Assembly (NCBI GenBank): GCA_028823885.1
Contig: JAPPFK010000152.1
Location: 293-64,292 of the forward strand
Reading direction: 5' to 3'
DNA: 64,000 nt
Origin: Rhodospirillales bacterium
GTDB lineage: Bacteria; Pseudomonadota; Alphaproteobacteria; Rhodospirillales; UBA2165
In this document: positions 1-64,000 of the stretch, piece by piece
Position numbering within the stretch: the first letter of the stretch is position 1
How the letters are laid out: each line of letters starts with the position of its first letter
Made by a program: the position numbers and the translations under genes
The notes under the pieces: generated by a model
Told to the model about the DNA's origin: nothing
What the model saw: the letters and a program-made list of their open reading frames with translations, nothing else
Database searches by the model: none

Positions 1-62
1 CACAACATTAAATCCGCGTCACGGACGATTGCGGTCGGCCGTCAAAGGCGTTAAGGGGTCCC

Positions 63-1352
63 ATGCCCCGCCGCCTCGCCCTCGACGTCCTCGACGATAT
101 CCTGATCCGCAAGAAGTCCCTGGATGACGCGTTTGCGGAGGCCCGCCGCCTGAACGATCTGGCGCCGCGGGACCGGGGCCTCGCCCGGCGGCTGGTTTCC
201 GAGACCCTGCGCCGCCTGGGCCAACTCGATGACATCATCGACCGGCTCCTCGAGCGCCCGCTTCCCCGCAAGGTCCGGCCGGTGCGCCAGGTCCTGCGCC
301 TCGGCCTCAGTCAGCTTCTGTTTCTCGACACCCCCGCCCACGCGGCGGTCGACACCAGCGTCGAACTGGCCGCCGCCCGCGGGATGTTCGCCCACAAGGC
401 GCTGGTCAACGCCATCCTGCGCCGTGGGGCGCGGGAAGGAAGCGACCTCGTCGCCCGGCAGGACGCGGCGGTCCTCAACACCCCGGCCTGGCTGCGGGAA
501 AGGTGGGCGGCGGCCTACGGGGAGGCGGTATGCCGGGAGATCTGCCTTGCCCACCTGAATGAACCGCCGCTGGACGTCACCGCCAAGACCGACCCGGAAG
601 GCGTGGCCGAGGCGCTGGGCGGAGAGCTGCTGCCGGGCGGCACCGTCCGGCTGCGAAGCGCCGGGCCGGTATCCGATCTCCCCGGTTACGGGGACGGCGC
701 GTGGTGGGTTCAGGATGCGGCCGCCGCGCTGCCCGTCCGGCTGCTCGATCCCGAACCGGGCATGCATGTGGCCGACTTATGCGCGGCGCCGGGGGGCAAG
801 ACCGCCCAGCTGGCGGCGGCGGGCGCCCGGGTGACGGCCATCGACCGGTCGGAAAAGCGGCTCGGCACCGTGCGCGCCAATCTCGGCCGCCTCGGGTTGA
901 ACGCGGAGGTGATCTGCGCCGACGCCACGGACTGGCGGCCCGCCGAACCGGTGGACGCCGTGCTGGTCGATGCGCCGTGCAGTTCGACCGGGACAATTCG
1001 GCGTCACCCCGAACTCCCCTGGATCAAGACCGAAACCCAGATGGAGGGCGCGGCCGCCATCCAGCGCCGGTTGCTGGATCACGCCCTCCATATCGTTCGC
1101 CCCGGCGGCCGGGTGGTGTTCGCCACCTGCTCCCTGGAGCCGGCGGAAGGCCGGGACATCGTCTCCGCGGTCCTCGGCGAAGCCGGCGGGCCGCGCGTGC
1201 ATCCGGTGCGAACCGCGGTGCCCGGGGCAACCGAACAAATGATCACCGGCGACGGGATGCTGCGCACGCTTCCCTGTCACCTCGCCGATGTCGGCGGGAT
1301 GGACGGTTTTTTCGCGGCGCGGATCGAGCGAGTGCCGACAAACGACCGCTGA
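63..1352 (+). CDS. rsmB: 16S rRNA (cytosine-C5)-methyltransferase, RsmB/Sun family
   Basis: 429-aa ORF with a NusB-like N-terminus, then a Nop2/Sun methyltransferase core: SAM motif DLCAAPGGKT and the two catalytic-Cys motifs DAPCSSTG and ATCSLEPAEG. Confidence 0.9.
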   Translation: MPRRLALDVLDDILIRKKSLDDAFAEARRLNDLAPRDRGLARRLVSETLRRLGQLDDIIDRLLERPLPRKVRPVRQVLRLGLSQLLFLDTPAHAAVDTSVELAAARGMFAHKALVNAILRRGAREGSDLVARQDAAVLNTPAWLRERWAAAYGEAVCREICLAHLNEPPLDVTAKTDPEGVAEALGGELLPGGTVRLRSAGPVSDLPGYGDGAWWVQDAAAALPVRLLDPEPGMHVADLCAAPGGKTAQLAAAGARVTAIDRSEKRLGTVRANLGRLGLNAEVICADATDWRPAEPVDAVLVDAPCSSTGTIRRHPELPWIKTETQMEGAAAIQRRLLDHALHIVRPGGRVVFATCSLEPAEGRDIVSAVLGEAGGPRVHPVRTAVPGATEQMITGDGMLRTLPCHLADVGGMDGFFAARIERVPTNDR

Positions 1353-1447
1353 GGAGAAGGCCTTGTTCGGGACCGGCAAGGTCCGCATCGGTAACCTTAT
1401 CCTAACCAAAGCCGGCTAGGGTCCGGGTTCGAAGCTGAATTACGAGG

Positions 1448-3163
1448 ATGCGTTTGAACTGGACCAGCGGCCGCAAGGTTTTTGCCGCTCCAGCAGAGGC
1501 GCCTGAATTTGCGGTGAGCGACGGCATTGCAATAGGCACGAACGTGCGCGAGTCGTCCGGCGAGGGTCTGGCGGGATTCGTCAGGCGATCCCTCTATGGG
1601 TCGGGCGCCTACGATATATTCCTGAGAAGCGGGGCGCCGGAGAAGGTTCTGGGAACGCCGCCGGCTCTCCAGGCCGGCGATCCGGAGGCCGGACGGGCCA
1701 TTTTGAACGGCGCGCATACCCGCCACGGCAAGCACGTGCCCCTGCCCATGCTCGCGAAAGCCGACATTTCCGAAACCGGCGTCTCCCGTTACGCCCAGGA
1801 ATTCGGCTGGCTCGCCGACCTCAGGGCCTTGGGGACCGACGAAGCGCGTGAATTCGCCCGCCACGCAGTTGTCGATTGGCTGGATATTTTCGGGCGATGG
1901 CATCCCTATACATGGCGCGCCGAAATCGTCGGCAACCGGCTGGTCAATTGGCTGACCCATTACGGATTCTTTGGCTGGGCCGGGGACGACCTGGCCGCCC
2001 GGCGATTTCTCAAAGTCACCGGCAGCCAGGTCAGTCACCTCTCCAAATGCTACGGCGAGCCGCGGAGCGGTTACGGCCGCCTGGCGGCGGCGAAAGGCCT
2101 GATTTACGCCGGCATCGCACTGTCGGATTGCGGCCGGCACTTGGACACCGGACTGAACGCGATGCGCGAACAGCTCGAGGCGCAAATTCTTCCCGACGGC
2201 GGCCATATCAGCCGAAGCCCGGGCGTCCAGGCCCGGATTCTCGAGGACTTGATATCCATTCGCGACACCTTTCGGGCCGCGCACCTGGACCCGCCCGACT
2301 GGCTGCTCCGGCCGATACCCGAACTCGCGGCGGTGCTTCGGGCGCTGCGGCGGGCGGACGGGGCTCTCGCCGGGTTCAATGGCGGGCCGGCCATTTCCGT
2401 TTCGGAATCGAGCGCCATCCTGTCGGCCTCCAAGTCCCGGGCGGGCGCCGCGCCCGGCGAGCCCCATTCGGGCTTCCACCGTCTGGCGGCCGGCGACAGC
2501 CACCTCATCCTCGATGCCGGCGCGCCGCCGCCGGCTTACGCCCATCCCTGGGGCCACGCGGGCACGCTTGCGTTCGAGCTGGTCTCGGGCAAGGAACCGT
2601 TGATCGTCAACTGCGGGTCAGGCATGGACGGCGACCCGCACTGGCGGGAGGCGCTCAGAACCTCGGCCGCCCACTCCACCGTCATCGTCGATGAGACCAA
2701 CTCCTCCGAAATCGATTCCGCGGGAGGCTTCAGCCGCCGTTGCACGAATGTGTCGGCAAGCCGGCGGGAGGCCGGCAACCGCGTCATTCTGGAAGCTTCC
2801 CATGACGGCTATCTCCTTCCCTTCGGGCTGACCCATCGCCGGCTGATCATGATGGCGCCGTCGGGCGAAGACATCCGCGGCGAAGACAATCTGATCGGGG
2901 CCGGCGGAGAGACTTTCGCGGCGCGGTTTCACCTCCATCCCGGCGTTCAGGCTTCCATGCTGGCGAACGGCCGGAGCGTCCTGCTGAAGCTGCGGCGCAG
3001 CGGCTGGCGGTTCGATGCCTCGGAATATCCCGTGCGCCTCGAGGACAGCGTATTTCGAACGCCCGACGGCCGTACGCGGCGGTCACGGCAAGTCGTGATC
3101 CGAGGCGGTCTGGATGGAACCGGCGCAACAATTCGCTGGCGTCTGTCGCGGCTGGCCCGCTAA
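1448..3163 (+). CDS. heparinase II/III-family protein (copy 1)
   Basis: 571-aa ORF with ATG preceded by GAGG. The C-terminal half shows the heparinase II/III-like pattern (HAGTLAFELVSGKEPLIVNCGSG, AAHSTVIVDE). A paralog lies at 22983-24647. Confidence 0.7.
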   Translation: MRLNWTSGRKVFAAPAEAPEFAVSDGIAIGTNVRESSGEGLAGFVRRSLYGSGAYDIFLRSGAPEKVLGTPPALQAGDPEAGRAILNGAHTRHGKHVPLPMLAKADISETGVSRYAQEFGWLADLRALGTDEAREFARHAVVDWLDIFGRWHPYTWRAEIVGNRLVNWLTHYGFFGWAGDDLAARRFLKVTGSQVSHLSKCYGEPRSGYGRLAAAKGLIYAGIALSDCGRHLDTGLNAMREQLEAQILPDGGHISRSPGVQARILEDLISIRDTFRAAHLDPPDWLLRPIPELAAVLRALRRADGALAGFNGGPAISVSESSAILSASKSRAGAAPGEPHSGFHRLAAGDSHLILDAGAPPPAYAHPWGHAGTLAFELVSGKEPLIVNCGSGMDGDPHWREALRTSAAHSTVIVDETNSSEIDSAGGFSRRCTNVSASRREAGNRVILEASHDGYLLPFGLTHRRLIMMAPSGEDIRGEDNLIGAGGETFAARFHLHPGVQASMLANGRSVLLKLRRSGWRFDASEYPVRLEDSVFRTPDGRTRRSRQVVIRGGLDGTGATIRWRLSRLAR

Positions 3164-3207
3164 CATCCCGCGCGTCGTCCCCGCCATCAGCCGGCCGCAA
3201 TCCCCGC

Positions 3208-3507
3208 ATGAACCAAACCGCCGCCCAACTGCTGGAGAAGATCGAAAACCGCGGCGCGCGGGTCGGCGTCGTCGGAATGGGTTACGTCGGCCTGCCGCTG
3301 GCGCTCCTGTTCGCAAAGGCGGGCTTCAAGGTGGTGGGGCTCGACATCGACCAAGCCAAGGCGGACTCCCTCAATCGGGGGGAAAGCTACATCTCCCATA
3401 TTCCATCGGCGGAGATCGTCCGGCTGTTTGTCGACGGAACCGTGCCGTGGTTCCGTCAAAACACGACCCGATCTAGCCGGGAGCTTTTTTCTCCGGCGAT
3501 CGTTTGA
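3208..3507 (+). pseudogene. 5' remnant of a nucleotide-sugar dehydrogenase (UDP-glucose/GDP-mannose dehydrogenase family)
   Basis: Only 99 codons. The first ~70 aa are a typical N-terminal Rossmann fold (RVGVVGMGYVGLPLALLFAKAGFKVVGLDIDQAKADSLNRGESYISHI), then family-like sequence stops. The 3' end is overlapped by the converging gene at 3473-4756. Full-length members have ~400+ aa. Confidence 0.7.
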
Positions 3508-4756
3508 GACTAAACGCCATTGCCATGGCGCAAATCCACAATGTGCTCTGCCACCAATTTTGCCACGCGCCATAGGCGGTGAACGCGACAACCGCGCCGG
3601 ACACCAACATGCCCAGAAACAGATCCCGCGCGATTGGCGCCGCCGTCATCCGCCAAGCCGAAATCACCAACGCCGCGACCAGGCCGGAAAAGTACATCAG
3701 GCCGGCCAAGCCCAATTCGAGCCAAATCTGGAGGGCCATGTTATGGGGATGAAGCGGGAGGGGGTGGGCCAATCCTCGATAGACCATCTCGCCCCGTCGA
3801 TCGACCTCGACGACAGACGGGTCGAACCTCGCCCCGAGCGCGCGGGATGCGTCAAAACCATGACCAAGCAATGGCCGGTCCCGAATCAAGTCGCCGGCCG
3901 CATCCCAAATGATCAGCCGGTGATAGGCGGAACCGGACAACCTCGGAAACTCATCGACATGGCGCTGTAGCGGAGAGAACGAAATCATCAGCAGCGGCGC
4001 CGCCACGACGGCCAGCACGACCAATGTGGGAACCAACGCCGGGACCCATCTCCTCATCAATCGTGAAGCCAGGACGGCGCCGACGCCGATTGCGACGGCG
4101 GTGATGCCGACGTCGGCTTCGGCCAGGTAAACGGCGGCGATCAACAGGCCCGCCAAAAGGATCGTGGCGGCGGCCCTGCCGTCACGCACGGTCAGGCAGA
4201 CCGCCGGCCAGGTCAGCAGCGTCAGCACCGTGATCCCGTTGTTGAGCAGGCGTTTCGACGCTTCCCCGGTCAACTCGGCCGGATCGCCAACGAGCGCCCG
4301 AAGGTTCAAGCTGATCCAGGCGCCCGTCAGCAACTCGAATACGGCCAGCAGCAGCGCGGCCAACACGCCGATGACCAAAAACCGCTCCAGGGTTGCGGCG
4401 CCCTCCTGGTCGAGGCTGAGGCCGGCGCGAACCAGAACAATGCCTGCGAAAAACACGGCGAATATGGAGGGCACCGTCCGCAGGGTCCTCGCGGGCTCTA
4501 TCGCCCAGACGGCGCTGAGGGCGCAAAGGGCTGCAAACAGCAACAAATAGAGCGCCCATCCGTCCAGCCGGCCCATAAGAGGGCGCCGGGATTTCAGCGA
4601 CTCCCAGATCACCCCCACGGCAGCGACCGCCAACACGACCGTCAGGCCCTTTGGCGCAAACAAGCCGACGGGTCCCGCTAAAAGACAGGCCGCCGACAAG
4701 AAACCGCTGCGGTCCGGAAATTTCGCCCCCAGGAAGCGATGGGGTGGAGCCCTCAT
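3473..4756 (-). CDS. O-antigen ligase/polymerase family membrane protein (Wzy_C-type)
   Basis: 427-aa polytopic membrane ORF with the family loop motif HPHNMALQIWLELGLAGL. Confidence 0.75.
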   Translation of the reverse strand: MRAPPHRFLGAKFPDRSGFLSAACLLAGPVGLFAPKGLTVVLAVAAVGVIWESLKSRRPLMGRLDGWALYLLLFAALCALSAVWAIEPARTLRTVPSIFAVFFAGIVLVRAGLSLDQEGAATLERFLVIGVLAALLLAVFELLTGAWISLNLRALVGDPAELTGEASKRLLNNGITVLTLLTWPAVCLTVRDGRAAATILLAGLLIAAVYLAEADVGITAVAIGVGAVLASRLMRRWVPALVPTLVVLAVVAAPLLMISFSPLQRHVDEFPRLSGSAYHRLIIWDAAGDLIRDRPLLGHGFDASRALGARFDPSVVEVDRRGEMVYRGLAHPLPLHPHNMALQIWLELGLAGLMYFSGLVAALVISAWRMTAAPIARDLFLGMLVSGAVVAFTAYGAWQNWWQSTLWICAMAMAFSLKRSPEKKAPG

Positions 4757-5123
4757 GAAGCCTTACCCGAAACCAAAATCATCTCCATTTGCCTGCCGCC
4801 CGACGACGGCGGCGACGCCCTCTGTGATTGACCTGACGCTCGCTGGAGTACAGACCGCTTGTCACTCCACAACCACCGCCAAACGGTCCGCCGCCTTGAT
4901 GCTCGGGCAGCTAGGGACGGAGACCTCCGCACCGGTATTGATAGCTCAATCCAAACATGCGGGCAAACGGCGCCCCGGATTCCGGGGCAGCTGCAACAGC
5001 GGCCGCGCCGCCCGCAGTTCCATTTCGCCCGGCGCGGGCCGGGGCGGGCCGTCGGGTCTGTCCAGCCTCGAACGGATGAGCCTGAAAAATGCAGCAAGAT
5101 CAAGAACTAATCTCCAAGGGGCG

Positions 5124-5153
5124 TTGACGTTCACAATCTGAACAAGATATAGT
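5124..5153 (+). promoter_or_regulatory. candidate sigma70-type promoter upstream of the regulator/antiterminator pair
   Basis: TTGACG (5124-5129), 18 nt, TATAGT (5148-5153), in an AT-rich patch ~40 nt upstream of the 5191 start. Sequence pattern only. Confidence 0.3.
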
Positions 5154-5190
5154 TCACCAAATGAACACAAATTGATGTGGATTTGGTCCG

Positions 5191-5835
5191 GTGTCGCAAA
5201 ACCTAGACAACGAAGCTCCGGAGAACACGACCGTCACCCTTGGGGTGCTGAGCGCCGTCAGCGACAACAGCCGCGTAACTCAGCGCATGCTGGCGAACGA
5301 TCTGGGCATCGCACTGGGTTTGGTCAACTCCTACCTCAAACGCTGCGTCCGGAAGGGTTACATCAAAGTCCGGCAAGTCCCCAAGAATCGGTTCGCCTAT
5401 TACCTGACTCCCGAGGGGTTTTACGAGAAAAGCCGTTTGACGGCCGAGTTCCTTTCACAGTCTCTGAAATTCTATCGCATCGCCCGGAATCAGTGCACCG
5501 AACACCTCGAAGCCTGCGTCGCCAACGGTTGGCATTCGATCATCTTGGTTGGGTCGGGCGATCTTGCGGAAATCGCCGCCATCTGCGCCCAGAATTACCA
5601 GGTGGAGGTGCTTGGCGTGTTGTCCCCGGACGGCGCCGCAAGTGCCGTCCCCGGTCAGAAGGCTCTTTCGGATCTGGACGACCTGAAGAAAGCCGATGCG
5701 GTCATTTTCACCGATATGCAAGCCTCGCCTGATCTGCTGCGCGAGGTCGAGGCGCGGGTTTCAAGGGCGCGAATATTCGTTCCTCCGATTTTGAGTTTGC
5801 CGCTTGAGCAGATTCGCGGTCTGGACGATGCCTAG
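5191..5835 (+). CDS. winged-helix transcriptional regulator of the EPS-associated MarR-like type
   Basis: 214 aa. The N-terminal wHTH (VTQRMLANDLGIALGLVNSYLKRCVRKGYIKVRQVPKNRFAYYLTPEG) resembles regulators found at exopolysaccharide loci. Its stop overlaps the next gene's start (TAGTG). Confidence 0.6.
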   Translation: MSQNLDNEAPENTTVTLGVLSAVSDNSRVTQRMLANDLGIALGLVNSYLKRCVRKGYIKVRQVPKNRFAYYLTPEGFYEKSRLTAEFLSQSLKFYRIARNQCTEHLEACVANGWHSIILVGSGDLAEIAAICAQNYQVEVLGVLSPDGAASAVPGQKALSDLDDLKKADAVIFTDMQASPDLLREVEARVSRARIFVPPILSLPLEQIRGLDDA

Positions 5836-6341
5836 TGATGTCCAATTGGTACGCCATCTTCACCCACGCCCGTGCCGAGCAAAAGGCGCTGTTCAATCTC
5901 GAGCGGCAAGGGTTTCAATCGTTCTTTCCCAAATATCGCAAACGGCGGCGCCACGCCCGGCGCGTCGAAACGGTCTCGTCTCCGCTTTTTCCACGTTACG
6001 TTTTCGTTTGGCTGGATATCGATCGGCAGCCGTGGCGGTCAATCAATTCGACCTTGGGCGTTCAAGGAATTGTTTGCCAGGGTGAGAAACCCGCGCCGTT
6101 ACCAGAGGGAATCGTAGAGGAACTGATCTCCCGCCAGGACGAGCAGGGCTGTGTCGGCCTAAGCGGCAACACCTCGATCGCCCGAGGGCGGCCTGTGGAG
6201 ATCACCGACGGTCCATTTGCCGACTGCGTCGCCATCGTCGATCGGTTGCTGGACGAGGACAGGCTGGTCGTACTGCTCGATCTCCTGGGGCGTCGGGTCA
6301 AGGTGCAAGTTCAGGCCCGCGCGGTTATCGCCGCGGTTTGA
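5835..6341 (+). CDS. NusG-family transcription antiterminator, RfaH-like paralog
   Basis: 168 aa with an NGN domain (WYAIFTHARAEQKALFNLERQGFQSFFPKY, PLFPRYVFVWLD) and a KOW-like C-terminus (GRPVEITDGPFADCVAIVD). Start is GTG 5835 or ATG 5838. Confidence 0.75.
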   Translation: MMSNWYAIFTHARAEQKALFNLERQGFQSFFPKYRKRRRHARRVETVSSPLFPRYVFVWLDIDRQPWRSINSTLGVQGIVCQGEKPAPLPEGIVEELISRQDEQGCVGLSGNTSIARGRPVEITDGPFADCVAIVDRLLDEDRLVVLLDLLGRRVKVQVQARAVIAAV

Positions 6342-6360
6342 ACGTCGTGCACTGGGCGCG

Positions 6361-6397
6361 CTCCGGGTGAGCTTTTCACCCGGAGTGCGGTAGCGTG
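6361..6397 (+). promoter_or_regulatory. hairpin plus ops-like (RfaH recruitment/pause) element
   Basis: A perfect 10-bp stem, CTCCGGGTGA-gcttt-TCACCCGGAG (6361-6385), is followed directly by TGCGGTAGCGTG (6386-6397). That is 11/12 identical to E. coli ops GGCGGTAGCGTG, with the core GCGGTAGCG intact. It is in sense orientation, 20 nt after the RfaH-like gene's stop and 21 nt before the ATG at 6418. Confidence 0.45.
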
Positions 6398-6417
6398 GAA
6401 AAACCTCCCGGCCACAA

Positions 6418-6567
6418 ATGGATGCGACGGTGAGTCAAGATCCCGACGTTTCGGTGATCGTTCCGGTTCACAACCAGGGATGCAATGTACACCGATGTCT
6501 TCGTTCAGTCCTCGACCAACCCTCAACGCGGACGACTGCGTCCATCGGGAATATCCGGACACGCTGA
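6418..6567 (+). pseudogene. 5' remnant of a family-2 glycosyltransferase
   Basis: My own translation (49 codons, below the ORF-track cutoff): MDATVSQDPDVSVIVPVHNQGCNVHRCLRSVLDQPSTRTTASIGNIRTR*. The first ~35 aa match the canonical GT2 N-terminus (VSVIVPVxN, CLxSVLxQ). The expected DDGS(T)D segment is absent. Confidence 0.5.
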
Positions 6568-6610
6568 TGCCGCATCTGCGAAGCGATACAGCCGCGAGGA
6601 ACGAGTTTCC

Positions 6611-7294
6611 TTAAGCGGGAGGAATTACGAGATCCACGACCTCGGACAGCGAATCAATCCGGAAGTCCGCCATTTCCCGCTCGGATTCGTCTTTGGCATA
6701 CCCGTAGTTGACGCCGATTGACGGAACACCGGCGTCTCGGGCCGCGAGAAAATCGCTGCGGCTGTCACCGACAAATACACTCGAGTGAGCGGGCGTCTCC
6801 ATGAGTGACAGCGTCTCCAGGAGGTGGCGGCCGTCGGGTTTGGGGTAGGTGACATTGTCGCCGCCGGTAACGCCGCAAAACATATGGCTGAGCCCCAGCT
6901 CGCTGAGAACCACGAGGATCATCTCGTAGGGCTTGTTGGAACAGATGCCGAGCTTCAGTCCAGCCGACAAAAGCGCCCTCAGCGCCTCTTCGGCGGTTGG
7001 GTAAATCACCGTCTTCTCAACGGGCCGCGCCCGATACTGTTCGATGAACATGTCGACCGCGGCCTCCACTTGCCCGGCTGCCGCCTCCTCGCCCGTTGCG
7101 GTGAACGCACCCTCGATCATGTACCGAGCGCCATGCCCAACCAGCGCCCGAACCCCATCCAGCGCCAAAGCCGGCCGGTCAAACTCGGCCAGCATCCTAT
7201 TGAGCGCCGCGGCGACATCGGGAACACTGTCGACAAGGGTGCCGTCGAAATCAAAAACCACGGACGCGCGCGATCCAAGTGCCGGAATAGCCAT
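6611..7294 (-). CDS. gph: HAD-family phosphoglycolate phosphatase
   Basis: 227 aa with HAD motif I VVFDFDGTLVDS, then CSNKP and FVGDSRSDFLAARDAG. This is the intact copy of the repeated segment. Confidence 0.8.
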   Translation of the reverse strand: MAIPALGSRASVVFDFDGTLVDSVPDVAAALNRMLAEFDRPALALDGVRALVGHGARYMIEGAFTATGEEAAAGQVEAAVDMFIEQYRARPVEKTVIYPTAEEALRALLSAGLKLGICSNKPYEMILVVLSELGLSHMFCGVTGGDNVTYPKPDGRHLLETLSLMETPAHSSVFVGDSRSDFLAARDAGVPSIGVNYGYAKDESEREMADFRIDSLSEVVDLVIPPA

Positions 7295-7386
7295 TGCAAT
7301 CCTCAGCCTCCTGCTTATTCAGATGACAGATCGGTATCGAGCTTTCAAGCGGCGCAAGGCCGCCCAATCCGGAACCTCACTGATCG
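6724..7386. repeat. direct repeat, copy 1 (most of gph plus 92 bp upstream)
   Basis: 6963-7386 is identical base for base, by eye, to 31243-31666 (424 bp). 6724-6775 matches 31200-31251 with 4 mismatches. Copy 2 lacks 196 bp of copy 1, bounded by the 8-bp microhomology CCGACAAA at 6768-6775 and 6964-6971. Confidence 0.9.
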
Positions 7387-7490
7387 AGGTAACCGGAAGC
7401 CGAGACGTTCTGGAAGCAGCGATCCGATATTCAAGACCTGGGGCGCAAAGTGATTCTTGCGCCGGAATGGACTGAAGCAGGCGCCGCCTG

Positions 7491-9236
7491 ATGGTTGTCC
7501 ACGCCTTTTGCGTCAACGAGTTTTCCGTGTGGAGGATGCTGTGGTATCTGCTCCTCGGGCGGCGGGTCAGAATTCTAGCGGTTTTCGCAATCTACACGGC
7601 CTTCGATCGTCCGCTGCGGTGGCTGGTCGACCGCCTGACGGCGAAGGGCCGAATCGCACGGCTGGGCGATGACATCGAAGCGCTGGCGCCTCTGCAGGAC
7701 GATCCGGCCCGGGCGCTGCTCAGCGACTATTTCAACCGGATTGAACCGTGGCTCGAGAACTACTTCGGGTTCGGCGATCCGGATCCGGGCCACAGCGGCT
7801 ATCATCGCGCCTTTCAGCATCTGACGTGCAACTACATTGCGCTCCAGGCGGTCCAGATCGTTGCGCCGAGCATAGCGGCGGCGCGCTCTCCGGAAACGCA
7901 AGTCCGGTTTTACGGCTATCCAAGGGACATCGCGGCGGCGGCATGCGCGTTCGCGGGCCGGGACGCCCTGCCGCAAATTACCACGATGAGGCCGCCCGAT
8001 CGATTGCTCAACCTCCTGTTCAGTCTGGCGCTCGCCGCCTATTCCGCCGCCTGGCTGACGGTGCGCGTCCGGGCTTCACTGGCTCCGCCGGCCAGGATTT
8101 CGATGGCCTATGATTATCTTGATGATCCCACCCAGGCCGCCTTGTATCGGGAACTGGCCGGGTTGGGACCGTTTCTTCTGGTCCCGCGAAACAAGCCGCT
8201 GGCGCAAGAGGCGGAGCAACTCGACCTGCCGCCGCACAACCGGCGCACCATAACGGAGGGCCGATTCGGTTTTCTCGACGCGATCAAATGTTTCGGCGAA
8301 GCCGGACGGGACTGGCGGCAAATCCGGCGCCGTTACGGTTCCTGCTCCGCCCGCCATTTTCGTGAAGTAGCCGGTTTGGTTTACCGCCGCCTGGAGTATC
8401 GCGGCCTGTTTAATCTTTATGAGCCCAGGGTTTATTGGGGCCGGGACGGCTACTCGGCCGCGCACATTATCCGCCGCCAGGAACTCGCCCGGTTCGGCGG
8501 CGAGTCCTGGGGCGTATCTCATAGCTATTTTGCCCTTTCCGATTGCTATCCGGAATTTCGTTATTTGAACTTTGACCGCTACTACGTCATGGACCGGTCA
8601 ACAATTGAACGCTCATATGGCGAGAAATGGCCGGACTCCATGACGGTGGTCGGGGCTCAGCCGTTCAGGATGTCCCCGGCGCTAACCCGAGAAAGTCATT
8701 GTCCGAAACCGCCCGATATTCTTATCCTGTCGTCGGTTTCAATCTGGTCGCCGGCCTTTGTCCGGGCGGCGAGGGAAATCGCCGAGGCGTTCAGCGACCG
8801 GACCGTCAGGGTTCAGGTCAAACATAATCGCCAGCATCTGGACGCATGCCGGGAATTCCTCGACGCCGTCACCAAGGGTCTGGATCACACCGAAATTGTC
8901 ACCGAAAGGTCTCCCTACGCGCTATTTCCGCAATCCCGCTACACGGTCAGCGATCCGTCAACCGCGGCGGTAGAGTCGATCGTCAGCGGTTGCTACGGCT
9001 TCGTCTTGAACGTTGAGGAGGCCCAGTTGACCAACCCCTTGCGCCATCTGGACGGCGTTTGCGTAACGTCCGGGCCGGAAGCCGTTTCCCGGATCAAGGC
9101 GATCGAAAACGGGGAATGGGAGTATCCTTCCAAAGCCATTGCCGAGCATCTGGATATGTCCGGCACCGCTTTTCCGGACGTCATTCGCAGAGATTTCGGC
9201 CTGCCGCCCGCGGGTTTGGAGGCACGGCGATCATGA
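7491..9236 (+). CDS. hypothetical protein (581 aa), possible polysaccharide-biosynthesis enzyme
   Basis: Long ORF with an ATG start, first gene after the gph repeat. The C-terminal half has an alternating strand/helix Rossmann-like pattern (DILILSSVSIWSPAF, VRVQVKHN, SDPSTAAVESIVSGCYGFVL) reminiscent of GT-B or capsule-synthesis proteins. No diagnostic motif was recognised. Confidence 0.45.
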   Translation: MVVHAFCVNEFSVWRMLWYLLLGRRVRILAVFAIYTAFDRPLRWLVDRLTAKGRIARLGDDIEALAPLQDDPARALLSDYFNRIEPWLENYFGFGDPDPGHSGYHRAFQHLTCNYIALQAVQIVAPSIAAARSPETQVRFYGYPRDIAAAACAFAGRDALPQITTMRPPDRLLNLLFSLALAAYSAAWLTVRVRASLAPPARISMAYDYLDDPTQAALYRELAGLGPFLLVPRNKPLAQEAEQLDLPPHNRRTITEGRFGFLDAIKCFGEAGRDWRQIRRRYGSCSARHFREVAGLVYRRLEYRGLFNLYEPRVYWGRDGYSAAHIIRRQELARFGGESWGVSHSYFALSDCYPEFRYLNFDRYYVMDRSTIERSYGEKWPDSMTVVGAQPFRMSPALTRESHCPKPPDILILSSVSIWSPAFVRAAREIAEAFSDRTVRVQVKHNRQHLDACREFLDAVTKGLDHTEIVTERSPYALFPQSRYTVSDPSTAAVESIVSGCYGFVLNVEEAQLTNPLRHLDGVCVTSGPEAVSRIKAIENGEWEYPSKAIAEHLDMSGTAFPDVIRRDFGLPPAGLEARRS

Positions 9237-9395
9237 CGAGCTACGAGCACGAACGTGCAAGCGACCGTGTTGCCGAGGCGTGGCCCATTATCGCCAGCAT
9301 CCAACTCCTAACACGAAGGATCGCAAGGGCTTGATATTCATGAATTCATTGGCGAAAATACGTCTGTTCCGATACGCCGATTCGGGTCGGACTCT

Positions 9396-10127
9396 TTGAC
9401 CTCAGAGCCGAGAGGCCCATCCTTGTCGTCGCGTGATTCAGACCAAATCTATGTTTTTGTGGGATACGATCCGCGGGAAGCGGTCGCCTACCATGTCCTA
9501 TCGCATTCGATTCATCGTCGTGCCTCTAAACCCGTCTCCATTACCCCATTGATGCTTACACAACTGGACGGATTGATGTGGCGGGATCGACACAACCTGC
9601 AATCTACCGACTTCTCGTTCTCCCGTTTTCTAGTCCCCCATCTCCGTGAGTATCAGGGCTGGGCCATCTTCATGGATTGCGACATGTTGGTGCTCGACAA
9701 TTTGGCGGAGCTATGGGCGCTTCGTGACGATCAGTTCGCGGTGCAAGTGGTTAAACACGATCACCGGCCAAAGAAAGGCACCAAGTTCCTAGGGCAGCAA
9801 CAAACCACATACGAAAAAAAGAACTGGTCAAGTGTGATGCTGTTCAACTGTGCCCGATGCGCCGCATTAACGCCTGAATACGTCAATACGGCATCCGGGC
9901 TTGAACTGCATCGCTTCCATTGGCTAGGGGATGACGCGCTGATCGGGGAGATTCCGAATCGTTGGAATCATCTCGTCGACTATGATCCGGATTTACCGAC
10001 GGACGAAATCAGCAACCTGCACTTCACCACCGGCGGCCCTTATTTTGACGACTACAAGGATTGTGGCTATGCCGAGTTATGGTTCGCCGAGCGTGACCGC
10101 ATGTTGTACGCCGGACCGAACCACTAG
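9396..10127 (+). CDS. GT8-like glycosyltransferase (DxD type)
   Basis: 243 aa: IYVFVGYD, FSFSRFLVPHL, AIFMDCDMLVLDNLAELW (DxD), MLFNC. Lower G+C than the flanks by eye. The exact start (TTG 9396) is uncertain. Confidence 0.6.
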   Translation: MTSEPRGPSLSSRDSDQIYVFVGYDPREAVAYHVLSHSIHRRASKPVSITPLMLTQLDGLMWRDRHNLQSTDFSFSRFLVPHLREYQGWAIFMDCDMLVLDNLAELWALRDDQFAVQVVKHDHRPKKGTKFLGQQQTTYEKKNWSSVMLFNCARCAALTPEYVNTASGLELHRFHWLGDDALIGEIPNRWNHLVDYDPDLPTDEISNLHFTTGGPYFDDYKDCGYAELWFAERDRMLYAGPNH

Positions 10128-10233
10128 GTCACGAACGCTTGGACGGCATCAAAGCGCAGCCGAGCGCGATTTTTCGTTTGAGCAAATCGTTGCTTCCGAT
10201 AAATCGATTAGTTGACATTGCACACCGGAAATC

Positions 10234-11373
10234 ATGAGTTCACCAAAATCATTTGTCGTCAACGGATTACGTAGGAGCGGCACGACGCTTCTTGAGCGGG
10301 TGTTCGACTCGCAGCCGAACATCACGTGTTTTTCATTCAAGTTCGACATTTTGACCTTTATTGCGCAAGCCAAAGGGCTCGACGGTAAAGGGGCGGTGAT
10401 GTTCGAGGATTTTACGTCCGAGGAATTTTCGCTGTCGGAGCGGTCGATTGCCGAGTGGCGGCTATTTATGGCCGAATCTTTGACAGGCGCCCTTTTTGGC
10501 GAAGAACTTGCTTACGGAAAAATTAGCGAAAAGGCAACAGACCAAATCTACGGTATGTCGTTCGACAACTACATGAAGATCATTCGAGTGATAGAGGATG
10601 CTGATGATCCGGCGGACATTTCATCGATCCTCGGCGGAATCGCGGCCCACCTGAACAAAGCCGCCGTCGGCATTCATTGGACCTTCAGTCACCGCTATGC
10701 TCCGGTATTCCTGCGGTCGGACAATGCCTATTGGATTGAAATTATTCGTGATCCCTACGAAAGACGCATGTCTGACAAACTGCGGAGCGGAACCCACTTT
10801 TTGGACTTTATCCGCCACACTCAGGATGGCCTGAATTTTGCAACGGACTTCAAACACCCCCGGTTCATGTTCGTTCGTTTTGAGGATTTGATTGACGACA
10901 CCAAAACGACTTTGAAGAAGTTGTCGGATTTTCTGGATACGGAAATTGAAGAAACGGAACTGATACATCCAATGGGCGGGCCCTTCAAACCCAACACCTC
11001 TCTGAACACATTGGACGGCAAAAGTACAAATTATCAAAATGGGGACTACGGCAGCAGAATAGGCGCTCTGAGCCGCGACAAATGGGCCTCGAAGATGACG
11101 GATTACGAGCGTTCGCTAATCACCAGGTCCATAAATTTGAGAGGTTTGTATGAGGCTCGGCCAGGCACGGCAGGCTCGGGCGCCCGGGCCGCCGTCGCAT
11201 TGGCCGGTATGAAGTTCCGGCGAGGCCTCAAAATCTATTATAAAAAAATATGTAAATGGCGCTCTCGCCCAGTTGGGGTACAAAATCACCAAAACCAGCG
11301 TAGATCGCCTATAGATCAGAGTCGCCTTCCAATCAGGCAGGCCACGATCCATCGAAGTCCTCGTCCCGCATGA
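10234..11373 (+). CDS. sulfotransferase-family protein
   Basis: 5'-PSB loop GLRRSGTTLLERV near the N-terminus and a 3'-PB-like IIRDPYERRMSDKL. AT-richer than its neighbours. The low-complexity C-terminal tail suggests the true stop or frame may differ. Confidence 0.65.
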   Translation: MSSPKSFVVNGLRRSGTTLLERVFDSQPNITCFSFKFDILTFIAQAKGLDGKGAVMFEDFTSEEFSLSERSIAEWRLFMAESLTGALFGEELAYGKISEKATDQIYGMSFDNYMKIIRVIEDADDPADISSILGGIAAHLNKAAVGIHWTFSHRYAPVFLRSDNAYWIEIIRDPYERRMSDKLRSGTHFLDFIRHTQDGLNFATDFKHPRFMFVRFEDLIDDTKTTLKKLSDFLDTEIEETELIHPMGGPFKPNTSLNTLDGKSTNYQNGDYGSRIGALSRDKWASKMTDYERSLITRSINLRGLYEARPGTAGSGARAAVALAGMKFRRGLKIYYKKICKWRSRPVGVQNHQNQRRSPIDQSRLPIRQATIHRSPRPA

Positions 11374-11430
11374 GCGCCTGCCCGCACTCCTGCCGGCGCA
11401 GCCTGTCAAAACCTCGGTGCTGAGAATCTA

Positions 11431-12507
11431 ATGCCCGCGACCAAGGATGACGTCCAGCGGTTCTGGGGAGCGCTCCACGACTCCCTCCACGCGGGGGGCG
11501 GGGACGGGCCTGGCCGCGGGGACCTGCTCCGGAGCCTCGACGACCTGGAGGACATGTTCCGCCTCCGCCGCCACATGGCGGTCGTGGAGATGCCCCTGCA
11601 GGCGCTCGAGGGTCTGCGGGTTCTGGAGGTGGGCTCGGGCGCCGGCGGTCATTCGGCCCTGTTCGCCCGCCACGGGGCGCGGGTGACGGCGGTGGACCTG
11701 ACGGCGGCGCGGACGCGCGCGACCCGGGCCAAATTCGACGTCCTGGGCGAGTCCGCCGCGGGTTGCCTGGCGGTGCAGGCGGACGCGGAGCGGCTGCCTT
11801 TCGCGGAGGACAGCTTCGACATCGTCTATTCCAACGGCGTCCTTCACCACACGCCGGACACGGAGGCCGCCGTCGCCGAAGTCCGCCGCGTTCTCAAGCC
11901 CGGGGGGAAGGCCGTAATCATGCTCTACTGCAAGTCCTCCTGGCACTATTGGATCAACCTTTGGCTCTGCGTCGGCGTGCTCATGGGCAAGGCGTTCCGG
12001 GACCGCCACTGGCTGGGCAAGGCGACGGAGTGGGGCGGCGGCCACGCTCAGACGGTCGAGAACCCCGTCACCCGCTGCTACACCGCCGCCGGCATCCGCC
12101 GGTTGTTCGCGGGCTTCGCCGGGCTGAGCCTGCGCAAGAGCGAATTCTACTTCTACCTCATCCCGAAGCTCGGCCGGTTGTACCGGCGCTGGCAGGTGCG
12201 CCGCTACGGCACTCACCCGGGGGGCGTGCCGGTCTATGGGGAGCCGTGGCCGATCCAGTCGCCCCTGGAGTTCCTCCTCGGCCCGGTCATGGGCTGGGCC
12301 TGGTTCATCGCCGCCACGAAGCCGGCGCCGGGGCAAGGCGCCCTGGACGAACCGCCGCCGGCCGGGACCGCTTCGGACGGGTCATCCTTCATGCCTTCCC
12401 CGTCGCCGCCGCGACATGGAAGCAGCTCAAGCCAACAAAGGGGTTCCCCTTTCGACTCAAAACCGAGTCGTCCCGCACCAGGTCCGGTTCCCGTTCCATT
12501 GACATGA
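11431..12507 (+). CDS. class I SAM-dependent methyltransferase
   Basis: Motif I VLEVGSGAGGHSALFARHGARVTAVDL, motif II FDIVYSNGVLHH, and LKPGGKAVIM. The stop overlaps the next start (ATGA at 12504-12507). Confidence 0.75.
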   Translation: MPATKDDVQRFWGALHDSLHAGGGDGPGRGDLLRSLDDLEDMFRLRRHMAVVEMPLQALEGLRVLEVGSGAGGHSALFARHGARVTAVDLTAARTRATRAKFDVLGESAAGCLAVQADAERLPFAEDSFDIVYSNGVLHHTPDTEAAVAEVRRVLKPGGKAVIMLYCKSSWHYWINLWLCVGVLMGKAFRDRHWLGKATEWGGGHAQTVENPVTRCYTAAGIRRLFAGFAGLSLRKSEFYFYLIPKLGRLYRRWQVRRYGTHPGGVPVYGEPWPIQSPLEFLLGPVMGWAWFIAATKPAPGQGALDEPPPAGTASDGSSFMPSPSPPRHGSSSSQQRGSPFDSKPSRPAPGPVPVPLT

Positions 12508-14321
12508 TCGCCTCGGCAAGAAAACTCTACGATCTGATCGCACCGGCTTCGCGCGCCAGGATCCTGTTCCTGATAGTGCCGATGCTCATAACAGCCGTTC
12601 TCGAAATGGCGAGCATCGGAATGGTGCTTCCCGTGGTTCACATTTGGTTTGCGGGCGATACCGGTACCGGCCCCTTGGCAACGATCACCCGGTTCCTGCC
12701 GGACGCGTTGACGAAGAATTCCGGGGTCTGGCTGATCGTGCTCTTTGCAGCGCTCTTCGTCGTGAAGAACGTGATGGTTTTCGGCCTGACCCATCTCGTC
12801 AATCTGCTGGTTTACCTGGCGGCGGCGGATTTCATTTTCCGCCTGCATGGGGTCTATACCCGGCGCTCGCTGCTGTTCCATACCCGGAACAACAGCGCGG
12901 CGCTCCTCCGCAATCTCTTCGCCGGCGCCGGACAATCCTTTGAATGCATACGCATCTTCCTGCTGATGGTTCTCGATTTCCTATTGATGGCCGTGGTGAT
13001 AGCGCTGCTGCTGGCCGTGGAGCCCGTGGTGACGCTGCAACTGGCCGCCCTGATGCTGGTTGCCGGCCTGGTATTTTACAGGCTGGCCGCCCCGGCATTC
13101 CGACGGTGGGGCGAGAAGACAATGGAGCTCGAGGGCCACCTCATAAAATGGATCAACCAATCCTTCGACGGCATTCGCGACGTCAAAATCCTGAACGCCC
13201 ATGACCACGTCAATCGACACGTTGGAGACGTCGCCCGGGAGCGTGGAATTTTCCTGAGTTGGGCAACCTCGTCACTCCAGATACCCCGCCTGCTCATCGA
13301 AACGGTCGTGATAATCGGGTTCGTCCTGCTGGCAAGCTGGCTGGTGTCGGCGCGGGGCGCGACGGCCGAGGCGGTCAGCCTTCTGGGACTGTTCGGCATG
13401 GCCGCCTTGCGAATCATGCCGTCGGTCAATCGCATCTTGTCGAACGCGTCGAATCTGAAGAACCGCGCGGCCTACATCGATGCGGTCCACCACGATTACA
13501 CGATAGCCGAGGAAGCCGGCACGAACGAAGAACGGCAAATCGACCGGGCCGGGCTCGAGTTTAACCACGGGATCGTGCTCGACGGCGTGAACTTTCATTA
13601 TGACGAAACGGGAACGCCGGCCGTCGCGGACATTGATCTGACAATTCCCAAGGGGTTCAAGGTCGGCATTGTCGGTCCCTCCGGAGCCGGCAAGACAACG
13701 TTGGTCGATCTGTTTCTGGGGCTGCTCGCACCCCGGTCGGGCCGGCTATTGGTCGACGGAAAAGACATTCACGACAATCTTCGGGCATGGCAGGACCTGA
13801 TCGGCTACGTGCCCCAACAGCCGTTCTTGATTGATGACACCCTGCGCAGAAACATTGCCTTTGGCCTGGATGATGAGGATATCGACGAACACCGGTTGGA
13901 GATCGTCGTCGCTTCGGCCGACCTCGGCGGGGTCGTCGGGGATTTGGAGCATGGGCTCGATTCGGTGTTGGGCGAGAAAGGAGCGCGCATATCCGGCGGC
14001 CAACGGCAGAGAGTGGCGGTGGCGCGCGCTCTCTACCGCAACCCGGAGGTTCTGGTCTTCGACGAGCCGACATCCGCGCTCGACAATCAAAGCGAAGCCG
14101 AGTTCGTAAGCAACATCGAACGGCAAAGCGAGGCCGGAAAAACGATTTTGGTGGTCGCCCACCGGCTTAGCACCGTACGCCGTTGCGACTTGATCATATT
14201 CCTGAAGAACGGACGGATTGCCGGCCAAGGCAACCTGAACGAGCTTATGCAAAGCAACGACGAGTTCCGCGGCCTGGTGGAGATGGGCAATGTGGTGCAG
14301 CCGGTCGATCAGGATGGATGA
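12504..14321 (+). CDS. fused ABC transporter permease/ATPase (MsbA/PglK-like exporter or flippase)
   Basis: Internal ATG at 12504 (MIASARKLYDL) of the 852-aa ORF. Six-TM N-terminal domain, then Walker A GPSGAGKTT, signature ISGGQRQR and Walker B VLVFDEPTSALD. Confidence 0.85.
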   Translation: MIASARKLYDLIAPASRARILFLIVPMLITAVLEMASIGMVLPVVHIWFAGDTGTGPLATITRFLPDALTKNSGVWLIVLFAALFVVKNVMVFGLTHLVNLLVYLAAADFIFRLHGVYTRRSLLFHTRNNSAALLRNLFAGAGQSFECIRIFLLMVLDFLLMAVVIALLLAVEPVVTLQLAALMLVAGLVFYRLAAPAFRRWGEKTMELEGHLIKWINQSFDGIRDVKILNAHDHVNRHVGDVARERGIFLSWATSSLQIPRLLIETVVIIGFVLLASWLVSARGATAEAVSLLGLFGMAALRIMPSVNRILSNASNLKNRAAYIDAVHHDYTIAEEAGTNEERQIDRAGLEFNHGIVLDGVNFHYDETGTPAVADIDLTIPKGFKVGIVGPSGAGKTTLVDLFLGLLAPRSGRLLVDGKDIHDNLRAWQDLIGYVPQQPFLIDDTLRRNIAFGLDDEDIDEHRLEIVVASADLGGVVGDLEHGLDSVLGEKGARISGGQRQRVAVARALYRNPEVLVFDEPTSALDNQSEAEFVSNIERQSEAGKTILVVAHRLSTVRRCDLIIFLKNGRIAGQGNLNELMQSNDEFRGLVEMGNVVQPVDQDG

Positions 14322-14345
14322 ATTCCCGCGGGCCGACTTGACGAT

Positions 14346-16019
14346 GTGCCGGGAAATTTGGTGCCGGTCTCCCTAAGGCATTCGAGAAATGCGCGGCTGG
14401 CGGGCGGCCAAATGGTCTGGCTTGCGATCACCGGATCGTCGTGCCGGCTGCCGCCGGACCGGATGCTGCCCGAAGTCGGGCGACAACTCGAAGAGTCCTA
14501 CGAAGCGGTTTGTGGGCAGTGGATGTCGCTTGGCCGCAGGTTCTCCAAGGAACGCCGGGGTTGGTTGGCCGATATGCCCACGGCTGCCGTCGATATTTGT
14601 GATTTCGGCCTCATGCTGGCCTGGAGCGGCTTGGTCTCGGGACTCGCCCGGCAGGAGCGGGAAGTGCTCGTCGTATGCGACGACCCTTGGATGTTTCGGC
14701 ATCTGGGAACCTTGCCGGGCGTGACGGCGCATGGCGGCGTTGCATTATGGCGGCACCGGCTGAGGCTGCTCCTGCGCGGCTACGCTTCCCGTCTCAAAGT
14801 CTCACTGCGGGTAGCGCTGGCTGCGCTGCTCTACCGGTCGCAGCGGCGGCGGCATGTGATCAACCCCGGGGCCCCCGCGGTCGTCGCTTACGGTCACCCG
14901 TCCAGCCGGGGAGACGGATATGATGCATATTTCGGCGATCTCGTACTCCGTAATCCCCAAATCCTGCGAATACTGCACACGGACCTTATCGGCGATCGCA
15001 TACGGACCCTAACGACGGAGCGGCATTCGGCCAGTTTTCACGCCTGGGGAAATCCGCTCTTTGCGCTCACCCTGCCATTCGTTCGATGGAAGCCCCTGCT
15101 CGGTGAAGGCGACAAACCATATGCCTGGCTCGTCCGCCGGGCGGCCGAAACCGAGAATGGAGGCGGCGCTCTCGCCATGACCCGATGGCAAAATCACTGT
15201 CACGAGAATTGGCTCGAGAGCGTACGTCCGCGTTGCGTGGTTTGGCCCTGGGAGAATCACCCATGGGAACGGGATTTCGTTCGGCGATGCGATAACCTTG
15301 ATATCGAAACTCGAGGGTACCAGCACACGGTTGTCGGCCGGCACCGGCTCAACTTCAGCCCGAAAACGAATTTCGACGACGAGCGCAGTCTGCCGAACCG
15401 AATAATCTGCAACGGCCCGGCATATTTGGAACAACTGACCCAATTCGGTCTCGATCCCGCCCGGCTGATCGTCGGGGGCGCATTTCGATTTCCCTTGGTC
15501 GGCCATGACCATTACGACCCTGAAGGCCCGGTTTACGTGGCGCTGTCCCACGTCACCGGCATCGCGTCGCAAATGTTGGCCGCCATCGAATCCCTGCCGG
15601 CAAAATGCGCCAAATTCGTGGTCAAGAGCCATCCCATGTATCCCGTGGATTTTGACGAGAGTGAGAACATTAGCCGTACGCAGGCAACAATTCCGGAATT
15701 TCGAGGAATGCGGGCGGTACTGTACAGTACCGGGGCAACCGGACTTGAGGGGGCGATGATCGGGGTGCCGACCTGGCGGTTTCGTCCGGCTGACCGGATC
15801 GCTCCCGATATTCTGCCGAACAATGTGAGGTTGCCGTCGATAGCCAGGAGTGATATCGAATCCATCCTCGATCCACAGCCTGAATTCGCGCCGGTAGACT
15901 GGAATCAGGTCATGGCGCCGGTGGATATGGCGGTTTGGGCACGCGAGTTGGGCCTACCCGCTGTCCGGCAAGATGTCCGCGGGCCGGCTCACCTTGACGG
16001 TGCCGGCGGAGTTCCCTGA
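14346..16019 (+). CDS. hypothetical protein, possible GT-B-like/capsule-type enzyme
   Basis: 557-aa ORF (alternative ATG at 12 412 is not meant; the alternative ATG is at 14412). The C-terminal region (KFVVKSHPMYPVDFDE, AVLYSTGATGLEGAMIGVP) follows the same Rossmann-like pattern as the C-terminus of 7491-9236. No diagnostic motif. Confidence 0.4.
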   Translation: MPGNLVPVSLRHSRNARLAGGQMVWLAITGSSCRLPPDRMLPEVGRQLEESYEAVCGQWMSLGRRFSKERRGWLADMPTAAVDICDFGLMLAWSGLVSGLARQEREVLVVCDDPWMFRHLGTLPGVTAHGGVALWRHRLRLLLRGYASRLKVSLRVALAALLYRSQRRRHVINPGAPAVVAYGHPSSRGDGYDAYFGDLVLRNPQILRILHTDLIGDRIRTLTTERHSASFHAWGNPLFALTLPFVRWKPLLGEGDKPYAWLVRRAAETENGGGALAMTRWQNHCHENWLESVRPRCVVWPWENHPWERDFVRRCDNLDIETRGYQHTVVGRHRLNFSPKTNFDDERSLPNRIICNGPAYLEQLTQFGLDPARLIVGGAFRFPLVGHDHYDPEGPVYVALSHVTGIASQMLAAIESLPAKCAKFVVKSHPMYPVDFDESENISRTQATIPEFRGMRAVLYSTGATGLEGAMIGVPTWRFRPADRIAPDILPNNVRLPSIARSDIESILDPQPEFAPVDWNQVMAPVDMAVWARELGLPAVRQDVRGPAHLDGAGGVP

Positions 16020-16049
16020 TGATGCGGCGAATTGGTGGAATTACGGACG

Positions 16050-17255
16050 ATGAGTAAGTTTGTCTGCAAACACCCGTGGACTCATTTCGAGGTCAACAAC
16101 CCCAACGGCGATGTCACCATGTGCTGCAACAACGACATGGTCATGGGGAATGTGAACGAAGGTTCCATCGAGGAAATTTGGAACGGCGAGAAGTTTCAAG
16201 ATGCTCGTCGTCGGATGCGCGACGATGGCGCACTCTCGATGTGTCCGCATACCTGCCCGGTACTTCAAGGCGGCAAGAAGTACGAGAACATCGACTGGCT
16301 GGACAAGCTCAGCGAGGATGGCGAACCCCATAAGAACGCCGTCCTTAACGACGAGGAATACGATCGCGGCGATACGGCCCTTGAATCCACGCCAAGGTGG
16401 TTGCGATTCACCTACTCGTACGCGTGCAACCTGGATTGTTATCACTGTTACCAGCGTGAGGACGCAAAGATAAGAGCCAAGCTGCCGGACAAATTTATGG
16501 CGGAAATGGCCGAGTTCGCTGAACGGAGCCAGGTGGTGTTTCCGTTTGGCGGCGAACCGTTCTTTTTCAGTCCCGTCGTTGCCTTTCTCGAGAATTACAA
16601 TACCAACCTCGAAACCCGCTTCATGTTCATCACGAACGCGACCCTGCTCACCGATCGGATTTACGAGATTCTGGAGAAGTTGACCATCTCCGGTTTCGCC
16701 GTGTCCCTGGATGCAGCCTCCGAACCGAGCTTCGATTTACTCCGCGTCCGTGGCCGCAACGCCACATGGCAAGCGGTGATGGAGAACCTCAGGCGGTTGA
16801 GCGAGTTGAAACAACGAAAAGGCTTCAGCCTTACCCTCGGCATGACCGTCAACCGCGTCAACTGCCATGAAATCGAGGATTTCGTCGACCTGGCGTTGGA
16901 GCATGACAGCGAGCCGCTCCTTCTTTTGGTCTCAAATCCCTTTCAGACCGTCGATTTCCAAAAATCCTACCTGGTTTTCGACGACAAACAGCTGCAGGAC
17001 ATGTTTGCGCAAATTGAGCGCTCATTGGCCAAAGTCCGGCAGGCCGGCTTGGAAGATGCGGAGGTTCACTTGAAGCTCTTGCGAGCCAATCTCCGAAATC
17101 ACCAGCTCTCGGAAAACAACCCGGCCCTTTTTCGGGCCAAGTCAACGGCAAGAGCCGCCTACCACCAGTTGCCGGAATTTCTGCAACTGCCGATCCGCCG
17201 CGTGGTACAGGGAGCGCGCGGCAAGCGGCTCGCGGAGAATCTCCCCGATGACTAA
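16050..17255 (+). CDS. radical SAM protein with an N-terminal SPASM/twitch-like Cys-rich domain
   Basis: Radical SAM triad CNLDCYHC (CxxxCxxC) at ~aa 120. This is preceded, not followed, by a SPASM-like block: CKHPWTHFEVNNPNGDVTMCCNNDMVMGNVNEGSIEEIWNGEKFQDARRRM, then MCPHTC. ATG 16050 chosen; the ORF opens at 16032. Confidence 0.7.
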   Translation: MSKFVCKHPWTHFEVNNPNGDVTMCCNNDMVMGNVNEGSIEEIWNGEKFQDARRRMRDDGALSMCPHTCPVLQGGKKYENIDWLDKLSEDGEPHKNAVLNDEEYDRGDTALESTPRWLRFTYSYACNLDCYHCYQREDAKIRAKLPDKFMAEMAEFAERSQVVFPFGGEPFFFSPVVAFLENYNTNLETRFMFITNATLLTDRIYEILEKLTISGFAVSLDAASEPSFDLLRVRGRNATWQAVMENLRRLSELKQRKGFSLTLGMTVNRVNCHEIEDFVDLALEHDSEPLLLLVSNPFQTVDFQKSYLVFDDKQLQDMFAQIERSLAKVRQAGLEDAEVHLKLLRANLRNHQLSENNPALFRAKSTARAAYHQLPEFLQLPIRRVVQGARGKRLAENLPDD

Positions 17256-17308
17256 CCCGCGTCCCGGCAGCTGAATTGTGCATCCGTACGTAGGACAACC
17301 CCCCACCG

Positions 17309-18064
17309 ATGAATGAGCTGAAATCAAGAGTCCGGCGTGGTGAGGTTTGTGTCGGCGGCTGGCTCACCGCCGCCTCCGGGCAAGTCGCCGAAGCGCTGGC
17401 AAGTTGCGGTTTCGACTGGCTTGCCGTGGACATGGAACATGGTGCGGCGGGATTGACCGAGGTCGAATCCGCATTTGTCGCCTGTGAGCGTCATGGTGTT
17501 GCTCCCCTTGTGCGGCTGCCGTCCGGGGATCCGATTTTGGCGCGCCGGGTCCTGGACCTAGGCGCGCACGGTGTGATTGTGCCCCAGGTGGAAAATGCCG
17601 GTGAGTTAAACGACTTCATCGGTCAGCTGGTGTATCCCCCAAAGGGGCGCCGCGGCGTCGCCCTGGGCCGATTCAATGCATGGGGGGATCAATTTACCGA
17701 GTATTTTTCATTCGAACCGCTGATCGCCGCCCAGATCGAGTCCCCTACAGGCGTCGAACAATCCCATGAGATTGCCGCATTGGAAGCCGTCGATGTTCTG
17801 TTCCTTGGGCCCTATGATCTCTCTGCCGGCCTTGGCGTTCCAGGTGACTTCGATTCGGACCGCTATGCCGCCGCCGTCGAGAGGGTGCGCTCGGCCTGCC
17901 AACCGCACAACACCGCATTGGGCTTGCATCAGGTCACCCCTGACGGGGAAGAACTTCGGCAACGCATCGCCGAGGGCTTCCGTTTTCTCGCATACGGCAC
18001 CGACATGATCGCCCTTCGACATGCGTTGGGCGAGGTACGGCAACTCAGGAATGAACGCCGTTAA
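17309..18064 (+). CDS. HpcH/HpaI-family (class II, pyruvate-dependent) aldolase
   Basis: 251 aa: GGWLTAASGQVAEALASCGFDWLAVDMEHGA, VRLPSGDP, IVPQVENA, QIESPTGV, LFLGPYDLS. Its stop overlaps the next start (TAATG). Confidence 0.8.
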   Translation: MNELKSRVRRGEVCVGGWLTAASGQVAEALASCGFDWLAVDMEHGAAGLTEVESAFVACERHGVAPLVRLPSGDPILARRVLDLGAHGVIVPQVENAGELNDFIGQLVYPPKGRRGVALGRFNAWGDQFTEYFSFEPLIAAQIESPTGVEQSHEIAALEAVDVLFLGPYDLSAGLGVPGDFDSDRYAAAVERVRSACQPHNTALGLHQVTPDGEELRQRIAEGFRFLAYGTDMIALRHALGEVRQLRNERR

Positions 18065-18828
18065 TGCGGATATTCGGGGTGATTCCCGCCCGGATGGGCT
18101 CGTCCCGATTCCCCGGGAAGCCATTGGCGCCGCTCATGGCCATGCCAATCGTGTGTCATGTCTTTCATCGAAGCCGGATGTTCGGTGAATTCGAACGGCT
18201 CGTCGTTGCAACCTGCGACCAGGAGATCGAAGACGCCGCCACCGGTTGCGGTGCGGAAGCGGTCACCACATCCGACCGCCACGAACGCGCCACGGATCGT
18301 GTCGCCGAGGCAATCGCGGTGCTTGATCTTCGGCCCGCTCCGGACGACCTGATAGTCATGGTGCAGGGTGACGAAGTATTCGTGTCGCCTGAAATGATCG
18401 GGAATGTCGTCGCGGCATACAAACCAACCGACAATGTTGCGGTCGTCAACTTGGCGTCCCGCCTGTCCCGTCCGGAAGATTTCGCCGACGCCAATACGGT
18501 AAAAGTCGCTATCGCCCCGGACGGCCGGGCCCTGTACTTCTCGAGATCGCCGATCCCCTCCCAATCCCGCGAATCCGCCGCCCCGATCTATCAGCAGACC
18601 GGGCTAATGGCGTTCCCGGCGAAATTTCTGAGCGAATTCGCCAGGCTTCCTTCAACGCCATTGGAGCGGATCGAATCGGTCGACCTTCTCCGGCTTCTTG
18701 AAAACGGGCATCGGGTTCAGATGGTGAAGACCGAGATTGAAACGATCGGCATAGACACGCCGGAAGACCTGGCGCGCGCGGAAACAATGATGCGCCATGA
18801 TCCGTTGGTTTCGGAATATATAACCTGA
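18064..18828 (+). CDS. CMP-ulosonic-acid synthetase (KdsB / acylneuraminate cytidylyltransferase family)
   Basis: 254 aa with N-terminus MRIFGVIPARMGSSRFPGKPLAPL, typical of the CTP_transf_3 family. Also VMVQGDE and IGIDTPEDLARAE. Confidence 0.8.
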   Translation: MRIFGVIPARMGSSRFPGKPLAPLMAMPIVCHVFHRSRMFGEFERLVVATCDQEIEDAATGCGAEAVTTSDRHERATDRVAEAIAVLDLRPAPDDLIVMVQGDEVFVSPEMIGNVVAAYKPTDNVAVVNLASRLSRPEDFADANTVKVAIAPDGRALYFSRSPIPSQSRESAAPIYQQTGLMAFPAKFLSEFARLPSTPLERIESVDLLRLLENGHRVQMVKTEIETIGIDTPEDLARAETMMRHDPLVSEYIT

Positions 18829-18845
18829 ATAGTTGACCCGACCTC

Positions 18846-19721
18846 GTGCTGGCTGCAGCCATCAATCTAGCCAAATCCCTGGGCGTTGATACGCGCGCCG
18901 TTTATCACGGCATATCGCGCGCCAGTCTTGACGCCGCGATCAAGGAGCAAAAACTCGATCTGCTTCGAGATCGATTGCGGGAGATCGTACCGGATCTGAG
19001 CCGACAATATACCGGCGGACAGGATGCGGAAGAGTACCGGCGCTACTGGGAAATCAAGCTCCGCGGCCTGCACGCCTTTCAGGTCCACGGAATCCTGGAC
19101 GCGTTGGACACGATTGGCGGCGGACCCCTCGATATCGTGGACATAGGTGATTCGTCGGGAAATCACGGCAAATACGTCAAGGCTCTCTCGGGAGACAGCC
19201 GCGTCGCAAGGTTTACCAGTGTAAACGTCGACCCGGCAGCAGTAGAGAAAATCAAGCGGCAAGGCGGCGACGCCCACCTAGCCAAGGCCGAAGAGTTCGA
19301 CTATTCCGCCGTGCCGTCCGATTTATATCTGTGCCTTGAGACGTTGGAGCATTTGACGGATCCGACGCGGTTTCTTCACAAATTGGCGGAGGAAGGCGTG
19401 GCGGATCATTTGCTCATAACCGTTCCTTACCGCCGCCAAAGCCGTTTCGGCGGCAGCCTGCTGGACCAAATCGATACCGATCCGGCTGCTGCGTTAACTC
19501 CCGAAAGCGTTCATATTTTCGAACTTTCCCCAACGGATTGGCGGCGGCTAGCCAGGTTTGCCGGCTACCGCACGGTCTTCGAACGCATCTATCTGCAGTA
19601 CCCGCTCCGCGGGTTGATGCGGATAACGGCGCCACTGTGGAGAAAATTGGATTTCGAGGGATTTCTAATGCTCCTGCTCGCCCGCGACCTCCGCGTCGCG
19701 AAACGATACACCGGGTGGTAG
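18846..19721 (+). CDS. probable class I methyltransferase-fold protein
   Basis: LDIVDIGDSSGNHG (motif I-like), SVNVDP (acidic post-I), LYLCLETLEHLTDPTRFLHKLAEEG (motif II/III-like). Weak assignment. Confidence 0.5.
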   Translation: MLAAAINLAKSLGVDTRAVYHGISRASLDAAIKEQKLDLLRDRLREIVPDLSRQYTGGQDAEEYRRYWEIKLRGLHAFQVHGILDALDTIGGGPLDIVDIGDSSGNHGKYVKALSGDSRVARFTSVNVDPAAVEKIKRQGGDAHLAKAEEFDYSAVPSDLYLCLETLEHLTDPTRFLHKLAEEGVADHLLITVPYRRQSRFGGSLLDQIDTDPAAALTPESVHIFELSPTDWRRLARFAGYRTVFERIYLQYPLRGLMRITAPLWRKLDFEGFLMLLLARDLRVAKRYTGW

Positions 19722-19728
19722 GGGCCGA

Positions 19729-20772
19729 ATGACCAAACTCCGGATCGGCATCGCGGGTTTCGGCGTGGTCGGCAAAAGGCGGCGCAAGTTCATAGACGCT
19801 CATCCCGATCTGACGACTGTCGCCGTCTGCGACCGCACGTTCGAGCGCCAGCAGACGGCGGATGACGGTCTTGATTCCTTTTCGGACTACCGGCGGCTGC
19901 TGGAAAAGGAACTTGATGCCCTGTTCGTCTGCATGACCAATGACATGGCGGCCGAAGTGACCATTGCCGGCCTGGAGCGCGGCCTGAACGTGTTCTGCGA
20001 AAAACCGCCGGGCCGCGACCTCGAAGATATCGCAAGGGTCATTGCCGTCGAGAGAAACCGCCCCGGGCAAAAATTGATGTACGGCTTCAATCATCGCCAC
20101 CACGATTCGGTACGCGATGCCCTCGAACTCGTCAGGTCCAATGACCTCGGCAGGATCATCAACCTGCGGGGCGTATACGGGAAATCCAAAATAATCAATT
20201 TTGAAACCGATTGGCGCACGCAGAGAGCAATCGCGGGGGGCGGCATTCTGCTCGACCAGGGCATTCACATGGTCGACTTGCTGCGGCTGTTTGCCGGGGA
20301 GTTCGTGGACGTCAAAAGCTTCGTTTCAAACGATCACTGGGGCCACGATGTCGAGGACAATGCCTATGCGCTGTTGCGCACGGGCGATGGTGTGGTCGCC
20401 ATGCTGCATTCCTCGGCGACCCAATGGCAGCACAGATTCAGCTTGGAGATCGCCCTGGAGCACGGCGCGATCATCCTGTCCGGCCTCCTGACAAGCTCCA
20501 AGAGTTACGGCGCCGAAACCCTGACCGTCTTCAACAAGACCCCGGCCGATCGAGGGGACCCCGAAGGCATAACCACCGCCTATGATGCCGACCCGTCCTG
20601 GGCGGCGGAAATATCCGACTTCGCCGATGCCGTGCTGAATGACGCTCCGATGAAGTTCGGAACCTCGCGCGACGCCTGGGAGACCATGAAACTCGTGAGC
20701 CGAATCTACTGTGCGGACGCCGAGTGGAAAGGGCGCTGGAATTTGACCGACGATGCAGCCTTGCCAGGTTGA
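19729..20772 (+). CDS. Gfo/Idh/MocA-family NAD(P)-dependent oxidoreductase
   Basis: 347 aa with N-terminal Rossmann LRIGIAGFGVVGKRRRKFIDAHPDL, then CEKPPG and GFNHRHH. Confidence 0.85.
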   Translation: MTKLRIGIAGFGVVGKRRRKFIDAHPDLTTVAVCDRTFERQQTADDGLDSFSDYRRLLEKELDALFVCMTNDMAAEVTIAGLERGLNVFCEKPPGRDLEDIARVIAVERNRPGQKLMYGFNHRHHDSVRDALELVRSNDLGRIINLRGVYGKSKIINFETDWRTQRAIAGGGILLDQGIHMVDLLRLFAGEFVDVKSFVSNDHWGHDVEDNAYALLRTGDGVVAMLHSSATQWQHRFSLEIALEHGAIILSGLLTSSKSYGAETLTVFNKTPADRGDPEGITTAYDADPSWAAEISDFADAVLNDAPMKFGTSRDAWETMKLVSRIYCADAEWKGRWNLTDDAALPG

Positions 20773-20773
20773 T

Positions 20774-22690
20774 CTAGTTCGACAGGCGGCGTTCCAGTTC
20801 GGCGATGACGGACGGCCCGTCATAGACCGCCGTGATGACCCCGGCGAAGACCGGTTCGAGAGAATCGATGACGGGCTTCAGGTACAAACCAAACCGCACT
20901 TTTGAATAATCGATCTCGACCGTCTCGGTGGCTGCATTCGGATTCTGCGACCGGGTCAGTTGCACGGTCGAGACCAGGAAATACCGAAACTTGAGCTGCT
21001 TGGCGCGCCGGACGTACTCCTCGATGGACATCGCCGGCGGACTGGATTGCCGCAGCCACCAATCGCCTTCATCGTCGAAATAAGTCCTGACGACGTTTTG
21101 ATGCGGACAATAGAACGAATGAAAATCGACCGTTGCCGAGTAATAGTATTCGCCGGAACGCAGATTTTGCCTGAGAAAGTTGCAGGTCAGGAAGTGGTTC
21201 AGCCTCATCGTGGGCGTCGTGGATTGATATTCGGAAGGGCTCATGATCCCCAGGGCGACAGGCAGGCGGATCGCCGCGTAGGCGCCAATAAACATTCCCT
21301 GAACTGCCGCGTAAACGAGAGCAACGGCCAGAAAGGCCGGCAACAGGACTTTCCGCCCCCGCATCAGGCCCCAAGCCCACGTCATGCCGTCGGCCGCCAT
21401 CCCGGCGACGAACGGAAGCACCGGAATGAGAAACCGCACCTGTTGGGAAAACAGGAAAAACCAAAGTACGAAGTAAATCGCGACGACAATTCCGGGGATC
21501 ACCCACCGCCGGCGCCGATCCTGGTCGAGCAGGATCAAAGGGAACAGCGCGAGCAGGTATGGCGCGCCAAGCATCATGCCGTCAAAATAATGCATGGGGA
21601 ATACGGACATCATCCAAGGCGCCAGCAGGAGGTCGAGCGCGTTCCTGCCCGTGCCAAACGAATCCGCAACGTCCGAAAGAAAATGCGGACCATCCGGGTT
21701 CAGGAGTGAGACGAACAGAGGGTAGACGGGATTTCCGGTGATCACGGCGTTGCGCGCCAGGAATGGAAATAGAACCGCAACGCCGCCGGCCGTCACGGCG
21801 GCGAGCTCCCGCCATTTTTTTTGCCGGCCCAGTTCAAAGAGAACGATGGGCGCGAAGGCGAGGGCAATCCCGAAACCATGGTACTTGGTGAGAATCGACC
21901 CGCCGAGCACCACGCCGAACAAAATCGACAGACGCGCCTCCGGCGATTTCCTGAGCGCCAGATAAACCAGCATGGAGGAGACGACGAACGCCGCGACGAC
22001 CGTGTCCGTTTCCGCCGTCGCCATTTGCCAAATGACGGCACGAATACTCAGGAAGAATATTCCGGCGATGATCGACGCGGCGGTGGCCGCCCCCAGCCGG
22101 CGTGCCACCAGGCCTGCGCCGACGGCGGCGGCAAGATCAAAAAAACCGTGAAGTATTTGCGCGGCGCCCGGACCTGCCAAGACCAGGGAATATCGGGAGA
22201 TATTCGTGCCGAAATTGGGATAAAAGGACTGCGGCAGATGATGGGCCCACGGGATTTCAACAAATCCCCGCGCGACGTCCATGGCCGGAACCGTCAGATG
22301 ATAGGTCATGCTGTCGTAGTCGCTCGGCGGCGCAAGCCCTTGCAGCAACGTCAAAACGGCAACGACGCCGGCAACGGCGAGCAGGCCAAGCTGAAACGGT
22401 TCGCCCGCCGGGAAGCAGGATTTGACGATGAGACGCCAATTTATGCGCCGCAGGCCCGGCACGGCGGCGGCCATCGCAACAATGGTCAGACCCCCCATGG
22501 ACGGCAGGTCCAAACGCCATGAGGAAACCGCGAAAATCCCGAAATAAAAGAGGATCGCTCCGACGATAAACGAGAGCAGCAGATTTTCGTGGTCCGTCAA
22601 CCTGCGCGCCCTATCGAACCAGGCGAGCGCGGCGGCTCCAAGTCCGATAGTGGTCGCCAGATAGACCGCTACGACGGCAAGATCAATCAT
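20774..22690 (-). CDS. GT-C-type (ArnT/PMT-like) polytopic membrane glycosyltransferase candidate
   Basis: 638 aa with more than 10 predicted TM segments and a ~170-aa soluble C-terminus. The first external loop, APPSDYDSMTYHL, resembles the acidic D/E-x-x-Y loop of ArnT/PMT enzymes. It is the only minus-strand gene inside the cluster. Confidence 0.5.
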   Translation of the reverse strand: MIDLAVVAVYLATTIGLGAAALAWFDRARRLTDHENLLLSFIVGAILFYFGIFAVSSWRLDLPSMGGLTIVAMAAAVPGLRRINWRLIVKSCFPAGEPFQLGLLAVAGVVAVLTLLQGLAPPSDYDSMTYHLTVPAMDVARGFVEIPWAHHLPQSFYPNFGTNISRYSLVLAGPGAAQILHGFFDLAAAVGAGLVARRLGAATAASIIAGIFFLSIRAVIWQMATAETDTVVAAFVVSSMLVYLALRKSPEARLSILFGVVLGGSILTKYHGFGIALAFAPIVLFELGRQKKWRELAAVTAGGVAVLFPFLARNAVITGNPVYPLFVSLLNPDGPHFLSDVADSFGTGRNALDLLLAPWMMSVFPMHYFDGMMLGAPYLLALFPLILLDQDRRRRWVIPGIVVAIYFVLWFFLFSQQVRFLIPVLPFVAGMAADGMTWAWGLMRGRKVLLPAFLAVALVYAAVQGMFIGAYAAIRLPVALGIMSPSEYQSTTPTMRLNHFLTCNFLRQNLRSGEYYYSATVDFHSFYCPHQNVVRTYFDDEGDWWLRQSSPPAMSIEEYVRRAKQLKFRYFLVSTVQLTRSQNPNAATETVEIDYSKVRFGLYLKPVIDSLEPVFAGVITAVYDGPSVIAELERRLSN

Positions 22691-22693
22691 CGA

Positions 22694-22792
22694 TCAGAAG
22701 AGAGACGGCAACAGGAAGGAACCGAAGCGGGCGAACTGGGTCTCAAAGTAACCCAAATTGACGAACAGATAGGAAGACAAGACGGCGATCAT
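22694..22792 (-). CDS. possible mini-ORF encoding a single TM helix, coupled to the GT-C gene
   Basis: My own translation: MIAVLSSYLFVNLGYFETQFARFGSFLLPSLF*. It is extendable to TTG starts at 22810, 22828 or 22861, giving LDSAKALAVLAWMIAVLSSYLFVNLGYF. Its TGA lies 3 nt before the ATG at 22690. Below the ORF-track cutoff and speculative. Confidence 0.25.
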   Translation of the reverse strand: MIAVLSSYLFVNLGYFETQFARFGSFLLPSLF

Positions 22793-22982
22793 CCAAGCCA
22801 GTACGGCCAAGGCTTTTGCGCTATCCAAATTCTCTGTCCTCCCGGAGACCGCGACGTACAAGCTGCCGCATGATAACCATGGCCACGTTCGAAGTTAAGA
22901 CCGCCGGCTCGGCCCAATGACCATTGTTCACCGTCACCTAGCACATCGCCGCGGTGATTCAAGACAACATTAGCCACTCAGG

Positions 22983-24647
22983 ATGTTGAACTCAGCAACC
23001 GGGACCATCGTCCGGCGGGCGCGTCAGATCGCGGCCGACCCGGTGCTGCGGCGATGGCTGGTCAGGCGGGCCTTGCGGCTTACGCCGGGCGCCCCCGGCT
23101 ACACGCCCCACCAACCGCCCTATCTGACGGATCGCCTCCCGATTCGCACGGGGCCTCCCGACCCCTCGCCGCCATTCCTGGAATTGCCTCCGGATGCCCC
23201 CACGTCGTCATTGAAGCTCAGTTTGGCCAGCCGGACCATCGAGGTGGAACCCGGTGACGAGACCCAACTCTTCGAACGCCGATTTCCCGATCTGGAAGAT
23301 CATTTGGCCTTGCACCGTTTCTCCTGGCTGCCCTTGGCGAAGAACATCGACCCTGCTTGGGTGAGCGCCATATTCGGCGTTTGGCGGGAGTTCATCCGAC
23401 GTTCGAGCGATCCTTGGATCTGGCATCCTTATACGGCGGCGGAGCGCGCCGTGAATTTGCTGGAATTCGGCCGGGCCCACGGCCTCCCCGCCCCCCTGGC
23501 GGACACCCTGGACCTGCTCGCGGATCATGCCGCGCGTATCGGCAACGCGCTCGAGTATTTTGGCCGGCACAACACATCCAACCACCTGGCCAACAACGGC
23601 CGCGGACTGTATCTGCTGGGCCTTGAACTCGGTCTCGCCGAGGCCCGGGAGATCGGCCGTATCATTCTCATGAAGGAAGCGGAGCGGGTGTTCATGCCGT
23701 CAGGGGTCCTGCGGGAGGGGTCCAGCCACTACCATCTGCTTCTAGCTCGCAACTATTTTCAGGTTGCCAACGCCGCCGCGGCCCGAAACCGCCCGGAGGC
23801 AGCCGGCCTCTCGGCGATTGCCGAAAGGTCGCTGCGAGCCGCCGCGGCACTCGTTCTTCCAGGCGGTTTGCCGTTGATCGGGGACATTTCACCCGATTGT
23901 CCGCCTTCGGACCTGATGGCGGCGCTCCCCGGCCAGCCGCCCGCACCGCCGGACATATTGGATCGGATGGCCGCCGACGGCTGGCTCCGATTTGCCGGCG
24001 GCTCGTGGACCGGCCTCTGGTACGTGCCGCCCGACGGATGGCCGCCCATGCCCGGGCATGGTCACAACGACTGTGGATCGTTCGAGCTGCATTTCGGCGA
24101 TCAACCCATATTCGTCGATCCGGGCCGGGGCCGGTATTGCGAAACGGCCGAAGCCGCCCATTATCGGTCCGGCGCCGCGCACAATGGCCTCGGCATCGAT
24201 GGCCTCGACGCCTACCCCGCCAACAGGCCCTATTATTCGGAGGAATTTCGCCGGATCGTTTGCGGAGGTCCGCCGGACCTGACCCATACGGCCGACAGCG
24301 TGAGCCTGCGGTTCGAAGGATTTAAGCGGCGGCGCGGTCTAGGCGCCGTGGAGCGGCATTGGCGGTTTGCCGGAGCCGATGTCGTGATCGCCGATACCGT
24401 CGAGGGTTCAGGCAGACACAAGATCACCCGCCGAATCGCCACGCCATTATCGGCGGAACTCTTCGACAACGAGGTCAAGCTCTCATCTTCGGCGGAAAAT
24501 TGGTCCGTCAGTATGCCGGGCGACGTGTCTCTTCAATCCATCACAAGATGGCGCGCCTATGGGCGCGGGACGCCGATGTCTCAAATCGTCATTGAGGAGA
24601 CGGCGGCGCTTCCGTGGCGGGGCGAGATACGGGTCCGGGCCATATGA
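22983..24647 (+). CDS. heparinase II/III-family protein (copy 2)
   Basis: 554 aa with PGHGHNDCGSFELHFGDQPIFVDPGRGRY and AAHNGLGIDG, typical of the heparinase II/III-like C-terminal domain. Its stop overlaps the next start (ATGA). Confidence 0.7.
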   Translation: MLNSATGTIVRRARQIAADPVLRRWLVRRALRLTPGAPGYTPHQPPYLTDRLPIRTGPPDPSPPFLELPPDAPTSSLKLSLASRTIEVEPGDETQLFERRFPDLEDHLALHRFSWLPLAKNIDPAWVSAIFGVWREFIRRSSDPWIWHPYTAAERAVNLLEFGRAHGLPAPLADTLDLLADHAARIGNALEYFGRHNTSNHLANNGRGLYLLGLELGLAEAREIGRIILMKEAERVFMPSGVLREGSSHYHLLLARNYFQVANAAAARNRPEAAGLSAIAERSLRAAAALVLPGGLPLIGDISPDCPPSDLMAALPGQPPAPPDILDRMAADGWLRFAGGSWTGLWYVPPDGWPPMPGHGHNDCGSFELHFGDQPIFVDPGRGRYCETAEAAHYRSGAAHNGLGIDGLDAYPANRPYYSEEFRRIVCGGPPDLTHTADSVSLRFEGFKRRRGLGAVERHWRFAGADVVIADTVEGSGRHKITRRIATPLSAELFDNEVKLSSSAENWSVSMPGDVSLQSITRWRAYGRGTPMSQIVIEETAALPWRGEIRVRAI

Positions 24648-25603
24648 GCCCGGCACCCTCCCGGTCCGATAAGGCTCGCTTCGCGGACGTGAGCGTCGTG
24701 ATCCCGGCCTACCGTGCCGCCGACACCGTCGGGCGGGCGATACGCAGCGTCGCCGCCGGCACGGTTCAGCCCAAGGAAATAATTGTCGTAAACGATGGGG
24801 ATGACCCGGACACCGCCGCCGCCGCGGAGGAAGCCTCGAGAGCCCTGACAAACATCGAAGTAGCGGTCGTCGGCCAACCCCAGGCCGGCGCGGGCGCCGC
24901 CCGCAACCGCGGCCTTTCCGGCGCCACGGGTGAATTCGTCGCCTTCCTGGACGCCGACGACGAGTGGATGCCCGGCAAACTGGAACGCAGCATGGGGTGG
25001 GTGGCTCAGGGCGGTCTGGATTTGGTGGCCCACGATTACATCCGGGTGGACCGGGACAACGAGCAGGTCGTCTCCTGTGCCAGGCATTTTCGGGGCGGCG
25101 AAGACCCTTACGTTTCGCTCTACAAGCGCGGTTATATCGCGACGAGCACGGTTGTCGCGCGGCGGCAATCATTGATGCGGGCCGGCGGGTTCGACACGAC
25201 TCTCCAAAATGCCCAGGATTTCGAGCTGTGGCTTCGGCTGCTGGCGGAAAACGATGTCACCTACGCCGTCTTCGACGAACCCCTGCTCCGCTACCATGTC
25301 TCGCCATCGGGCATCACCAGCCATACGGACCGGCGCCTGGCCTGCTGCCTCATCGTGGCCCGGCGTCATTACCCCAAAGTTGCGCTCCATAGTGCTGTTC
25401 CCCTCCTGACGCTGTGGTACCGGATAGCCGCGGTCCACAAGGAAGCGATGGACTCGCACCGGCGGAAGTCGAACTGGATGAGGCTTCTGCGGACAGCGGT
25501 CGGATTTCCAATCGCCCTGGCAGCGCTGACACTCGCCACCCGGGCGCGGTCGGCCCGCAATCGAAGATCGTGGCGCGCGCCGACAAAAACGAGAACAAGA
25601 TGA
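24644..25603 (+). CDS. family-2 glycosyltransferase
   Basis: VSVVIPAYRAADTVGRAIRSVAAGTVQPKEIIVVNDGDDPDT, then FLDADDEW (DxD). ATG 24644 chosen for the ATGA coupling. Confidence 0.85.
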   Translation: MSPAPSRSDKARFADVSVVIPAYRAADTVGRAIRSVAAGTVQPKEIIVVNDGDDPDTAAAAEEASRALTNIEVAVVGQPQAGAGAARNRGLSGATGEFVAFLDADDEWMPGKLERSMGWVAQGGLDLVAHDYIRVDRDNEQVVSCARHFRGGEDPYVSLYKRGYIATSTVVARRQSLMRAGGFDTTLQNAQDFELWLRLLAENDVTYAVFDEPLLRYHVSPSGITSHTDRRLACCLIVARRHYPKVALHSAVPLLTLWYRIAAVHKEAMDSHRRKSNWMRLLRTAVGFPIALAALTLATRARSARNRRSWRAPTKTRTR

Positions 25604-25607
25604 GGCC

Positions 25608-25970
25608 GTGCCGGCGTCGGCCAGGTATCCGGCCGCATCCTTTTGGGCCGCCGATCGACGGGTTTCCGTTTCACCGGATACCATCGAGCGATATCTCACC
25701 GCCCCCGGCCGTCCTCGATTCGATGCGGTGGTTATGGTCAATGTTCTCGAGCACATTCAAGACGATGCCGCCTGTCTCACCCAACTGCACGGGGCATTTC
25801 ATCCCAGCGGGAGGCTATTACTTTTCGTCCCGGCCATGGAGTTTCTTTTCAGCAAACTTGACCGGGAATTCGGCCGGACCTACAAGGATGGAGAGAAAAT
25901 TCGTGCACACCACCTATTCGGAATCATCGGCGCCATGTTTTCGACATTAGTGCGGAGTCGGCGCTCATGA
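25608..25970 (+). pseudogene. C-terminal fragment of a class I SAM methyltransferase
   Basis: 120 codons containing only the distal motifs (FDAVVMVNVLEHIQDDAACLTQLHGAFHPSGRLLLFVP). No glycine-rich SAM motif I lies upstream in any obvious frame. Confidence 0.45.
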
Positions 25971-27076
25971 TTCCGCTTGTCGACCTCGCCCAGCAGCATG
26001 CGGCCCTCAAAGAGGAAATCGATGCCGCCATTGACGAAACCGTCACCAAATCCGCGTTCATCCGCGGCGAGGCGCTGGAACGGTTCGAGTCGGCCTTTGC
26101 CGAGGTGATTGGAGTTTCCCACGCGCTCGGCGCGGGTTCCGGGACCGACGCTCTCAATTTAGCGGTCCGAGCCCTTGATCTTGGTCCGGAGGACGAAGTC
26201 ATTACCGTCGACAATACGTGGATATCAACGGCGTTTGCCGCCACGTTGGCCGGCGCCCGGCTTGTCCTTGTCGATATAGACCCCGCGACCTATCAGATGG
26301 ACCTGAACTCGTTGGAGCGCGCGATAACGCCACGCACCAAGGCTGTCATTCCGGTCCACCTTTTTGGTCATCCCGCCCCGATGCCGGAGATTGTCCGGCT
26401 TTGCCGTTCGCGCGGAATTCACATCATAGAAGATGTGGCTCAAGCGCCGCTTGCGGAAATTGACGGGCAGCAGGCGGGCACGTTCGGCGATGTCGCCTGC
26501 TACAGCTTCTATCCATCGAAAAATCTCGGCGCCATGGGCGATGGCGGCGCCGTCGTAACCAACAACGACACGCTGGCGCGGAAGATTCGCCGGTTGGCGG
26601 ATTACGGCCAGGATACCCGCTATCACCACGCCGACATCGGCTTCAATTCCCGCCTAGATACCGTTCAGGCCGCCATACTCAACGTCAAGCTGAAGCACCT
26701 CCGGGATTGGACCGGCAAACGGCGGCGGAACGCCGAAATTTACAATGATCTGCTTTCGGACCTGCCCGTAAAACGACCGTCAGAGGACGCTCGGGCCAGC
26801 GCCGTCTACCATCTTTATGTCATCGAAGTCGACGACCGGGACAGGTGTCTCGAATATCTCCGGTCACAAGGCGTGATGGCCCAAGTCCACTACTCGTCAC
26901 TCATTCACGCTCAGCCCTGTTACGAAGATCTCGGCTATACGGACGACGATTTTCCGGCGGCCAGCCGGGCCGTCAAGCGGATACTGTCTCTCCCCATGTA
27001 CGCAGAACTGCGGGCTCAGCAGATGGAATCCGTTGTAGCAACACTGGCACGGTTCATTTCTTCAAATCGACCGTGA
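25967..27076 (+). CDS. DegT/DnrJ/EryC1/StrS-family PLP-dependent sugar aminotransferase
   Basis: 369 aa: IPLVDLAQQHAALKEEIDAAI, GAGSGTDALNLA, SFYPSKNLGAMGDGGAVVTN (PLP lysine region). Confidence 0.9.
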   Translation: MIPLVDLAQQHAALKEEIDAAIDETVTKSAFIRGEALERFESAFAEVIGVSHALGAGSGTDALNLAVRALDLGPEDEVITVDNTWISTAFAATLAGARLVLVDIDPATYQMDLNSLERAITPRTKAVIPVHLFGHPAPMPEIVRLCRSRGIHIIEDVAQAPLAEIDGQQAGTFGDVACYSFYPSKNLGAMGDGGAVVTNNDTLARKIRRLADYGQDTRYHHADIGFNSRLDTVQAAILNVKLKHLRDWTGKRRRNAEIYNDLLSDLPVKRPSEDARASAVYHLYVIEVDDRDRCLEYLRSQGVMAQVHYSSLIHAQPCYEDLGYTDDDFPAASRAVKRILSLPMYAELRAQQMESVVATLARFISSNRP

Positions 27077-27093
27077 TTCCTGATCAATCTTGA

Positions 27094-27840
27094 GCTTCTT
27101 GGGAGACGCCAATCTATAAGGGCCGGCGAATAATTCTCATCGCACCGGCATTTGACGAAGCCGGAAAGATCGAGAAGGTCGCGGAAGCGGTTCCCTACGA
27201 CATCGTCGATACATTTCTCGTCGTCGATGACGGTTCCACGGACGATACCGCGGCATTGGCCCGAGCGGCCGGAGCGCGCGTGATTTCCCACGACAGGCCG
27301 CTCGGCGTGGGAACGGCAATCAAACGCGGCTACCGCGTGGCGCTTGAAGAGAACTTTGATATCGCGGTGGTTATCGCAGGAAACAACAAAGACGACCCGC
27401 GTGAGGTTACACGGCTGCTCGACCCGATCTGTTCCGGAGATTCCGAGTTTGTCATGGGTTCGAGGTATCTGCCCGGGGGGTCATTCGGCGGTGACATGCC
27501 GGCGTATCGCGTGTTTGCAACCAGGTACATCCATCCGCTTATCGTCCGGCTCCTCACCGGCGCGAAGGTCACCGAGACATCCAACGGATACCGGGCAATT
27601 GCCACCAAGGCCCTCCGGGATCCTCGCATACGGTTGGAACAATCATGGTTAAAGGACTATCAGCTGGAAATGTACCTCATCATGAAGGTGCTGATGCTCG
27701 ACGGAATCCGGACCACGGAGGTTCCGATCTCAAAAATCTATCCACCAAAAGAAATCGGCTATACAAAAATGACTCCTGTTATTGGGTGGTGGAAAATGCT
27801 TTATCCCCTATTCCTGATTGGTCTTGGGATTCGAAGGTAG
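27094..27840 (+). CDS. family-2 glycosyltransferase, polyprenyl-phosphate sugar synthase type (DPM1/ArnC/GtrB-like), with start-codon problem
   Basis: The ORF track starts it at TTG 27256. The same frame upstream, however, encodes the GT2 N-terminus RIILIAPAFDEAGKIEKVAEAVPYDIVDTFLVVDDGSTDDTAAL. Codons 27094-27255 contain no ATG, GTG, TTG or CTG. A GTG at 27073 (GTGA overlap with the degT-like stop) is followed by an in-frame TGA at 27091. There is a C-terminal TM helix (VIGWWKMLYPLFLIGLGI). Confidence 0.65.
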   Translation, partial: ASWETPIYKGRRIILIAPAFDEAGKIEKVAEAVPYDIVDTFLVVDDGSTDDTAALARAAGARVISHDRPLGVGTAIKRGYRVALEENFDIAVVIAGNNKDDPREVTRLLDPICSGDSEFVMGSRYLPGGSFGGDMPAYRVFATRYIHPLIVRLLTGAKVTETSNGYRAIATKALRDPRIRLEQSWLKDYQLEMYLIMKVLMLDGIRTTEVPISKIYPPKEIGYTKMTPVIGWWKMLYPLFLIGLGIRR

Positions 27841-28365
27841 GTGGCGGTGGCGGAAGCAAACTTCAGAGATATTGGCATTGTCGATGTGGAATTCGGCGAT
27901 CGGGTCAATGTGGTCCGGCCGGTGAATCTCTATGGCTGCCGAATTGGAGACGACAGCTTCATTGGGCCATTCGTCGAAATCCAACGCAACGCGACGATCG
28001 GGAAGCGGACGCGGGTGCAATCGCACTGTTTCATCTGCGAACTGGTCACCATAGGTGACGACTGTTTCATTGGTCACGGCGTAATGTTCATCAACGACTG
28101 GTTCGATACAGGCAAGCCGGCGTTCAATCAGCCGGAGCTATGGGCGGAAACGATCATCGGCAATACGGTCAGCATTGGCTCAAACGCAACGATCCTGCCG
28201 GTTCATATCTGCGATCATGTCGTGGTTGGCGCCGGTTCGGTGGTAACCCGCGATATCACCGAGCCGGGAATCTATCACGGCAGCCCCGCAAAATTGGTCC
28301 GAACGCTCGACCCGGAAACCGAGACCGCCAACCTGAACTTTTCCCGCCGTCTCAGGCAACAGTAG
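27841..28365 (+). CDS. left-handed beta-helix (hexapeptide-repeat) sugar N/O-acyltransferase
   Basis: 174 aa of imperfect hexapeptide repeats (IGDDSFIGPFVEIQ, IGDDCFIGHGVMF, IGNTVSIGSNATI, VVVGAGSVV). Confidence 0.8.
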   Translation: MAVAEANFRDIGIVDVEFGDRVNVVRPVNLYGCRIGDDSFIGPFVEIQRNATIGKRTRVQSHCFICELVTIGDDCFIGHGVMFINDWFDTGKPAFNQPELWAETIIGNTVSIGSNATILPVHICDHVVVGAGSVVTRDITEPGIYHGSPAKLVRTLDPETETANLNFSRRLRQQ

Positions 28366-28418
28366 GTCCCAATAGGCTTTTGCCGCGGCGCCCGGCCTGG
28401 GGCGCGAGGAGATTGTAT

Positions 28419-28862
28419 ATGACCCGGACCGATCATCCCGACATCGAACCCCTGACCGAAGAGGAGGTGCGGAAATGGCCCAAGGAGGTCATCGTCGCCC
28501 TCACCGAGAAGTTCGAGGATGACCGCGGGGAAATCGTGCCGCTCGTCGACTTGGCGATGAAAAGCGCGGTCTGGATCACCTCCAAGAAAGGCAGCGTCCG
28601 CGCCAACCATTATCATAAGTCCGACTGGCACTTCTGTTATGTGGTCAGCGGCTCCATCGAGTATTACCACCGCCCGCACGGCAGCGGCCAGGAGCCGGAA
28701 ATGGTCCTGGTGAACAAGGGCGAGCTGTTCTTCACGCCGCCGATGGTCGATCACGCCATGGTATTTCCCGAGGATACGGTATTTCTCACCCTCGGACGCA
28801 ACTCACGCAGACAGGAGGTCTATGAGGCGGACGTGGAGCGTATCGACCCGATCAACCCGTGA
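28419..28862 (+). CDS. cupin-fold sugar isomerase/epimerase-like protein (FdtA/WxcM/RmlC-like)
   Basis: Internal ATG 28419 with AGGAG 8 nt upstream. 147 aa with DDRGEIVPL, ANHYHKSDWHFCYVVSGSIEY and the cupin His pattern. Confidence 0.6.
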   Translation: MTRTDHPDIEPLTEEEVRKWPKEVIVALTEKFEDDRGEIVPLVDLAMKSAVWITSKKGSVRANHYHKSDWHFCYVVSGSIEYYHRPHGSGQEPEMVLVNKGELFFTPPMVDHAMVFPEDTVFLTLGRNSRRQEVYEADVERIDPINP

Positions 28863-30121
28863 TCCAGCCGGTTTCCGTGACTTCGAAACACCATAGACGC
28901 GAGACCTGCCGGCTTTGCGGCAGCCGGAATCTGGAACAGGTTCTCTCGCTTGCCCCGACCCCGCCCGCAAACGCGTTCGTTTCCCGCGATGAACTGGGCG
29001 CCGAGCAGCCCTGCTACCCGCTCGACCTGCATTTTTGCAATGCGTGCACGCACGTGCAGCTGCTGGATGTCGTCGATCCCGGGGAACTGTTTTCGAACTA
29101 CGTCTATGTTTCGGGCACGTCGCCGGTATTCGTGGAGCATTTCGAAGAATATGCGATGAACGTCACCAAACGATTTGGCTCCGTCGACGGCCGCCTGGTG
29201 GTGGAAATAGGCTCAAATGACGGAACCCTGCTCGGGTTTTTTCGCGGCCACGGGGCGGAGATACTGGGCATCGACCCGGCGAGGCGGATTGCCGCGCAAG
29301 CCAACGCAAACGGCGTCAAGACACTCGCCGAATTCTTCACCCCCGGCCTGGCCCGGACAATCCGCCGGGAACATGGCGCGGCAAAAGTCGTCGCGGCCAA
29401 CAATGTCCTCGCCCACGCGGACGATCTCGCAGCCATCATCGACGGCGTCGCAACGCTGCTGGCCGATGACGGTGTGCTGGTATTCGAAGTGTCGTACCTG
29501 GCCGATGTCTATCGGCACCTACTGTTCGACACCATCTACCACGAGCATCTGGACTATCATTCCGTCAAACCGCTGGTGCCGTTCCTTGATGCCCGCGGTC
29601 TGTGCCTGACCCGTGTCGAGCGGGTGGCGTCCCATGGCGGCAGCATCCGTTGCTATGCGCAGCCCAAGGCCGCGGGACCCGCCATCCATGCTTCGGTCCG
29701 CCGGTGCATAACGGCCGAGGAAGATCTTGGTTTGGACCGGGCCGGGACCTTCCGGCAATTTGGAGAGCGGATCACCGGCCTCGGATCGCGGCTCCGGTCC
29801 GAGCTCAAATCCATAAGCGCGGCGGGCAAAACCATCGCCGCCTACGGCGCCCCGGCCAAGGCGACGACGTTGATGTATCACTTTCAACTGAGCGCGGCCC
29901 AAATCGAATTCATCGTTGACGACAGCGAATGGAAGCAAGGTTTGTATTCACCCGGATTGCATATTCCGGTCGTGGCAAGCAGTGAGATTTACCGGCAACG
30001 TCCGGACTACCTTCTTGTCCTGGCCTGGAACTTCGCCGATCCGATCATATCCAAGCATCAGGCCTTCCGCGATGCGGGGGGGACCTTTATCGTGCCGCTG
30101 CCGGAAATGAGGCTTATTTGA
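28859..30121 (+). CDS. NDP-sugar C-methyltransferase (TylCIII/NovU-like)
   Basis: 420 aa. N-terminal Zn-ribbon CRLCGS then CNACTHVQL, a class I MT core VVEIGSNDGTLL, and the C-methyltransferase C-terminal domain. GTGA overlap with the upstream gene. Confidence 0.75.
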   Translation: MIQPVSVTSKHHRRETCRLCGSRNLEQVLSLAPTPPANAFVSRDELGAEQPCYPLDLHFCNACTHVQLLDVVDPGELFSNYVYVSGTSPVFVEHFEEYAMNVTKRFGSVDGRLVVEIGSNDGTLLGFFRGHGAEILGIDPARRIAAQANANGVKTLAEFFTPGLARTIRREHGAAKVVAANNVLAHADDLAAIIDGVATLLADDGVLVFEVSYLADVYRHLLFDTIYHEHLDYHSVKPLVPFLDARGLCLTRVERVASHGGSIRCYAQPKAAGPAIHASVRRCITAEEDLGLDRAGTFRQFGERITGLGSRLRSELKSISAAGKTIAAYGAPAKATTLMYHFQLSAAQIEFIVDDSEWKQGLYSPGLHIPVVASSEIYRQRPDYLLVLAWNFADPIISKHQAFRDAGGTFIVPLPEMRLI

Positions 30122-30123
30122 TC

Positions 30124-31185
30124 ATGTCCAGTCATCTTCCAAAATCCGATATACGGGAAATCGTCGACCGGCTTGGTCCCGTCGCCGGGAGCTTTTCCGG
30201 CAAGACGGTATTGCTGACCGGGGGACGGGGTTTTCTCGGCCGCTATTTCTCGGAAGTCTTCAACCGGCTGAACCAGTCGGTTCTCGAGAAGCCGGCAAAT
30301 CTCGTCATCCTGGACAACCTCATTACCGCAGGCGAGGCCGGCCAATCCATGAAAGGCGGCGAGCACGTTCAATTGATCCGGCATGACGTCATCGAGCCTT
30401 TCGAGTTCGACGGCCCAATCGACTACGTGATTCACGCCGCCGGAATCGCCAGCCCGTTCTATTACCGCGCCTATCCCCTGGAAACGCTTGAAGTCGCGAT
30501 CGCCGGCACCCGCAACATGCTGCAACTCGCCGAAGACAACGGAGCGAGATTTACCTTTTTCTCGTCAAGCGAGATCTATGGCGACCCCGATCCCAAACAT
30601 GTTCCCATGGCGGAGAGCTACCGCGGCAACGTCTCCTGCCAGGGGCCTCGAGCGTGCTACGACGAGAGCAAGCGGGTCGGCGAGACCTTGTGTTACATAT
30701 TTCACAACATGCATGGCACCGAAACCAACACCATCCGCCCGTTCAACGTTTTTGGGCCGGGCATGCAGGAGACGGATTACCGGGTGTTGCCCAATTTCGC
30801 CAGCCGGATCAAAGGCGGACTGCCGTTGAACGTTTACGGATCGGGCAATCAGACCCGGACCTTCTGCTATATCACCGACGCCATGGTCGGCTTCCTGCTG
30901 GTGGTCCTCAAGGGCGTGCCCGGCGAGGCCTACAACATCGGAAATCCGGAACCGGAAGTTTCGATGATTGATCTGGTTGAGCGTCTGAAGGGCATTGTCG
31001 GCGAGAGCATAGAGTACAATCTGATCGAGTACCCCGACAGCTACCCCGCCGATGAACCCATGCGCCGCAGCCCGGACATCCGGAAGGCGCGGCTCCAGCT
31101 CGGCTTCAATCCCGAGGTCAGCCTCGACGAGGGGTTGAAGCGTTTTTTCGCATGGACCGATGGGGCCTACACCGGCGGACAATAG
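30124..31185 (+). CDS. extended-SDR NAD-dependent epimerase/dehydratase (UDP-glucuronate decarboxylase-like)
   Basis: VLLTGGRGFLGRYF (GxxGxxG) and catalytic YDESKRVGE (YxxxK). ATG 30124 preferred over TTG 30118. Confidence 0.8.
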   Translation: MSSHLPKSDIREIVDRLGPVAGSFSGKTVLLTGGRGFLGRYFSEVFNRLNQSVLEKPANLVILDNLITAGEAGQSMKGGEHVQLIRHDVIEPFEFDGPIDYVIHAAGIASPFYYRAYPLETLEVAIAGTRNMLQLAEDNGARFTFFSSSEIYGDPDPKHVPMAESYRGNVSCQGPRACYDESKRVGETLCYIFHNMHGTETNTIRPFNVFGPGMQETDYRVLPNFASRIKGGLPLNVYGSGNQTRTFCYITDAMVGFLLVVLKGVPGEAYNIGNPEPEVSMIDLVERLKGIVGESIEYNLIEYPDSYPADEPMRRSPDIRKARLQLGFNPEVSLDEGLKRFFAWTDGAYTGGQ

Positions 31186-31193
31186 TGCGAGAT

Positions 31194-31574
31194 TTATACG
31201 AACGCCGGCGTCTCGGGCCGCGAGAAAATCGCTGCGACTATCGCCGACAAAAGCGCCCTCAGCGCCTCTTCGGCGGTTGGGTAAATCACCGTCTTCTCAA
31301 CGGGCCGCGCCCGATACTGTTCGATGAACATGTCGACCGCGGCCTCCACTTGCCCGGCTGCCGCCTCCTCGCCCGTTGCGGTGAACGCACCCTCGATCAT
31401 GTACCGAGCGCCATGCCCAACCAGCGCCCGAACCCCATCCAGCGCCAAAGCCGGCCGGTCAAACTCGGCCAGCATCCTATTGAGCGCCGCGGCGACATCG
31501 GGAACACTGTCGACAAGGGTGCCGTCGAAATCAAAAACCACGGACGCGCGCGATCCAAGTGCCGGAATAGCCAT
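31194..31574 (-). pseudogene. frameshifted, 3'-truncated duplicate of gph
   Basis: The first 110 aa are identical to gph (6611-7294). The 196-bp deletion then shifts the frame (tail IVAAIFSRPETPAFV), and the last ~38 codons of gph are absent. Confidence 0.85.
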
Positions 31575-31666
31575 TGCAATCCTCAGCCTCCTGCTTATTC
31601 AGATGACAGATCGGTATCGAGCTTTCAAGCGGCGCAAGGCCGCCCAATCCGGAACCTCACTGATCG
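31200..31666. repeat. direct repeat, copy 2 (gph 5' part plus upstream region, 196-bp internal deletion)
   Basis: See copy 1. 31243-31666 is identical to 6963-7386, and 31200-31251 is about 92% identical to 6724-6775. Confidence 0.9.
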
Positions 31667-31700
31667 CTGACCGGTCCATCATTTCAACTGCAGCCTTACG

Positions 31701-32705
31701 ATGATGGCGCTTGGTATCGGATTATTCATTGCCGCCCTCGCCGCCACCTGGTTGGCGACCGGCCTTGTGATAAGGCTACTCAATCGACAGTCGATCCTTG
31801 ATCATCCGACCAATCGCTCGAGCCATACCGTACCGACACCGCGAGGGGGCGGTTTGGCGGTGGTGCCAATCGTTGTCGTGACTTGGTTGATCGCCGTCTG
31901 GATTCTCGGTGACAAATCGCCCGGACCATCGGTTCTGTGGGCCCTGGCCGGCGGTGTTTTACTCGGCTGGGTCTCGTGGCGGGATGATATCCATGGATTA
32001 CCGGTTATCTGGCGCCTGGCGGTCCACATACTTGTTGTCGCGTTGGTACTTTTCTCAACCGAATTTTCCGCATCCTTTACTCGGGGACTGTTGCCGCTTT
32101 GGTTGGAGTATCCGCTTGCCGCGTTCTTACTGCTATGGTTCCTCAACCTGTTCAATTTCATGGACGGTATCGACGGCATATCAGGAATAGAGACGACGTG
32201 TGTGGGCCTTGGCTGCGCGGGCGTCGCTTGGGCTAGCGGAAATCATGAGTGGATTGGCGTCCTTGGTCTCTCCATTGCCGGCGCGGGTATCGGTTTCCTG
32301 AGATGGAATTGGCAACCGGCAAAAATTTTTCTTGGCGACGTTGGCAGCATCCCCCTCGGGTTTTTGCTGGCATGGTTGTTGTTGGCGCTCGCTGCCGAGG
32401 GCGCCTGGGCGGCGGCGCTGATTCTTCCGCTCTATTACCTGGGTGATGCGACGGTAACGATCGTCCGCCGAGCAACCCGCGGCGAACGAATCTGGGAAGC
32501 GCATCGGGAGCACTTCTATCAGCAGGCGGCGCGGCGGGATGGAGGGCATGCGCGGGTTTCCATCGCTGTGGCGATAGCCAACCTGGTATTGATCGGCCTC
32601 GCTATCTGGTCACTGGACAAACCGCTGCCGGCGGTCGCCGCGGCAATCCTCGTCGTCGCGTTGTTTCTCATATACCTTGCCAAATCAGGCCGGCCGGCTC
32701 AGTGA
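31701..32705 (+). CDS. polyprenyl-phosphate HexNAc-1-phosphate transferase (WecA/MraY family), initiating enzyme
   Basis: 334 aa, about 10 TM segments, NLFNFMDGIDGISG motif, HTVPTPRGGG loop. Confidence 0.85.
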   Translation: MMALGIGLFIAALAATWLATGLVIRLLNRQSILDHPTNRSSHTVPTPRGGGLAVVPIVVVTWLIAVWILGDKSPGPSVLWALAGGVLLGWVSWRDDIHGLPVIWRLAVHILVVALVLFSTEFSASFTRGLLPLWLEYPLAAFLLLWFLNLFNFMDGIDGISGIETTCVGLGCAGVAWASGNHEWIGVLGLSIAGAGIGFLRWNWQPAKIFLGDVGSIPLGFLLAWLLLALAAEGAWAAALILPLYYLGDATVTIVRRATRGERIWEAHREHFYQQAARRDGGHARVSIAVAIANLVLIGLAIWSLDKPLPAVAAAILVVALFLIYLAKSGRPAQ

Positions 32706-33940
32706 ATATCCTCTTTCTCACCGAGAATTTTCCTCCTGAAACGAACGCCGCCGCGACGCGGGTCTACGAGCGCGCCGTATACTGGGCTGAATGGGGTCAC
32801 GACGTCACCGTCATAACCTGCGCGCCCAACTTTCCCCACGGCAAGCTGTTCGACGGCTATGCCAACCGTTGGCGGCAGGTCGAGGACATGGACGGCATCC
32901 GGGTCGTCCGGGTCAAGACCTACATTGCCGCGAACCGCGGCGTGGTTCGGCGAACCCTCGATTTCCTGAGTTTCCTGGCGACCGGCACCATCGGCGCGCT
33001 CCGCGAGCCGAAGCCGGACGTCGTCACGGCCACGTCGCCCCAGTTTTTCGCCGCGGTCGCCGGCTGGCTGGTCGGGCTGCTCAAGCGGCGGCCCTTCGTC
33101 TTCGAGTTGGGCGACTTGTGGCCGGTGTCCATCGAGGCCGTCGGCGCAATGAAGCGGGGACCGGCAATCCGGACATTGGAGAAACTGGAGCTGTTTCTAT
33201 ACCGCCGATCGGCCGCCGTCATCGCGCTCACCCATTCGTTCGAGCAAAACCTCACCAGCCGGGGCATCGCGCCCGGGAAGATCAGCGTGATCGTCAACGG
33301 CGTCGATGCAAGCCGCTACCAACCGCGGGACCGCGACCAGGAGCTTGCCCGGGAATGGGGATTGGCCGGCAAGTTCGTCGTTGGCTATGTCGGCACCCAC
33401 GGCATGGCCCATGGTCTCGGCAATGTGCTCGACGCGGCGGAGCTTCTGGCGGACGCGGACGGGATCAGGCTGTTTCTCGCCGGGGCCGGCGCCGAACGCG
33501 ACGCGCTGATCGAGGACGCGAACCGGCGCGGTTTGAAGAATGTCGTGTTCATCCCGCCGCAACCGAAATCCGAGATGCCGCGAATCTGGAGCCTCTGCGA
33601 TATCGCCCTGGTCCACCTGAAAAACAACCCGGTCTTCGCGGGCGTCATTCCGTCGAAGATTTTCGAGGCAATGGCCATGGGACTGCCCATCCTGCTCGCC
33701 GCCCCCGGCGGCGAAGCCACCGCGATCGTCGAGGACAATGGCGCCGGAATATCCGTGCCCGCCGAGGACCCGGCCGCCCTCGCCGCGGCGGCCAGGCGCC
33801 TCGCCGCCGGGGAACAGGAGCGCATGGGCCTCGCCCGGGCCGCGCTGCGAGCCAGCGAGCGCTATAGCCGGGAACGGCAGGCCGCCGAGGTGCTGGAGGT
33901 TTACCGGGCGGTCGGCGCGAGCGGGCCGAACGGCCGGTGA
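32702..33940 (+). CDS. GT4-family (GT-B) glycosyltransferase, WbuB-like
   Basis: MNILFLTENFPPETNAAATRVYERAVYWAEWGHDVTVITCAPNFPHGK is the characteristic WbuB-type N-terminus. C-terminal EAMAMGLPIL (EX7E region). GTGA coupling at both ends. Confidence 0.8.
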   Translation: MNILFLTENFPPETNAAATRVYERAVYWAEWGHDVTVITCAPNFPHGKLFDGYANRWRQVEDMDGIRVVRVKTYIAANRGVVRRTLDFLSFLATGTIGALREPKPDVVTATSPQFFAAVAGWLVGLLKRRPFVFELGDLWPVSIEAVGAMKRGPAIRTLEKLELFLYRRSAAVIALTHSFEQNLTSRGIAPGKISVIVNGVDASRYQPRDRDQELAREWGLAGKFVVGYVGTHGMAHGLGNVLDAAELLADADGIRLFLAGAGAERDALIEDANRRGLKNVVFIPPQPKSEMPRIWSLCDIALVHLKNNPVFAGVIPSKIFEAMAMGLPILLAAPGGEATAIVEDNGAGISVPAEDPAALAAAARRLAAGEQERMGLARAALRASERYSRERQAAEVLEVYRAVGASGPNGR

Positions 33941-34899
33941 GCCGGGTTCTGATCACCGGCGCGTGCGGATTCGTCGGCACCGCGCTCTGCCGCGAACTGC
34001 GCGGCCGGGGACACCTTCTGTCCGGCACCACCCGCGACCCGGCGCGCAGGCAGAGCGGCGACGGCACGCCGCTCTATGTCATCCCGGACATGGACGGCGC
34101 CACGGACTGGTCCCGGGCGGTCAGCGGCGCGGAGGCCGTCATCCACCTCGCGGCCCGGACCCATGTGACCGGCGGGTCGGGCGCCAGGGCGCTCGATATC
34201 TACCGGCAAACCAATGTCGAAGGTTCCCACGCTCTCGCCGAAGCCGCGGCCGCGGCGGGCGTCCGGCAGTTCATCTTCCTGAGTTCCATCAAGGCGGCCG
34301 GCGAGCGGAGCGGCGGGGAAGGTCTCACCGAACAGGCCGAGCCGGCCCCGGAAGACGCCTATGGCCTGTCCAAGCTGGAAGCCGAAAAAGCCGTCCGGGC
34401 GGCGGCCGGCGGACGGATGTCATTGACCATCCTGCGCCCGCCACTGATCTACGGGCCGGGCGTGCGGGCGAACTTTCTCAGGCTATTGGACGCCTGCGAG
34501 GCCCGGCGGCCGCTGCCGCTGGCCGGAATCCAAAACCGGCGAAGCCTGGTTTTCGTCGGCAACCTCGCCCATGCCATCGCCGAATGCATCGACCGGCCCG
34601 AAGCGGCGACGGGGGTTTTTCACATCGCCGACAGCGAACCCATATCGACCACCGGCCTGATCCGGGCCATGGGAGACGCACTCGGCAGGCGGCAGCGGCT
34701 GTTTCCGGTCCCGAAAGCCGTTCTTCGGGCAGTGGGCTCGATCACGGCCCGGCGATCGGCTGTCGACCGTCTCCTGGGGTCGCTGGTCGTCGACGGTTCG
34801 CATTTTCGTTCGGCCCTTGGCTGGACCCCGCCGTACGATTTCGAAACGGGCCTGGCTGAAACCGCGGACTGGTACCGCCGCCGGGAAGCAACGCGTTAG
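33937..34899 (+). CDS. NAD-dependent sugar epimerase/dehydratase (extended SDR)
   Basis: VLITGACGFVGTAL (GxxGxxG), YGLSKLEAE (YxxxK), 320 aa. Confidence 0.8.
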   Translation: MSRVLITGACGFVGTALCRELRGRGHLLSGTTRDPARRQSGDGTPLYVIPDMDGATDWSRAVSGAEAVIHLAARTHVTGGSGARALDIYRQTNVEGSHALAEAAAAAGVRQFIFLSSIKAAGERSGGEGLTEQAEPAPEDAYGLSKLEAEKAVRAAAGGRMSLTILRPPLIYGPGVRANFLRLLDACEARRPLPLAGIQNRRSLVFVGNLAHAIAECIDRPEAATGVFHIADSEPISTTGLIRAMGDALGRRQRLFPVPKAVLRAVGSITARRSAVDRLLGSLVVDGSHFRSALGWTPPYDFETGLAETADWYRRREATR

Positions 34900-35009
34900 G
34901 CCAGTCATGCGAAGAACGGTTTTACTTCAGACTCAATGTGTTATGTATCCATTTGCAGTCGGGCGGACGAGCCTGCGAAGACAACCAATGATCGCCCGTT
35001 GTCGATAAG

Positions 35010-36908
35010 ATGAAGATCAACCGCGCGCATATCGCCTTCGGCCATGACGTCATCATGGCGGCGGCATCTTTTTTTCTGTCGCTGTTTCTGCGTCTCGGCG
35101 ACGACATCGTCTTCTATGACGGGATGACCCTCTATCTCAGTGCCGGGGTGTTCACCGTCGTTGCCGGTTCGGTGTTCTGGTCGATGCGGATGTATCGGGG
35201 CGTCTGGCGTTATGCATCGCTCAATGACCTGATGCTGATCACCAAATCGGCGACGCTCGCGATCTTGATCTTCCTGGTCATCATGTTCGTCGCCACCCGG
35301 CTGGAAGATCTGCCGCGATCCCTGCCGTTCATCAACTGGTTCGTCCTGATGGCGCTTTTGGGCGCACCCAGATTCATCTACCGGATTGCAAAGGACGGCC
35401 GATTCGAGCTGCGCCTCGATCCGGCCGCCGACAGCCGGGTGCCCGTGCTGCTGGCCGGCGCCGGCGACGGCGCCGAGATGTTCATCCGCGCCATGACGCG
35501 GCCCGACGCGAACTACCGGGTGGTCGGCATCGTGGCCCGGACACCCGGACGGGTCGGCCGGAATATCCACGACGTCGAGGTCATGGGAACCATCGGCGAA
35601 TTGGCCGGCGTCCACGCCACGCTCAAGTCCCGCGGCCCGGCGCCGCAGCGGCTGATCGTCGCCGAAGAGACCTTCGACGGCGAGCAGTTGCGCGGCCTCC
35701 TGGACGAGGCCGGGGCGTTGGGCATGGTGCTCGCCCGCCTCCCCTCGCTGACCGATTTTCACCAGGGCATCGAAACCAAAATCGAGGTCCGGCCCGTCGA
35801 CGTCGAGGATTTGCTGGGCCGGCCCCAGACCAGACTGGACCGGAAGCCCGTGGAAGAGCTGATTTCCGGCAGGCGGGTGCTGATCACCGGGGCCGGAGGA
35901 AGTATCGGCGCGGAACTCGTCCGGCAGGTCTCCGAATTGGGCCCGGTCCACCTGTCGCTGCTCGACAACTCGGAATACAACCTCTTCACCATCGACAGGC
36001 AATTGGCGGAGGCGCAACCCGAACTGCCGCGGGATGCATCCATCGCCGATGTCCGGGACCGGCCCGCGATCGAACGGCTTTTCGCCGAACTCCGGCCCGA
36101 CATCGTGTTTCATGCCGCGGCGCTGAAGCATGTTCCCATGGTCGAGGCCAATCCGCTGGAAGGATTAGCGACAAACGCCGTCGGCACGGCCAACGTGCTC
36201 GATGCCGGCCGCCGGGCCGGTGTCCGCGTTTTCGTCCAAATCTCGACCGACAAGGCGGTCAATCCGACCAATGTGATGGGGGCGTCGAAGCGCATCGCGG
36301 AGACCTATTGCCAGGCCACCGACCTGGAGGCCGCCGACGGCGACCCCGCGGTGGTCACCGTCCGGTTCGGCAACGTCCTCGGCTCCACCGGATCGGTCGT
36401 CGAGCTTTTCCGCCGGCAATTGGCTGGGGGCGGTCCGTTGACCGTCACCCACCCGGAGATGAAGCGGTATTTCATGACCGTCCAGGAGGCGGTCGAACTG
36501 GTTCTCCAGGCCGCCGCCCTGGGGCCCGAGGACGGCGCCAGGTCGGGGAAGATATATGTTCTCGACATGGGCGAGCCGGTCCGGATCGTCGATCTCGCCA
36601 ATCAAATGATCCGGCTTGCGGGATACACGCCGGGGGAACAGGTGAAGATCGAGTATTGCGGCGTCCGTCCCGGGGAAAAGCTGTTCGAGGAAATCTTCCA
36701 TGGCGCCGAGCCGCCCGTCCCGACATCCTGCGAGGGACTGCTGCTGGCCTCGCCCCGCGCCGTTCCATTGGCTGAGGTCCGCGGCGAACTCGGGAAATTG
36801 GAAGAGGCCTGCAGGAACGGAGAACTGGAGGCCGCCCGGGCGGTGGTCGGCCGGCTGGTGCCGGAATACGCGCCCACAGCCGCCGAGAACGTCGAAGCCG
36901 CCCAATAA
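35010..36908 (+). CDS. membrane-anchored UDP-HexNAc 4,6-dehydratase (CapD/WbpM/PglF family)
   Basis: 632 aa with four N-terminal TM helices, then two Rossmann regions (VLLAGAGDGAEMF; VLITGAGGSIGAEL) and the STDKAVNPTNVMGASKR motif. Confidence 0.85.
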   Translation: MKINRAHIAFGHDVIMAAASFFLSLFLRLGDDIVFYDGMTLYLSAGVFTVVAGSVFWSMRMYRGVWRYASLNDLMLITKSATLAILIFLVIMFVATRLEDLPRSLPFINWFVLMALLGAPRFIYRIAKDGRFELRLDPAADSRVPVLLAGAGDGAEMFIRAMTRPDANYRVVGIVARTPGRVGRNIHDVEVMGTIGELAGVHATLKSRGPAPQRLIVAEETFDGEQLRGLLDEAGALGMVLARLPSLTDFHQGIETKIEVRPVDVEDLLGRPQTRLDRKPVEELISGRRVLITGAGGSIGAELVRQVSELGPVHLSLLDNSEYNLFTIDRQLAEAQPELPRDASIADVRDRPAIERLFAELRPDIVFHAAALKHVPMVEANPLEGLATNAVGTANVLDAGRRAGVRVFVQISTDKAVNPTNVMGASKRIAETYCQATDLEAADGDPAVVTVRFGNVLGSTGSVVELFRRQLAGGGPLTVTHPEMKRYFMTVQEAVELVLQAAALGPEDGARSGKIYVLDMGEPVRIVDLANQMIRLAGYTPGEQVKIEYCGVRPGEKLFEEIFHGAEPPVPTSCEGLLLASPRAVPLAEVRGELGKLEEACRNGELEAARAVVGRLVPEYAPTAAENVEAAQ

Positions 36909-37002
36909 TCGGCACCCTCGGTGAGGTTCCCGCTGGCCGCCGAAAGGCGGCTTTGCTATACCCCCATCGTCCCTCACCACTCCTCCCCGGAGTATCCATT
37001 TC

Positions 37003-38574
<1,572 letters not shown>

Positions 38575-38600
38575 CCGGCCCCGACGCCCAGTTCAGCGAG

Positions 38601-38627
38601 GAGCCGCCGCCGGGCGGCTCTTTTTTT
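38601..38627 (+). terminator. rho-independent terminator of purH
   Basis: GAGCCGCC-gccg-GGCGGCTC (8-bp GC stem) followed by TTTTTTT, 27 nt after the purH stop. Confidence 0.7.
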
Positions 38628-38757
38628 GCGTTTTTGCGCAAAAACAGCGCCCGGGCGCGGCGCGGTTCCCTCTAACCTATTGAAATATAGTAATTATTTG
38701 AATCCCGGCCAAACGGGCCGGGGATCGAATTATTTTGCGCTTTTTGCGGACCGGCGC

Positions 38758-39378
38758 CTAAAACTTCCGGTCCTGGACCAATTCCTCGCTCATCCTGCCC
38801 TGGCGGAGGTATTGGCCCAGCAGATGCATCAGCGCCTGATGGGTGTCTTCGATCACCCCGTAATTGTCGGCATCCACGTGCAGGTTGACGTCGGCCAGCC
38901 CGGCGGACCGGCCGCCGGAGAACCCGGTCATGGAGATGACCTCGAGCCCGTTGTCCTTCGCCCACTGGACGGCGCGCACGACGTTTTCGGAATCGCCGGA
39001 TGAACTGACGGTGATCAGCGCATCCCCAGCCCGGGCATTGAGAGACAACTGATGGGAAAACACCTCGGCATAGTCGATGTCGTTCGCGATCGCCGTGATC
39101 ACGGGGATGTTCGTCGTCAGGGAATGAACATGGGGAAGCAGGCCCGTATCCTGCGCCAGGAGCTTGCCGTGATCGGCAACCAGATGATTGGCGATGGCCG
39201 CCGAGCCGCCGTTGCCGCACACCCAGAGGGTGCCGCCCCGCTCGTGCAGGCCGGCGAGAATTTCCGCCGCTTCGGCGAGTTTGTCGCGGTCGACGCTGGC
39301 CGCCGCCTTCCGCCATTCGGCGAAATAGGCGTCGGCAAAACCGCCGATATCGGAGAACTTCCTGTCCGGAAACGTCAT
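38758..39378 (-). CDS. SIS-domain sugar-phosphate isomerase (GmhA/DiaA-like)
   Basis: 206 aa: LWVCGNGGSAAIANHLVADH, ALITVSSSGDSENV, typical SIS motifs. Confidence 0.75.
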   Translation of the reverse strand: MTFPDRKFSDIGGFADAYFAEWRKAAASVDRDKLAEAAEILAGLHERGGTLWVCGNGGSAAIANHLVADHGKLLAQDTGLLPHVHSLTTNIPVITAIANDIDYAEVFSHQLSLNARAGDALITVSSSGDSENVVRAVQWAKDNGLEVISMTGFSGGRSAGLADVNLHVDADNYGVIEDTHQALMHLLGQYLRQGRMSEELVQDRKF

Positions 39379-39445
39379 GGGCGGTGTATCCCTCGATCGG
39401 CCTCTCTCATCAACGGCTGCTTCAACCGGAGTTCCAATGGCAGCC

Positions 39446-40684
39446 TCACCTCCTGGCGTCCGTCACCGTCACCAGCAGCGCAGCGCCGACGGCGAAAAAC
39501 ACGATGATGGTCGCCATGCCCCAGCGCTGGCTTTCGGTCAGCGCGGTGACGAGGCCGAACAGGAACGGCCCCAGAAATGCGGTCGCCTTGCCGGAAAAGG
39601 CGTACAGGCCGAACATCTCCGTCCGCATGCCCTCCGGCGCCAAGTGCGCCATCATCGACCGGCTGGCTGCCTGCGCCGGCCCGACGAACAGGCCGAGCAC
39701 CGCGCCCAGAACCAGGAACACGGTCTTGTCGGTGACCGCCAGCACGACCGCGCCGGTGACGATCAGGCCGGCCAGCGAGATCAAGATGGTTCGTTTGGGC
39801 CCGATCCAGTCGTCGATCCACGCGAACGCCGCCGCGCCCAGGCCCGCCGTCACGTTGATGGCGACGGCGAACTGCAGGACCTCGGCGGTGCTCATTCCGA
39901 AGGCGCCGGCGGCGAACACGCCGCCCATGGCGAACAGGGTCACGAGGCCGTCATTGTAGATCAGCCGGGCGATCAGGAACCGGAGGATGTCCCCGTATTT
40001 CCCGATGCCCTTGAGGGTCGTCCACAGCAGCGCGAGCCCGTCGCGCACGGCCCGGCCCATGGGCAGCCCCTGCGCCGGCACATCCGGCGTAAACAGGAAC
40101 AGGGGAATGGAAAACACCCCGAACCATGCGGCGACGAGCACCGAGGTCGCCCGGATCTGCTCGATGGAAGAGGTATCGAAACCGGCGAGGATGACCACCA
40201 GACAGGCGAGCCCGCCGACATAGCCGAGCCCCCACGCCCACCCGGAGACCCGGCCGATCATCCCCTTGGGCGCCAGGTCCGGCAGCATGGCGTTGTAGAA
40301 GACAATCGCCATTTCGAAGCCGATATTGGCGAGCACCACCAGACTGAGCGCCGCCAGAATGAACGCCGCGTCGGGCTCGATGAACCACAACAGCGCGGTC
40401 GCGGCGACCGACAGATAGGTAAACCCGAAGATCCAGGGCTTTCGCCGCCCGCCCTTGTCGGCGATGGCGCCCAGGACCGGCGCCAGGATGGCGATGGCCA
40501 GCCCCGAGGCCGAAATGGCGAAGCCCCACTGGGCGGTGCCGGATACCTCGTCGACGGCCACCGACTTGGCGAAGTAGGTGGCGAAAACGAAAGTGATGAT
40601 GATCGTGGTGAAGGCCGAGTTGGCCCAATCGTAAAAACACCACGCCGCGATGCCGCGTTTGCCAGAAGAATACGGACTATTCAC
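39446..40684 (-). CDS. MFS transporter (UMF1/Atg22-like family)
   Basis: 412 aa, about 12 TM segments, family-typical N-terminus AAWCFYDWANSAFTT. Confidence 0.8.
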   Translation of the reverse strand: MNSPYSSGKRGIAAWCFYDWANSAFTTIIITFVFATYFAKSVAVDEVSGTAQWGFAISASGLAIAILAPVLGAIADKGGRRKPWIFGFTYLSVAATALLWFIEPDAAFILAALSLVVLANIGFEMAIVFYNAMLPDLAPKGMIGRVSGWAWGLGYVGGLACLVVILAGFDTSSIEQIRATSVLVAAWFGVFSIPLFLFTPDVPAQGLPMGRAVRDGLALLWTTLKGIGKYGDILRFLIARLIYNDGLVTLFAMGGVFAAGAFGMSTAEVLQFAVAINVTAGLGAAAFAWIDDWIGPKRTILISLAGLIVTGAVVLAVTDKTVFLVLGAVLGLFVGPAQAASRSMMAHLAPEGMRTEMFGLYAFSGKATAFLGPFLFGLVTALTESQRWGMATIIVFFAVGAALLVTVTDARR

Positions 40685-40766
40685 CTGAGTATCCTGACCA
40701 CTTCATCGTCAACCCATAGTCTATAATCCACCTAAAAACTCCTCCTTCAATTAGCAAGAATCGTTT

Positions 40767-42119
40767 ATGCATCTTAATCGGGGGTTTTCACCGATGAATG
40801 TGAATAAATATGTCGAGCTGGCTGTCGCGACTGATCGCCTTGATACCACAGGTCTAAATGCCAAGACCATGCCATTGCTTGGCTTGGCAGCAGAAATTGG
40901 TCTCCTGCTCGCAGAAATGCAAAAGGAGGTGCAAGTCTTGAGTGGTGCTAGTGGAACGAAGGGACTGTCGCCAAACCTTATGATCCAAGGCGAAGTTAAG
41001 AAAAAGCTCGGAAATATTATCTGGCACGTGGTTGCAATTGCTAGACGCGCAGGATTGGATTTCCAGAAGGACATACTACTAGGCAACTTGAACAAACTGG
41101 CCGGCAAACCCCCGGTGGTATCTACGGTTCCACGAGAGGCATTTGTTCGCCGGCAAAAATTGGTCAAGCTGTTGAACCGATCCGGTGATGATGCCGCCGC
41201 GACATTCAATCGCTACCAAGCCTGCGCCTGGGCCACGTCCAAGTACAAAACGAAATCCCGCGCGCTGGTTTACTTGGTCCAAATTTCACAAAATGGCAGC
41301 GAGTTAATCTCACGACTCGATTTGGCCCGACCACGTTTCGATGCCAATCAAAGATCCATAACCGCGGACAGCCTAGGCGACGTCATGTGGTACGTGGCCG
41401 CAATTGCACGAGTGTATTCCTTGCAATTGAACGATGTAGTCGCCGACAACATCAAACTTATCTACTCTCGGTGGCCGCCCAGGAAACACCGTAAACCCTC
41501 CGGGCTTTATGATTCCGAAGCTCCTGAACTTCAACAAATTCCTCGAAAATTCACTGTTGAATTCATTGACTGGGCCGTGGGCACAAAGATGCCCCGCAAG
41601 GCGATTATGTTGATTGACGGCGTGGTCGTTGGAGACCAGCTAACTGACAATTCGTACGATGATGATGGGTATCGCTTTCATGACGCTCTCCATCTAGCCA
41701 ATCTCGCTATTCTTGGTTGGTCCCCGGTCTTTCGGTCACTGCTTAAGCGAAAACGAAAATATGATCCTCAAATTGATGAGGTTGAAGATGGGGCGCGGGC
41801 TCAAATTGTTGAAGAAGCGATAGTGAAAATAACGCACTCCTATGCGTCCAAAATTGGTGGTGAGAATCTCTTAAACAATCAGAAGAATGTTCGATTTGAG
41901 CTTCTGAAGTGGATTCGTGAGCTTGCAGAGGGTCATGAAGTCGCTGGAGCTGATGGGAGGACCCACCCCTGCGAATATTGGGAGTGGGAAAGGGCGATTC
42001 TAGAGGGATTTAGGGTCTACGGCCTGTTACGAGCGAATGGGGGAGGGCGAGTAAGTGTGAATTTGGAACAACGATCAATTAAGTTCCGGCGGCACCGGAA
42101 AAAAGCCGTTAGAATTTAG
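40767..42119 (+). CDS. tandem MazG/HisE-like NTP pyrophosphohydrolase-fold protein with extra C-terminal domain
   Basis: 450 aa (alternative ATG 40794 with GGGGG upstream). Repeat 1 is LGLAAEIGLLLAEMQKE, then KLGNIIWHVVAIARRAGLDF. Repeat 2 is NGSELISRL, then SLGDVMWYVAAIARVYSLQLNDVVADNIKLIYSRW. The C-terminal ~160 aa include GYRFHDALHLANLAILGW. AT-richer DNA than the flanks. Confidence 0.55.
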   Translation: MHLNRGFSPMNVNKYVELAVATDRLDTTGLNAKTMPLLGLAAEIGLLLAEMQKEVQVLSGASGTKGLSPNLMIQGEVKKKLGNIIWHVVAIARRAGLDFQKDILLGNLNKLAGKPPVVSTVPREAFVRRQKLVKLLNRSGDDAAATFNRYQACAWATSKYKTKSRALVYLVQISQNGSELISRLDLARPRFDANQRSITADSLGDVMWYVAAIARVYSLQLNDVVADNIKLIYSRWPPRKHRKPSGLYDSEAPELQQIPRKFTVEFIDWAVGTKMPRKAIMLIDGVVVGDQLTDNSYDDDGYRFHDALHLANLAILGWSPVFRSLLKRKRKYDPQIDEVEDGARAQIVEEAIVKITHSYASKIGGENLLNNQKNVRFELLKWIRELAEGHEVAGADGRTHPCEYWEWERAILEGFRVYGLLRANGGGRVSVNLEQRSIKFRRHRKKAVRI

Positions 42120-42182
42120 TCCAGTAGGCGCAAGTCCAACTAACTATACCCTCCCCTCATTGACTGAGTTTGAGAATCCAGA

Positions 42183-43268
42183 ATGAGCAAAAAAAAACAA
42201 CTAACGTTTGCGAACATGTCGCCGAACCCGCTGGAAATCAATTCTGCTGGCAAATCGGAAACCAGGAGTTCTTCTTCAAGACCTACAACTCTACGTTCGA
42301 GACGACCGAGATCTACGCAGGTCTTCGAAACTTACTGGAAGTTTGCTGCGAAGCGACAGGAACTTTTTTTTGCAAGAATTGAGCACCCGAACCAGGGCTT
42401 TTGGACCGATGACCCCATTCTCCAAGAGCACAAATTTACAAATGCATATCGTGCCTCGGATCGCGTTAGCCAGTATTTGATTCGACAGGTGATTTATGGC
42501 GGAGACTTCGATCTCCAAGATACGGTCTTCCGAATCCTGCTGTTCAAGTTCTTCAACAAAATCGAGACCTGGGAGCACCTGGAACGTCAACTCGGGCCTA
42601 TAACTTGGTCAAGCTATGATTATTCGGCATATGACAGTGCGTTGACAAAATTGCTCGATCGAAAACAAACGATCTACTCCGCTGCCTACATAATGGCATC
42701 CGGTCGGTCAGCCTTCGGAGAATCTAGAAAGCATCGGAACCACCTGAAAATAATTCAAAAAATGATGGACGATCGACTTCCAGACCGAATTTACCAGTCC
42801 CCAAACTTGAAATATGTCTACGAGACTCTAATCGAATTTCCAGCAGTCGGGCCCTTCTTTGGCTTCCAACTGACTATCGACTTGAACTACTCAGAAATTC
42901 TCCAATTCGATGAGAACGATTTTGTAGTAGCTGGTCCTGGCGCATTAGACGGCATTAGGAAGTGCTTCGAGGACACTGGAGATATGTCCGCTCCAGACAT
43001 CATTCGATTTGCCACTGACTATCAACACCAAGCATTTGATGATCTCGACATTGATTTTCGAGATTTATGGGGAAGGCCTCTACATTTAATCGACTGTCAG
43101 AATTTGTTCTGCGAGGTCGACAAGTATGCGCGAGTAGCGCATCCGGAGTTCACCGGGAAGAGTGGACGAAAGCGTATAAAGCAAAAATTCAGACCGAATC
43201 TGCGCCCAATCAGCTATTGGTATCCGCCAAAGTGGGGACTAAACGAGAAAATTGCCGGAACGGCCTAG
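42183..43268 (+). CDS. aGPT-pyrophosphorylase-like protein (predicted DNA base hypermodification family)
   Basis: 361 aa. The block FETYWKFAAKRQELFFAR, then WTDDPILQEHKFTNAYRASDRVSQYLIRQVIY, then RILLFKFFNKIETW is recognised from memory as the signature of that family. Needs profile confirmation. Confidence 0.5.
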   Translation: MSKKKQLTFANMSPNPLEINSAGKSETRSSSSRPTTLRSRRPRSTQVFETYWKFAAKRQELFFARIEHPNQGFWTDDPILQEHKFTNAYRASDRVSQYLIRQVIYGGDFDLQDTVFRILLFKFFNKIETWEHLERQLGPITWSSYDYSAYDSALTKLLDRKQTIYSAAYIMASGRSAFGESRKHRNHLKIIQKMMDDRLPDRIYQSPNLKYVYETLIEFPAVGPFFGFQLTIDLNYSEILQFDENDFVVAGPGALDGIRKCFEDTGDMSAPDIIRFATDYQHQAFDDLDIDFRDLWGRPLHLIDCQNLFCEVDKYARVAHPEFTGKSGRKRIKQKFRPNLRPISYWYPPKWGLNEKIAGTA

Positions 43269-43273
43269 TATGG

Positions 43274-44050
43274 CTATTCGGCTAGCGCTCTACATTCTGC
43301 AAGCAATGCATTTACGGCCGCCCGATTTGCGTTGGCTGGTGTATCTATAATTGCGTGTGTGGAAATCACCGTTAGTCCACCTAAGTCAACGCCCGTCTCA
43401 TCACCGACAAATTTCATCAGCCAACCCAAGCCAAGCAAGTTCCCATACAGGCGCTGGATATAGTAGTGATTTCGATAGACCGCGGTTAGTTCCAAGGTAG
43501 TCTTATTTACCAGCTTGAAACTGAGATGACTTAGGCACGGTCCTCCAATTAGCCGATTTTCATCCCTCCCTGCATCGTAGGTTGAGATATCCGCGTCCAC
43601 ACCAGTGATCGGCAGTTCCAATGCGTTCCCATGAGTAGCATCTGCCGCCGCTTCTCTAGCAATTTTGTCAACAAGATTGTTGAGCCGATTTTCGCCGTGA
43701 CCAACCGTTGAGCCGGTCATCATTCGATTAAAATACGTCCCCCACGAACCTCGCTTAAGGCGGGGAAAAGCCCTCTCGTACCGCGCATAGAATTCAGGAT
43801 TTCCATACCTTGCATAGATATTCTGGGGAAAAATCAGATTTGCCGTCGATCGCGTGTCCTTCAGCCCGCTGGCAACCAAAAATTTGTCAAGGAGGTCTCG
43901 CGCCGCTTTGTCAGTTTCCGACTCCACAATCGGGTCTACGACTTCGATGACGATATTCCGAGATTGGCGGCCGTCCTGGGCATCCACGTGGTTTACAGCT
44001 CTGAGCCAAGCGTCGCCATTGCTGGTGCATGATCCAATGATTGCTGACAC
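43274..44050 (-). CDS. divergent thymidylate-synthase/pyrimidine-hydroxymethylase-fold protein
   Basis: 258 aa, GTG start 20 nt after the gdh stop. Collinear with ThyA landmarks by eye: WGTYFNRM, NRLNNLVDKI, GGPCLSHLSFKLV (nucleophile Cys), LELTAVYRNHYYIQRLYGNLLGLGWLMKFV, ISTHAII. Confidence 0.45.
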   Translation of the reverse strand: MSAIIGSCTSNGDAWLRAVNHVDAQDGRQSRNIVIEVVDPIVESETDKAARDLLDKFLVASGLKDTRSTANLIFPQNIYARYGNPEFYARYERAFPRLKRGSWGTYFNRMMTGSTVGHGENRLNNLVDKIAREAAADATHGNALELPITGVDADISTYDAGRDENRLIGGPCLSHLSFKLVNKTTLELTAVYRNHYYIQRLYGNLLGLGWLMKFVGDETGVDLGGLTVISTHAIIDTPANANRAAVNALLAECRALAE

Positions 44051-44069
44051 GCGGCCCCCGCTCCCGCCA

Positions 44070-47000
44070 CTACCCCGGCTGGGCGATGGCCGCCAGACGG
44101 CGGCTCGCCACGGCGAGCATGGAGAGATCGACGCTTTCCGCCGATTCGAGCTCGGCCAGCATCGCCCGGGTCTGGTTCATCGCCGCGCCGTGGCTCTCGG
44201 TCCAGTCGGCAAGCGCCTCATCGGGCTTCAGCCCGCCGCCCTTCCTGCCGTTCCGGCCGTTGACCATATTGAGCGTGATGCCCTTCTGGTGCGCATAGAG
44301 TTCCTCGATCACCGCATCCGCCGCCAGTTTCTGCCAGTGGCTGTCGGCGGGAAGCCTCTCCGCGTGGTGGCGGAGCCAGCCCAGTCCGAAAGTCTCGCCG
44401 ATCCGGAAATACAGCTCGGCCACCCGCCCCGCCGCCTGCCTGCAGTTCCGTGACGCGCGAACGATGTCGAGGGCCGAGACCAGCAGCAGCAGATAGGCGA
44501 CCCGGCGGGCGAGGTCCTTCGGAATGCCCTCCGAGCGGTAGCGCTCGACGCGGATACCGATCCGTTCGGTCACTTCCGCCGGAACGATCTTTTCGATCTC
44601 CGCCGCCAGGACCTCGATGGGGCCGGCGAATTCGCCGACGATTTCGCCGACGTCGATGGGCCGGGCGGCATTCCTCAGCAACCACAGGGTGGCCCGCTCG
44701 ATGAGCTGGTTGATGTCGAGGATCAAGGTCATTTGGATCCGCGCCGGCACCTTGTTGTCCAGCGCTTCGATCCGGTCCCAGATCGCCGCAATGCCGAAGG
44801 AGTCGCGCACCGCGAGGAACGCCCGGGCGATTTCGGCGACGCCGGCCCCGGTCTTCTCCATCATGTTGAAAACGAACGAGCCGCCGACCCGGTTCAGCAG
44901 GTCGTTAGTGACGATTGTGGCGATGAGTTCGCGGCGCAACTGGTGACCGCAGATTTCGGCCCGGTACTTCTTGCGGAGCGGGGTCGGGAAGTAATCGATC
45001 AGGTCGTCCTGAAGTTCCGGCGCATCCGGCAGGTCGCTGGCCAGGATCTCGTCATAGACCCAGAGCTTGGCGTAACTGAGCACGACCGAAATTTCGGGCC
45101 GGGTAAGCCCGAGACGCGCCCGTTCGCGCTCATTCAGCGCCTCTTCATCGGGCAGGAACTCCACATCCCGGACGAGCCCGGCCTCTTTCTCGAGGGTCCG
45201 GATCAGGCGTATCTGGAGATCCAGCAAATCGGCGCCGACCGTCCGGAACATGGTGATCGCCTGGGTCTGCAAATAGTTGTCCCGCAGCACGAGTTCGGCG
45301 ACCTCGCCGGTCATGTCCTCGAGCAGCTTGTTGCGCGCCGCCTGGGTGAGTTTGCCCTTGGCAACCGCGGAATCGAGCAGAATCTTGATGTTCACCTCGT
45401 GATCCGAGCAGTCGACGCCGGCCGAATTGTCGATGAAGTCCGCATTGAGCCGCCCGCCCTTCAGCGCGTACTCGATTCGTCCCAACTGGGTGACGCCGAG
45501 ATTGGCGCCCTCGCCGACGACCCGGCAATTCAGCTCCCGGGCATCGATCCGGACCGCGTCATTGGTCCGGTCGTCGGCATCGGCGTGCCCCTCGTCGGAC
45601 GATTTGACGAAGGTCCCGATGCCGCCGAACCACAGAAGCTCGACCTCGGCCCGGAGAATCGCCTGGATCAACTCGTTGGGCGTGACCCGGGACTTGGCAA
45701 TCCCCAGGGCATTGCGGATTTCGGCGGTGAGGGGGATGGATTTCGCGCTCCGCTCGAAGACGCCGCCGCCCTTCGAGATGAGCTTTTTGTCATAGTCCGT
45801 CCACGACGAGCGGGCGAGTTTGAACAGCCGCCTGCGTTCGGCGAACGATTTCGCCGGATCGGGATCGGGATCGACGAAAATGTGCAGGTGATTGAACGCG
45901 GCGATCAGCTTGATGTGCTTGCTGCGCAGCATGCCGTTGCCGAACACGTCTCCCGACATGTCGCCGACGCCGGCGCAAGTGAAGTCCTCGGCCTGGATGT
46001 CCTTCCCCGCCTCGCGGAAGTGCCGCTTGACCGATTCCCAGGCGCCGCGGGCCGTGATGCCCATCTTCTTGTGGTCGTACCCGACGCTGCCGCCCGACGC
46101 ATAGGCATCGCCGAGCCAGAAGCCGTAATCCATGGCGACCCCGTTGGCGATATCCGAGAACGTCGCGGTTCCCTTGTCGGCGGCGACCACCAGATAGGGG
46201 TCGTCGCCGTCGGCGCGCACCACGCGCCTGGGCGCGACGATTCCCCGCTCGGCGATATTGTCGGTGATGTCGAGGAGGCCCGACATGAAGGTCTTGTAGC
46301 AGGCGATGCCTTCCTCGATGTACGCCTCGCGGCCGCCGCCGGCGGGCGGGCGCTTGACGACGAATCCGCCCTTCGACCCGACCGGCACGATGACCGTGTT
46401 CTTGACCATCTGGGCCTTCATCAGGCCCAGAATCTCGGTTCGGAAATCCTCCGGCCGGTCGGACCAGCGCAAGCCGCCGCGGGCGACCATGCCGCCGCGC
46501 AGGTGGACCGCCTCGACCCGCGGCGAATAGACGAAAATCTCGCGCAGCGGCCGGGGCAGCGGCAGGTCATCGATGGCCCGGGAATCGTATTTGATGGAGA
46601 TGTACGGCTTGGGCTGGCCCTCGGCGTCGTACTGGTAGTAATTGGTACGGAGCGCCGCCTCCACCAGATTGACGAATCGCCGGAGGATGCGGTCTTCGTC
46701 GGCGCTCGCCACCTCTTCCAGCCGGTCCATGATGTCCCGCTTGAGCCTGGCCAGCCTCCGGGCCCGGCCCTTGTCCCGGTCCGGATCGAATTTGGCCTGG
46801 AACAGCCTGATGATGCGTTCGGCGATCACCGGGTTGTTGCGCAGCGTCGCCACCATGTAATCCTGGGAAAACGGAATGGCGGCCTGCCGGAGGTATTTGG
46901 CGAAGGCCCGGATGATGCTGATTTCCCGCCAGGTCAGCTTCGCGGTCAGGACCAGCGCGTTGAAGCCGTCGGACTCCATCTCGCCGTTCCAGATGCGGCG

Positions 47001-48917
47001 GAACGCCTCGTGGAATATCTCCCGGGTGGCGTCCAGGTCCACCTTGTCCGTATCGCGCGCCACCAGGCCGAAGTCGTGCAGCATGACCAATCCCGGATCA
47101 TCTTGCGCGACCTCGATGTTATGGGGCACCTCGTCGATCACCTTGAGGCCCAAATCCTCGAGTATCGGCAGGACGTCCGATAACGGCAACGGCTCCCTGG
47201 GATGGAAAACCTTGAACCTGACCTCGTTGTCGGCGGCGCCCTCGGGCCGGTAGAAATCCAGATTCAAGCCGCCTCGCTGCACCACGTGCTGGAGCAGCTC
47301 GATGTCGGAGAGCGCCGCTTCGGCGCCGAACTTCTCCGTATAGCTGACCGGAAACGCATCGCCGTAGGTGCCGAGCAGTTGGAAGCCGCGCTCCTCGCCA
47401 TGTCTGTCCACCAGCGCCGCGCGCAAATGATCCGACCAGGACCGGGAGGCCGACGAAAGCTCGGCCTCGACCGCTTCGTGGTCGTAGCTCGGCTTTTTCC
47501 CCGGCGTCGTCGTGATGATGACGTGCAGCCGGGCCAGGGGCGAATCGCCGATTTCGGTGTTGAACCCGCTGACTTCGCCGTCGAACACCCGGCACAAGAT
47601 CCGCTGAACCTGGACCCCGAGGCCGGTCGTGTAGCGTTCGCGCGGGATGTAGACCAGGCACGAAACGAACCGGTTGAAATCGTCCCGGCGGACGAACAGG
47701 GCCACCCGCTGGCGTTCCTGCAACTGGAGGATTCCCATGGATATTTCCATGAGATCCTCGTCGCGAATCTGGAACAGCTCGTCCCGGGGATAGGTCTCCA
47801 GAATGTGCATCAGCGCCTTGCCGGCGTGACCGGTCGCCGGCAATCCGGCCTTGGCGATGGTCTTGTCCAGTTTGCGGCGCAGGAGCGGAATGCCGCGCGG
47901 GCTCGACGAATAGGCGACGGAGGTGAACAGGCCGACGAACAAGCGCTCGCCGGCCACCTTGCCGTTGTCGTCGAACCGCTTGATCCCGATGGCGTCGAGG
48001 CGCACCGGCCGGTGCACGGTCGCCCGCGAGTCGGCCTTCGAGACCACCACCGGATCGCGCCGCCGGACGAACCGGCGGACGTCCGCCGGCATCTTGTCGA
48101 GGTGGCGCAGCTCGTTGAACACCAGACGGCCCGAGTCCCGCAGGATACCGAGGCCCGTCTTGCGGTTGACCAGGACCTTGGCGTTGGCGCCCGAGCCCTT
48201 GAAATCGTGATCCCGGTACCCCAGGAAGGTGAAATTGTCGTCGTGCAGCCACTGCAGGAAATCCTGCGCCTCGGCCACCTCGGCCGCGGCGCCCTCGGCG
48301 TAGCGAAGCTTCATTTCGTCGATGATCTCGCGAATTCGCCGCCGCATGTGGTGCCAGTCCTCGACCGCGCTGCGCACGTCCCGGAGCACCACCGACACGG
48401 TTTTCTCGATGGCCGCCAGGTGCTTCGGATCGCGCTGCCGGGTGATGTCGAAGGATATGAAGGATTCGCGCAGCACGTTGTCGCCGGTTTCCTCGTGGGG
48501 CAGCAGCGCCTTCAGGTTGCCGGCGCCGTCCCGCCGGACCGAAAGCACGGGATGGATGACCAAATGCACCTCGATCCCCTGCCGCGAGAGCTCGGAGGTC
48601 ACCGAGTCGACCAGGAACGGCATGTCGTCGTTGACGATTTCGATGATCGTGTGAGCGCTTGTCCAGCCGTCCTTCGCCGGATCCGGGTTGTAGACCCGGA
48701 GCTTCATCTCCCGCCGGCGGCGCTTGGCGGCCAAGGCGCAAATCGATCCGGCCGAACCGGCCATGTTCGCCGCGCCCCGTTCGTTCAGGTCGGGGAGCGA
48801 AATATGGGCGTAGAAGCTCCGCATGAAGTCGCCGACCATCCGGCGGTTGCGCCCCTTGAGCGCCCCGGCCGCTTCCCGCAACAGGGCCGCGCGCCGCCTA
48901 TCGGTGGATGTGCTCAC
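44070..48917 (-). CDS. gdhB: NAD-specific glutamate dehydrogenase, large (~180 kDa) type
   Basis: 1615-aa single ORF, GTG start. Its size and central catalytic region (VPVGSKGGFV, VVAADKGTATFSD, GGSVGYDHKKMGITARGAWE) are characteristic of the Bac_GDH family. Confidence 0.9.
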   Translation of the reverse strand: MSTSTDRRRAALLREAAGALKGRNRRMVGDFMRSFYAHISLPDLNERGAANMAGSAGSICALAAKRRRREMKLRVYNPDPAKDGWTSAHTIIEIVNDDMPFLVDSVTSELSRQGIEVHLVIHPVLSVRRDGAGNLKALLPHEETGDNVLRESFISFDITRQRDPKHLAAIEKTVSVVLRDVRSAVEDWHHMRRRIREIIDEMKLRYAEGAAAEVAEAQDFLQWLHDDNFTFLGYRDHDFKGSGANAKVLVNRKTGLGILRDSGRLVFNELRHLDKMPADVRRFVRRRDPVVVSKADSRATVHRPVRLDAIGIKRFDDNGKVAGERLFVGLFTSVAYSSSPRGIPLLRRKLDKTIAKAGLPATGHAGKALMHILETYPRDELFQIRDEDLMEISMGILQLQERQRVALFVRRDDFNRFVSCLVYIPRERYTTGLGVQVQRILCRVFDGEVSGFNTEIGDSPLARLHVIITTTPGKKPSYDHEAVEAELSSASRSWSDHLRAALVDRHGEERGFQLLGTYGDAFPVSYTEKFGAEAALSDIELLQHVVQRGGLNLDFYRPEGAADNEVRFKVFHPREPLPLSDVLPILEDLGLKVIDEVPHNIEVAQDDPGLVMLHDFGLVARDTDKVDLDATREIFHEAFRRIWNGEMESDGFNALVLTAKLTWREISIIRAFAKYLRQAAIPFSQDYMVATLRNNPVIAERIIRLFQAKFDPDRDKGRARRLARLKRDIMDRLEEVASADEDRILRRFVNLVEAALRTNYYQYDAEGQPKPYISIKYDSRAIDDLPLPRPLREIFVYSPRVEAVHLRGGMVARGGLRWSDRPEDFRTEILGLMKAQMVKNTVIVPVGSKGGFVVKRPPAGGGREAYIEEGIACYKTFMSGLLDITDNIAERGIVAPRRVVRADGDDPYLVVAADKGTATFSDIANGVAMDYGFWLGDAYASGGSVGYDHKKMGITARGAWESVKRHFREAGKDIQAEDFTCAGVGDMSGDVFGNGMLRSKHIKLIAAFNHLHIFVDPDPDPAKSFAERRRLFKLARSSWTDYDKKLISKGGGVFERSAKSIPLTAEIRNALGIAKSRVTPNELIQAILRAEVELLWFGGIGTFVKSSDEGHADADDRTNDAVRIDARELNCRVVGEGANLGVTQLGRIEYALKGGRLNADFIDNSAGVDCSDHEVNIKILLDSAVAKGKLTQAARNKLLEDMTGEVAELVLRDNYLQTQAITMFRTVGADLLDLQIRLIRTLEKEAGLVRDVEFLPDEEALNERERARLGLTRPEISVVLSYAKLWVYDEILASDLPDAPELQDDLIDYFPTPLRKKYRAEICGHQLRRELIATIVTNDLLNRVGGSFVFNMMEKTGAGVAEIARAFLAVRDSFGIAAIWDRIEALDNKVPARIQMTLILDINQLIERATLWLLRNAARPIDVGEIVGEFAGPIEVLAAEIEKIVPAEVTERIGIRVERYRSEGIPKDLARRVAYLLLLVSALDIVRASRNCRQAAGRVAELYFRIGETFGLGWLRHHAERLPADSHWQKLAADAVIEELYAHQKGITLNMVNGRNGRKGGGLKPDEALADWTESHGAAMNQTRAMLAELESAESVDLSMLAVASRRLAAIAQPG

Positions 48918-49087
48918 GATCGTCCCCAGGGTCCGTCTCCGCCATGCCGCCCCGATGGCCGTTCTCCGGCTCGGATTTTGGGGGGCGAACGCCCCGATTC
49001 AACAGGTTTTTTCGAAAGCATAGTGTATCACAAGCCCTAACCGGCCGGTATCCGGGCCTTCGGCCTTATCGCCGGGAGAAATCCGGG

Positions 49088-49492
49088 CTAGCCGCAGCTG
49101 AGATCGAACGCCGCCAGCCCCTCGTCGAGATAGTCCGGCAACAGGGGCATGCCGAGAAGATACTCCGCGGTCCGGTCGTTGTGCTCGTCGGTCGCCATGC
49201 GCAGCGCCTCGTCCCAGTCCTCGGCGGTGAAGTCGCCGCGGCCCACCCAGGCCAGCGCCACGATTTGACACTGGTCGTCATGGCTCATGGCGTTGATCCA
49301 CGCCTTGATTTCATCCCCGGTGGAATCAGCGGTCTCTTCGTGATGGTGGGCGTCGGAAATATCCTCGATGTTGTCGATGTGCTCTTCCGGTTCGTCGGCC
49401 TCGTACTCGTCCTCGCCGACGGGCGTTTGGGACTCGAACTCCCGCGCCTTGGCGACGATGAAACACACTTTTTCGATATCGATTTCCAACAT
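49088..49492 (-). CDS. DUF3775-family protein
   Basis: Internal ATG (MLEIDIEKVCFIVAKAREFE) gives 134 aa with an acidic middle and C-terminal LLGMPLLPDYLEEG-type ending, typical of DUF3775. The upstream part of the 200-aa ORF looks non-coding. Confidence 0.65.
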   Translation of the reverse strand: MLEIDIEKVCFIVAKAREFESQTPVGEDEYEADEPEEHIDNIEDISDAHHHEETADSTGDEIKAWINAMSHDDQCQIVALAWVGRGDFTAEDWDEALRMATDEHNDRTAEYLLGMPLLPDYLDEGLAAFDLSCG

Positions 49493-49557
49493 GGGCGTAC
49501 TCCGGAACTTTGTCCTCCTACCGTCCCGAACCGGGGTCCGGCAAGCCTTGACGAACG

Positions 49558-50460
49558 TCAACCCTCCTCGATGCCTTCCGGCGCGTAGACCCGGACGGCG
49601 TTGCCGTGGAGCATGCTCTGCTGGTCGGCTTCGCTGAATCCGGCCAGCGCCCGGCGGAACGCGCCGATCAACGGCCCGTATCCGGTCCACAATTTCTCGA
49701 TCGGAAAGTTGCTGCCGTAGATGCAGCGCCCGGCGCCGAATATCTCCACCGTTTGGGGCACGATGTCCGCGATGAAGGCCGGGTCGTTGCGGCGGATGAA
49801 CGTCCCGAGGCCCGACAGCTTGTTCATCACGTTGGGCTCATCGGCGAGCCGCTTCATGCCGTCCCGCCACGCCGTCATGCCTGCTTGGGAGGTGTCGTCC
49901 GGCATGCCGCAATGCTGCAGCACCATGGTGGTCTCCGGGAAATCGGCGGCCAGCCGGGCCGCATCCTCCATTTGGGAGGCGAACACCTGCAGTTCGAACA
50001 TCAATCCATAAGTCCGCAGGTGGGCGAAGCCCCGGCGCCACGACGCGTCGTTCATCACGTCCGCGCGCGGCTGAAACCGGCAAAGCTCGTTCTCGTGCCA
50101 ATGAAGCTGCTGGCGGACCCCGCGCACCCGGGGAATGCCGGCGAGCGCCCTGAGGGTTTCGTCCACGTCGTCGGCGTGAAAATCGGCAAAGCCGACGATG
50201 GCATGGGGCCACCCGGACGCATCGGCCACCGACTGGACCCAACGGGATTCGTCGACCGCCCGCCTGGCCGGCCAGTTGGCCTGGACATAGACCGAACCCG
50301 CCACCCCATGGCCTTCGAGATCGGCGCGGAACTCGCCGATGGGATAGTCCCGCTTGATGGGCGTGTAGTCGCCGAAAATGCGCGGCTCGTTGGGGCCGTT
50401 GAGCCACGGCAGGTCGGCCTGGCGCCAGATGTGGTGGTGGGCGTCGATCGCCGGAATCAT
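49558..50460 (-). CDS. amidohydrolase-2 (TIM-barrel metal-dependent hydrolase) family protein
   Basis: 300 aa, N-terminal IDAHHHIW metal motif, NWPA, HCGMP. Confidence 0.8.
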   Translation of the reverse strand: MIPAIDAHHHIWRQADLPWLNGPNEPRIFGDYTPIKRDYPIGEFRADLEGHGVAGSVYVQANWPARRAVDESRWVQSVADASGWPHAIVGFADFHADDVDETLRALAGIPRVRGVRQQLHWHENELCRFQPRADVMNDASWRRGFAHLRTYGLMFELQVFASQMEDAARLAADFPETTMVLQHCGMPDDTSQAGMTAWRDGMKRLADEPNVMNKLSGLGTFIRRNDPAFIADIVPQTVEIFGAGRCIYGSNFPIEKLWTGYGPLIGAFRRALAGFSEADQQSMLHGNAVRVYAPEGIEEG

Positions 50461-50475
50461 CCCGCTCCTCTCCGT

Positions 50476-51513
50476 CTAGCCGTCCGCCACCCGGATGACC
50501 GCGCGGCCCGTCACGTCGCCGGCTTCCACCAGGTCGTGGAGTTCGTTGGCCTCTTCCATGGGCCGGACCTCGGTCACCAGGGGCCACACCTCGCCCCGGC
50601 CGGCCAGTTCGAGGGCGCTCGCCAATTCGCCCTTGGTGCAGAACCGGCTGCCCAGCACCTCCCGTTCGCCGGCGAGGAACGACATGGCGTTGACCTCGAA
50701 ATCCTGTCCGGCGCCGCCGAGGGTGACGAGACGCCCGCCGACGCCGAGGGACTTGAACCCCGCCTCCAACGTCTGGCGCGACGAGACATAGTCGATGGCC
50801 ACGTCGGCGCCGCCGCCCGACGCCTCGACGATCGCCTCGACGACATCGTTGCGGCCGCCGTCGATGCAGATCTCGGCGCCGGCCTTTTCGCAGGCGGCGA
50901 ATTTTTCGGGCTTGGTGTCGACGGCGATCACCCGGGCATTGGCGTAGGCCCCCATCATCACCTGATGGATGCCGACCCCGCCGCCGGCGCCGAACACCGC
51001 GACCCACTCGCCGGGCCGGACCCGGGCGCGGCGCAGCACCTTGACCGGCGTTGCCAGGGCATCGGCGGCCACGCCGGCTTCCGCGGGATGCGCCTTGTAA
51101 TCGAGGCTTTCGGGAAACTTCACGAAGGACCGCGCCGGCAGCTTGATGTATTCGGCATACCCGCCGTCGACCGCGCGGCCGATGACGCCGGGCGAGTTTT
51201 CGCACAGGCTCTCCCGGTCCGCGAGGCACCAGCGGCAATGGCCGCAGGTGAGATAGAAATGCGCGGTGACCCCGTCGCCGACGGCGAGGCCGTAATCGTG
51301 GCCGGGCCCGATCTCGACGATCTCGGCGGCGATTTCATGGCCGATGATCAGCGGATAGTTGGCCGGCACCCGCCCCGCCTTGACGTGCTGGATGGTCAGC
51401 CCCGCGCCGCAGGTGATCACCCGCGCGACCGCCTCGCCCGGCCCGGCCGCGGGGTCCGGCACGTCCTTGAGATCGAACGGCCGGTTGGGGCCTTCCAGGA
51501 CCAGCGCCTTCAT
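50476..51513 (-). CDS. zinc-dependent alcohol dehydrogenase family protein
   Basis: 345 aa: GHEIAAEIVEIG, structural-Zn Cys cluster CGHCRWCLADRESLC, NAD motif VFGAGGGVG. Confidence 0.85.
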   Translation of the reverse strand: MKALVLEGPNRPFDLKDVPDPAAGPGEAVARVITCGAGLTIQHVKAGRVPANYPLIIGHEIAAEIVEIGPGHDYGLAVGDGVTAHFYLTCGHCRWCLADRESLCENSPGVIGRAVDGGYAEYIKLPARSFVKFPESLDYKAHPAEAGVAADALATPVKVLRRARVRPGEWVAVFGAGGGVGIHQVMMGAYANARVIAVDTKPEKFAACEKAGAEICIDGGRNDVVEAIVEASGGGADVAIDYVSSRQTLEAGFKSLGVGGRLVTLGGAGQDFEVNAMSFLAGEREVLGSRFCTKGELASALELAGRGEVWPLVTEVRPMEEANELHDLVEAGDVTGRAVIRVADG

Positions 51514-51607
51514 GCCATGCCTCCCTTGGTTCCATGAATTGTTATCAGGTCTTTTGCCGAATTAGACCAGATACGGGCGCCCAGAAAAGCCAAAAAATCG
51601 CCGCGCG

Positions 51608-52765
51608 CTACACGGCCGCCCCGGTGCCGAAAATGGCCGTGACCTGAGACGACAGCTTGCCGCCGTTGCCGTTGCAGAGCGCGATCTCCGCGCCCTCGAC
51701 CTGGCGGCCCTCGGCCTCGCCCCTCAGTTGCTCGACCGCCTCGGCGACGGTGAACAGGCCGTACATGCCCGGATGGACGCAGCTCAGTCCGCCGCCGTTG
51801 GTGTTGACCGGCAGGCGGCCGCCGGGGGCGATGGCGCCCGATTCCACCAGCGCGCCCCCCTCGCCCTTGGCGCAAAAGCCCAAATCTTCGAGGAACAGGA
51901 TCGTGTTGATGGTGAAGGCGTCATAGAACTCCATCACGTCGATGTCGCCCCGGGAAACCTCCGCCATCTCGAACGCCCGGGGCGCGGCCTTGGCGACCGC
52001 GGTCACCGTAATGTCCGGCATCTGGGCGATCTGGTCGTGGGTCATGGCCATGCCGATGCCGAGGAGGTAAACCGGCGGCTTCGGGAAGTCCCCGGCCCGC
52101 TCGGACCGGACCATGACGATTGCCGCCCCGCCGTCCGAAACCAGGCAGCAATCGAGCACGGTGAACGGATCGCAGATCATCCGGGCATTGGCCACGTCCT
52201 CGACGGTGATGGGCTCCCGCATCTCGGCGCGGGGATTTTTCGCCGCCCATGCCCGGGCCGAGACGGCGACCGAGGAAAGCTGGTCCCGGGTGGTGCCGAA
52301 TTCGTGCATGTGGCGCGCCGCCGCCATGGCATACGATCCGATGGGGTTGCGGGGCCGGTAGACGTCTTCGTAGGGCGTCCGGACCTGCGGTCCCCGTCCC
52401 TGTCCGGCGCGCCCGCCCGACCGCGCCGTCGAGCCGTAGGCGATCAACGCGACGTTGCAGACCCCGGTGGCCAGCGCCATGGCCGCGGCCTGGACATGGC
52501 TGACGAATGTCGAGCCGCCGATATTGGTGCTGTCGAGAACCGCCGGGTCGATCCCCAGATACTCCGCCGACTGGAGCGCCAGGAACGGGCTCGCGAAATT
52601 GGAGACGAACAGCCCGTCGACATCCTTGACGGTCAGGCCGGCATCGGAGAGCGCCCCGTGGGACGCCTCCGCCATCACCTCCAGATGAGAGCGTTCGGGC
52701 AGGGTGCCGAACTCGGTGAGGCCAAGCCCGACAACGGCCGCGGCGCCCCGCAACATGTGCGCCAT
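51608..52765 (-). CDS. thiolase-fold protein (SCP-x/DUF35-partner type)
   Basis: Start at internal ATG 52765 (MAHMLRGAAAVVGLGLTEFG), 385 aa, with C-terminal NTNGGGLS and GMYGL motifs. ATGA overlap with the upstream DUF35 gene. Confidence 0.8.
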   Translation of the reverse strand: MAHMLRGAAAVVGLGLTEFGTLPERSHLEVMAEASHGALSDAGLTVKDVDGLFVSNFASPFLALQSAEYLGIDPAVLDSTNIGGSTFVSHVQAAAMALATGVCNVALIAYGSTARSGGRAGQGRGPQVRTPYEDVYRPRNPIGSYAMAAARHMHEFGTTRDQLSSVAVSARAWAAKNPRAEMREPITVEDVANARMICDPFTVLDCCLVSDGGAAIVMVRSERAGDFPKPPVYLLGIGMAMTHDQIAQMPDITVTAVAKAAPRAFEMAEVSRGDIDVMEFYDAFTINTILFLEDLGFCAKGEGGALVESGAIAPGGRLPVNTNGGGLSCVHPGMYGLFTVAEAVEQLRGEAEGRQVEGAEIALCNGNGGKLSSQVTAIFGTGAAV

Positions 52766-53160
52766 CAGCCGGCCTCCGCCAACCGGAACAGGACGACCCT
52801 CTCCTCGTCCAGTTCGCCGATGAAGGCTTCCACCGGCCGGCCGATCCGGACCTCCTCGGGAGGCGCGTCCACGACCCGGCTGATGAGCCGCGGCCCTTCC
52901 TCCAGGTCGACGAGACAGATGTTGTAATCGCCGCCCCTCTCCGGCTTCTGCCGGACGATCGTGGTCGAATAGACGGTGCCCTTGCCGGACGCCGTCACCC
53001 AGCCGAGGTCCGTCGAGCCGCACGCGGGGCAGATCGCCCGGGGATAGAAGATGTGGGCCCCGCAGCCGCCGCACTTCTGGATTCGGAACGCGCCGTTCTC
53101 CAGCGCCGCCCGGTAAACCGAGTCGGGACCCGGGCTGTCGAAGGTCCGGTTGCCGCTCAT
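52765..53160 (-). CDS. Zn-ribbon/OB-fold protein (DUF35 family)
   Basis: Only the last 131 codons of the 466-aa ORF look real: CGGCGAHIFYPRAICPACGS Zn ribbon, then an OB fold (GKGTVYSTTIV). Confidence 0.8.
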   Translation of the reverse strand: MSGNRTFDSPGPDSVYRAALENGAFRIQKCGGCGAHIFYPRAICPACGSTDLGWVTASGKGTVYSTTIVRQKPERGGDYNICLVDLEEGPRLISRVVDAPPEEVRIGRPVEAFIGELDEERVVLFRLAEAG

Positions 53161-53238
53161 GTCCGCCTCCCCTTTGGCGGCCGGAGTTGACTCGACCGCC
53201 CGCCATGGCCAACGTTCTCCCGACAGGGTCCAAAAAAA

Positions 53239-53919
53239 ATGATCGATAAGCAATGCAAGAGTGCGGCGGAAGCCGTCGAGGGGATCGAGGACGGCGCCGT
53301 CATCCTGGTCGGCGGCTTCGGCCAGACGGGCGAGCCCATGGACCTCCTCGACGCCATCGCCGCCAAGGGCCTGAAGGACCTCACCATCGTCGCCAACGGC
53401 GGCGGATCGGGCGAGCACGGCATCGGCCGGCTGTTGGCCGGCGGCTGTGTGCGGAAGCTGGTGTGCTCGTTTCCGCGGGTGCCGGGCTCCGTCGCCTTCG
53501 AGGAACTGTACGAACAGCGGGCGATCGAACTGGAGATCGTCCCCCAAGGGACTATCGCCGAACGGGTCCGGGCGGGCGGCGCCGGCATTCCCGCCTTCTA
53601 CGTGCCGACCGGCGCCGGCACCGAACTCGGCGAAGGCAAGGAACATCGCGAATTCGAGGGCCGGGCGTTCGTCATGGAACACGCCATCAAGGGCGACGTG
53701 GCGGTGATCAAGGCCGAGCGCGCCGACCGCTGGGGAAATCTGAGCTACAGGCTGTCGGCGCGGAATTTCAATCCGGTCATGGCCATGGGCGCGGAGTTGA
53801 CCATCGCCCAGGTGGAGGAGTGCGTGCCCCTGGGCGGGATGGACCCGGAAACCATCGTTACGCCCAGCATCTTCGTCGACCGGGTGGTGGAAATTCCGGA
53901 CGGGGTATCCAATGGCTGA
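53239..53919 (+). CDS. 3-oxoacid CoA-transferase subunit A
   Basis: 226 aa: AVILVGGFGQTGEP, VPQGTIAERVRAGGAGIPAFY. Confidence 0.9.
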   Translation: MIDKQCKSAAEAVEGIEDGAVILVGGFGQTGEPMDLLDAIAAKGLKDLTIVANGGGSGEHGIGRLLAGGCVRKLVCSFPRVPGSVAFEELYEQRAIELEIVPQGTIAERVRAGGAGIPAFYVPTGAGTELGEGKEHREFEGRAFVMEHAIKGDVAVIKAERADRWGNLSYRLSARNFNPVMAMGAELTIAQVEECVPLGGMDPETIVTPSIFVDRVVEIPDGVSNG

Positions 53920-54589
53920 CGGCTTGACGCGCAACCAGATGGCCTGGCGCCTCGGCCGGGATATTGCCGAGGGGTCGTACGTGAATTTGGGCGTCGGCAT
54001 CCCGCTGCTGGTGCTCGACCATGCGCCGGCCGGCCGCGAGATCATCTTCCATTCGGAAAACGGCGTGCTCGGCATGAAGCCCAAGGACGAGGCCGACGGC
54101 ATCAGGCCGGACGACCTCACCAATGCGGGCAAGCAGCCCGTGTCGCTGGTGCCCGGCGCGGCCATGTTTCACCACGCCGACAGCTTCATCATGATCCGCG
54201 GCGGGCATCTGGATATCGCGGTTCTCGGCGCCTATCAGGTGGCCGAGAACGGCGATTTGGCCAACTGGCGGCTCTCCGGCGCCCCCACCGCGCCCGCCGT
54301 CGGCGGCGCCATGGACCTCGCCGCCGGCGCCAGGAACGTCTGGGCCATATGCGAGCACAACGGCAGGGACGGCGCGCCCAAGATCGTCCGCGAGTGCACG
54401 CTCCCCCTCACCGGGCCCCGGTCGGTGAACCGCATCTACACCGATCTCGCCATCATCGACGTCACCCCGGACGGCCTCGTGGTGCGGGAGAAGATCGAGG
54501 ACCTGTCCCTGGAGGGCCTGCAGGCCCGCACCGCCGCCCCGCTGAGCCTGGCCAACGACTGGCGGCCCCTGGAGGCGCCGGAGCTATGA
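53912..54589 (+). CDS. 3-oxoacid CoA-transferase subunit B
   Basis: 225 aa with FHSENGVLG (catalytic Glu motif). Overlaps subunit A by 8 nt. Confidence 0.9.
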   Translation: MADGLTRNQMAWRLGRDIAEGSYVNLGVGIPLLVLDHAPAGREIIFHSENGVLGMKPKDEADGIRPDDLTNAGKQPVSLVPGAAMFHHADSFIMIRGGHLDIAVLGAYQVAENGDLANWRLSGAPTAPAVGGAMDLAAGARNVWAICEHNGRDGAPKIVRECTLPLTGPRSVNRIYTDLAIIDVTPDGLVVREKIEDLSLEGLQARTAAPLSLANDWRPLEAPEL

Positions 54590-54654
54590 TGACCGGCGCC
54601 AACGGCAGTTGACGAGGCTGATATTTTCGACGATGCGGATCGGGCCCTGGGACA

Positions 54655-54833
54655 CCCCCTCACCCTGACCCTCTCCCCCTGAAGAAGGGGGAGAGGGAAC
54701 ACCACCGAAACTCCCTCGCCCCCAATCATGGGGGAGAGGGATGCGGAGGCTTGGCGAGTTAGGGCACAAAGCGAAGCGACTGCCCAAGCGAGCCTTAGCC
54801 GTAGCTGGGTGAGGGGGAAAGGGTTAGGGGGGG
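54655..54833. repeat. nested-palindrome intergenic repeat, copy A
   Basis: CCCCTCACCCTGACCC at the left end. Perfect 11-bp hairpin CCCTCTCCCCC-tgaagaa-GGGGGAGAGGG (54669-54697). Second hairpin CCCTCGCCCCC-aatcat-GGGGGAGAGGG (54713-54740). The right end GGGTGAGGGGGAAAGGGTTAGGGG is complementary to the left end. Lies between convergent genes. Confidence 0.85.
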
Positions 54834-56356
54834 CCGTCTGCCACGAGGCCGCGCAGCTCGTACTTGAGAATCTTGCCCATGGCGTTGCGCGGGAATTCGT
54901 CGACGAAGACCACGTCCTTGGGGTGCTTGAAGCGCGCCAGCACGCCGTCGAACCGCCCGGCCACCGTCTCCTTGTCCAGGGCCGCGCCGTCGCGGAGCGC
55001 GATCACCGCCACCGGCACCTCGCCCCATTTCTCGTCCGGGCGGCCGACCACCGAGGCGTCCTCCACCTCGTCCATGTCGTACAGCACCTGCTCCACTTCG
55101 GCCGGGTAGATGTTCTCGCCGCCGGAAATAATCACGTCCTTCAGGCGGTCGTTGACCCAGTAGTCGCCGTCCTCGTCCCGATAGCCCACGTCGCCGGTAT
55201 GGAACCAGCCGTCCCGGATGGCCTCCCGGGTCGCTTCCTCGTTGCCCCAATATTCGTAGAGGATGCTCTTGCCCTTGATGAGGATTTCGCCGGATTCGCC
55301 GGGCGTCACGTCGGCGCCGTCCTCGCCGACGATCCGCGCTTCGCAGTGAAGGGCCGGCTTGCCGATGGAGCCCGGCTTGCGGTAGCCGTCGGCGGCCAGC
55401 TGGTAGATGGCGCCGGGCGCCGTTTCGGTGGTGCCGTAAAGCTGGCAGACGGCCATGCCCCGGTCGAGGAACGGCTGGATCATCGCCACCGGCACGATGG
55501 TCGAGCCCGTGGTCATCTGCCGGAGCGACGACAGATCGGCGCTCTCCCAGCCGGGATGCCCCCTCATCGCCTGCATGACCGCCGGCACCGCGATCATCAG
55601 GGTGATCCGGTCGTCCTCGATGCTCCGCAGGGCGTCACCGGGATCGAACCGCTCGTGCAAGACGATGGATGCCCCGCAATAGAGCCCCGGGGTCAGCATG
55701 ATGTTGAGACCGCCGACATGAAACAGGGGGATACTCACCAGGATCCTGTCGTCGCTCCGAATGTCGGCGGCGTGAATGCAGTTGAGGGCGTTGTAATGGA
55801 TGGCCTCCTGGGTCAGCACCGCGCCCTTGGGCCGGCCGGTCGTGCCCGAGGTATAGACCAGCAGAAACGGCGCGTCGGCGCCCACATGGGGGTTGTGGTC
55901 GTCGCCCTCGGCCAGGGACAGCTCTTCGTCCAGACGGCGCCAGCCGAAGCGGGATGCGGCGCCGCGGCAGTCGACGAAGGCGGTATCCGGGAAATCGATC
56001 CTGAACCCCTCGGCGTGATCGAGATACTCGTCGTCGCAGAACACCGCCTTGGCGCCCGAGTCCCTGAGAATGTACGCATGCTCCCCCGCCGCCAGACGCC
56101 AGTTGAGCGGCAGGAACATGGCCCCCAGCCGGGCGGCGGCGAAGAACAGGAACAAATATTCGGCGGTGTTGGGGCCGAGATAGGCGATCCGGTCGCCGCG
56201 GCCGACGCCGAGGCGGTGCTTGAGCATCCGGGCATAGGTCCGGGCCTGACCGGCGAACTCGGCGTAGGTCACCTCGCCCCGCGCATGCTCGAAGGCGACC
56301 TTGTCGGGCGTGAATCCGGCGTGGGTCTCGATCCAGCCGGAGATGTCGTCGCTCAC
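54824..56356 (-). CDS. AMP-dependent acyl-CoA synthetase/ligase
   Basis: GTG 56356 (VSDDISGWIETH) in a GTGA overlap with the upstream ACAD stop, 510 aa. AMP motif LVYTSGTTGRPKGAVL, plus GWFHTGDVGYRDEDGDYW and GGENIYPAEVE. Confidence 0.85.
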   Translation of the reverse strand: MSDDISGWIETHAGFTPDKVAFEHARGEVTYAEFAGQARTYARMLKHRLGVGRGDRIAYLGPNTAEYLFLFFAAARLGAMFLPLNWRLAAGEHAYILRDSGAKAVFCDDEYLDHAEGFRIDFPDTAFVDCRGAASRFGWRRLDEELSLAEGDDHNPHVGADAPFLLVYTSGTTGRPKGAVLTQEAIHYNALNCIHAADIRSDDRILVSIPLFHVGGLNIMLTPGLYCGASIVLHERFDPGDALRSIEDDRITLMIAVPAVMQAMRGHPGWESADLSSLRQMTTGSTIVPVAMIQPFLDRGMAVCQLYGTTETAPGAIYQLAADGYRKPGSIGKPALHCEARIVGEDGADVTPGESGEILIKGKSILYEYWGNEEATREAIRDGWFHTGDVGYRDEDGDYWVNDRLKDVIISGGENIYPAEVEQVLYDMDEVEDASVVGRPDEKWGEVPVAVIALRDGAALDKETVAGRFDGVLARFKHPKDVVFVDEFPRNAMGKILKYELRGLVADGPP

Positions 56357-57609
56357 TCGTCCTCCTCGCCCCTGTTGTAGAGGGCTTCGCGGCCGAGGCG
56401 GTCCTGGCAAATCTCCGCCGTCCACGGCAGCATCAGGGCGCCGCAGCGGCTGTCCCGGTAGAGCCGCTCCAGCGGCAGGCTCTTGAGCATGGATTGGCCG
56501 CCGCAGGTGCGGATCGCCATCCGGCACAGTTCGTTGGAATTCTCCATCACCGCATATTGCGCCGTATAGGCCCTGAGCACCTGCTCCTTGCTCGGGTTGG
56601 GGCCGGCCTCGGCAATCGCCTGGAACCACACCGACTTGGTCTGCTCCAGCATCATGTGCATGTTGGCCACCGCCAGCTGCTTGGTCGGGTACATTCGCCG
56701 CTTCACCGGCGGCGTGCCCGGCGCTTCGCCGCGCAGGTACTTGACGGTGAAATCATAGGCCGCCTGGGCGATGCCCATGTAGGTGGGCGTCAGGGTCAGG
56801 AACATGTGCGGCCAGCTGGTCGCCGCCGCGAAATAGATCCCCTTGGGCATCAGCTGTTCGTCGTTGCTGACGAACACGTTGTCGAACAGGAGATTGCGGC
56901 TGACGGTTCCGCGCATGCCCAGGGGATCCCAGTCGCCGACTACGCTGACCCCTTCGGCGTCCGCCGGCACCGCCACGTACATGGTGTCCCGCCGGGACAG
57001 GTTCTGTTTCTTCTCGGTGCACAGCACGCCGTAATAGTCGGCGGAGCCCGCCAGCGACGCGAAGATCTTCTTGCCGTTGATCAGCCAGCCGCCGTCGGTC
57101 TTGGTCGCGGTGGTGCCGAACGGCGCCGTCCCGGCCGCCGCCGCGCCGCCCTCGGAAAACGGCTGGGCGTAGATGGCGCCGTCCTTGACGATCCGCTTGT
57201 AGTGGATGGCCCGGCGGCGGTTATGGGTCTTGCGCTGGGCCGCCGTCATCTTGAGGTCGTCGGCGAGGTCGCCGGTCCACAGGCAGGAGCTGACGTGCAT
57301 GTTCCAGGTCAGCGACGTGGTGCCGCAATAGCGCCCGATCTCGGCGGCGGTCAGCATGTAGGTCATGTAGTCGGCGCCGATGCCGCCGTTCCTGGACGGC
57401 ACGCAGATGCCCAGCAGCTTCGACTTGTGGAGGTCCTTGTAGTTCTCCATCGGGAAGATGGCGTCCCGGTCCCACTTGTCGGCCCGGGCGGCGAATTTCT
57501 CCTGGCCCAGTTTCCGCGCCTGCGCCGTCAGGTCCGCCTGCTTTTTGTTCAGCCGCCACGCCTTGGGATCGTACATGGGGGCGTCGAGTCGGTCGTTCGC
57601 GGTCGCCAT
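56353..57609 (-). CDS. acyl-CoA dehydrogenase-family flavoprotein
   Basis: 418 aa with the three-domain ACAD pattern (GGIGADYMTYMLTAAEIGRYC, then C-terminal LERLYRDSRCGALMLP). Confidence 0.8.
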   Translation of the reverse strand: MATANDRLDAPMYDPKAWRLNKKQADLTAQARKLGQEKFAARADKWDRDAIFPMENYKDLHKSKLLGICVPSRNGGIGADYMTYMLTAAEIGRYCGTTSLTWNMHVSSCLWTGDLADDLKMTAAQRKTHNRRRAIHYKRIVKDGAIYAQPFSEGGAAAAGTAPFGTTATKTDGGWLINGKKIFASLAGSADYYGVLCTEKKQNLSRRDTMYVAVPADAEGVSVVGDWDPLGMRGTVSRNLLFDNVFVSNDEQLMPKGIYFAAATSWPHMFLTLTPTYMGIAQAAYDFTVKYLRGEAPGTPPVKRRMYPTKQLAVANMHMMLEQTKSVWFQAIAEAGPNPSKEQVLRAYTAQYAVMENSNELCRMAIRTCGGQSMLKSLPLERLYRDSRCGALMLPWTAEICQDRLGREALYNRGEEDE

Positions 57610-57621
57610 TGGGGACCCTCC

Positions 57622-58413
57622 CTAGATCTGGTCGAGAAATTGCTGGATCGCCCCGTTGAACAGGCCGGGGCATTGGAGATTGGCCAGGTGGTTGGCGCCG
57701 GGCATGCAGTGATATTTGGCGCCGGGAATCCTGCCGGCCATTTTTTCCATCATGCCGGCGGGCGCGTTGGCGTCCTTCTCGCCCGCCAATACCAGGGTGG
57801 GCGCGCCGATCCGGCCGAGGTTGTCGCGCCGGTCGAAGGTGACCAGGCATTGGACCACCGCCCGGTAGGTGTCTTCGGGCACCGCCGCCATGGCGTCCCG
57901 GGCGAGGCGGACGGCTTCTGGGTCGGCGCCGGTTGGAAACATGGTCCGGATCACCTCGCCGGCGATGTCCTCCATGCCCCGGCCTTCGTCCAGCGGGCCC
58001 AGCCGGTCGGCGACGAACTTCTTCTGGAAATCCCCGTCGGGGCGCCCGAACGCCGGGCTGGTCTGGGCGAGCACCAGGCTTGCGATCCGGTCGGGATGCA
58101 TGGCGGCCATTTCCTGGGCGACCATGCCGCCGATGGAATGGCCGACGAGATGGGCGGTCTCCATGCCGAGATGGTCGAGCAGCGCCGCCAGGGCGGCGGC
58201 GAGGCCGGGGAACGTCACCGGGTCGATGGCCGCCGAGCCCCGGTAGCCGGGCATGTTCCACGCCACCGAATGGTAGGCGGCGGCGAAGTGTTCGAGCTGA
58301 AATTGGAAGGCGTCCGCGTCGCCGCCGATCCCGTGCAGGAAGATCAGCCCGGGCCGGCCCTCGGAATCGGCGCCGGCTTCGCTGTAGGTGATGGGGAAAG
58401 GCGCGTCGCTCAT
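57622..58413 (-). CDS. alpha/beta-fold hydrolase
   Basis: ATG 58413 ([10 protein letters not shown]), 263 aa. [14 protein letters not shown], nucleophile elbow GHSIGG, C-terminal ANHLANLQ. Confidence 0.8.
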
Positions 58414-58420
58414 GTCGGGT

Positions 58421-59479
58421 CTATTCGGCGGCCTCCGCGAACTCGCCGGCAAGCTCGCCCTTCTCGACCACGTTCTCGCCGTCCAGCGCCACCGTGCAGT
58501 TCCGCACCGGGATATCGAAGTGGCCCAGCGTGTGGCGCTTGGCGAACTCGTTGGCGCCGGTGGAATAGAGGAAGTTGCCGGCGAAGGCGCGGAGTTCGGT
58601 GCCCTGGAAATCCCGCTGGTCGTACATGGTCATGGCCTCGTAGCGGGCCGCCGGGTTCAGGCCCCAGCCCACATGGGAGACGCCGTAGGCGTTCCTGTCG
58701 TCCCAGGCCGCCATGTAGCGCCGGAACAGCTCGGCATCGGTGCCCGCACCCTCGATCCCGGTGACGAAGTCGTTCTCGATGGTCAGCGTGACCGGATCCT
58801 GCAGGTAGCGCTTGAAGGTCAGGTTCACGTCGCCGACGTCGAGCACCAGCGTGCCGTTCACCGAATTCGCCGGCGGGAAGGCGACGACGATGCCGCCCGG
58901 CCAGTGGGCGACGGTCTTGGGCCGGTCGCAATAACCCCACACCCCGGCGCTCGGCGCTCCCTCGATGGCGATCTGGAGATCGGTCCCGGCATCGGAATGG
59001 ACGGTCATTTCCTTGGCGCCCCGGATCTTCTTCACCGCCGCCTTGACCTTTTCGGTCAGAACCGGATCGGGCAGCAGCCGCTCGAGGGCGTCCGGGTGTT
59101 CGTTCGAGACCATGAACAGCCGCGCCCCGTTTTCGATGATCCCCGGCAATTCGGGCGCATGCAGCATGCCCTCGACGGTGAGATCGACCACCATGGTGCA
59201 TTCGGACAGGGCCTTGACCACCGGGCCCAGCCCCTGAACCACGTTGGACGCGCCCGTGGAGCGCACCGGCACCGGCGCCGATTGGGGCGGGGTCGGCATG
59301 ACCACGTGGAACGGCCTGGCGCCGAGCCGCAGCAGCGCCAGTTCGGTCAGGTGGACGTTGAGCTCCCGGGATTGGGTTTCCGACAGGATGGCGACCTCCT
59401 CGCCCGCCTCGACCTTGCAATATTCCAGCGCCGTGACGAAGGTCTCGACCCACCGGTGTTCGACGCGATCCCTGAACAT
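58421..59479 (-). CDS. NicX-like (2,5-dihydroxypyridine 5,6-dioxygenase / M29 aminopeptidase-fold) protein
   Basis: 352 aa. [26 protein letters not shown] and [10 protein letters not shown] fit my recollection of the NicX His/Ser/His-x-Asp iron-ligand blocks. Needs profile confirmation. Confidence 0.55.
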
Positions 59480-59622
59480 GCTATCTCCCCCATATCATCC
59501 GCCGGTCATATCCGTAAGCCGGAGCAATAGTGGTGAACGCCCGAAGGGAATGCAAGGCGCGCAAACGGCGCGCCATAAGCAGGCTAGAACCTCGCCTCGA
59601 GACGGGAATTCAAGCCTCTCCG

Positions 59623-59817
59623 GTCATGCCCCGACTTGTTCGGGGCATCCAGGATATTCACCACGGAGACACAGAGGTCACTGAGGAGGAATGGTTAACT
59701 CCTGCTATCTCACTGTCTCTGTGGTTCAAAAGGCCGTCATGCCCGTGCTTGACACGGGCATCCACGCTAGGCGGTCGGCGCACCACGTGGATGGCCGGGT
59801 CCGAGCCCGGCCATGAC
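59623..59817. repeat. cluster of REP-like hairpin units (GTCATGCCCG...CGGGCATCCACG type)
   Basis: Unit 1: ATGCCCCGA-cttgt-TCGGGGCAT (59626-59648). Unit 2: ATGCCCGTG-cttga-CACGGGCAT (59739-59761). Unit 3, inverted: ATGGCCGGG-tccgag-CCCGGCCAT (59791-59814). Units 2 and 3 face each other (CATCCACG ... CGTGGATG), forming an ~82-bp composite palindrome at 59736-59817. Confidence 0.75.
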
Positions 59818-59906
59818 GCTCTTCATTTAGCACCGGGTGAAGGGGATGTTGTGTCGTCGCCACGACAAGGGAATCCCCTTTCGATTCATAATCGAGTCAT
59901 CTCGCC

Positions 59907-60344
59907 CTACCGCCAGATGCCCCGCCGCGCCGCGCGGGCTTCGGATTGGGCCGCCGCCGGATCGCCGCCGAGATCGGTCCGCGCCCAGCCCAGGCGCAGC
60001 ATCTCCAGCGCCACGTCCGCATCGTCCCGCCTGCAGACGGCCTCCGCATCGCCCCGCGTCTCCGTCCTGACCGCGCATTCGAGCCCCCGCCTGTCGATCA
60101 GCCGCGAGAGCGCGTACGCCGCCTCCCGGCCGCAGGGCCAGTCGCCGGTCTCCGCCGCCCCCGGGCAGGTTTCGTCCAGGGGGAACGGCCTGATGCCTTC
60201 GAGCCGAAGCCGCCTGCCGTCCATCACCACCGTCGCGCCGTCGATCACCCGGGCCATGCCCTTGAGGGTGCCGTCGTCCCGGGTGGCGATCACCAGCGCC
60301 AGCAGGACGGCGAACAGGGCCAGCGGGAAAAGATAGCGAGACAA
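59907..60344 (-). CDS. thermonuclease (SNase)-family protein with N-terminal signal/anchor
   Basis: 145 aa. Hydrophobic N-terminus LFPLALFAVLLALVIA, then VIDGATVVMDGRRLRLEGI, then ARAARRGIW, typical of SNase-like proteins. Confidence 0.7.
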   Translation of the reverse strand: MSRYLFPLALFAVLLALVIATRDDGTLKGMARVIDGATVVMDGRRLRLEGIRPFPLDETCPGAAETGDWPCGREAAYALSRLIDRRGLECAVRTETRGDAEAVCRRDDADVALEMLRLGWARTDLGGDPAAAQSEARAARRGIWR

Positions 60345-60347
60345 AGC

Positions 60348-62693
60348 CTATGCGCCTTCGTTTCCGTCCCGCAGCGCCGCCCAGACCCGGGCCGGGGTCG
60401 CCGGCATGTCCATGCCCTCGACGCCCGCCTGGCGGAGCGCGTCGACGACCGCGTTCATGCCGGCGGGCAGCGCGCCGCAGGTCCCCGCCTCGCCCGCGCC
60501 CTTGACGCCGAGGGGATTGTTCCCGGTCGGCACCGGGTTGCCGCCGATCCGGGTCTCGGCCAGGTCGTCGGCCCGCGGCATGGCGTAGTCCTGGAACGAG
60601 CCGGTCATCAGCTGGCCGCTGTCCGGATCGTAGACCACCTGCTCCATCAGCACCTGTCCCAGGCCCTGGGCGATGCCGCCGTGGATCTGGCCCTTCAGGG
60701 TGACCGGATTGATCACCGTGCCGACGTCGTCGACGATGGCATATCCCGCCACCTCCACCTTGCCGGTCTCGGGATCGATCTCCACCTCGCAGGCGTGACA
60801 GCCGTTGGGAAAGGTGTAGTCGGGCGTGCGGAAGGTGCCGGTTTCGTAGAGGCCGGGCTCCATCCCCGGCGGCAGCCTGGGCGGCTGGAAGGCCGCCTTG
60901 GCCGCCTCCTTGAACGGGATCGACTTGTCGGTGCCAGCGACGGTGAACCGCCCGTCCGCGAGTTCGATGTCGGCCTCGGCCGCTTCCAGGATGTGCGCGG
61001 CGATCCTGGCCGCCTTTTCGGCCACCTTGCCGGCCGCGATGTGGGCCGCCGATCCGCCCATCACCGCCGACCGCGAGCCCATGGTGCCGGCGCCGAACGC
61101 CACCTTGTCCGTATCGCCGTCCATCACCTTGATGTCCTCAGGCTCGATGCCCAAGCGATCGGAAACGATCTGCTTGTACATGGTCTCGTGCCCCTGGCCC
61201 TGGGACTTGGTGCCCATGAGGACCAGCGCGGTCCCCGACGGATTGAACCGGATTTCGCAGAATTCGAGGCCGGGGCCCGCCGCCTGCTCGATGGAATTGG
61301 CGATCCCCAGCCCCCGCAGCCTGCCGCGGGATCTGGCCTCGGCGCGGCGCGCCTCGAACCCGTCCATGTCGGCGAGGCGGTAGAGCTTGTCCATGTTGGC
61401 GGCGAAGTCGCCGCAGTCATAGGTGAAGGTGAGCGCCGTCCTGTAGGGGAAGGCGTCGGGCGCGATCAGGTTCCGCCGCCTGAGGGAAAAGGCGTCGAGG
61501 CCGAGCGCGCCGCCCAGTTCCCGCGCCGCCTCGCTCATCATCCGCTCGATGACGTAGTTGGCTTCGGGCCGCCCGGCGCCGCGGTAGGGCGCCGTCGCCT
61601 GGGTGTTGGTCTGAACCGCCTTGACGTGCACATGGGCCGCCGGGATGTCGTAGACCCCGGCGAGCAGGCCGGTGGAGCCGAACACCGACAGGAAGTTCCG
61701 GACCGACGACACGTAGGCCCCCACATTGGCCAGCGTCCTCACCCGGAGACCGAGAATTTTGCCCTCGGCGTCGAAGGCCAGTTCGGCCTCGCTCACGTTG
61801 TCCCGGCCGTGCTCGTCGGCCTGCAGGGCCTCGGAGCGCTCGCACGACCATTTGACCGGGCGGCCCAGTTTTTTCGCCGCCCACAGGGTCAGCCGGTGCT
61901 CCACGTACTGCCAGCCCTTGGTGCCGAAGCCGCCGCCCACGTCGCCGGCGATGATCCGCACGTCCTGCTCCGGCACCTTGAGGATGTCCTCGGCCAGCAC
62001 GTTCCTGAGCCGGTGGGGATATTGGACGTCCACATGGAGCACGTAGCGCCGCTCCCGGGCGTCGTAATGGCCGAGCGTCCCCCGGGGCTCCATGTACTGG
62101 GCGTGGAGCCGGGAAATGACGAAGCGCCGCCTGACGATGTGTTGGGCCGCCGCGAAGGCCGCCTCGACGGCGTCCGCGTCGCCGGAGCGGAACTCGCCCG
62201 CGACATTGCCCGGGTTCTCGTCCCACAATTGGGGGCAGCCGGGCTCGACGGCGCGGGCCGTCTCCACGTTGGCGGGCAGCGGGTTGAAATCGATCCCGAT
62301 CAGTTCGGCGGCGTCCTTGGCCTGATCGACGGTCTCGGCGATCACCAGGGCGACGGGATCGCCCACATAACGGACCCGTCCCCGGGCGAGGCCCGGATGG
62401 GGGCAGTGAAAGGCCGGCGCGCCCCCTTTCCGCCGCAAGGGCCCTTCCATCCTCGGCCAGCCGATCCCGTCGGCGGCCACGTCGTCCCCGGTGTAGACCG
62501 CGACAACCCCGGGCGCGGCGGCCGCGGCGGACGTGTCGATGGAGACGATCTCGGCGTGGGCGTGGGGAGAGCGCAGCAGATAGGCGTGGGCCTGGCCGGG
62601 CAGGTTGTGATCGTCGACATAGCGGCCGTCGCCGACCAGCAGCCGGGGGTCCTCCTCCCGGGTTACCGCCTGTCCGATGCCGAATGGTCCCAT
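60348..62693 (-). CDS. xanthine dehydrogenase/aldehyde oxidase-family molybdopterin-binding large subunit (CoxL-like)
   Basis: ATG 62693 with GGAG upstream (MGPFGIGQAVTREEDPRLLVGDGRYVDD), 781 aa. a/b-hammerhead then MoCo-binding domains (GGGFG, YRGAGRPEA, GQGHET, GEAG). Confidence 0.85.
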   Translation of the reverse strand: MGPFGIGQAVTREEDPRLLVGDGRYVDDHNLPGQAHAYLLRSPHAHAEIVSIDTSAAAAAPGVVAVYTGDDVAADGIGWPRMEGPLRRKGGAPAFHCPHPGLARGRVRYVGDPVALVIAETVDQAKDAAELIGIDFNPLPANVETARAVEPGCPQLWDENPGNVAGEFRSGDADAVEAAFAAAQHIVRRRFVISRLHAQYMEPRGTLGHYDARERRYVLHVDVQYPHRLRNVLAEDILKVPEQDVRIIAGDVGGGFGTKGWQYVEHRLTLWAAKKLGRPVKWSCERSEALQADEHGRDNVSEAELAFDAEGKILGLRVRTLANVGAYVSSVRNFLSVFGSTGLLAGVYDIPAAHVHVKAVQTNTQATAPYRGAGRPEANYVIERMMSEAARELGGALGLDAFSLRRRNLIAPDAFPYRTALTFTYDCGDFAANMDKLYRLADMDGFEARRAEARSRGRLRGLGIANSIEQAAGPGLEFCEIRFNPSGTALVLMGTKSQGQGHETMYKQIVSDRLGIEPEDIKVMDGDTDKVAFGAGTMGSRSAVMGGSAAHIAAGKVAEKAARIAAHILEAAEADIELADGRFTVAGTDKSIPFKEAAKAAFQPPRLPPGMEPGLYETGTFRTPDYTFPNGCHACEVEIDPETGKVEVAGYAIVDDVGTVINPVTLKGQIHGGIAQGLGQVLMEQVVYDPDSGQLMTGSFQDYAMPRADDLAETRIGGNPVPTGNNPLGVKGAGEAGTCGALPAGMNAVVDALRQAGVEGMDMPATPARVWAALRDGNEGA

Positions 62694-62797
62694 CTCCGTT
62701 CCTTCCCGTGTCCTTCCCGCGGGCGCGCCATGCCCGTGCAGAATTTGCATATCCGCAGGCCGTTGAAAAGCGGCAAGGCCGGAAATTCGGGCGAAAT

Positions 62798-62980
62798 TGC
62801 CCTCACCTCTTGTGACCCCCTCACTCTCATTTCTCTTATGACCCCCTCACCCTGACCCTCTCCCCCTGAAGAAGGGGGAGAGGGGACTCGATGCAAACCC
62901 TCGCCCCCCGAAGGGGGGAGAGGGATGCGAAGGCTTGGCGGGCGGCAGCCCGGCTTAGCCGTAGCTGGGTGAGGGGGGGG
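62798..62980. repeat. nested-palindrome intergenic repeat, copy B
   Basis: Shares with copy A the blocks CCCCTCACCCTGACCCTCTCCCCCTGAAGAAGGGGGAGAGGG, CCCTCGCCCC...GGGGAGAGGGATGCGnAGGCTTGGCG and CTTAGCCGTAGCTGGGTGAGGGGG. Its left extension, CTCTTATGACCCCCTCACCCT, is shared with copy C. Confidence 0.85.
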
Positions 62981-62997
62981 AAGCTGCGGGCGCCCCG

Positions 62998-63813
62998 CTA
63001 GGCGCGCGACGCGTTGTAGGCGCGCAACCGGTCCCTGGCCTCGCCGGCGAGCGCCAGCCCGGCCTTGGCGTGATCCGATGTGAGGTCGGCGGTGTGCCCT
63101 TCATATTCGTCGAGCCCGAGAACGCTCGGGCGGTTGCCGAGCGCTTCCCACCACCGCGCCACGTTGGGCCGGTCCTCGAACCAGACGTCCAGCCACTTGA
63201 TCATGTCGAGGACCTTGACCAGCGGCGCGTAGCAGGTCTCGGCGAGGGTGAATTGCTCGCCCATGATCCACGGCCGGCCGTCGGACAAGGCGGTCTCCAT
63301 CTTGCCGAAGATCCGGTCCCATCCGACGAGGCCGCGCAGCACCCACTCCGAATCCATGCCGTCCCGGATGACCGATTGCTGGCGCAGCGTCTTTTCGAGG
63401 TCGGGCTGCTTTTTCCACCGGCTCTCCAGCTTCTTGACGTCGATCACCGACCGGAACCGGGTCACGAAATTCAGGGCGGCGACGCCCGGAAAACCGACCT
63501 CGTCCGAATCCTTGATCCACTCGCGCATGTAGGTCCGCTCAAGCAGGCCGGCGGGCTTGAGGGCTGGCTCCGGCGTCAGCTCGTCGATGTAATCGCAGAT
63601 GATGGAGGATTCGCGGATCGGATTGCCGTCGTGGACCAGGGTCGGGACGACGGCCTTCGGATTGATCGCGAGATAGTCTTCGTCGAAGTGGTCTTCCTCG
63701 AGCAGCTTGATGTAGCGCGGCGTCCAGTCCTCGATCCCTTTTTCCATGAGCGTGACGACCGCCCGGTTCGAGCAGACGGAATCCGCTTCCTTCAGGTAAT
63801 AGAGTTCAAGCAT
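62998..63813 (-). CDS. glutathione S-transferase-family protein
   Basis: 271 aa. N-terminal thioredoxin-like GST domain (LELYYLKEADSVCSNRAVVTLMEKGI, VVPTLVHDGNPIRESSIICDYIDE). Confidence 0.85.
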   Translation of the reverse strand: MLELYYLKEADSVCSNRAVVTLMEKGIEDWTPRYIKLLEEDHFDEDYLAINPKAVVPTLVHDGNPIRESSIICDYIDELTPEPALKPAGLLERTYMREWIKDSDEVGFPGVAALNFVTRFRSVIDVKKLESRWKKQPDLEKTLRQQSVIRDGMDSEWVLRGLVGWDRIFGKMETALSDGRPWIMGEQFTLAETCYAPLVKVLDMIKWLDVWFEDRPNVARWWEALGNRPSVLGLDEYEGHTADLTSDHAKAGLALAGEARDRLRAYNASRA

Positions 63814-63912
63814 GGCGGCATTCTCCCCCGGCCGTCGCCCAATGGCATCGCCCGTATTCTACCCGGGCGGCCGCTCCGGGCAATCGGCGTGTTTGCCGCA
63901 ACGCGCCGCGGT

Positions 63913-64000
63913 TCACCCTCACCCTCCTCTTTTATGACCCCCTCACCCTAACCCTCTCCCCCTGAAGAAGGGGGAGAGGGGACAAGTGCTCCCTCGCCCC
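63913..64000. repeat. nested-palindrome intergenic repeat, copy C (cut by window end)
   Basis: TTCACCCTCACCCTCCTCTTTTATGACCCCCTCACCCTAACCCTCTCCCCCTGAAGAAGGGGGAGAGGGGA...CCCTCGCCCC, the same left half as copy B. Confidence 0.8.

Follow-up and report, generated by a model that had tools for sequence, protein, structure and literature searches.

A hairpin joined to an ops-like motif beside alphaproteobacterial rfaH-like genes, a candidate transcription-elongation signal

The targeting of NusG paralogs other than E. coli RfaH is a recognised problem. A 64,000-nucleotide stretch of DNA from a Rhodospirillales bacterium (hereafter the window) poses it in a concrete form, as it carries a gene for an RfaH-like NusG paralog followed on the same strand by a hairpin, an ops-like 12-mer and a broken glycosyltransferase gene. 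Is this the site at which the encoded factor is loaded onto RNA polymerase? We consider it likely, from sequence comparisons, that positions 6354-6405 of the plus strand form a composite transcription-elongation signal, in which a hairpin-stabilised ops pause would load the adjacent RfaH-like factor.

The stop codon of the paralog gene (TGA, 6339-6341) is followed by 19 nt and then by a perfect 10-bp stem, whose arms CTCCGGGTGA (6361-6370) and TCACCCGGAG (6376-6385) enclose the 5-nt loop GCTTT. We read this plus-strand hairpin (6361-6385) as a putative nascent-RNA pause hairpin. Directly 3' of it lies TGCGGTAGCGTG (6386-6397, plus strand), on the strand of the flanking genes, which agrees with GGCGGTAGCGTG at 11 of 12 positions. 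Taken as the non-template strand, it follows the ops consensus GGCGGTAGnnTG, including core bases 3-8 and T11-G12, and the pause is predicted at U6396. By itself, the 12-mer match proves nothing, because 0.44 matches with at most one mismatch are expected in the window, where one was found, and 31 of 100 shuffled windows hold at least one. The preliminary description of this locus had already cautioned, rightly, that the 12-mer was insignificant alone, and all its coordinates hold to the base. Both the 12-mer and the hairpin that it reported are present, but the hairpin, which it had listed as a separate feature, proved to be an integral, conserved half of the element. Since the TCACCC of the 3' arm (6376-6381, plus strand) is also nearly invariant among relatives, the unit is one of about 45 nt and not a 12-mer. 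No Rfam family was found over 6342-6610 even at E values up to 10, or anywhere in the window at gathering thresholds; weak Rfam matches elsewhere in 5000-8000 (PreQ1-III and a human lncRNA) were discarded as noise.

We compared 84 loci that encode a relative of the paralog, nearly all of them from Alphaproteobacteria; in 80, the protein is only 43-51% identical. GCGGTAG is located on the strand of the paralog gene, 44-102 nt past its stop codon, in 64 of the 84 loci, versus about one locus expected by chance (simple arithmetic for a 7-mer in 200 nt), and a hairpin directly precedes it in all 64. The look at relatives suggested earlier found both the motif and the hairpin after the homologous gene, and it is this comparison that lends the match its significance. 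A covariance model built from the relatives (R1) has one strong match in the window, at 6354-6405 of the plus strand (56.4 bits, E 3.1e-14), and this is among the best-scoring elements of all. Its other matches in the window reach 13 bits, on the opposite strand and from the same palindromic stem, and then 8.6 bits (E 0.86). With the filters off and the leaders of other operons included, the model revealed no further copy in the 64 kb. We also considered TGCGGTAGC near 55370 as a second copy and rejected it; it is part of an ORF, and the model gives it 8.6 bits (E 0.86).

Across the related loci, the model recovers 70 elements, and their ops profile, [T/G]GCGGTAGC-N-T-G, is the same as the consensus of E. 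coli ops, down to the TG dinucleotide of the pause. At position 1, 63 of these elements have T and 7 have G, positions 2-9 read GCGGTAGC with almost no exception, position 10 can be any base, and T11 and G12 are present in 62 and 58 of the 70, respectively. The invariance of positions 2-8 is partly a product of selection, because the seeds were picked by an exact GCGGTAG; positions 1, 9, 11 and 12 and the TCACCC are free of it. Among the 79 distant loci that could be assessed, 14 have no element in the fetched DNA and 4 have one only away from the paralog stop codon. In a metagenome pattern scan, for which only matches above about 27 bits were used, copies of 27-52 bits also occurred at polysaccharide loci without an adjoining rfaH-like gene; about two thirds of the 120 exact metagenome matches were set aside as chance, with no hairpin and low model scores. 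Judged by its sequence, the signal is real and widely conserved in Alphaproteobacteria, and it offers a concrete candidate site for a large clade that includes the cultured Bradyrhizobium and Nitrobacter. Cultured carriers of the module are Nitrobacter sp. TKz-YC01 (locus L010), Bradyrhizobium retamae Ro19 (L017) and B. macuxiense (L026). In an incomplete search of the literature, we found no description of an ops motif or hairpin beside alphaproteobacterial rfaH-like genes.

The hairpin is conserved as a structure. All 64 seed elements fold into a hairpin, each with a loop of 3-12 nt and an end that falls 0-4 nt short of ops position 1, and in 64 of the 70 elements the gap between stem and ops position 1 is only 0-2 nt. 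In the model-fitted alignment, 79% of the stem cells are paired, versus 37-48% with slid partners, and the mismatches are G:T (50) more often than A:C (28), a modest excess in the expected direction. Covariation in the stem is 0.197 versus 0.112 in shuffles, none of 500 shuffles reaching the observed value, and compensatory changes occur at four basal pairs. The apical stem gives no covariation evidence, because it never varies. Conservation is much lower in the 5' arm than in the 3' arm, whose TCACCC is conserved beyond the needs of pairing. In the minimum-energy fold of the window, the stem extends into ops positions 1-4. The same extension is found in 50 of 67 elements versus 43.5 expected with shuffled 5' flanks, which is indistinguishable from chance, and an 'escape duplex' like that at Bacteroides opsA/opsB was rejected for this reason.

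Two genes precede the element. The first encodes a 214-aa MarR/wHTH-family regulator (5191-5835, plus strand; Pfam HTH_24, 4.3e-10), and its stop codon (TAG, 5833-5835) abuts the start of the second, which encodes the NusG paralog. In 76 of 83 related loci, the paralog gene has a MarR-like homologue immediately 5' of it on its own strand. Upstream of both genes, at 5124-5153 of the plus strand, is a sigma-70-like promoter candidate (TTGACG-18-TATAGT), a consensus match only, at 10 of 12 positions; it is the sole match in 4600-7700, and 0.8 are expected by chance for the region. A simple consensus scan found no promoter-like site between the paralog gene and the element, and a promoter may lie inside the 3' end of the paralog gene.

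The paralog (5835/5838-6341, plus strand; 167-168 aa) has the NusG fold, with an NGN domain (Pfam NusG NGN, 5e-22, residues 4-97) and one KOW domain in about 160 aa. Its score of 114.2 bits against the NCBIfam RfaH model TIGR01955 is under the equivalog cut-off of 144.5, yet RfaH is the top-scoring model; against NF006534 it reaches 89.8 bits (cut-off 124). E. coli RfaH is also its best solved relative, with a gapless alignment to about residue 100, and R23, Q24, T72, G74 and V75 of RfaH are kept. In place of K10, H20 and R73, the window paralog has H, N and L; across the clade, position 73 is always V, I, F, L or Y, and position 10 is mostly Q or H. The set of residues with which RfaH contacts ops (K10, H20, R23 and R73, with Q24 lining the T6 pocket) is incomplete here. 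Because K10, H20 and R73 are absent, recognition of ops must differ in detail, or may not be achieved by the N-terminal domain as in E. coli. The contact residues showed no difference between loci with and without the element.

The autoinhibited state of RfaH involves an alpha-helical C-terminal domain and an E48-R138 salt bridge. In the window, residue 48 is S, and in most of the clade it is A, R, S or V, but never E, while R138 is kept. An AF2 model, predicted from an alignment of 23 sequences (pLDDT 87.9), has a beta-barrel C-terminal domain, and its only full-length fold matches are active RfaH and NusG. This model does not have the features of the autoinhibited state. Given this predicted beta-barrel and the absence of E48, the paralog is probably not autoinhibited. 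The term RfaH-like, used for it before, should not be read as RfaH, because several ops-contact residues and the autoinhibition residue are absent.

The comparisons show the sequence itself, how far it is conserved, the gene order around it, the covarying stem and the profile of the motif; the pause, the recruitment, the anti-termination, the loading in cis and any present activity in this genome are what we infer. In our model, a polymerase fresh from the marR-like and rfaH-like genes would transcribe the hairpin and arrive at ops. There it would pause at U6396, since T11-G12 and G2 at position -10 match the consensus pause. The nascent RNA hairpin would end 11 nt behind the RNA 3' end, which is the geometry of a hairpin-stabilised pause, and so it would prolong the pause. 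The exposed non-template GCGGTAGC would then recruit the RfaH-like protein, which would ride the polymerase and, as an anti-terminator, suppress pausing and Rho-dependent termination over the long downstream operon. Two features make loading mainly in cis probable: autoinhibition is not predicted for the factor, and the transcript that carries the element also encodes it, about 55 nt upstream. Action in trans would be possible through the copies of the element that lie elsewhere. The earlier suggestion that the paralog probably acts on the element gains support from the synteny of the two across the bacterial class.

This arrangement combines traits of several known systems. In E. coli, ops bases 3-8 are needed for RfaH recruitment and T11-G12 for the pause (PMC5995543). 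The alphaproteobacterial motif has the identical core GCGGTAGC, the pause TG at 11-12 and a free position 10 (PMC5995543), but position 1 is T here and not G. As in the E. coli RfaH/ops system (GGCGGTAGnnTG), the putative non-template-strand signal comes before long operons for surface polysaccharides. Pausing at the E. coli ops is of the backtrack type (class II) and involves no pause hairpin (PMC11685472), whereas a conserved hairpin abuts the alphaproteobacterial ops, which sets it outside that class. The proteins, too, are alike only in part: the paralog has RfaH as its best family and best solved relative but lacks K10, H20, R73 and E48 and has a predicted beta-barrel C-terminal domain. 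In setting, too, the alphaproteobacterial factor gene differs from E. coli rfaH, being located 44-102 nt upstream of the site and behind a MarR-like gene.

JUMPStart is a 39-bp element of gammaproteobacterial polysaccharide leaders. Like it, our element has ops at the 3' end, shows where exchangeable polysaccharide clusters begin on their 5' side and sits in the conserved flank beside a variable cassette; unlike it, the element has no Rfam match at E values up to 10, and its upstream part is the TCACCC hairpin.

At Bacteroides opsX, a pause hairpin is paired with a non-template hairpin of the form GCG..AGC (PMC11685472). The element described here is likewise multipartite and about 40 bp long, with a putative nascent-RNA pause hairpin followed by a GCG..AGC non-template hairpin (PMC11685472), and the computed geometry is that of opsX, with the hairpin predicted to end about 11-14 nt behind the pause and the GCG..AGC hairpin to follow. 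In both, the hairpin region is conserved in sequence, as expected if it were also read as upstream duplex DNA (PMC11685472). Also as with Bacteroides UpxY, the regulator is encoded at the locus that it would control, at the edge of variable capsule operons (PMC11685472). The differences are that opsX precedes upxY and upxZ, whereas our element follows the regulator gene; that the partner of the regulator is MarR-like and not UpxZ; and that one motif is common to many genera, unlike the locus-specific variants of opsX. In addition, the paralog scores only 74.7 bits against the UpxY model (cut-off 100). The candidate site would thus unite two elements, the core of E. coli ops and a pause hairpin such as was recently demonstrated at the capsule loci of Bacteroides.

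Plasmid PrfaH (IncX) has an ops-like site upstream of prfaH, whereas the site here is downstream of the paralog gene (PMC11880322). Monomorphic, non-autoinhibited RfaH homologues have been predicted beside their target operons, and recruitment in cis was proposed for them with no site named (PMC13015549). The proteins tested, from Idiomarina and Pseudidiomarina, were treated as ops-independent (PMC13015549). The alphaproteobacterial paralogs resemble these homologues in the predicted beta-barrel, the lack of E48 and the position of the gene beside an LPS or polysaccharide operon (PMC13015549), a likeness that fits the proposed cis recruitment, and differ from them in the strictly conserved ops core that accompanies them (PMC13015549). 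A tentative reading, which we hold to be possible but doubtful, is that the clade represents an ancestral type of RfaH, not autoinhibited, without the R73 pocket, with the full GCGGTAGC core and loaded in cis. The polymerase, having just transcribed the gene of the factor, would then wait at the hairpin-stabilised ops pause, some 55 nt beyond the stop codon, while the ribosome trailing it sets the finished factor free close by. The invariant TCACCC would serve as a further determinant, recognised either in the upstream DNA duplex or in the RNA. If so, ops recognition would have come before autoinhibition, reversing the order proposed for the evolution of RfaH; that order would need revisiting if the same DNA core is recognised without K10, H20, R73 and E48.

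Whether the element acts in this genome depends on what lies downstream. The next gene in the window is a decayed family-2 glycosyltransferase gene (GT2; 6418-6580, plus strand). Its ATG at 6418 opens a 49-codon ORF ending at 6567, which matches Pfam GT2 over profile positions 1-25 only (E 2.4e-4, below the cut-off), and DNA homology to an intact GT2 gene continues to about 6580. The relic is 90% identical to the intact GT2 gene of the related locus L001 over its 5' 143 nt and an internal 50 nt. It carries three lesions, among them a 168-nt deletion between two copies of GACGACTACG, also present at locus L002, and a 1-nt deletion near 6519 found only in the window. Then comes a convergent gph-like gene for a HAD-family phosphatase (6611-7294, minus strand; Pfam HAD_2, 1.5e-33), which scores 186.6 against the NCBIfam phosphoglycolate phosphatase model PGP_bact (TIGR01449, cut-off 180). 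The preliminary description attributed the broken GT2 gene to the rearrangement that brought in gph. The relic and the convergent gph are real, but gph did not simply cut GT2, because one of the lesions is common to L002, which has no gph.

Close relatives have the module in common but carry three different downstream cassettes. In L001, an intact gene for a 225-aa GT2, an aminotransferase gene and NeuB come right after the same element; L002 has about 3.4 kb of biosynthesis genes in place of gph; and L003, with about 90% identity in nucleotides, has the same gph arrangement as the window. The distance from the element to the start of a co-directional biosynthesis gene is within about 10-90 nt in relatives, and sugar or polysaccharide genes start after it in all 10 distant loci tested. 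With L001, these loci bear out the earlier view of the site as the leader of a polysaccharide operon. Gene order and sequence place the module (marR-like, rfaH-like, hairpin and ops) at the 5' edge of variable surface-polysaccharide clusters in many Alphaproteobacteria, and the module can serve as a simple marker for the 5' boundary of such exchangeable cassettes.

In the window, a gap of 196 nt separates gph from a co-directional polysaccharide block, which the element may once have led. The block is opened by a gene of 581 aa (7491-9236, plus strand), whose product has no Pfam or NCBIfam match; a homologue of 595 aa is found within the L002 operon. Plus-strand ORFs then continue nearly unbroken to about 20.8 kb and include GT8-like, sulfotransferase, ABC exporter and radical SAM genes. 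To reach this block, a modified polymerase would have to cross gph in antisense. As the gene downstream is broken and gph converges on it, the element may be a relic here, once functional, with the block from 7491 now driven by its own promoter in 7295-7490. We give this a substantial chance, somewhat short of even. It would fit the three GT2 lesions, the converging gph, the 196-nt gap and the lack of a second element anywhere in the 64 kb. Against it, the element is intact and among the best-scoring at 56.4 bits, the same arrangement persists in L003, and a scan of 6400-7490 found no promoter-like or terminator-like site on the plus strand.

A different objection concerns the nucleic acid that is recognised. 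The paralog, or another RNA-binding factor, could bind the hairpin and the single-stranded GCGGUAGC tail as RNA instead of the non-template DNA. Conservation cannot separate RNA from DNA recognition, because the nascent RNA and the non-template DNA are identical in sequence; in addition, the conservation of TCACCC beyond pairing needs and the absence from the clade of R73, K10 and H20 of the E. coli DNA pocket would suit an RNA ligand. LoaP of the Firmicutes, which reportedly has been proposed to bind a leader hairpin RNA, is likewise a NusG paralog beside its target with a leader hairpin. However, the paralog scores only 54.8 bits against the LoaP model (cut-off 125), and the tail after the hairpin is the RfaH DNA motif, its invariant core being identical to GCGGTAGC, the non-template hairpin of E. 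coli, and its pause TG correctly spaced. The C-terminal domain, with a net charge of 0 as counted from the translation, is unlike the basic KOW domains proposed for RNA binding, and the Bacteroides hairpin-encoding region acts as upstream duplex DNA (PMC11685472). Taken together, we regard RNA recognition as unlikely, and prefer loading through the non-template strand at a hairpin-stabilised pause.

Alternatively, the marR-rfaH transcript might end at the hairpin, which would then be a stabilising 3' stem-loop or else a terminator or attenuator that lacks a U tract, and the tail would be part of that signal. It is a stable G+C-rich stem 19 nt past a stop codon (the stem region has a folding energy of -18.5 kcal/mol, and a 79-nt region reaches a z-score of -3.0), and no intact gene on the same strand comes next in the window. 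An intrinsic terminator would have a U tract immediately after such a hairpin; the tail is TGCGGTAGCGTGG, and a terminator scan made no call. Moreover, the invariant GCGGTAGC-N-TG after the stem would be superfluous for a terminator, a co-directional biosynthesis gene begins within about 10-90 nt in relatives, and the element also occurs without a preceding rfaH-like gene. A 3'-end signal is therefore improbable.

An operator for the MarR-like protein, whose gene is the second one before the site, is a highly improbable reading of the GGGTGA...TCACCC inverted repeat. In its favour, palindromes are what MarR proteins bind, both half-sites hardly vary in sequence, and the module keeps its MarR-like gene. 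Against it, the half-site spacing varies over 3-12 nt and is unfit for a dimer operator, sequence conservation is far weaker in the 5' half than in the 3' half, and there is covariation at the basal pairs. The site is also 3' of the genes and away from the promoter candidate at 5124-5153, so that neither the fixed spacing nor the promoter overlap of a MarR operator is found, and the attached ops motif would be left unexplained. Against the NCBIfam MarR_EPS model (TIGR04176), the MarR-like gene of the window scores 63.7 bits, below the cut-off of 88.

Immediately upstream of the paralog, the RfaH-like NusG-family gene (5835/5838-6341, plus strand, stop TGA at 6339-6341), domain searches placed a plus-strand MarR/winged-helix regulator gene (5191-5835), whose stop abuts the paralog start. 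Nineteen nucleotides separate the paralog stop from a perfect 10-bp stem with a 5-nt loop (6361-6370, CTCCGGGTGA, paired with 6376-6385, TCACCCGGAG), followed on the same strand by the ops-like 12-mer TGCGGTAGCGTG (6386-6397). Next come a 49-codon plus-strand ORF (ATG 6418, end 6567), which matches only the first 25 positions of a family-2 glycosyltransferase (GT2) profile, and the minus-strand gph-like gene (6611-7294), a narrow pass of the phosphoglycolate phosphatase model (186.6 against a cut-off of 180). All features of the preliminary description were thus recovered from the window sequence, and domain searches concurred with its labels (NusG-family, GT2 N-terminal remnant, gph). Its warning that the 12-mer could occur by chance was justified: one match with at most one mismatch was found against 0.44 expected, and 31 of 100 shuffles equalled it. 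Upstream of ATG 6418 a Shine-Dalgarno sequence is not evident; CCTCC is found there instead.

Scanning genomes with an alignment of homologues gave 80 distant loci (proteins 43-51% identical), nearly all from Alphaproteobacteria (Rhodospirillales, Hyphomicrobiales, Bradyrhizobium, Nitrobacter and Pseudolabrys), which were pooled with the window and three close relatives into 84 loci. GCGGTAG lies 44-102 nt 3' of the paralog stop, on the gene's strand, in 64 of the 84, against about one locus expected by chance from a simple calculation for a 7-mer in 200 nt. The search of relatives for 12-mer and hairpin proposed earlier found the motif together with a hairpin. The conserved unit is larger than the 12-mer: a variable-loop hairpin whose 3' arm, TCACCCGRAS, runs directly into [T/G]GCGGTAGC-N-T-G. 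The covariance model built from related elements detected 70 copies across the 84 loci; among them are a degenerate but adjacent copy in L006, a tandem second copy in L017 and four that lie elsewhere in their locus. The window holds one strong match (6354-6405, 56.4 bits, E 3e-14); beyond a 13-bit echo that this stem gives on the opposite strand, the highest-scoring hit is at chance level. An Rfam search at the element returned no family. A candidate second window copy, TGCGGTAGC at 55325-55397 inside ORF 54728-56380, was judged a chance match (8.6 bits, E 0.86). The L017 tandem copy (4529-4583, Bradyrhizobium retamae Ro19; 32.4 bits, core TGCTGTAGC) is weaker and lies about 240 nt past the first, upstream of an asparagine synthase gene. 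Six module loci (L013, L018, L025, L031, L055, L068) belong to genomes labelled Verrucomicrobiota, Chloroflexota, Hydrogenedens, Acidiferrales or Methylopumilus, and may be mis-binned alphaproteobacterial contigs or products of horizontal transfer.

At ops position 1 the 70 elements have T (63) or G (7), positions 2-9 read GCGGTAGC with almost no exceptions, position 10 is free, and positions 11 and 12 are T in 62 and G in 58; the invariance of positions 2-8 stems partly from seed choice, while positions 1, 9, 11, 12 and TCACCC were unselected. In E. coli, RfaH recruitment needs ops bases 3-8, which form a small non-template DNA hairpin, and T11-G12 cause the pause (PMC5995543). An A-rich semi-conserved stretch (GGAAAA or CCTGAA) follows position 12 in the window (6398-6405) and in many other loci.

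All seed sequences fold, with the stem ending 0-4 nt before ops position 1 and loops of 3-12 nt. Pairing holds in 79% of cells of the model-fitted alignment, against 37-48% when partners are slid. Covariation exceeded all 500 shuffles, the evidence coming, on that same fitted alignment, from the four basal pairs, where compensatory changes give CG, GC, UA and UG. The apical GGGTGA/TCACCC never varies and is therefore silent on pairing, which suggests that this part is read as sequence. A longer stem reaching into ops positions 1-4 was no better than chance and is not claimed. From the hairpin end to U6396, the predicted pause site, there are 11 nt, the same geometry as in hairpin-stabilised pauses and in the opsX pause hairpins of Bacteroides (PMC11685472). 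On the best-supported reading, the element is probably a hairpin-stabilised ops pause, at which the neighbouring RfaH-like factor would be loaded onto polymerase as it enters a polysaccharide operon that is long and variable. Recognition of the folded element as RNA, in a LoaP-like manner, seems unlikely. The simple terminator scan did not call the hairpin, and a role as a transcript 3'-end signal appears quite improbable. That the element is a MarR operator is very improbable, given the variable spacing of its half-sites.

The paralog protein belongs to the NusG family (Pfam NusG, E 5e-22), and among NCBIfam models RfaH scores best, with 114.2 bits, under the equivalog cut-off of 144.5. It aligns without gaps to E. 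coli RfaH up to about residue 100. Q24, Y54, T72, G74 and R138 are invariant in the clade and R23 nearly so; K10 is replaced by Q or H, H20 by N in the window, and R73 always by a hydrophobic residue. No member has E48, which forms half of the autoinhibitory salt bridge. An AF2 model (pLDDT 87.9, input alignment of 23 sequences) predicted a beta-barrel C-terminal domain, and aligned over its full length only with 'fully recruited' RfaH and NusG; autoinhibited RfaH aligned over the N-terminal domain only. The paralog thus fits the 'monomorphic' RfaH class, which a 2026 preprint describes as adjoining its target operons, with a proposed action in cis (PMC13015549). Wang et al. 2020 reported RfaH homologues from Alphaproteobacteria, and a cluster having an HTH neighbour, without describing a recruitment site (PMC7593976). 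The DNA core of the element resembles that of E. coli ops and its architecture that of Bacteroides opsX, but the element belongs to neither as defined, because paralog and element differ from both: the paralog falls short of the RfaH equivalog level and has neither the autoinhibition nor the pocket residues, a pause hairpin is absent from E. coli ops, and, unlike opsX, the element lies 3' rather than 5' of its regulator gene, whose partner is MarR-like and not UpxZ.

In 76 of 83 loci the gene directly preceding the paralog is MarR-like, and the first gene 3' of the element differs in nearly every lineage. In all ten loci tested its function concerns sugars or polysaccharides (epimerase or dehydratase, Gfo/Idh/MocA oxidoreductase, Polysacc_synt_2, ABC exporter, C-methyltransferase, UDP-GlcNAc 2-epimerase, NeuB, asparagine synthase or DegT aminotransferase); with similar neighbours in L001, this supports the earlier proposal of a polysaccharide-operon leader. 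The sole promoter-like match in 4600-7700 lies upstream of the MarR-like gene (5124-5153), and the scan found none between paralog and element; polymerase would most likely transcribe both genes before it reaches the element. An independent metagenome pattern scan, filtered by the model, recovered further modules and also copies of 27-52 bits without an upstream rfaH-like gene, so the element is not restricted to the site after the paralog. These precede CpsB/CapC, ABC-2 exporter and nucleotidyltransferase genes and follow Wzc-like, Bac_transf and GT1 genes. Among the good copies in polysaccharide loci without a nearby rfaH-like gene (metagenome contigs L122, L115, L181, L161, L182, L090, L106), some sit between co-directional genes and not where an operon begins, which suggests targets acted on in trans.

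Three metagenome contigs (L001-L003) encode proteins 96-97% identical to the paralog; on each, the paralog gene is accompanied by the MarR-like gene, the hairpin and TGCGGTAGC[G/A]TGG. Downstream, L001 has an intact 225-aa GT2 followed by DegT-type aminotransferase and NeuB genes; L002 has a GT2 relic, cytidylyltransferase and dehydrogenase genes, a GT2-ADH fusion and a homologue of the window gene at 7491; and L003 matches the window, including the convergent HAD gene. As the close relatives share the module and differ downstream, it is a conserved flank adjoining an exchangeable cassette.

The GT2 relic carries three lesions. A 168-nt in-frame deletion, common to the window (6531-6580), L002 and L003, lies between two copies of the 10-bp direct repeat GACGACTACG (L001 10694-10703 and 10871-10880), which are the D-D-Y codons of the aspartate-rich motifs DADDYE and DGDDYV; a 1-nt deletion near 6519 occurs in the window alone; and homology ends at about 6580 in the window and L003 and about 6560 in L002. 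The preliminary description had the arrival of gph cutting the GT2 gene. The relic and the convergent gph stand, but the shared deletion is independent of the arrival of gph, since L002 has it without gph. Separately from the mechanism, it is possible, though somewhat doubtful, that the element is out of use in the window genome: the downstream GT2 gene is dead and gph convergent, but the element is intact and top-scoring, and the layout persists in L003.

The first gene past gph (7491-9236) encodes a 581-aa product without a Pfam or NCBIfam match, and its 595-aa homologue is conserved within polysaccharide operons in L002 and L003. A UDP-glucose/GDP-mannose dehydrogenase gene, absent from the window at 3163-3473, sits between heparinase-II/III-like and Wzy_C genes in L001 (6475-7809) and L002 (5127-6461).

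Follow-up and report, generated by a model that had tools for sequence, protein, structure and literature searches.

Two placements of a gph cassette in a mosaic glycan locus of an uncultured Rhodospirillales bacterium, one of them decaying

O-antigen and capsule loci are mosaic; they are swapped by recombination and leave gene remnants behind, as in the galF-gnd region of E. coli and Salmonella and the K loci of Klebsiella. The replacement that turned Vibrio cholerae O1 into O139 is another such mosaic-locus exchange. Long polysaccharide operons are controlled by RfaH and the ops (JUMPstart) element. In the cap region of Haemophilus influenzae type b (Hib) the capsule locus is duplicated with one bexA truncated, the repeat units being entire 18-kb loci with IS1016 at their boundaries; recombination between these units gives rise to capsule-deficient variants, a loss that has been observed experimentally. 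RecA-dependent gene conversion causes concerted evolution of duplicated bacterial genes, including tufA/tufB in Salmonella and the rRNA operons.

In this study, a glycan locus in a 64,000-nucleotide stretch of DNA (the window) was compared with seven related loci of about 90-95% DNA identity, several of them from apparently long-read assemblies. The window comes from a metagenome-assembled genome of an uncultured Rhodospirillales bacterium, apparently built from short reads (scaffold naming). The locus is an ordinary mosaic, RfaH-linked locus of the O-antigen type, with the following features (no strand is assigned to repeats and junctions):

5835-6341, plus strand: RfaH-like paralogue of NusG, left edge of the locus (Pfam NusG; named RfaH by NCBI)
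6361-6397, plus strand: conserved hairpin (6361-6385), then the ops-like element TGCGGTAGCGTG (6386-6397)
6418-6540, plus strand: GT2 gene stub, the N-terminal ~41 codons
6585-7386, minus strand: gph cassette of ~800 bp (gene, terminator hairpin and 92-bp upstream region)
6611-7294, minus strand: intact gph-like HAD phosphatase, 227 aa, MDE0539622.1
6724-6775: 52-bp segment of copy 1, retained in copy 2, coding for the HAD motif GDSRSD
6963-7386: repeat copy 1, 332 bp of the gph 5' part plus 92 bp upstream
7387-31199, plus strand: variable glycan block, 23.8 kb (581-aa protein of unknown family, GT8, sulfotransferase, methyltransferase, PglK/MsbA-like ABC exporter, radical SAM enzyme, HpcH aldolase, KdsB-like cytidylyltransferase, GFO oxidoreductase, GT-C-like membrane protein on the minus strand, heparinase-like protein, GT2, aminosugar module and epimerase, among others)
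7491-9236, plus strand: the 581-aa protein, adjoining gph in contexts of types A and C
30118-31185, plus strand: NAD-dependent epimerase/dehydratase, last gene of the block, abutting copy 2
31194-31574, minus strand: truncated, frameshifted gph ORF, 126 aa, MDE0539644.1, keeping motif I alone
31200-31208: deletion A junction, one GAACGCCGG left
31200-31251: 52-bp island of copy 2, with a deletion junction on either side
31243-31251: deletion B junction, one GCCGACAAA left
31243-31666: repeat copy 2, 100% identical to 6963-7386
31701-32705, plus strand: WecA/MraY-family initiating transferase (Pfam Glycos_transf_4, 9e-34), divergent from copy 2

As in the described mosaic loci, a conserved backbone (the rfaH/waaL side and the wecA/WbpM side) encloses a variable block of lower GC content (about 59% versus about 67%), close strains carry differing blocks, and stubs of replaced genes persist (the GT2 stub, a ugd remnant and a gph remnant). 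The GT2 stub is the leftover of an earlier replacement; its homology to the full-length GT2 of locus L086 stops at about 6540. The block is itself mosaic, its left part relating to L088 and its right part to L003, L083, L170 and L172. The 581-aa protein has no Pfam or NCBIfam match, and its homologues were found in L088, L087, L171 and L173. What sets this locus apart from the described ones is that one biosynthetic cassette lies at either end of the block or is flipped, depending on the strain, and that the window genome carries it at both ends, with no IS element or integrase adjoining the cassette in the window.

The left edge resembles RfaH/ops systems in that an RfaH-like gene, a conserved hairpin and an ops-like motif (11/12 matches between TGCGGTAGCGTG and GGCGGTAGnnTG) head a long and mostly co-directional glycan block. 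The GCGGTAGC core of the motif is unchanged in L086, L087, L088 and L169; a single G/A difference lies just beyond it. The RfaH-like protein, however, scores 114 bits against TIGR01955 (RfaH), under the cut-off of 144.5, a search of the hairpin and ops-like element against Rfam (including JUMPstart) gave no match, and the presumed transcript would need to run antisense through the gph cassette(s).

The copy of gph beside rfaH (copy 1) is recognized by Pfam HAD_2 (1.5e-33) and TIGR01449 (186.6 bits versus a cut-off of 180), and is under purifying selection (dN/dS of 0.14-0.21 against orthologues). Alignment of the window with L088, L003, L083, L170, L172, L171 and L173 showed that the cassette is a homology unit common to alternative genomic contexts, its boundary at 7386 being identical in all contexts aligned. 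Each of the seven related loci has a single gph cassette, in one of three contexts, and the two-copy structure, which the preliminary description would have counted against its reading had all relatives shared it, was found in none of the seven. In four (L003, L083, L170 and L172; type B) an intact gph lies between the epimerase orthologue and wecA, precisely the place of copy 2. In one (L088; type A) it lies beside rfaH as copy 1 does, with the same left junction filler as the window, and in two (L171 and L173) the cassette is flipped. No gph adjoins rfaH in L169, which belongs to the same genome as L003, and L086 and L087 have different blocks immediately after rfaH. The unusual feature of the window is the second cassette at the rfaH end, an arrangement common to L088. 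The two-copy state could be commoner than seen, since the contig of L088, the sole type A relative, stops before the wecA side.

Exact pairwise comparison of the two cassettes gave 0 mismatches over 424 bp (6963-7386 versus 31243-31666), and the match ends abruptly on both sides; over a further 52 bp (6724-6775 versus 31200-31251), 48 of 52 positions match. The 581-aa gene starts (7491) 104 bp beyond one repeat end and the wecA-like gene (31701) 34 bp beyond the other; both are divergently transcribed. Copy 2 lacks the 196 bp that separate the two CCGACAAA octamers of copy 1 (6768-6775 and 6964-6971); 196 is no multiple of 3, so its reading frame shifts. Nor does copy 2 have a counterpart of 6611-6723 (about 38 codons). 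Every sequence statement of the preliminary description was borne out on recheck of the window.

The same description attributed the disabling of copy 2 to a microhomology deletion; we found two, and in relatives without the deletions each is bordered by 9-bp repeats. A second, separate deletion accounts for the missing 3' end: it measures 174 bp in the relatives, lies between two GAACGCCGG 9-mers, and also took away the terminator hairpin of gph and the spacer between gph and the epimerase. In L003 and L170 the first of these 9-mers stands after the epimerase stop; the second, inside gph, is identical in L003 but reads GAACACCGG in L170, and the intervening 174 bp are missing in the window. 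The repeat of the other deletion is doubled 196 bp apart, as an 8-mer in copy 1 and as the 9-mer GCCGACAAA in L003. In bacterial pseudogenes, microhomology has been described where deletions occurred (PMC6054270). Both deletions in copy 2 resemble that pattern in keeping one of two 9-bp direct repeats, although at 174 and 196 bp they exceed the small indels analysed there. Replication slippage or microhomology-mediated end joining is the likely mechanism.

Perfect identity next to a diverged stretch is not expected of even divergence: if the two copies differed uniformly at the level of the 52-bp segment (7.7%), a 424-bp stretch would be free of mismatches with a probability of about 2e-15, and even at 2% divergence with one of about 2e-4. 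Comparison with the relatives revealed eight window-specific substitutions in the 424 bp, all eight in both copies. Within the 52 bp, each of the four differences falls at a site that is polymorphic among relatives; here copy 1 is identical to L170 and L172, and copy 2 has one mismatch against L003. The shared substitutions and the position of the four differences point to recent gene conversion over two older alleles, in agreement with the earlier suggestion of a recent event or gene conversion. Recent copy-correction, an unremarkable side effect of reshuffling in loci of this kind, is the best explanation of the perfect match. Like tufA/tufB and the rRNA operons, the pair shows a sharp tract of perfect identity with shared derived substitutions beside diverged sequence. 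Unlike them, one partner is a pseudogene, so that selection for two working copies is not evident here, and the tract runs from a deletion junction to the cassette edge. We infer conversion as the mechanism from these patterns; its left boundary falls within the 196 bp that copy 2 has lost, which hides both that boundary and the direction. Over its whole length copy 1 is closer to the type B alleles (93.4-94.4%) than to the only other type A copy (90.6%), which may reflect strain phylogeny or earlier conversions.

Taken as a whole, the reading that we consider probable is that the window carries two gph placements at once. The cassette occupies alternative positions of a hypervariable locus in closely related strains. 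Copy 2, beside wecA at the site usual in relatives with the same right-hand block, would have become redundant and be decaying through the 174- and 196-bp deletions, while copy 1, beside rfaH, would be the working gene. The two copies would have started as different alleles, and the remaining shared 424 bp would have been homogenised recently by intragenomic gene conversion, up to the cassette edge where homology stops. The second cassette may have arrived by inter-strain recombination joining a type A left end to a type B right end, or by an older duplication.

A duplication within a single lineage, in which the wecA-side cassette was copied ectopically to the rfaH side in an ancestor, the original is now being lost, and the copies evolve in concert by repeated conversion without any inter-strain hybrid, would also produce the shared derived substitutions and the identical 7386 boundary in type A and type B contexts. 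It fits the grouping of copy 1 with type B alleles, copy 1 being B-like at 32/36 sites that separate L088 from all type B copies. We regard it as rather unlikely, as the type A left junction, including its ~20-bp filler, is common to the most distant strain, L088 (~90%), whereas the closer strains L003/L169, L087 and L086 lack it, which would call for several losses or transfer; moreover, the 52-bp stretch differs at population-polymorphic sites. Quite improbable, in our judgement, is an assembly artefact, either a chimera of co-occurring strains or a collapsed consensus of diverged copies. The assembly is metagenomic and apparently short-read, differing locus types share single samples (e.g., four different contigs in ERZ25069412), and 424 bp probably exceeds the read length, so that the path through the repeat depends on graph resolution; the Logan assembly breaks there. 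Its contig L002 starts at 31637, 30 bp (k-1) in from the end of the repeat, where a true graph branch would be expected to put it. The junction sequences specific to copy 2 (deletion A, the 52-bp allele and deletion B) occur nowhere else and continue into the repeat, and must therefore exist in the reads, and no single linear path other than the assembled one takes in all segments once each. The adjacencies rfaH-gph-581-aa gene and epimerase-gph-wecA were each found separately in relatives' large contigs, one of 737 kb. The full-length and truncated proteins are each recorded in both NCBI and ENA, 17.3 kb of the ENA scaffold were compared and proved 100% identical, and the window contains no N characters. 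A few true differences between copies of a repeat can be lost in short-read metagenome assembly, and the perfect identity could be exaggerated by bubble popping.

The preliminary description proposed that recombination at gph brought in or rearranged 7387-31199, and that the block could be lost again as a unit. On this model a recipient with rfaH-gph-wecA would have acquired the 24-kb block in one piece by a single (Campbell-type) crossover in gph, whose reversal would give on/off variation. Direct repeats of a gene fragment around an insert are the classic footprint of such an event; here the repeats are in direct orientation and one copy is truncated, and the locus plainly lends itself to module exchange. 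We nevertheless consider this origin very improbable. In L003, L083, L170 and L172 the right 3-10 kb of the block runs without interruption into an intact gph and wecA, colinear with the window and at 93-96%, a backbone-level identity, so the copy 2 junction is the usual arrangement and no insertion scar. In the comparison with related genomes that this description had advised, the order rfaH-gph-wecA was absent from the gph loci found for the nine sequences of the two 90% gph clusters and from the five rfaH contexts seen. With none of the seven related loci showing that order or two copies, and with intact gph at the copy 2 site in four, insertion of the block into gph is not supported. A single crossover also predicts even divergence along both repeats, as opposed to 0/424 beside 4/52, and in-situ deletions, between 9-mers that relatives carry, account for the truncation of copy 2.

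Mechanistically, it is plausible that the repeats could recombine and the block be lost; for RecA, a perfect direct repeat of 424 bp is substrate enough. The predicted product, rfaH-gph-wecA, was not found in any related locus, and such loss, if it occurs, would be irreversible and no on/off switch. As in Hib cap, direct repeats flank polysaccharide genes, the edge gene is truncated once, and RecA-mediated glycan loss is predicted; in contrast to Hib, where loss products are known, the repeats here are 424 bp long and the surviving gph would remain intact.

The 424-bp segments at 6963-7386 and 31243-31666, one on either side of the variable glycan gene block (7387-31199), align without mismatch, and identity is lost abruptly at either end (pairwise alignment). 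The preliminary description had noted this identity by eye and a further 52-bp partial match with four mismatches; exact alignment confirmed both, the latter at 48/52 positions (6724-6775 vs 31200-31251). The probability of 0 mismatches in 424 bp is ~2e-15 if divergence equalled that of the 52-bp stretch. In copy 2 the 196 bp separating two CCGACAAA octamers are missing, as are the last ~38 codons, and only a frameshifted product of 126 aa is encoded. Its proposed disabling by a microhomology deletion was likewise upheld.

Features of the polysaccharide locus (positions in the window)
Left edge: rsmB, heparinase-like gene, WaaL-type ligase, MarR-like regulator, RfaH-like NusG paralogue
5835-6341: the RfaH-like NusG paralogue (MDE0539621.1)
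6361-6397: conserved hairpin and ops-like element TGCGGTAGCGTG (6386-6397), directly after the RfaH-like gene
6585-7386: gph cassette (gene, terminator hairpin and 92 bp upstream), the unit of homology, found in three contexts
6611-7294, minus strand: copy 1 gph, intact, HAD phosphatase of 227 aa (MDE0539622.1)
Block, first group: 581-aa protein without known family, GT8, sulfotransferase, methyltransferase, PglK/MsbA-like ABC exporter
Block, second group: radical SAM enzyme, HpcH aldolase, KdsB-like cytidylyltransferase, GFO oxidoreductase, GT-C-like membrane protein
Block, third group: heparinase-like protein, GT2, aminosugar module with terminal epimerase (30118-31185)
31200-31666: copy 2 remnant, frameshifted, truncated HAD protein (MDE0539644.1)
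Right edge: WecA/MraY-family transferase (31701), GT4 transferase, epimerase, WbpM-like dehydratase

The GC content is ~59% from ~5 to 33 kb of the window and ~67% in the backbone. At 11431-14321, a mechanically called 852-aa ORF (11763-14321) overlaps a 358-aa methyltransferase ORF (11431-12507); in the ENA copy of this segment the called genes are the 358-aa methyltransferase and a 605-aa PglK/MsbA-like ABC exporter.

The window comes from a metagenome-assembled genome deposited at NCBI as 'Rhodospirillales bacterium', from a contig of 64,293 bp; a literature search found no publications on the sample accessions, and a broader one yielded only a paper on deletions in pseudogenes (PMC6054270). 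The path through the repeat rests on graph resolution, since the repeat is probably longer than the reads, and minor mismatches between copy 1 and copy 2 could have been smoothed out. Several observations argue against an assembly artefact. The junction sequences of copy 2 are unique, a single linear path alone uses all segments, and the adjacencies on the copy-1 and copy-2 sides each occur in relatives. The two depositions also agree: a scaffold from the same sample at ENA is 100% identical to the window across the 17.3 kb compared. A Logan contig (run SRR10996927) begins at 31637 and so overlaps the end of the repeat by exactly 30 bp (k-1), the overlap that a de Bruijn graph should give when it branches at a genuine repeat boundary.

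Relatives were found by protein searches with gph and RfaH, together with members of their 90% clusters. Eleven related loci were recovered at ~90-95% DNA identity, several of them on large contigs that, judging by their names, come from long-read assemblies. A scan of JGI metagenomes with gph gave no close relative (best match 50% identical), and a scan of GTDB representatives gave one close genome only. The gph-bearing loci place the cassette in three contexts.

Contexts of the gph cassette in related loci
Type A (n=1, L088): rfaH, gph, 581-aa gene, as at copy 1, with a ~20-bp junction filler in common
Type B (n=4, L003, L083, L170, L172): epimerase, intact gph on the opposite strand, wecA
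Type C (n=2, L171, L173): cassette in flipped orientation, with translational coupling to the 581-aa homologue

Type B loci are colinear with the window over 20774/25800-31211 and 31243-40000 at 93-96%. Other loci have no gph at the rfaH end: in L169, the rfaH side of the 737-kb contig that carries L003, other genes come straight after rfaH and neither gph nor a remnant of it is present, and two further loci (L086, L087) have different blocks immediately after rfaH. The two-copy state was seen in no relative's recovered sequence, several contigs spanning one end of the locus only. The cassette boundary at 7386 is constant in all contexts; thus the right end of the repeat is simply the point where cassette homology stops. 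Site-specific recombination was considered on account of this constant boundary and rejected as unsupported: no gene for an integrase or invertase lies close by, and a scan for inverted repeats of 30 nt or more was negative. The flipped arrangement is ~89% identical and coupled translationally to its neighbour, and is therefore old. Within the block, three type B loci (L003, L083, L172) carry an extra 1-2.2 kb at 25540-25875 (methyltransferase and hypothetical genes), and 26030-28386 of the window is missing from L172; these differences add to the mosaicism of the block.

Alignment with the type B loci resolves the losses in copy 2 into two clean deletions. One removed 174 bp between two GAACGCCGG 9-mers, of which one follows the epimerase stop and the other lies inside gph, taking out the spacer, the terminator and the last ~38 codons. 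The other removed 196 bp between two GCCGACAAA 9-mers. Both 9-mer pairs are still present in L003, so that each motif has two copies in this undeleted locus and a single one at the window's junction, the pattern of a microhomology deletion in either case. Microhomology at deletion sites has been described for bacterial pseudogene decay (PMC6054270). The broken and decaying copy 2 is best read as the resident gene, and the intact copy 1 as a newcomer or relocated copy. Other remnants in the locus, a ugd stub near 3208-3442 and an N-terminal GT2 stub at 6418-6540, fit the same picture. The ugd (UDP-glucose dehydrogenase) remnant corresponds to a called fragment of 99 aa; in L086 and L087 a full 444-aa ugd separates the heparinase-like gene from waaL, which means that ~1.1 kb is missing from the window there. 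The glycosyltransferase stub retains ~41 codons (MDATVSQDPDVSVIVPVHNQ...), its gene is full-length in L086, and the stub, common to L087, L088 and L169, marks an older replacement breakpoint.

The perfect identity of the repeat appears to be of recent origin. Eight substitutions within the 424 bp are unique to the window relative to seven relatives, and both copies carry all eight. The four differences in the 52-bp island all fall at sites variable among relatives; copy 1 there has the allele of L170 and L172, and copy 2 is one step from L003. The switch from diverged to identical sequence is abrupt (4/52 vs 0/424 mismatches). The shared unique sites and the allelic differences together indicate that two distinct alleles were recently homogenised across the remaining shared tract, which bears out the earlier suggestion of a recent event or gene conversion. 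The left boundary of the conversion tract falls within the 196 bp absent from copy 2, and the density of unique sites is alike in the copy-1-only and shared segments, so that neither copy stands out as the donor.

The left part of the window resembles L088 (5058-9213, 12472-17387) and the right part the type B strains (20774-31211), which fits an inter-strain hybrid. Recombination between strains would have joined a type A left end to a type B right end, leaving two gph copies. The main alternative for this first step is an intragenomic duplication within the lineage. Copy 1 is B-like at 32/36 sites separating L088 from type B alleles, which could reflect such a duplication, earlier conversions or strain phylogeny. 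As a guide to the ancestry of copy 1 these sites were set aside: copy 1 is B-like everywhere, but this is confounded by L088 being the most distant strain overall, and the sites were used to decide neither origin nor conversion direction. Taken as a whole, the sequence of hybrid formation, redundancy and conversion is in our judgement a likely one.

The feature is real and was correctly described, and its interpretation is overturned in part. The preliminary description had the block gained or rearranged by recombination at gph. Gain is unsupported, because novel junctions at both repeats, as in a Campbell-type event, are not seen: the epimerase-gph-wecA junction is kept in four relatives, and no rfaH-gph-wecA empty site occurs among 7 gph-bearing related loci and 5 rfaH contexts. 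The block did not arrive by insertion into gph. Loss of the block through the 424-bp direct repeats is mechanistically plausible, since direct repeats recombine in a RecA-dependent manner. It would leave an intact gph beside wecA, remove the exporter and most transferases, and be irreversible, not an on/off switch. No contig matching the deletion product or a circle junction was found in the collections searched. It is conceivable, though we think it improbable, that the identity of the repeats is maintained because they serve as a built-in RecA substrate through which the 24-kb exporter and modification block is shed at appreciable frequency, and that the cassette, which shows one boundary in three contexts and in two orientations, acts as a module that is mobilised time and again and seeds such repeats. 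Hib cap loss would be the analogue, and glycan-less or minimal-glycan variants would then arise within the population. The locus is an ordinary case of mosaic surface-polysaccharide evolution, in which gene conversion is combined with pseudogene decay through microhomology-mediated deletion. It opens no long-standing question; it is a compact, well-resolved example from uncultured Rhodospirillales strains of module shuffling, conversion and microhomology deletion in one glycan locus. In genome scans, direct repeats around glycan blocks should be compared with relatives before being called insertion or excision scars.

The product of copy 1 clears the TIGR01449 PGP_bact model (HAD subfamily IA equivalog) by a narrow margin (186.6 bits; cut-off 180) and scores far under the cut-offs of the remaining PGP models. 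Both HAD motifs are present (DFDGT and GDSRSD, for the patterns DxDGT and GDxxxD); the truncated copy 2 ORF keeps DFDGT alone. With a dN/dS of 0.14-0.21, copy 1 is under purifying selection. All close homologues, and those 52% identical, are located inside glycan clusters, which suggests a putative sugar-phosphate phosphatase. Neighbours of the homologues include genes for the 581-aa protein, WecA, HpcH aldolase, a KdsB-like enzyme, GFO and 2-hydroxyacid dehydrogenase, the last four adjoining the 52%-identical homologues, and the putative phosphatase can reasonably be placed in the ulosonic-acid branch. The label 'phosphoglycolate phosphatase' should be treated with caution, as it probably covers a glycan-pathway enzyme. 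The 581-aa protein (7491-9236) has no Pfam or NCBIfam match. Its gene directly adjoins the cassette in type A and type C contexts, with translational coupling to gph in L171 and L173, and the protein may work together with the phosphatase.

The RfaH-like protein scores 114 bits against TIGR01955 (cut-off 144.5), its top-scoring NusG-paralogue model, and its homologues are named RfaH by NCBI and JGI. The element TGCGGTAGCGTG agrees with the ops consensus of E. coli in 11/12 positions and has a core invariant in four relatives, and 8 such matches occur in the window vs 4.2 expected by chance. Rfam gave no JUMPstart or other match (whole window at gathering thresholds; 6300-7600 at E<=1), so the JUMPstart idea is still unconfirmed. 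Scans for sigma-70 promoters and terminators in both repeat regions gave no usable result. A transcript starting in the 6361-6397 leader would cross the gph cassette in the antisense direction.

A low-GC (47-50%) island of 3.4 kb at 40663-44070 is missing from the relative L170. It resembles a strain-specific module for thymidine hypermodification or DNA modification.

Genes within the island
40767-42119: MazG and MazG_C protein
42183-43268: 5-hmdU DNA kinase-domain protein (HMUDK_hel, 5e-105)
43274-44050, minus strand: 258-aa protein, no family

A family of ~100-bp repeats, ~86% identical, occurs at 54654-54756, 62841-62940 and 63916-64000, with a further match in an intergenic spot of L003. 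The first of these copies contains the end of the same-sample ENA scaffold.

Follow-up and report, generated by a model that had tools for sequence, protein, structure and literature searches.

In the CMP-Kdo pathway (the isomerase KdsD, the Kdo8P synthase KdsA, the phosphatase KdsC, and the cytidylyltransferase KdsB) a three-carbon keto-acid unit is joined to an aldose, the resulting 2-ulosonic acid is activated as its CMP-sugar, and a transferase installs it; the nonulosonic acid pathways (NeuB/PseI/LegI with NeuA/PseF/LegF) likewise feature CMP activation by a CTP_transf_3 enzyme encoded within a surface-glycan locus. All characterised CTP_transf_3 enzymes act, to our knowledge, on 2-ulosonic acids, and we know of no non-ulosonic substrate. 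The condensation of pyruvate with an aldose to a ulosonic acid by NanA or Kdo aldolase is chemically established and common in chemoenzymatic synthesis, and the catabolic aldolases HpaI, GarL, and RhmA/YfaU each yield pyruvate and an aldehyde in the retro reaction. We are aware of no natural biosynthetic pathway where an aldolase feeds a CMP-sugar synthetase, and found no published paper on an aldolase-to-CMP-sugar-acid route. A comparable gene grouping occurs in the Leptospira rfb-adjacent ‘sru’ locus, which brings together an HpcH-type aldolase, a KdsB-like cytidylyltransferase, a phosphoheptose isomerase, an inositol monophosphatase, and methyltransferases (bioRxiv 10.1101/771931). Its likeness to the locus described here is by annotation alone, no function or sugar being assigned to the sru genes; the Leptospira-named NCBIfam families LIC13510 and LIC_10190 also weakly match our GT-B protein and 638-aa membrane protein, respectively.

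The window, by which we mean the whole 64-kb stretch of DNA analysed, carries the following co-oriented string of genes and flanking features:

10234..11373, + strand: sulfotransferase, first gene of the co-oriented string (Pfam Sulfotransfer_3, Sulfotransfer_1)
11431..12507, + strand: class I SAM methyltransferase (Pfam Methyltransf_11, 88.9 bits)
12504..14321, + strand: MsbA/PglK-like ABC exporter, fused permease and ATPase (ABC_tran; NCBIfam MsbA/PglK-like, ~266 bits, under the equivalog cut-offs)
14346..16019, + strand: conserved ‘hypothetical’ protein of predicted GT-B fold, candidate transferase for the CMP-activated acid (weak TIGR04326/LIC13510 match, E 2.4e-9)
16050..17255, + strand: radical SAM enzyme with N-terminal twitch/SPASM (Pfam SPASM, aa 6-69; Radical_SAM, aa 123-281, 79 bits)
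17309..18064, + strand: HpcH/HpaI class II (metal-dependent) pyruvate aldolase, proposed to form the C-C bond (PF03328 HpcH_HpaI, 109 bits)
18064..18828, + strand: KdsB-like CMP-ulosonate synthetase of a distinct aldolase-linked subgroup (PF02348 CTP_transf_3, 152 bits)
18846..19721, + strand: methyltransferase-fold protein, family MT16 of our own clustering (Methyltransf_11, 24.6 bits, cut-off 21.2)
19729..20772, + strand: Gfo/Idh/MocA NAD(P) oxidoreductase (three Gfo/Idh/MocA Pfam domains)
20774..22690, - strand: convergent polytopic membrane protein, 638 aa, LIC_10190-family/PMT_2-like (NF047510, 63 bits, cut-off 100; weak PMT_2 match)
22983..24647, + strand: heparinase II/III-like protein (Hepar_II_III_C)

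The preliminary description had drawn this unit as five tightly packed, co-oriented genes (16050-20772, + strand), and all five ORFs are present with the families it assigned, as is the TAATG junction where the aldolase stop codon (TAA, 18062-18064) overlaps the cytidylyltransferase start (ATG, 18064-18066) by 1 nt. The extent given was too short: the string begins at or before 10234, adding the sulfotransferase, the 11431-12507 methyltransferase, the ABC exporter, and the GT-B protein, and the intergenic gaps from the latter through the oxidoreductase gene measure 30, 53, -1, 17, and 7 nt. The exporter start at 12504 is a predicted one (the mechanical ORF runs from 11763, and the L081 homologue has 605 aa). 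L081, a relative at 88-96% identity, has a near-identical operon, with the same methyltransferase gene upstream of its ABC gene.

The reported lack of KdsA, NeuB, or any other PEP-dependent synthase is borne out within the 64-kb window: tblastn with E. coli KdsA and with a NeuB-like protein from related loci gave no match, and no such enzyme turned up among the remaining large ORFs in Pfam and NCBIfam scans. Compared with the CMP-Kdo pathway, the window has no KdsA, and the C-C bond is proposed to be formed by a class II aldolase, of HpcH/HpaI fold, that would use pyruvate and not PEP; compared with the nonulosonic acid pathways, it has neither a NeuB-type synthase nor a hydrolysing 2-epimerase. 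From the genes present and their order, the intact catalytic residues, the conserved pairing, and the non-Kdo signature of the activating enzyme, we propose, with a probability of roughly 55%, that genes ~14346-20772 form a cassette within an O-antigen/capsule-type locus for making a CMP-activated acidic keto-sugar and adding it to the glycan, with no PEP-dependent synthase involved. Counting against this reading is that a pyruvate aldolase has a less favourable equilibrium than PEP-dependent synthases have.

YfaU, GarL, and HpaI, the enzymes against which the preliminary description had suggested comparing the aldolase, are its best PDB sequence matches (E 3e-34 to 3e-30), and their catalytic His/Arg/Glu/Asp align with its H44, R69, E144, and D170, which are invariant across 33 homologues. 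All catalytic residues being kept, the class II active site is, as judged by alignment, intact. The protein shares fold and catalytic residues with HpaI, GarL, and RhmA/YfaU but falls far under the equivalog cut-offs of HpaI, GarL, and RhmA (144 vs. 369, 131 vs. 407, and 112 vs. 441 bits) and belongs to a separate clade with invariants of its own (DMEH for DGEH; H207-Q208), and in contrast to the degradative operons of those enzymes it sits in a biosynthetic one. The synthetic reaction proposed for it is that of NanA and Kdo aldolase run from pyruvate and an aldose, although NanA, a class I (Schiff-base) enzyme, has a different fold and a catabolic physiological role. Some aldolases of the same clade have a 2-hydroxyacid dehydrogenase beside them, no cytidylyltransferase, and catabolic-looking surroundings; the family is therefore not dedicated to glycan synthesis.

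Co-occurrence of HpcH-family and CTP_transf_3 genes, which had been put forward as a check, was counted over 49 loci of related aldolases, each with 3 kb or more of sequence to either side. A CTP_transf_3 gene lies within 6 kb of the aldolase in 39 and within 1.2 kb in 36, the two genes usually abutting in most loci; KdsB-like genes are present in 28 and PseF/NeuA-like genes in 12, the latter type replacing the former as the aldolase's partner in about a quarter of loci. KdsA is found in 0/49 and NeuB in 6/49. L017 has a NeuB and NeuA-like pair of its own in addition to the aldolase and KdsB-like pair, and the aldolase pair is therefore separate from the nonulosonic acid pathways. The loci come from more than 10 phyla, including Actinomycetota, Chloroflexota, and one candidate-phyla-radiation (CPR) bacterium. 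Among the sources are Rhodospirillales, Hyphomicrobiales, Campylobacterota, Desulfovibrionaceae, Elusimicrobiota, SAR86, SAR324, and Pelagibacteraceae, together with Acidimicrobiia (L029), Microbacteriaceae (L045), Anaerolineales (L050), and Moraniibacteriota (L032), the last four being lineages expected to be without LPS Kdo.

The commonest third partner of the pair is a phosphoglycerate-dehydrogenase (PGDH)-like D-2-hydroxyacid dehydrogenase (34/49 loci), with a HAD phosphatase beside the pair in 17/49 and sometimes a GmhA-like isomerase; none of the three is found in the window’s operon, so the window pathway may differ from the majority form. The dehydrogenase also counts against the proposed cassette function, since by reducing the 2-oxo group it could destroy the anomeric centre needed by a KdsB-type enzyme. 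With these partners the acid might instead derive from hydroxypyruvate or tartronate semialdehyde, the acceptor might be a phosphorylated aldose, or the product might be reduced to a 2-hydroxy acid. In the rival that fares best, if still an improbable one, aldolase and dehydrogenase would together make an open-chain 2-hydroxy acid (2,4-dihydroxy or glycerate-type), and the CTP_transf_3 enzyme would cytidylylate this non-sugar acid itself or its phosphate, giving a (phospho)hydroxy-acid substituent and not a glycosidic ulosonic acid. The PGDH/glyoxylate-reductase-like dehydrogenase is often accompanied by the HAD phosphatase and stays beside the aldolase even in loci that have no cytidylyltransferase, and an alpha-hydroxy acid may mimic the HO-C-COO- motif of an anomeric ulosonate. 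Against it stand the exclusively ulosonic substrates known for CTP_transf_3 enzymes and the operons of the window and its closest relative L081, which contain no such dehydrogenase yet keep both aldolase and cytidylyltransferase. Dehydrogenase and phosphatase could equally be a supply route upstream of the aldolase, from 3-phosphoglycerate to hydroxypyruvate or tartronate semialdehyde, with the end product still a ulosonic or ulosaric acid. In some relatives the pair is joined by a GmhA-like SIS isomerase and by a phosphatase of the HAD or IMPase type, an arrangement that, by analogy, mirrors KdsD, KdsC, KdsA, and KdsB, the aldolase taking the place of KdsA.

Somewhat less probable is that the cytidylyltransferase is an extra KdsB serving a Kdo-containing O-antigen or capsule, its substrate being ordinary Kdo, or a close derivative, from a housekeeping KdsA encoded elsewhere in the genome; the aldolase would then have an unrelated task, such as the synthesis or recycling of a small keto-acid substituent. 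All best PDB matches of the enzyme are indeed KdsB, it passes the NCBIfam KdsB ‘subfamily’ cut-offs (NF009905, 261.7 vs. 255; NF003952, 260.6 vs. 193), and capsule loci with an additional kdsB are common. It falls just short, however, of the kdsB equivalog TIGR00466 (151.8 vs. cut-off 155.2). It retains its CTP and metal residues, with R10, R15, K19, Q98, D100, R157, R213, and D235 all in place, and bears the substitutions D50C, S74R, H181Q, Y185M, E210D, and Q211L; the corresponding signature (D50C, S74R, H181Q, Y185I/M, E210D, and Q211M, with a loop deletion) recurs in 35-39 of 39 aldolase-linked members. In the plasmid L085, an example of such a capsule locus, by contrast, kdsB is accompanied by kdsA and kpsF and its product keeps the canonical Kdo-pocket residues, as does a Streptomyces plasmid KdsB. 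E. coli KdsB contacts the 5-OH of Kdo through hydrogen bonds from Y185 and Q98 and does not accept 5-deoxy-Kdo (PMC12199768); replacement of Y185 therefore removes a known Kdo contact in the aldolase-linked subgroup. Nor is an LPS Kdo pathway expected in the Actinomycetota, Chloroflexota, and CPR loci that carry the pair, and an abutting or overlapping aldolase in about three quarters of loci is unlike a chance neighbour. The residue pattern fits a distinct KdsB-like subgroup acting on an acid other than standard Kdo. The conserved pair, the intact aldolase active site, and the distinct subgroup speak in favour of the earlier proposal that the aldolase makes the acid which the cytidylyltransferase activates.

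In 8/49 loci an AroB-related cyclase (TIGR04425, 444 bits, above cut-off) and an adjacent SDR lie beside the cassette, and the Leptospira grouping includes a shikimate/quinate dehydrogenase along with the aldolase, KdsB-like, inositol monophosphatase, and phosphoheptose isomerase genes (bioRxiv 10.1101/771931). This would suit a DAHP- or Kdo8P-like phosphorylated 3-deoxy-ulosonate that is cyclised to a carbocyclic (quinate-like) acid and activated on its tertiary hydroxyl, with the window as a reduced form; but neither the window nor most loci encode a cyclase, the cyclase could belong to an independent neighbouring sugar pathway, and a CMP-carbasugar would be a poor glycosyl donor, leaving this a slim prospect. 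Slimmer still is a purely co-regulated aldolase that trims or salvages a longer 2-keto-3-deoxy acid in the cleavage direction: its characterised close homologues (HpaI, GarL, and RhmA/YfaU) are all catabolic and certain clade members lie in catabolic-looking loci, but the gene overlaps the activating enzyme’s start codon within a biosynthetic operon, Pfam and NCBIfam scans showed no nearby gene for a transporter, dehydratase, or kinase such as a catabolic route would have, and the cytidylyltransferase pairing is kept across phyla.

The remaining genes bear on what may happen to such a sugar. The 14346-16019 protein, whose gene immediately precedes that of the aldolase in Rhodospirillales relatives, has no Pfam match, but its AlphaFold2 model (mean pLDDT 91.4) confidently predicts a GT-B transferase fold; Foldseek returned generic matches (TM 0.3-0.5) to GT-B glycosyltransferases and 2-epimerases, WaaA ranking 31st. 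The radical SAM enzyme carries a CNLDCYHC cluster motif and a twitch region matching BtrN, scores 109.9 bits against NF033640 (cut-off 170), and has homologues in four loci (L005, L011, L081, and L082). For the 18846-19721 protein no NCBIfam or PDB match was found, and homologues at 39-56% identity occur in L002, L003, L005, L006, L011, L019, and L028. The Gfo/Idh/MocA oxidoreductase (best PDB match 3CEA, annotated as myo-inositol 2-dehydrogenase, E 8e-28) is the most conserved cassette member, and its 60-68% identity across Rhodospirillales, Elusimicrobiota, and Xanthobacteraceae loci makes a core step more likely than decoration. Extra redox enzymes, this one in the window and the 2-hydroxyacid dehydrogenase elsewhere, further set these loci apart from the CMP-Kdo pathway. 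Downstream, homologues of the 20774-22690 membrane protein adjoin the cassette in L008 and L020; it may be a GT-C-type protein that acts on glycans, and its connection with the cassette is uncertain. Heparinase II/III-like homologues follow the cassette in L001, L007, L014, L081, and L082.

Returning to the proposed aldolase-built acid, we infer the chemical steps, the acid’s identity and chain length, and the order of tailoring as follows. The aldolase most likely builds a non-Kdo 2-ulosonic acid that is then CMP-activated and transferred: a metal-bound enolate of pyruvate, or possibly of hydroxypyruvate, would attack the aldehyde of an aldose or aldose-like acceptor, and the resulting 4-hydroxy-2-oxo acid would cyclise to the 2-ulosonic acid. 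The translationally coupled KdsB-like enzyme would join the anomeric 2-OH to CTP to give the CMP-ulosonate, and the upstream GT-B protein would add the sugar to the growing glycan, with export helped by the MsbA/PglK-like ABC protein. The oxidoreductase may provide a core redox step, either to ready the acceptor or to set a keto or hydroxyl group in the product, and tailoring of the sugar by oxidation, epimerisation, or methylation may fall to the twitch radical SAM enzyme and the methyltransferase next to it; the tailoring roles of all three are guesses. The cassette, unlike the CMP-Kdo pathway, is also found in bacteria without LPS. Its aldolase-cytidylyltransferase pairing, which recurs across many phyla, probably marks an undescribed, PEP-independent way to an activated acidic sugar.

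The five cassette genes sit in a stretch of lower GC content (57-63%, from ~3.5 kb to ~37 kb, vs. 65-70% in the flanks of the window), a surface-polysaccharide locus that also encodes an O-antigen-ligase/Wzy_C protein, glycosyltransferases of the GT2, GT4, GT8 and WecA-like (Glycos_transf_4) types, a DegT aminotransferase, a C-methyltransferase, a NeuD-like acetyltransferase, several epimerase/dehydratases and a WbpM-like Polysacc_synt_2 protein. All five forward-strand reading frames delineated in the preliminary description are borne out, each with a significant family match, as is the TAATG overlap between the aldolase stop and the cytidylyltransferase start, where a single base is shared; the remaining gaps measure 7-53 nt. 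The limits drawn around the five genes do not hold, as the co-oriented string continues upstream to a sulfotransferase. The relevant features are as follows:

1448-3163, forward strand: heparinase II/III-like gene, the first of two
10234-11373, forward strand: sulfotransferase, opening the co-oriented string
11431-12507, forward strand: methyltransferase, same string
~12504-14321, forward strand: MsbA/PglK-like ABC exporter, same string
14346-16019, forward strand: 557-aa protein without a Pfam domain and of putative GT-B fold (hereafter the GT-B protein), same string
16050-17255, forward strand: radical SAM protein
17309-18064, forward strand: HpcH/HpaI aldolase
18064-18828, forward strand: KdsB-like cytidylyltransferase of the CTP_transf_3 family
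18846-19721, forward strand: methyltransferase
19729-20772, forward strand: Gfo/Idh/MocA oxidoreductase
22983-24647, forward strand: heparinase II/III-like gene, the second of two

The sulfotransferase raises the possibility that the locus glycan is sulfated besides bearing an acidic sugar, and the second heparinase-like gene may be functionally tied to the same glycan, e.g. through chain processing or epimerisation. The lack of a PEP-dependent synthase gene at the locus, likewise reported earlier, extends to the whole 64 kb, across which NeuB-like and KdsA-like sequence is undetectable; no kdsA, kdsC or kdsD/kpsF was found in the 64-kb window or among the 80 related loci retrieved with the aldolase, the query for KdsA being an E. 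coli sequence. The closest relative (L081, 88-96% identical) carries the ABC exporter, GT-B, radical SAM, aldolase, cytidylyltransferase, methyltransferase, Gfo and heparinase-like genes in the same order.

Several further observations concern the surroundings of the cassette. Homologues of the 22983-24647 heparinase-like gene lie downstream of it in five related loci (L001, L007, L014, L081 and L082), and a 638-aa polytopic membrane protein encoded convergently (20774-22690, reverse strand), with a weak match to the Leptospira LIC_10190 family and to PMT_2 (GT-C-like), has homologues adjoining the cassette in two others (L008 and L020). A 581-aa reading frame inside the polysaccharide locus (7491-9236, forward strand) has no Pfam or NCBIfam match at the thresholds used. 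Elsewhere in the window, a low-GC island (48-54% vs. ~65%) at 40767-43268 on the forward strand holds two adjacent genes, one with a MazG C-terminal domain (PF18722, 211 bits) and the other with the helical domain of 5-hmdU DNA kinase (PF18723, 351 bits), which together are hallmarks of thymidine hypermodification, usually that of phages. Just upstream of the island lies a 449-aa reading frame (39377-40726, forward strand), likewise unmatched in Pfam and NCBIfam at those thresholds, and just past it one of 1615 aa (44070-48917, reverse strand).

The aldolase spans positions 5-221 of the 221 in PF03328 at 109.4 bits (cut-off 25), and the solved structures nearest to it in sequence are those of YfaU/RhmA, GarL and HpaI (E 3e-34 to 3e-30). 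Four residues, H44 (within a DMEH motif), R69, E144 and D170, are invariant across 33 aldolase homologues and correspond in alignment to the catalytic His and Arg and the two metal ligands of YfaU, GarL and HpaI; in HpaI/YfaU the histidine serves in water activation, the arginine at the pyruvate carbonyl/enolate, and the glutamate and aspartate as metal ligands. We accordingly place the protein, on sequence grounds, in the HpcH/HpaI class II family and predict divalent-metal-dependent pyruvate aldol activity. Comparison with HpaI, GarL and YfaU, as envisaged in the preliminary description, thus finds shared catalytic residues but a separate clade and sub-cut-off scores: the protein falls under all catabolic equivalog cut-offs (HpaI, 143.9 vs. 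368.8; GarL, 131.1 vs. 406.75; RhmA, 111.9 vs. 441), and neighbour joining places the glycan-locus aldolases in a clade of their own, separate from HpaI, GarL and RhmA. Homologues at 50-60% identity are abundant, chiefly in metagenome-assembled genomes of Rhodospirillales and other Alphaproteobacteria. The clade is not purely biosynthetic, and same-clade aldolases accompanied by a 2-hydroxyacid dehydrogenase and no cytidylyltransferase occur in eight loci (L037, L040, L052, L054, L058, L062, L064 and L067) from Planctomycetota, Verrucomicrobiota, Kiritimatiellia and Rhizobium, in non-glycan, catabolic-looking surroundings.

The pairing with a cytidylyltransferase recurs widely. A profile built from the 33 aldolase homologues yielded the 80 loci from species-representative genomes, whose neighbours were scored by tblastn and by clustering of all reading frames, and counts were taken over the 49 loci having at least 3 kb on either side of the aldolase, with a partner required within 6 kb. 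Any CTP_transf_3 gene is present in 39/49 loci, in 36 of them within 1.2 kb and mostly immediately downstream, so that the pair whose co-occurrence had been put forward for counting proves conserved; the KdsB-like type accounts for 28/49 loci and the PseF/NeuA-like type for 12/49, and KdsA is found in 0/49. A genome typically has few CTP_transf_3 genes, and adjacency at this rate is therefore far more than chance would produce. Carriers of the pair include Rhodospirillales, Hyphomicrobiales, Campylobacterota (Thiovulum, Sulfurovum, Nitratifractor), Desulfovibrionaceae, SAR86, SAR324 and Pelagibacteraceae, as well as Elusimicrobiota, Acidimicrobiia, Microbacteriaceae, Anaerolineales and one Moraniibacteriota (CPR) genome. 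Lipopolysaccharide Kdo is not expected in Acidimicrobiia, Microbacteriaceae, Anaerolineales or Moraniibacteriota, and the cytidylyltransferase there consequently cannot serve lipid A core synthesis. Further, one locus (L017) holds a complete NeuB and NeuA-like set alongside the aldolase and KdsB-like pair, which argues that the pair constitutes a separate pathway and not part of nonulosonic-acid synthesis.

The cytidylyltransferase itself was examined by aligning 39 aldolase-linked homologues to the sequences of four canonical KdsBs, drawn from PDB alignments (E. coli numbering throughout). In this 39-member alignment the CTP-binding and two-metal residues R10, R15, K19, Q98, D100, R157, E204, E207, R213 and D235 are invariant, with R10, R15, K19, Q98, D100 and D235 kept in the window protein and in 39/39 aldolase-linked homologues. 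Conversely, positions invariant in KdsB are switched as a block (D50C, S74R, G75C/A, H181Q, Y185I/M, E210D and Q211M/L, with a shortened R164-F167 loop), each switch being found in 35-39 of the 39 aldolase-linked proteins, and the window enzyme carries H181Q, Y185M, E210D, Q211L and the shortened R164-F167 loop. H181, E210 and Q211 are residues that we take to belong to the Kdo pocket of KdsB. The canonical residues are retained in two controls, both plasmid-borne KdsBs: one adjoins kdsA and kpsF, and the other is a stand-alone Streptomyces protein. Most of the switches fall within the C-terminal domain (~residues 100-210), which is the Kdo-binding domain of KdsB (PMC3149649). In E. coli KdsB, Q98 and Y185 hold the 5-OH of Kdo, according to 2025 modelling on the crystal structure of KdsB with CTP and 2-deoxy-Kdo, and 5-deoxy-Kdo is no substrate for that enzyme (PMC12199768). 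With CTP and metal residues kept and Kdo-pocket positions switched, the protein reads as a KdsB-type catalyst with a predicted remodelled sugar pocket.

The cytidylyltransferase falls below the kdsB equivalog cut-offs, narrowly for TIGR00466 (151.8 vs. 155.2) and widely for NF003948 (165.9 vs. 281), but passes the looser 'subfamily' models NF009905 and NF003952, so that an annotation pipeline would name it KdsB. A plasmid collection gave no DNA match to the pair, and the best protein matches to the cytidylyltransferase there are ordinary KdsBs without an aldolase. On the linear plasmid of Streptomyces sp. NBC_01471 (locus L084), a stand-alone kdsB-annotated gene at 311006-311749 has a fully canonical Kdo pocket and neither an aldolase nor kdsA nearby.

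Among the remaining cassette members, the Gfo/Idh/MocA protein combines an N-terminal Rossmann domain with a C-terminal alpha/beta domain, scoring above the cut-offs of PF01408 (64.5 bits), PF22725 (89 bits) and PF02894 (45.8 bits), and reaches no equivalog cut-off (IolG, 91 vs. 355). It is the best conserved component of the cassette, with 60-68% identity from Rhodospirillales to Elusimicrobiota and Xanthobacteraceae, and usually follows the cytidylyltransferase, both of which point to a core step rather than decoration. In the Rhodospirillales group the gene for the GT-B protein immediately precedes that of the aldolase; among its homologues listed, one of them from the culturable Magnetospirillum aberrantis, there is no informative name and almost none has a Pfam domain. 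A confident AlphaFold2 model built on 42 homologues (pLDDT 91.4, pTM 0.91) retrieves, among the best 50 of 101 Foldseek matches (E <= 1e-3), GT-B glycosyltransferases or UDP-GlcNAc 2-epimerases, generic matches with TM 0.3-0.5 and 8-15% identity; the Kdo transferase WaaA appears at rank 31 with a low TM, and the Foldseek matches point to no CMP-sugar-specific family. From this predicted fold, the protein can reasonably be put forward as a candidate transferase for the activated acid. The radical SAM protein combines a Radical_SAM core (79 bits, aa 123-281) bearing a CNLDCYHC motif (CxxxCxxC) with a SPASM domain (52 bits, aa 6-69), and its match to NF033640 ('N-terminal twitch') spans aa 2-331 at 109.9 bits, below the cut-off of 170. 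Its SPASM/twitch domain is N-terminal, ahead of the core, the reverse of the usual order. The twitch region most resembles that of BtrN, which is a radical SAM alcohol dehydrogenase with an aminocyclitol substrate, and in relatives the gene tends to adjoin a methyltransferase of the same family as that at 18846-19721. The latter has a weak, above-threshold Methyltransf_11 match and no match in PDB or NCBIfam.

The comparative evidence for the cassette is strong, and on what is observed (which genes are present and in what order, catalytic sites that are intact, a pairing that is conserved and a specificity signature that is altered) we build a five-step scheme whose every reaction we infer and which we hold at a probability of roughly 0.55. 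The aldolase would join pyruvate (or, less likely, hydroxypyruvate) to an aldose-type aldehyde, and the resulting 4-hydroxy-2-oxo acid would cyclise to a non-Kdo 2-ulosonic acid of C5 to C8 or more. The KdsB-like enzyme would then turn the ulosonic acid into its CMP-glycoside and the GT-B protein would transfer the activated sugar, with the Gfo enzyme providing an obligatory redox step and the radical SAM protein and methyltransferase tailoring the sugar. Overall, such a pathway would work like those for Kdo and the nonulosonic acids, from which the cassette differs in having no KdsA or NeuB at the locus; its activator also departs from KdsB at Kdo-pocket residues, and, in contrast to NeuB-dependent clusters, the window has no NeuB-like match and a NeuB gene lies within 6 kb in just 6/49 related loci.

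The commonest third partner of the pair in other loci is a D-2-hydroxyacid dehydrogenase resembling phosphoglycerate dehydrogenase/glyoxylate reductase (34/49 loci; missing from the window), after which often come an extended SDR and a phosphatase of the HAD-IA type (17/49 loci for the phosphatase). Minimal cassettes (L035, L043, L044, L049, L066 and L075) consist of aldolase, cytidylyltransferase and dehydrogenase, at times with the phosphatase, and a 55%-identical relative (L082) has the order aldolase, cytidylyltransferase, Gfo, HAD, 2-hydroxyacid dehydrogenase. Loci from several phyla further include either a GmhA-like SIS isomerase or a protein resembling inositol monophosphatase. One possibility is that dehydrogenase and phosphatase act on 3-phosphoglycerate to provide hydroxypyruvate or tartronate semialdehyde, or that the phosphatase dephosphorylates a phosphorylated aldol product as KdsC does, with an ulosonic or ulosaric acid as the end product in either case. 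As a set, the SIS protein, phosphatase, aldolase and cytidylyltransferase mirror KdsD, KdsC, KdsA and KdsB, the aldolase occupying the KdsA slot, which lends modest support to this reading. It is also possible that the dehydrogenase reduces the 2-oxo group to give an open-chain hydroxy acid. A more exotic, carbocyclic or DAHP-like intermediate in some cassette variants is hinted at by an AroB-related 'sugar phosphate phospholyase (cyclizing)' gene (TIGR04425, above cut-off), always with an adjacent SDR and sometimes with a GmhA-like isomerase, beside the cassette in 8 loci (L002, L003, L005, L021, L023, L047, L055 and L060), but neither cyclase nor SDR belongs to the window operon.

Dehydrogenase, HAD, SIS, IMPase-like and AroB-like partners are all absent from the window operon. 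A HAD gene at 6611-7294 (reverse strand) passes the phosphoglycolate phosphatase equivalog cut-off, looks housekeeping and is probably not a cassette member. A GmhA-like SIS gene at 38758-39378 (reverse strand) lies beside purH and outside the glycan locus, and it too is probably no part of the cassette. From the neighbours considered (Gfo, 2-hydroxyacid dehydrogenase, HAD, SIS, IMPase, AroB-like, SDR), several schemes for the acceptor aldehyde fit and none is singled out; candidates are glyceraldehyde-3-P, erythrose-4-P, arabinose-5-P and tartronate semialdehyde, or alternatively hydroxypyruvate could be the donor.

In vitro synthesis of ulosonic acids by pyruvate aldolases (NanA, Kdo aldolase) is textbook chemistry, and to our knowledge PEP-dependent synthases make all the CMP-activated sugars described so far (Kdo, sialic, legionaminic and pseudaminic acids, Kdn). 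In line with the preliminary description, which knew of no demonstrated route of this kind, the searchable literature yielded no report of a natural biosynthesis in which an aldolase feeds a CMP-sugar synthetase and no paper connecting an HpcH-type aldolase with a cytidylyltransferase; subscription journals fell mostly outside the search, and earlier work is possible. Two structural parallels were dropped: Klebsiella K38 contains 3-deoxy-pentulosonic acid, with an aldolase unmentioned in the cps survey paper, and the 4-deoxy-2-hexulosonic acid of E. coli K3 came to us only as a citation. The only paper found to list both genes in one locus, a Leptospira comparative-genomics preprint (bioRxiv 10.1101/771931), makes no functional proposal, and its listing is consistent with the finding that two window proteins weakly match NCBIfam families named after Leptospira.

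The rule that such sugars derive from PEP-dependent synthases underlies both the annotation of genomes and the prediction of glycans. Our broader proposal, which we advance tentatively and at slightly less than even odds, is that a class II pyruvate aldolase replaces KdsA/NeuB for a family of CMP-activated acidic keto-sugars, amounting to a third, PEP-independent ulosonic route with dedicated KdsB-like/PseF-like activators in more than 10 phyla (including Leptospira O-antigen regions, SAR11, SAR86, SAR324, Campylobacterota, Gram-positive bacteria and CPR) and yielding one or more undescribed monosaccharides, possibly ulosaric, 3-hydroxylated or methylated. If true, many surface-glycan-locus genes automatically annotated as 'KdsB' or 'HpaI/GarL/RhmA aldolase' would be mis-assigned, and the naturally evolved aldolase and synthetase pair would be of use for making CMP-sugar analogues chemoenzymatically. 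Ulosonic-type acids could then be displayed by organisms that have neither KdsA nor NeuB, and the surfaces of abundant environmental bacteria and of pathogens such as Leptospira would bear one or more undiscovered acidic sugars.
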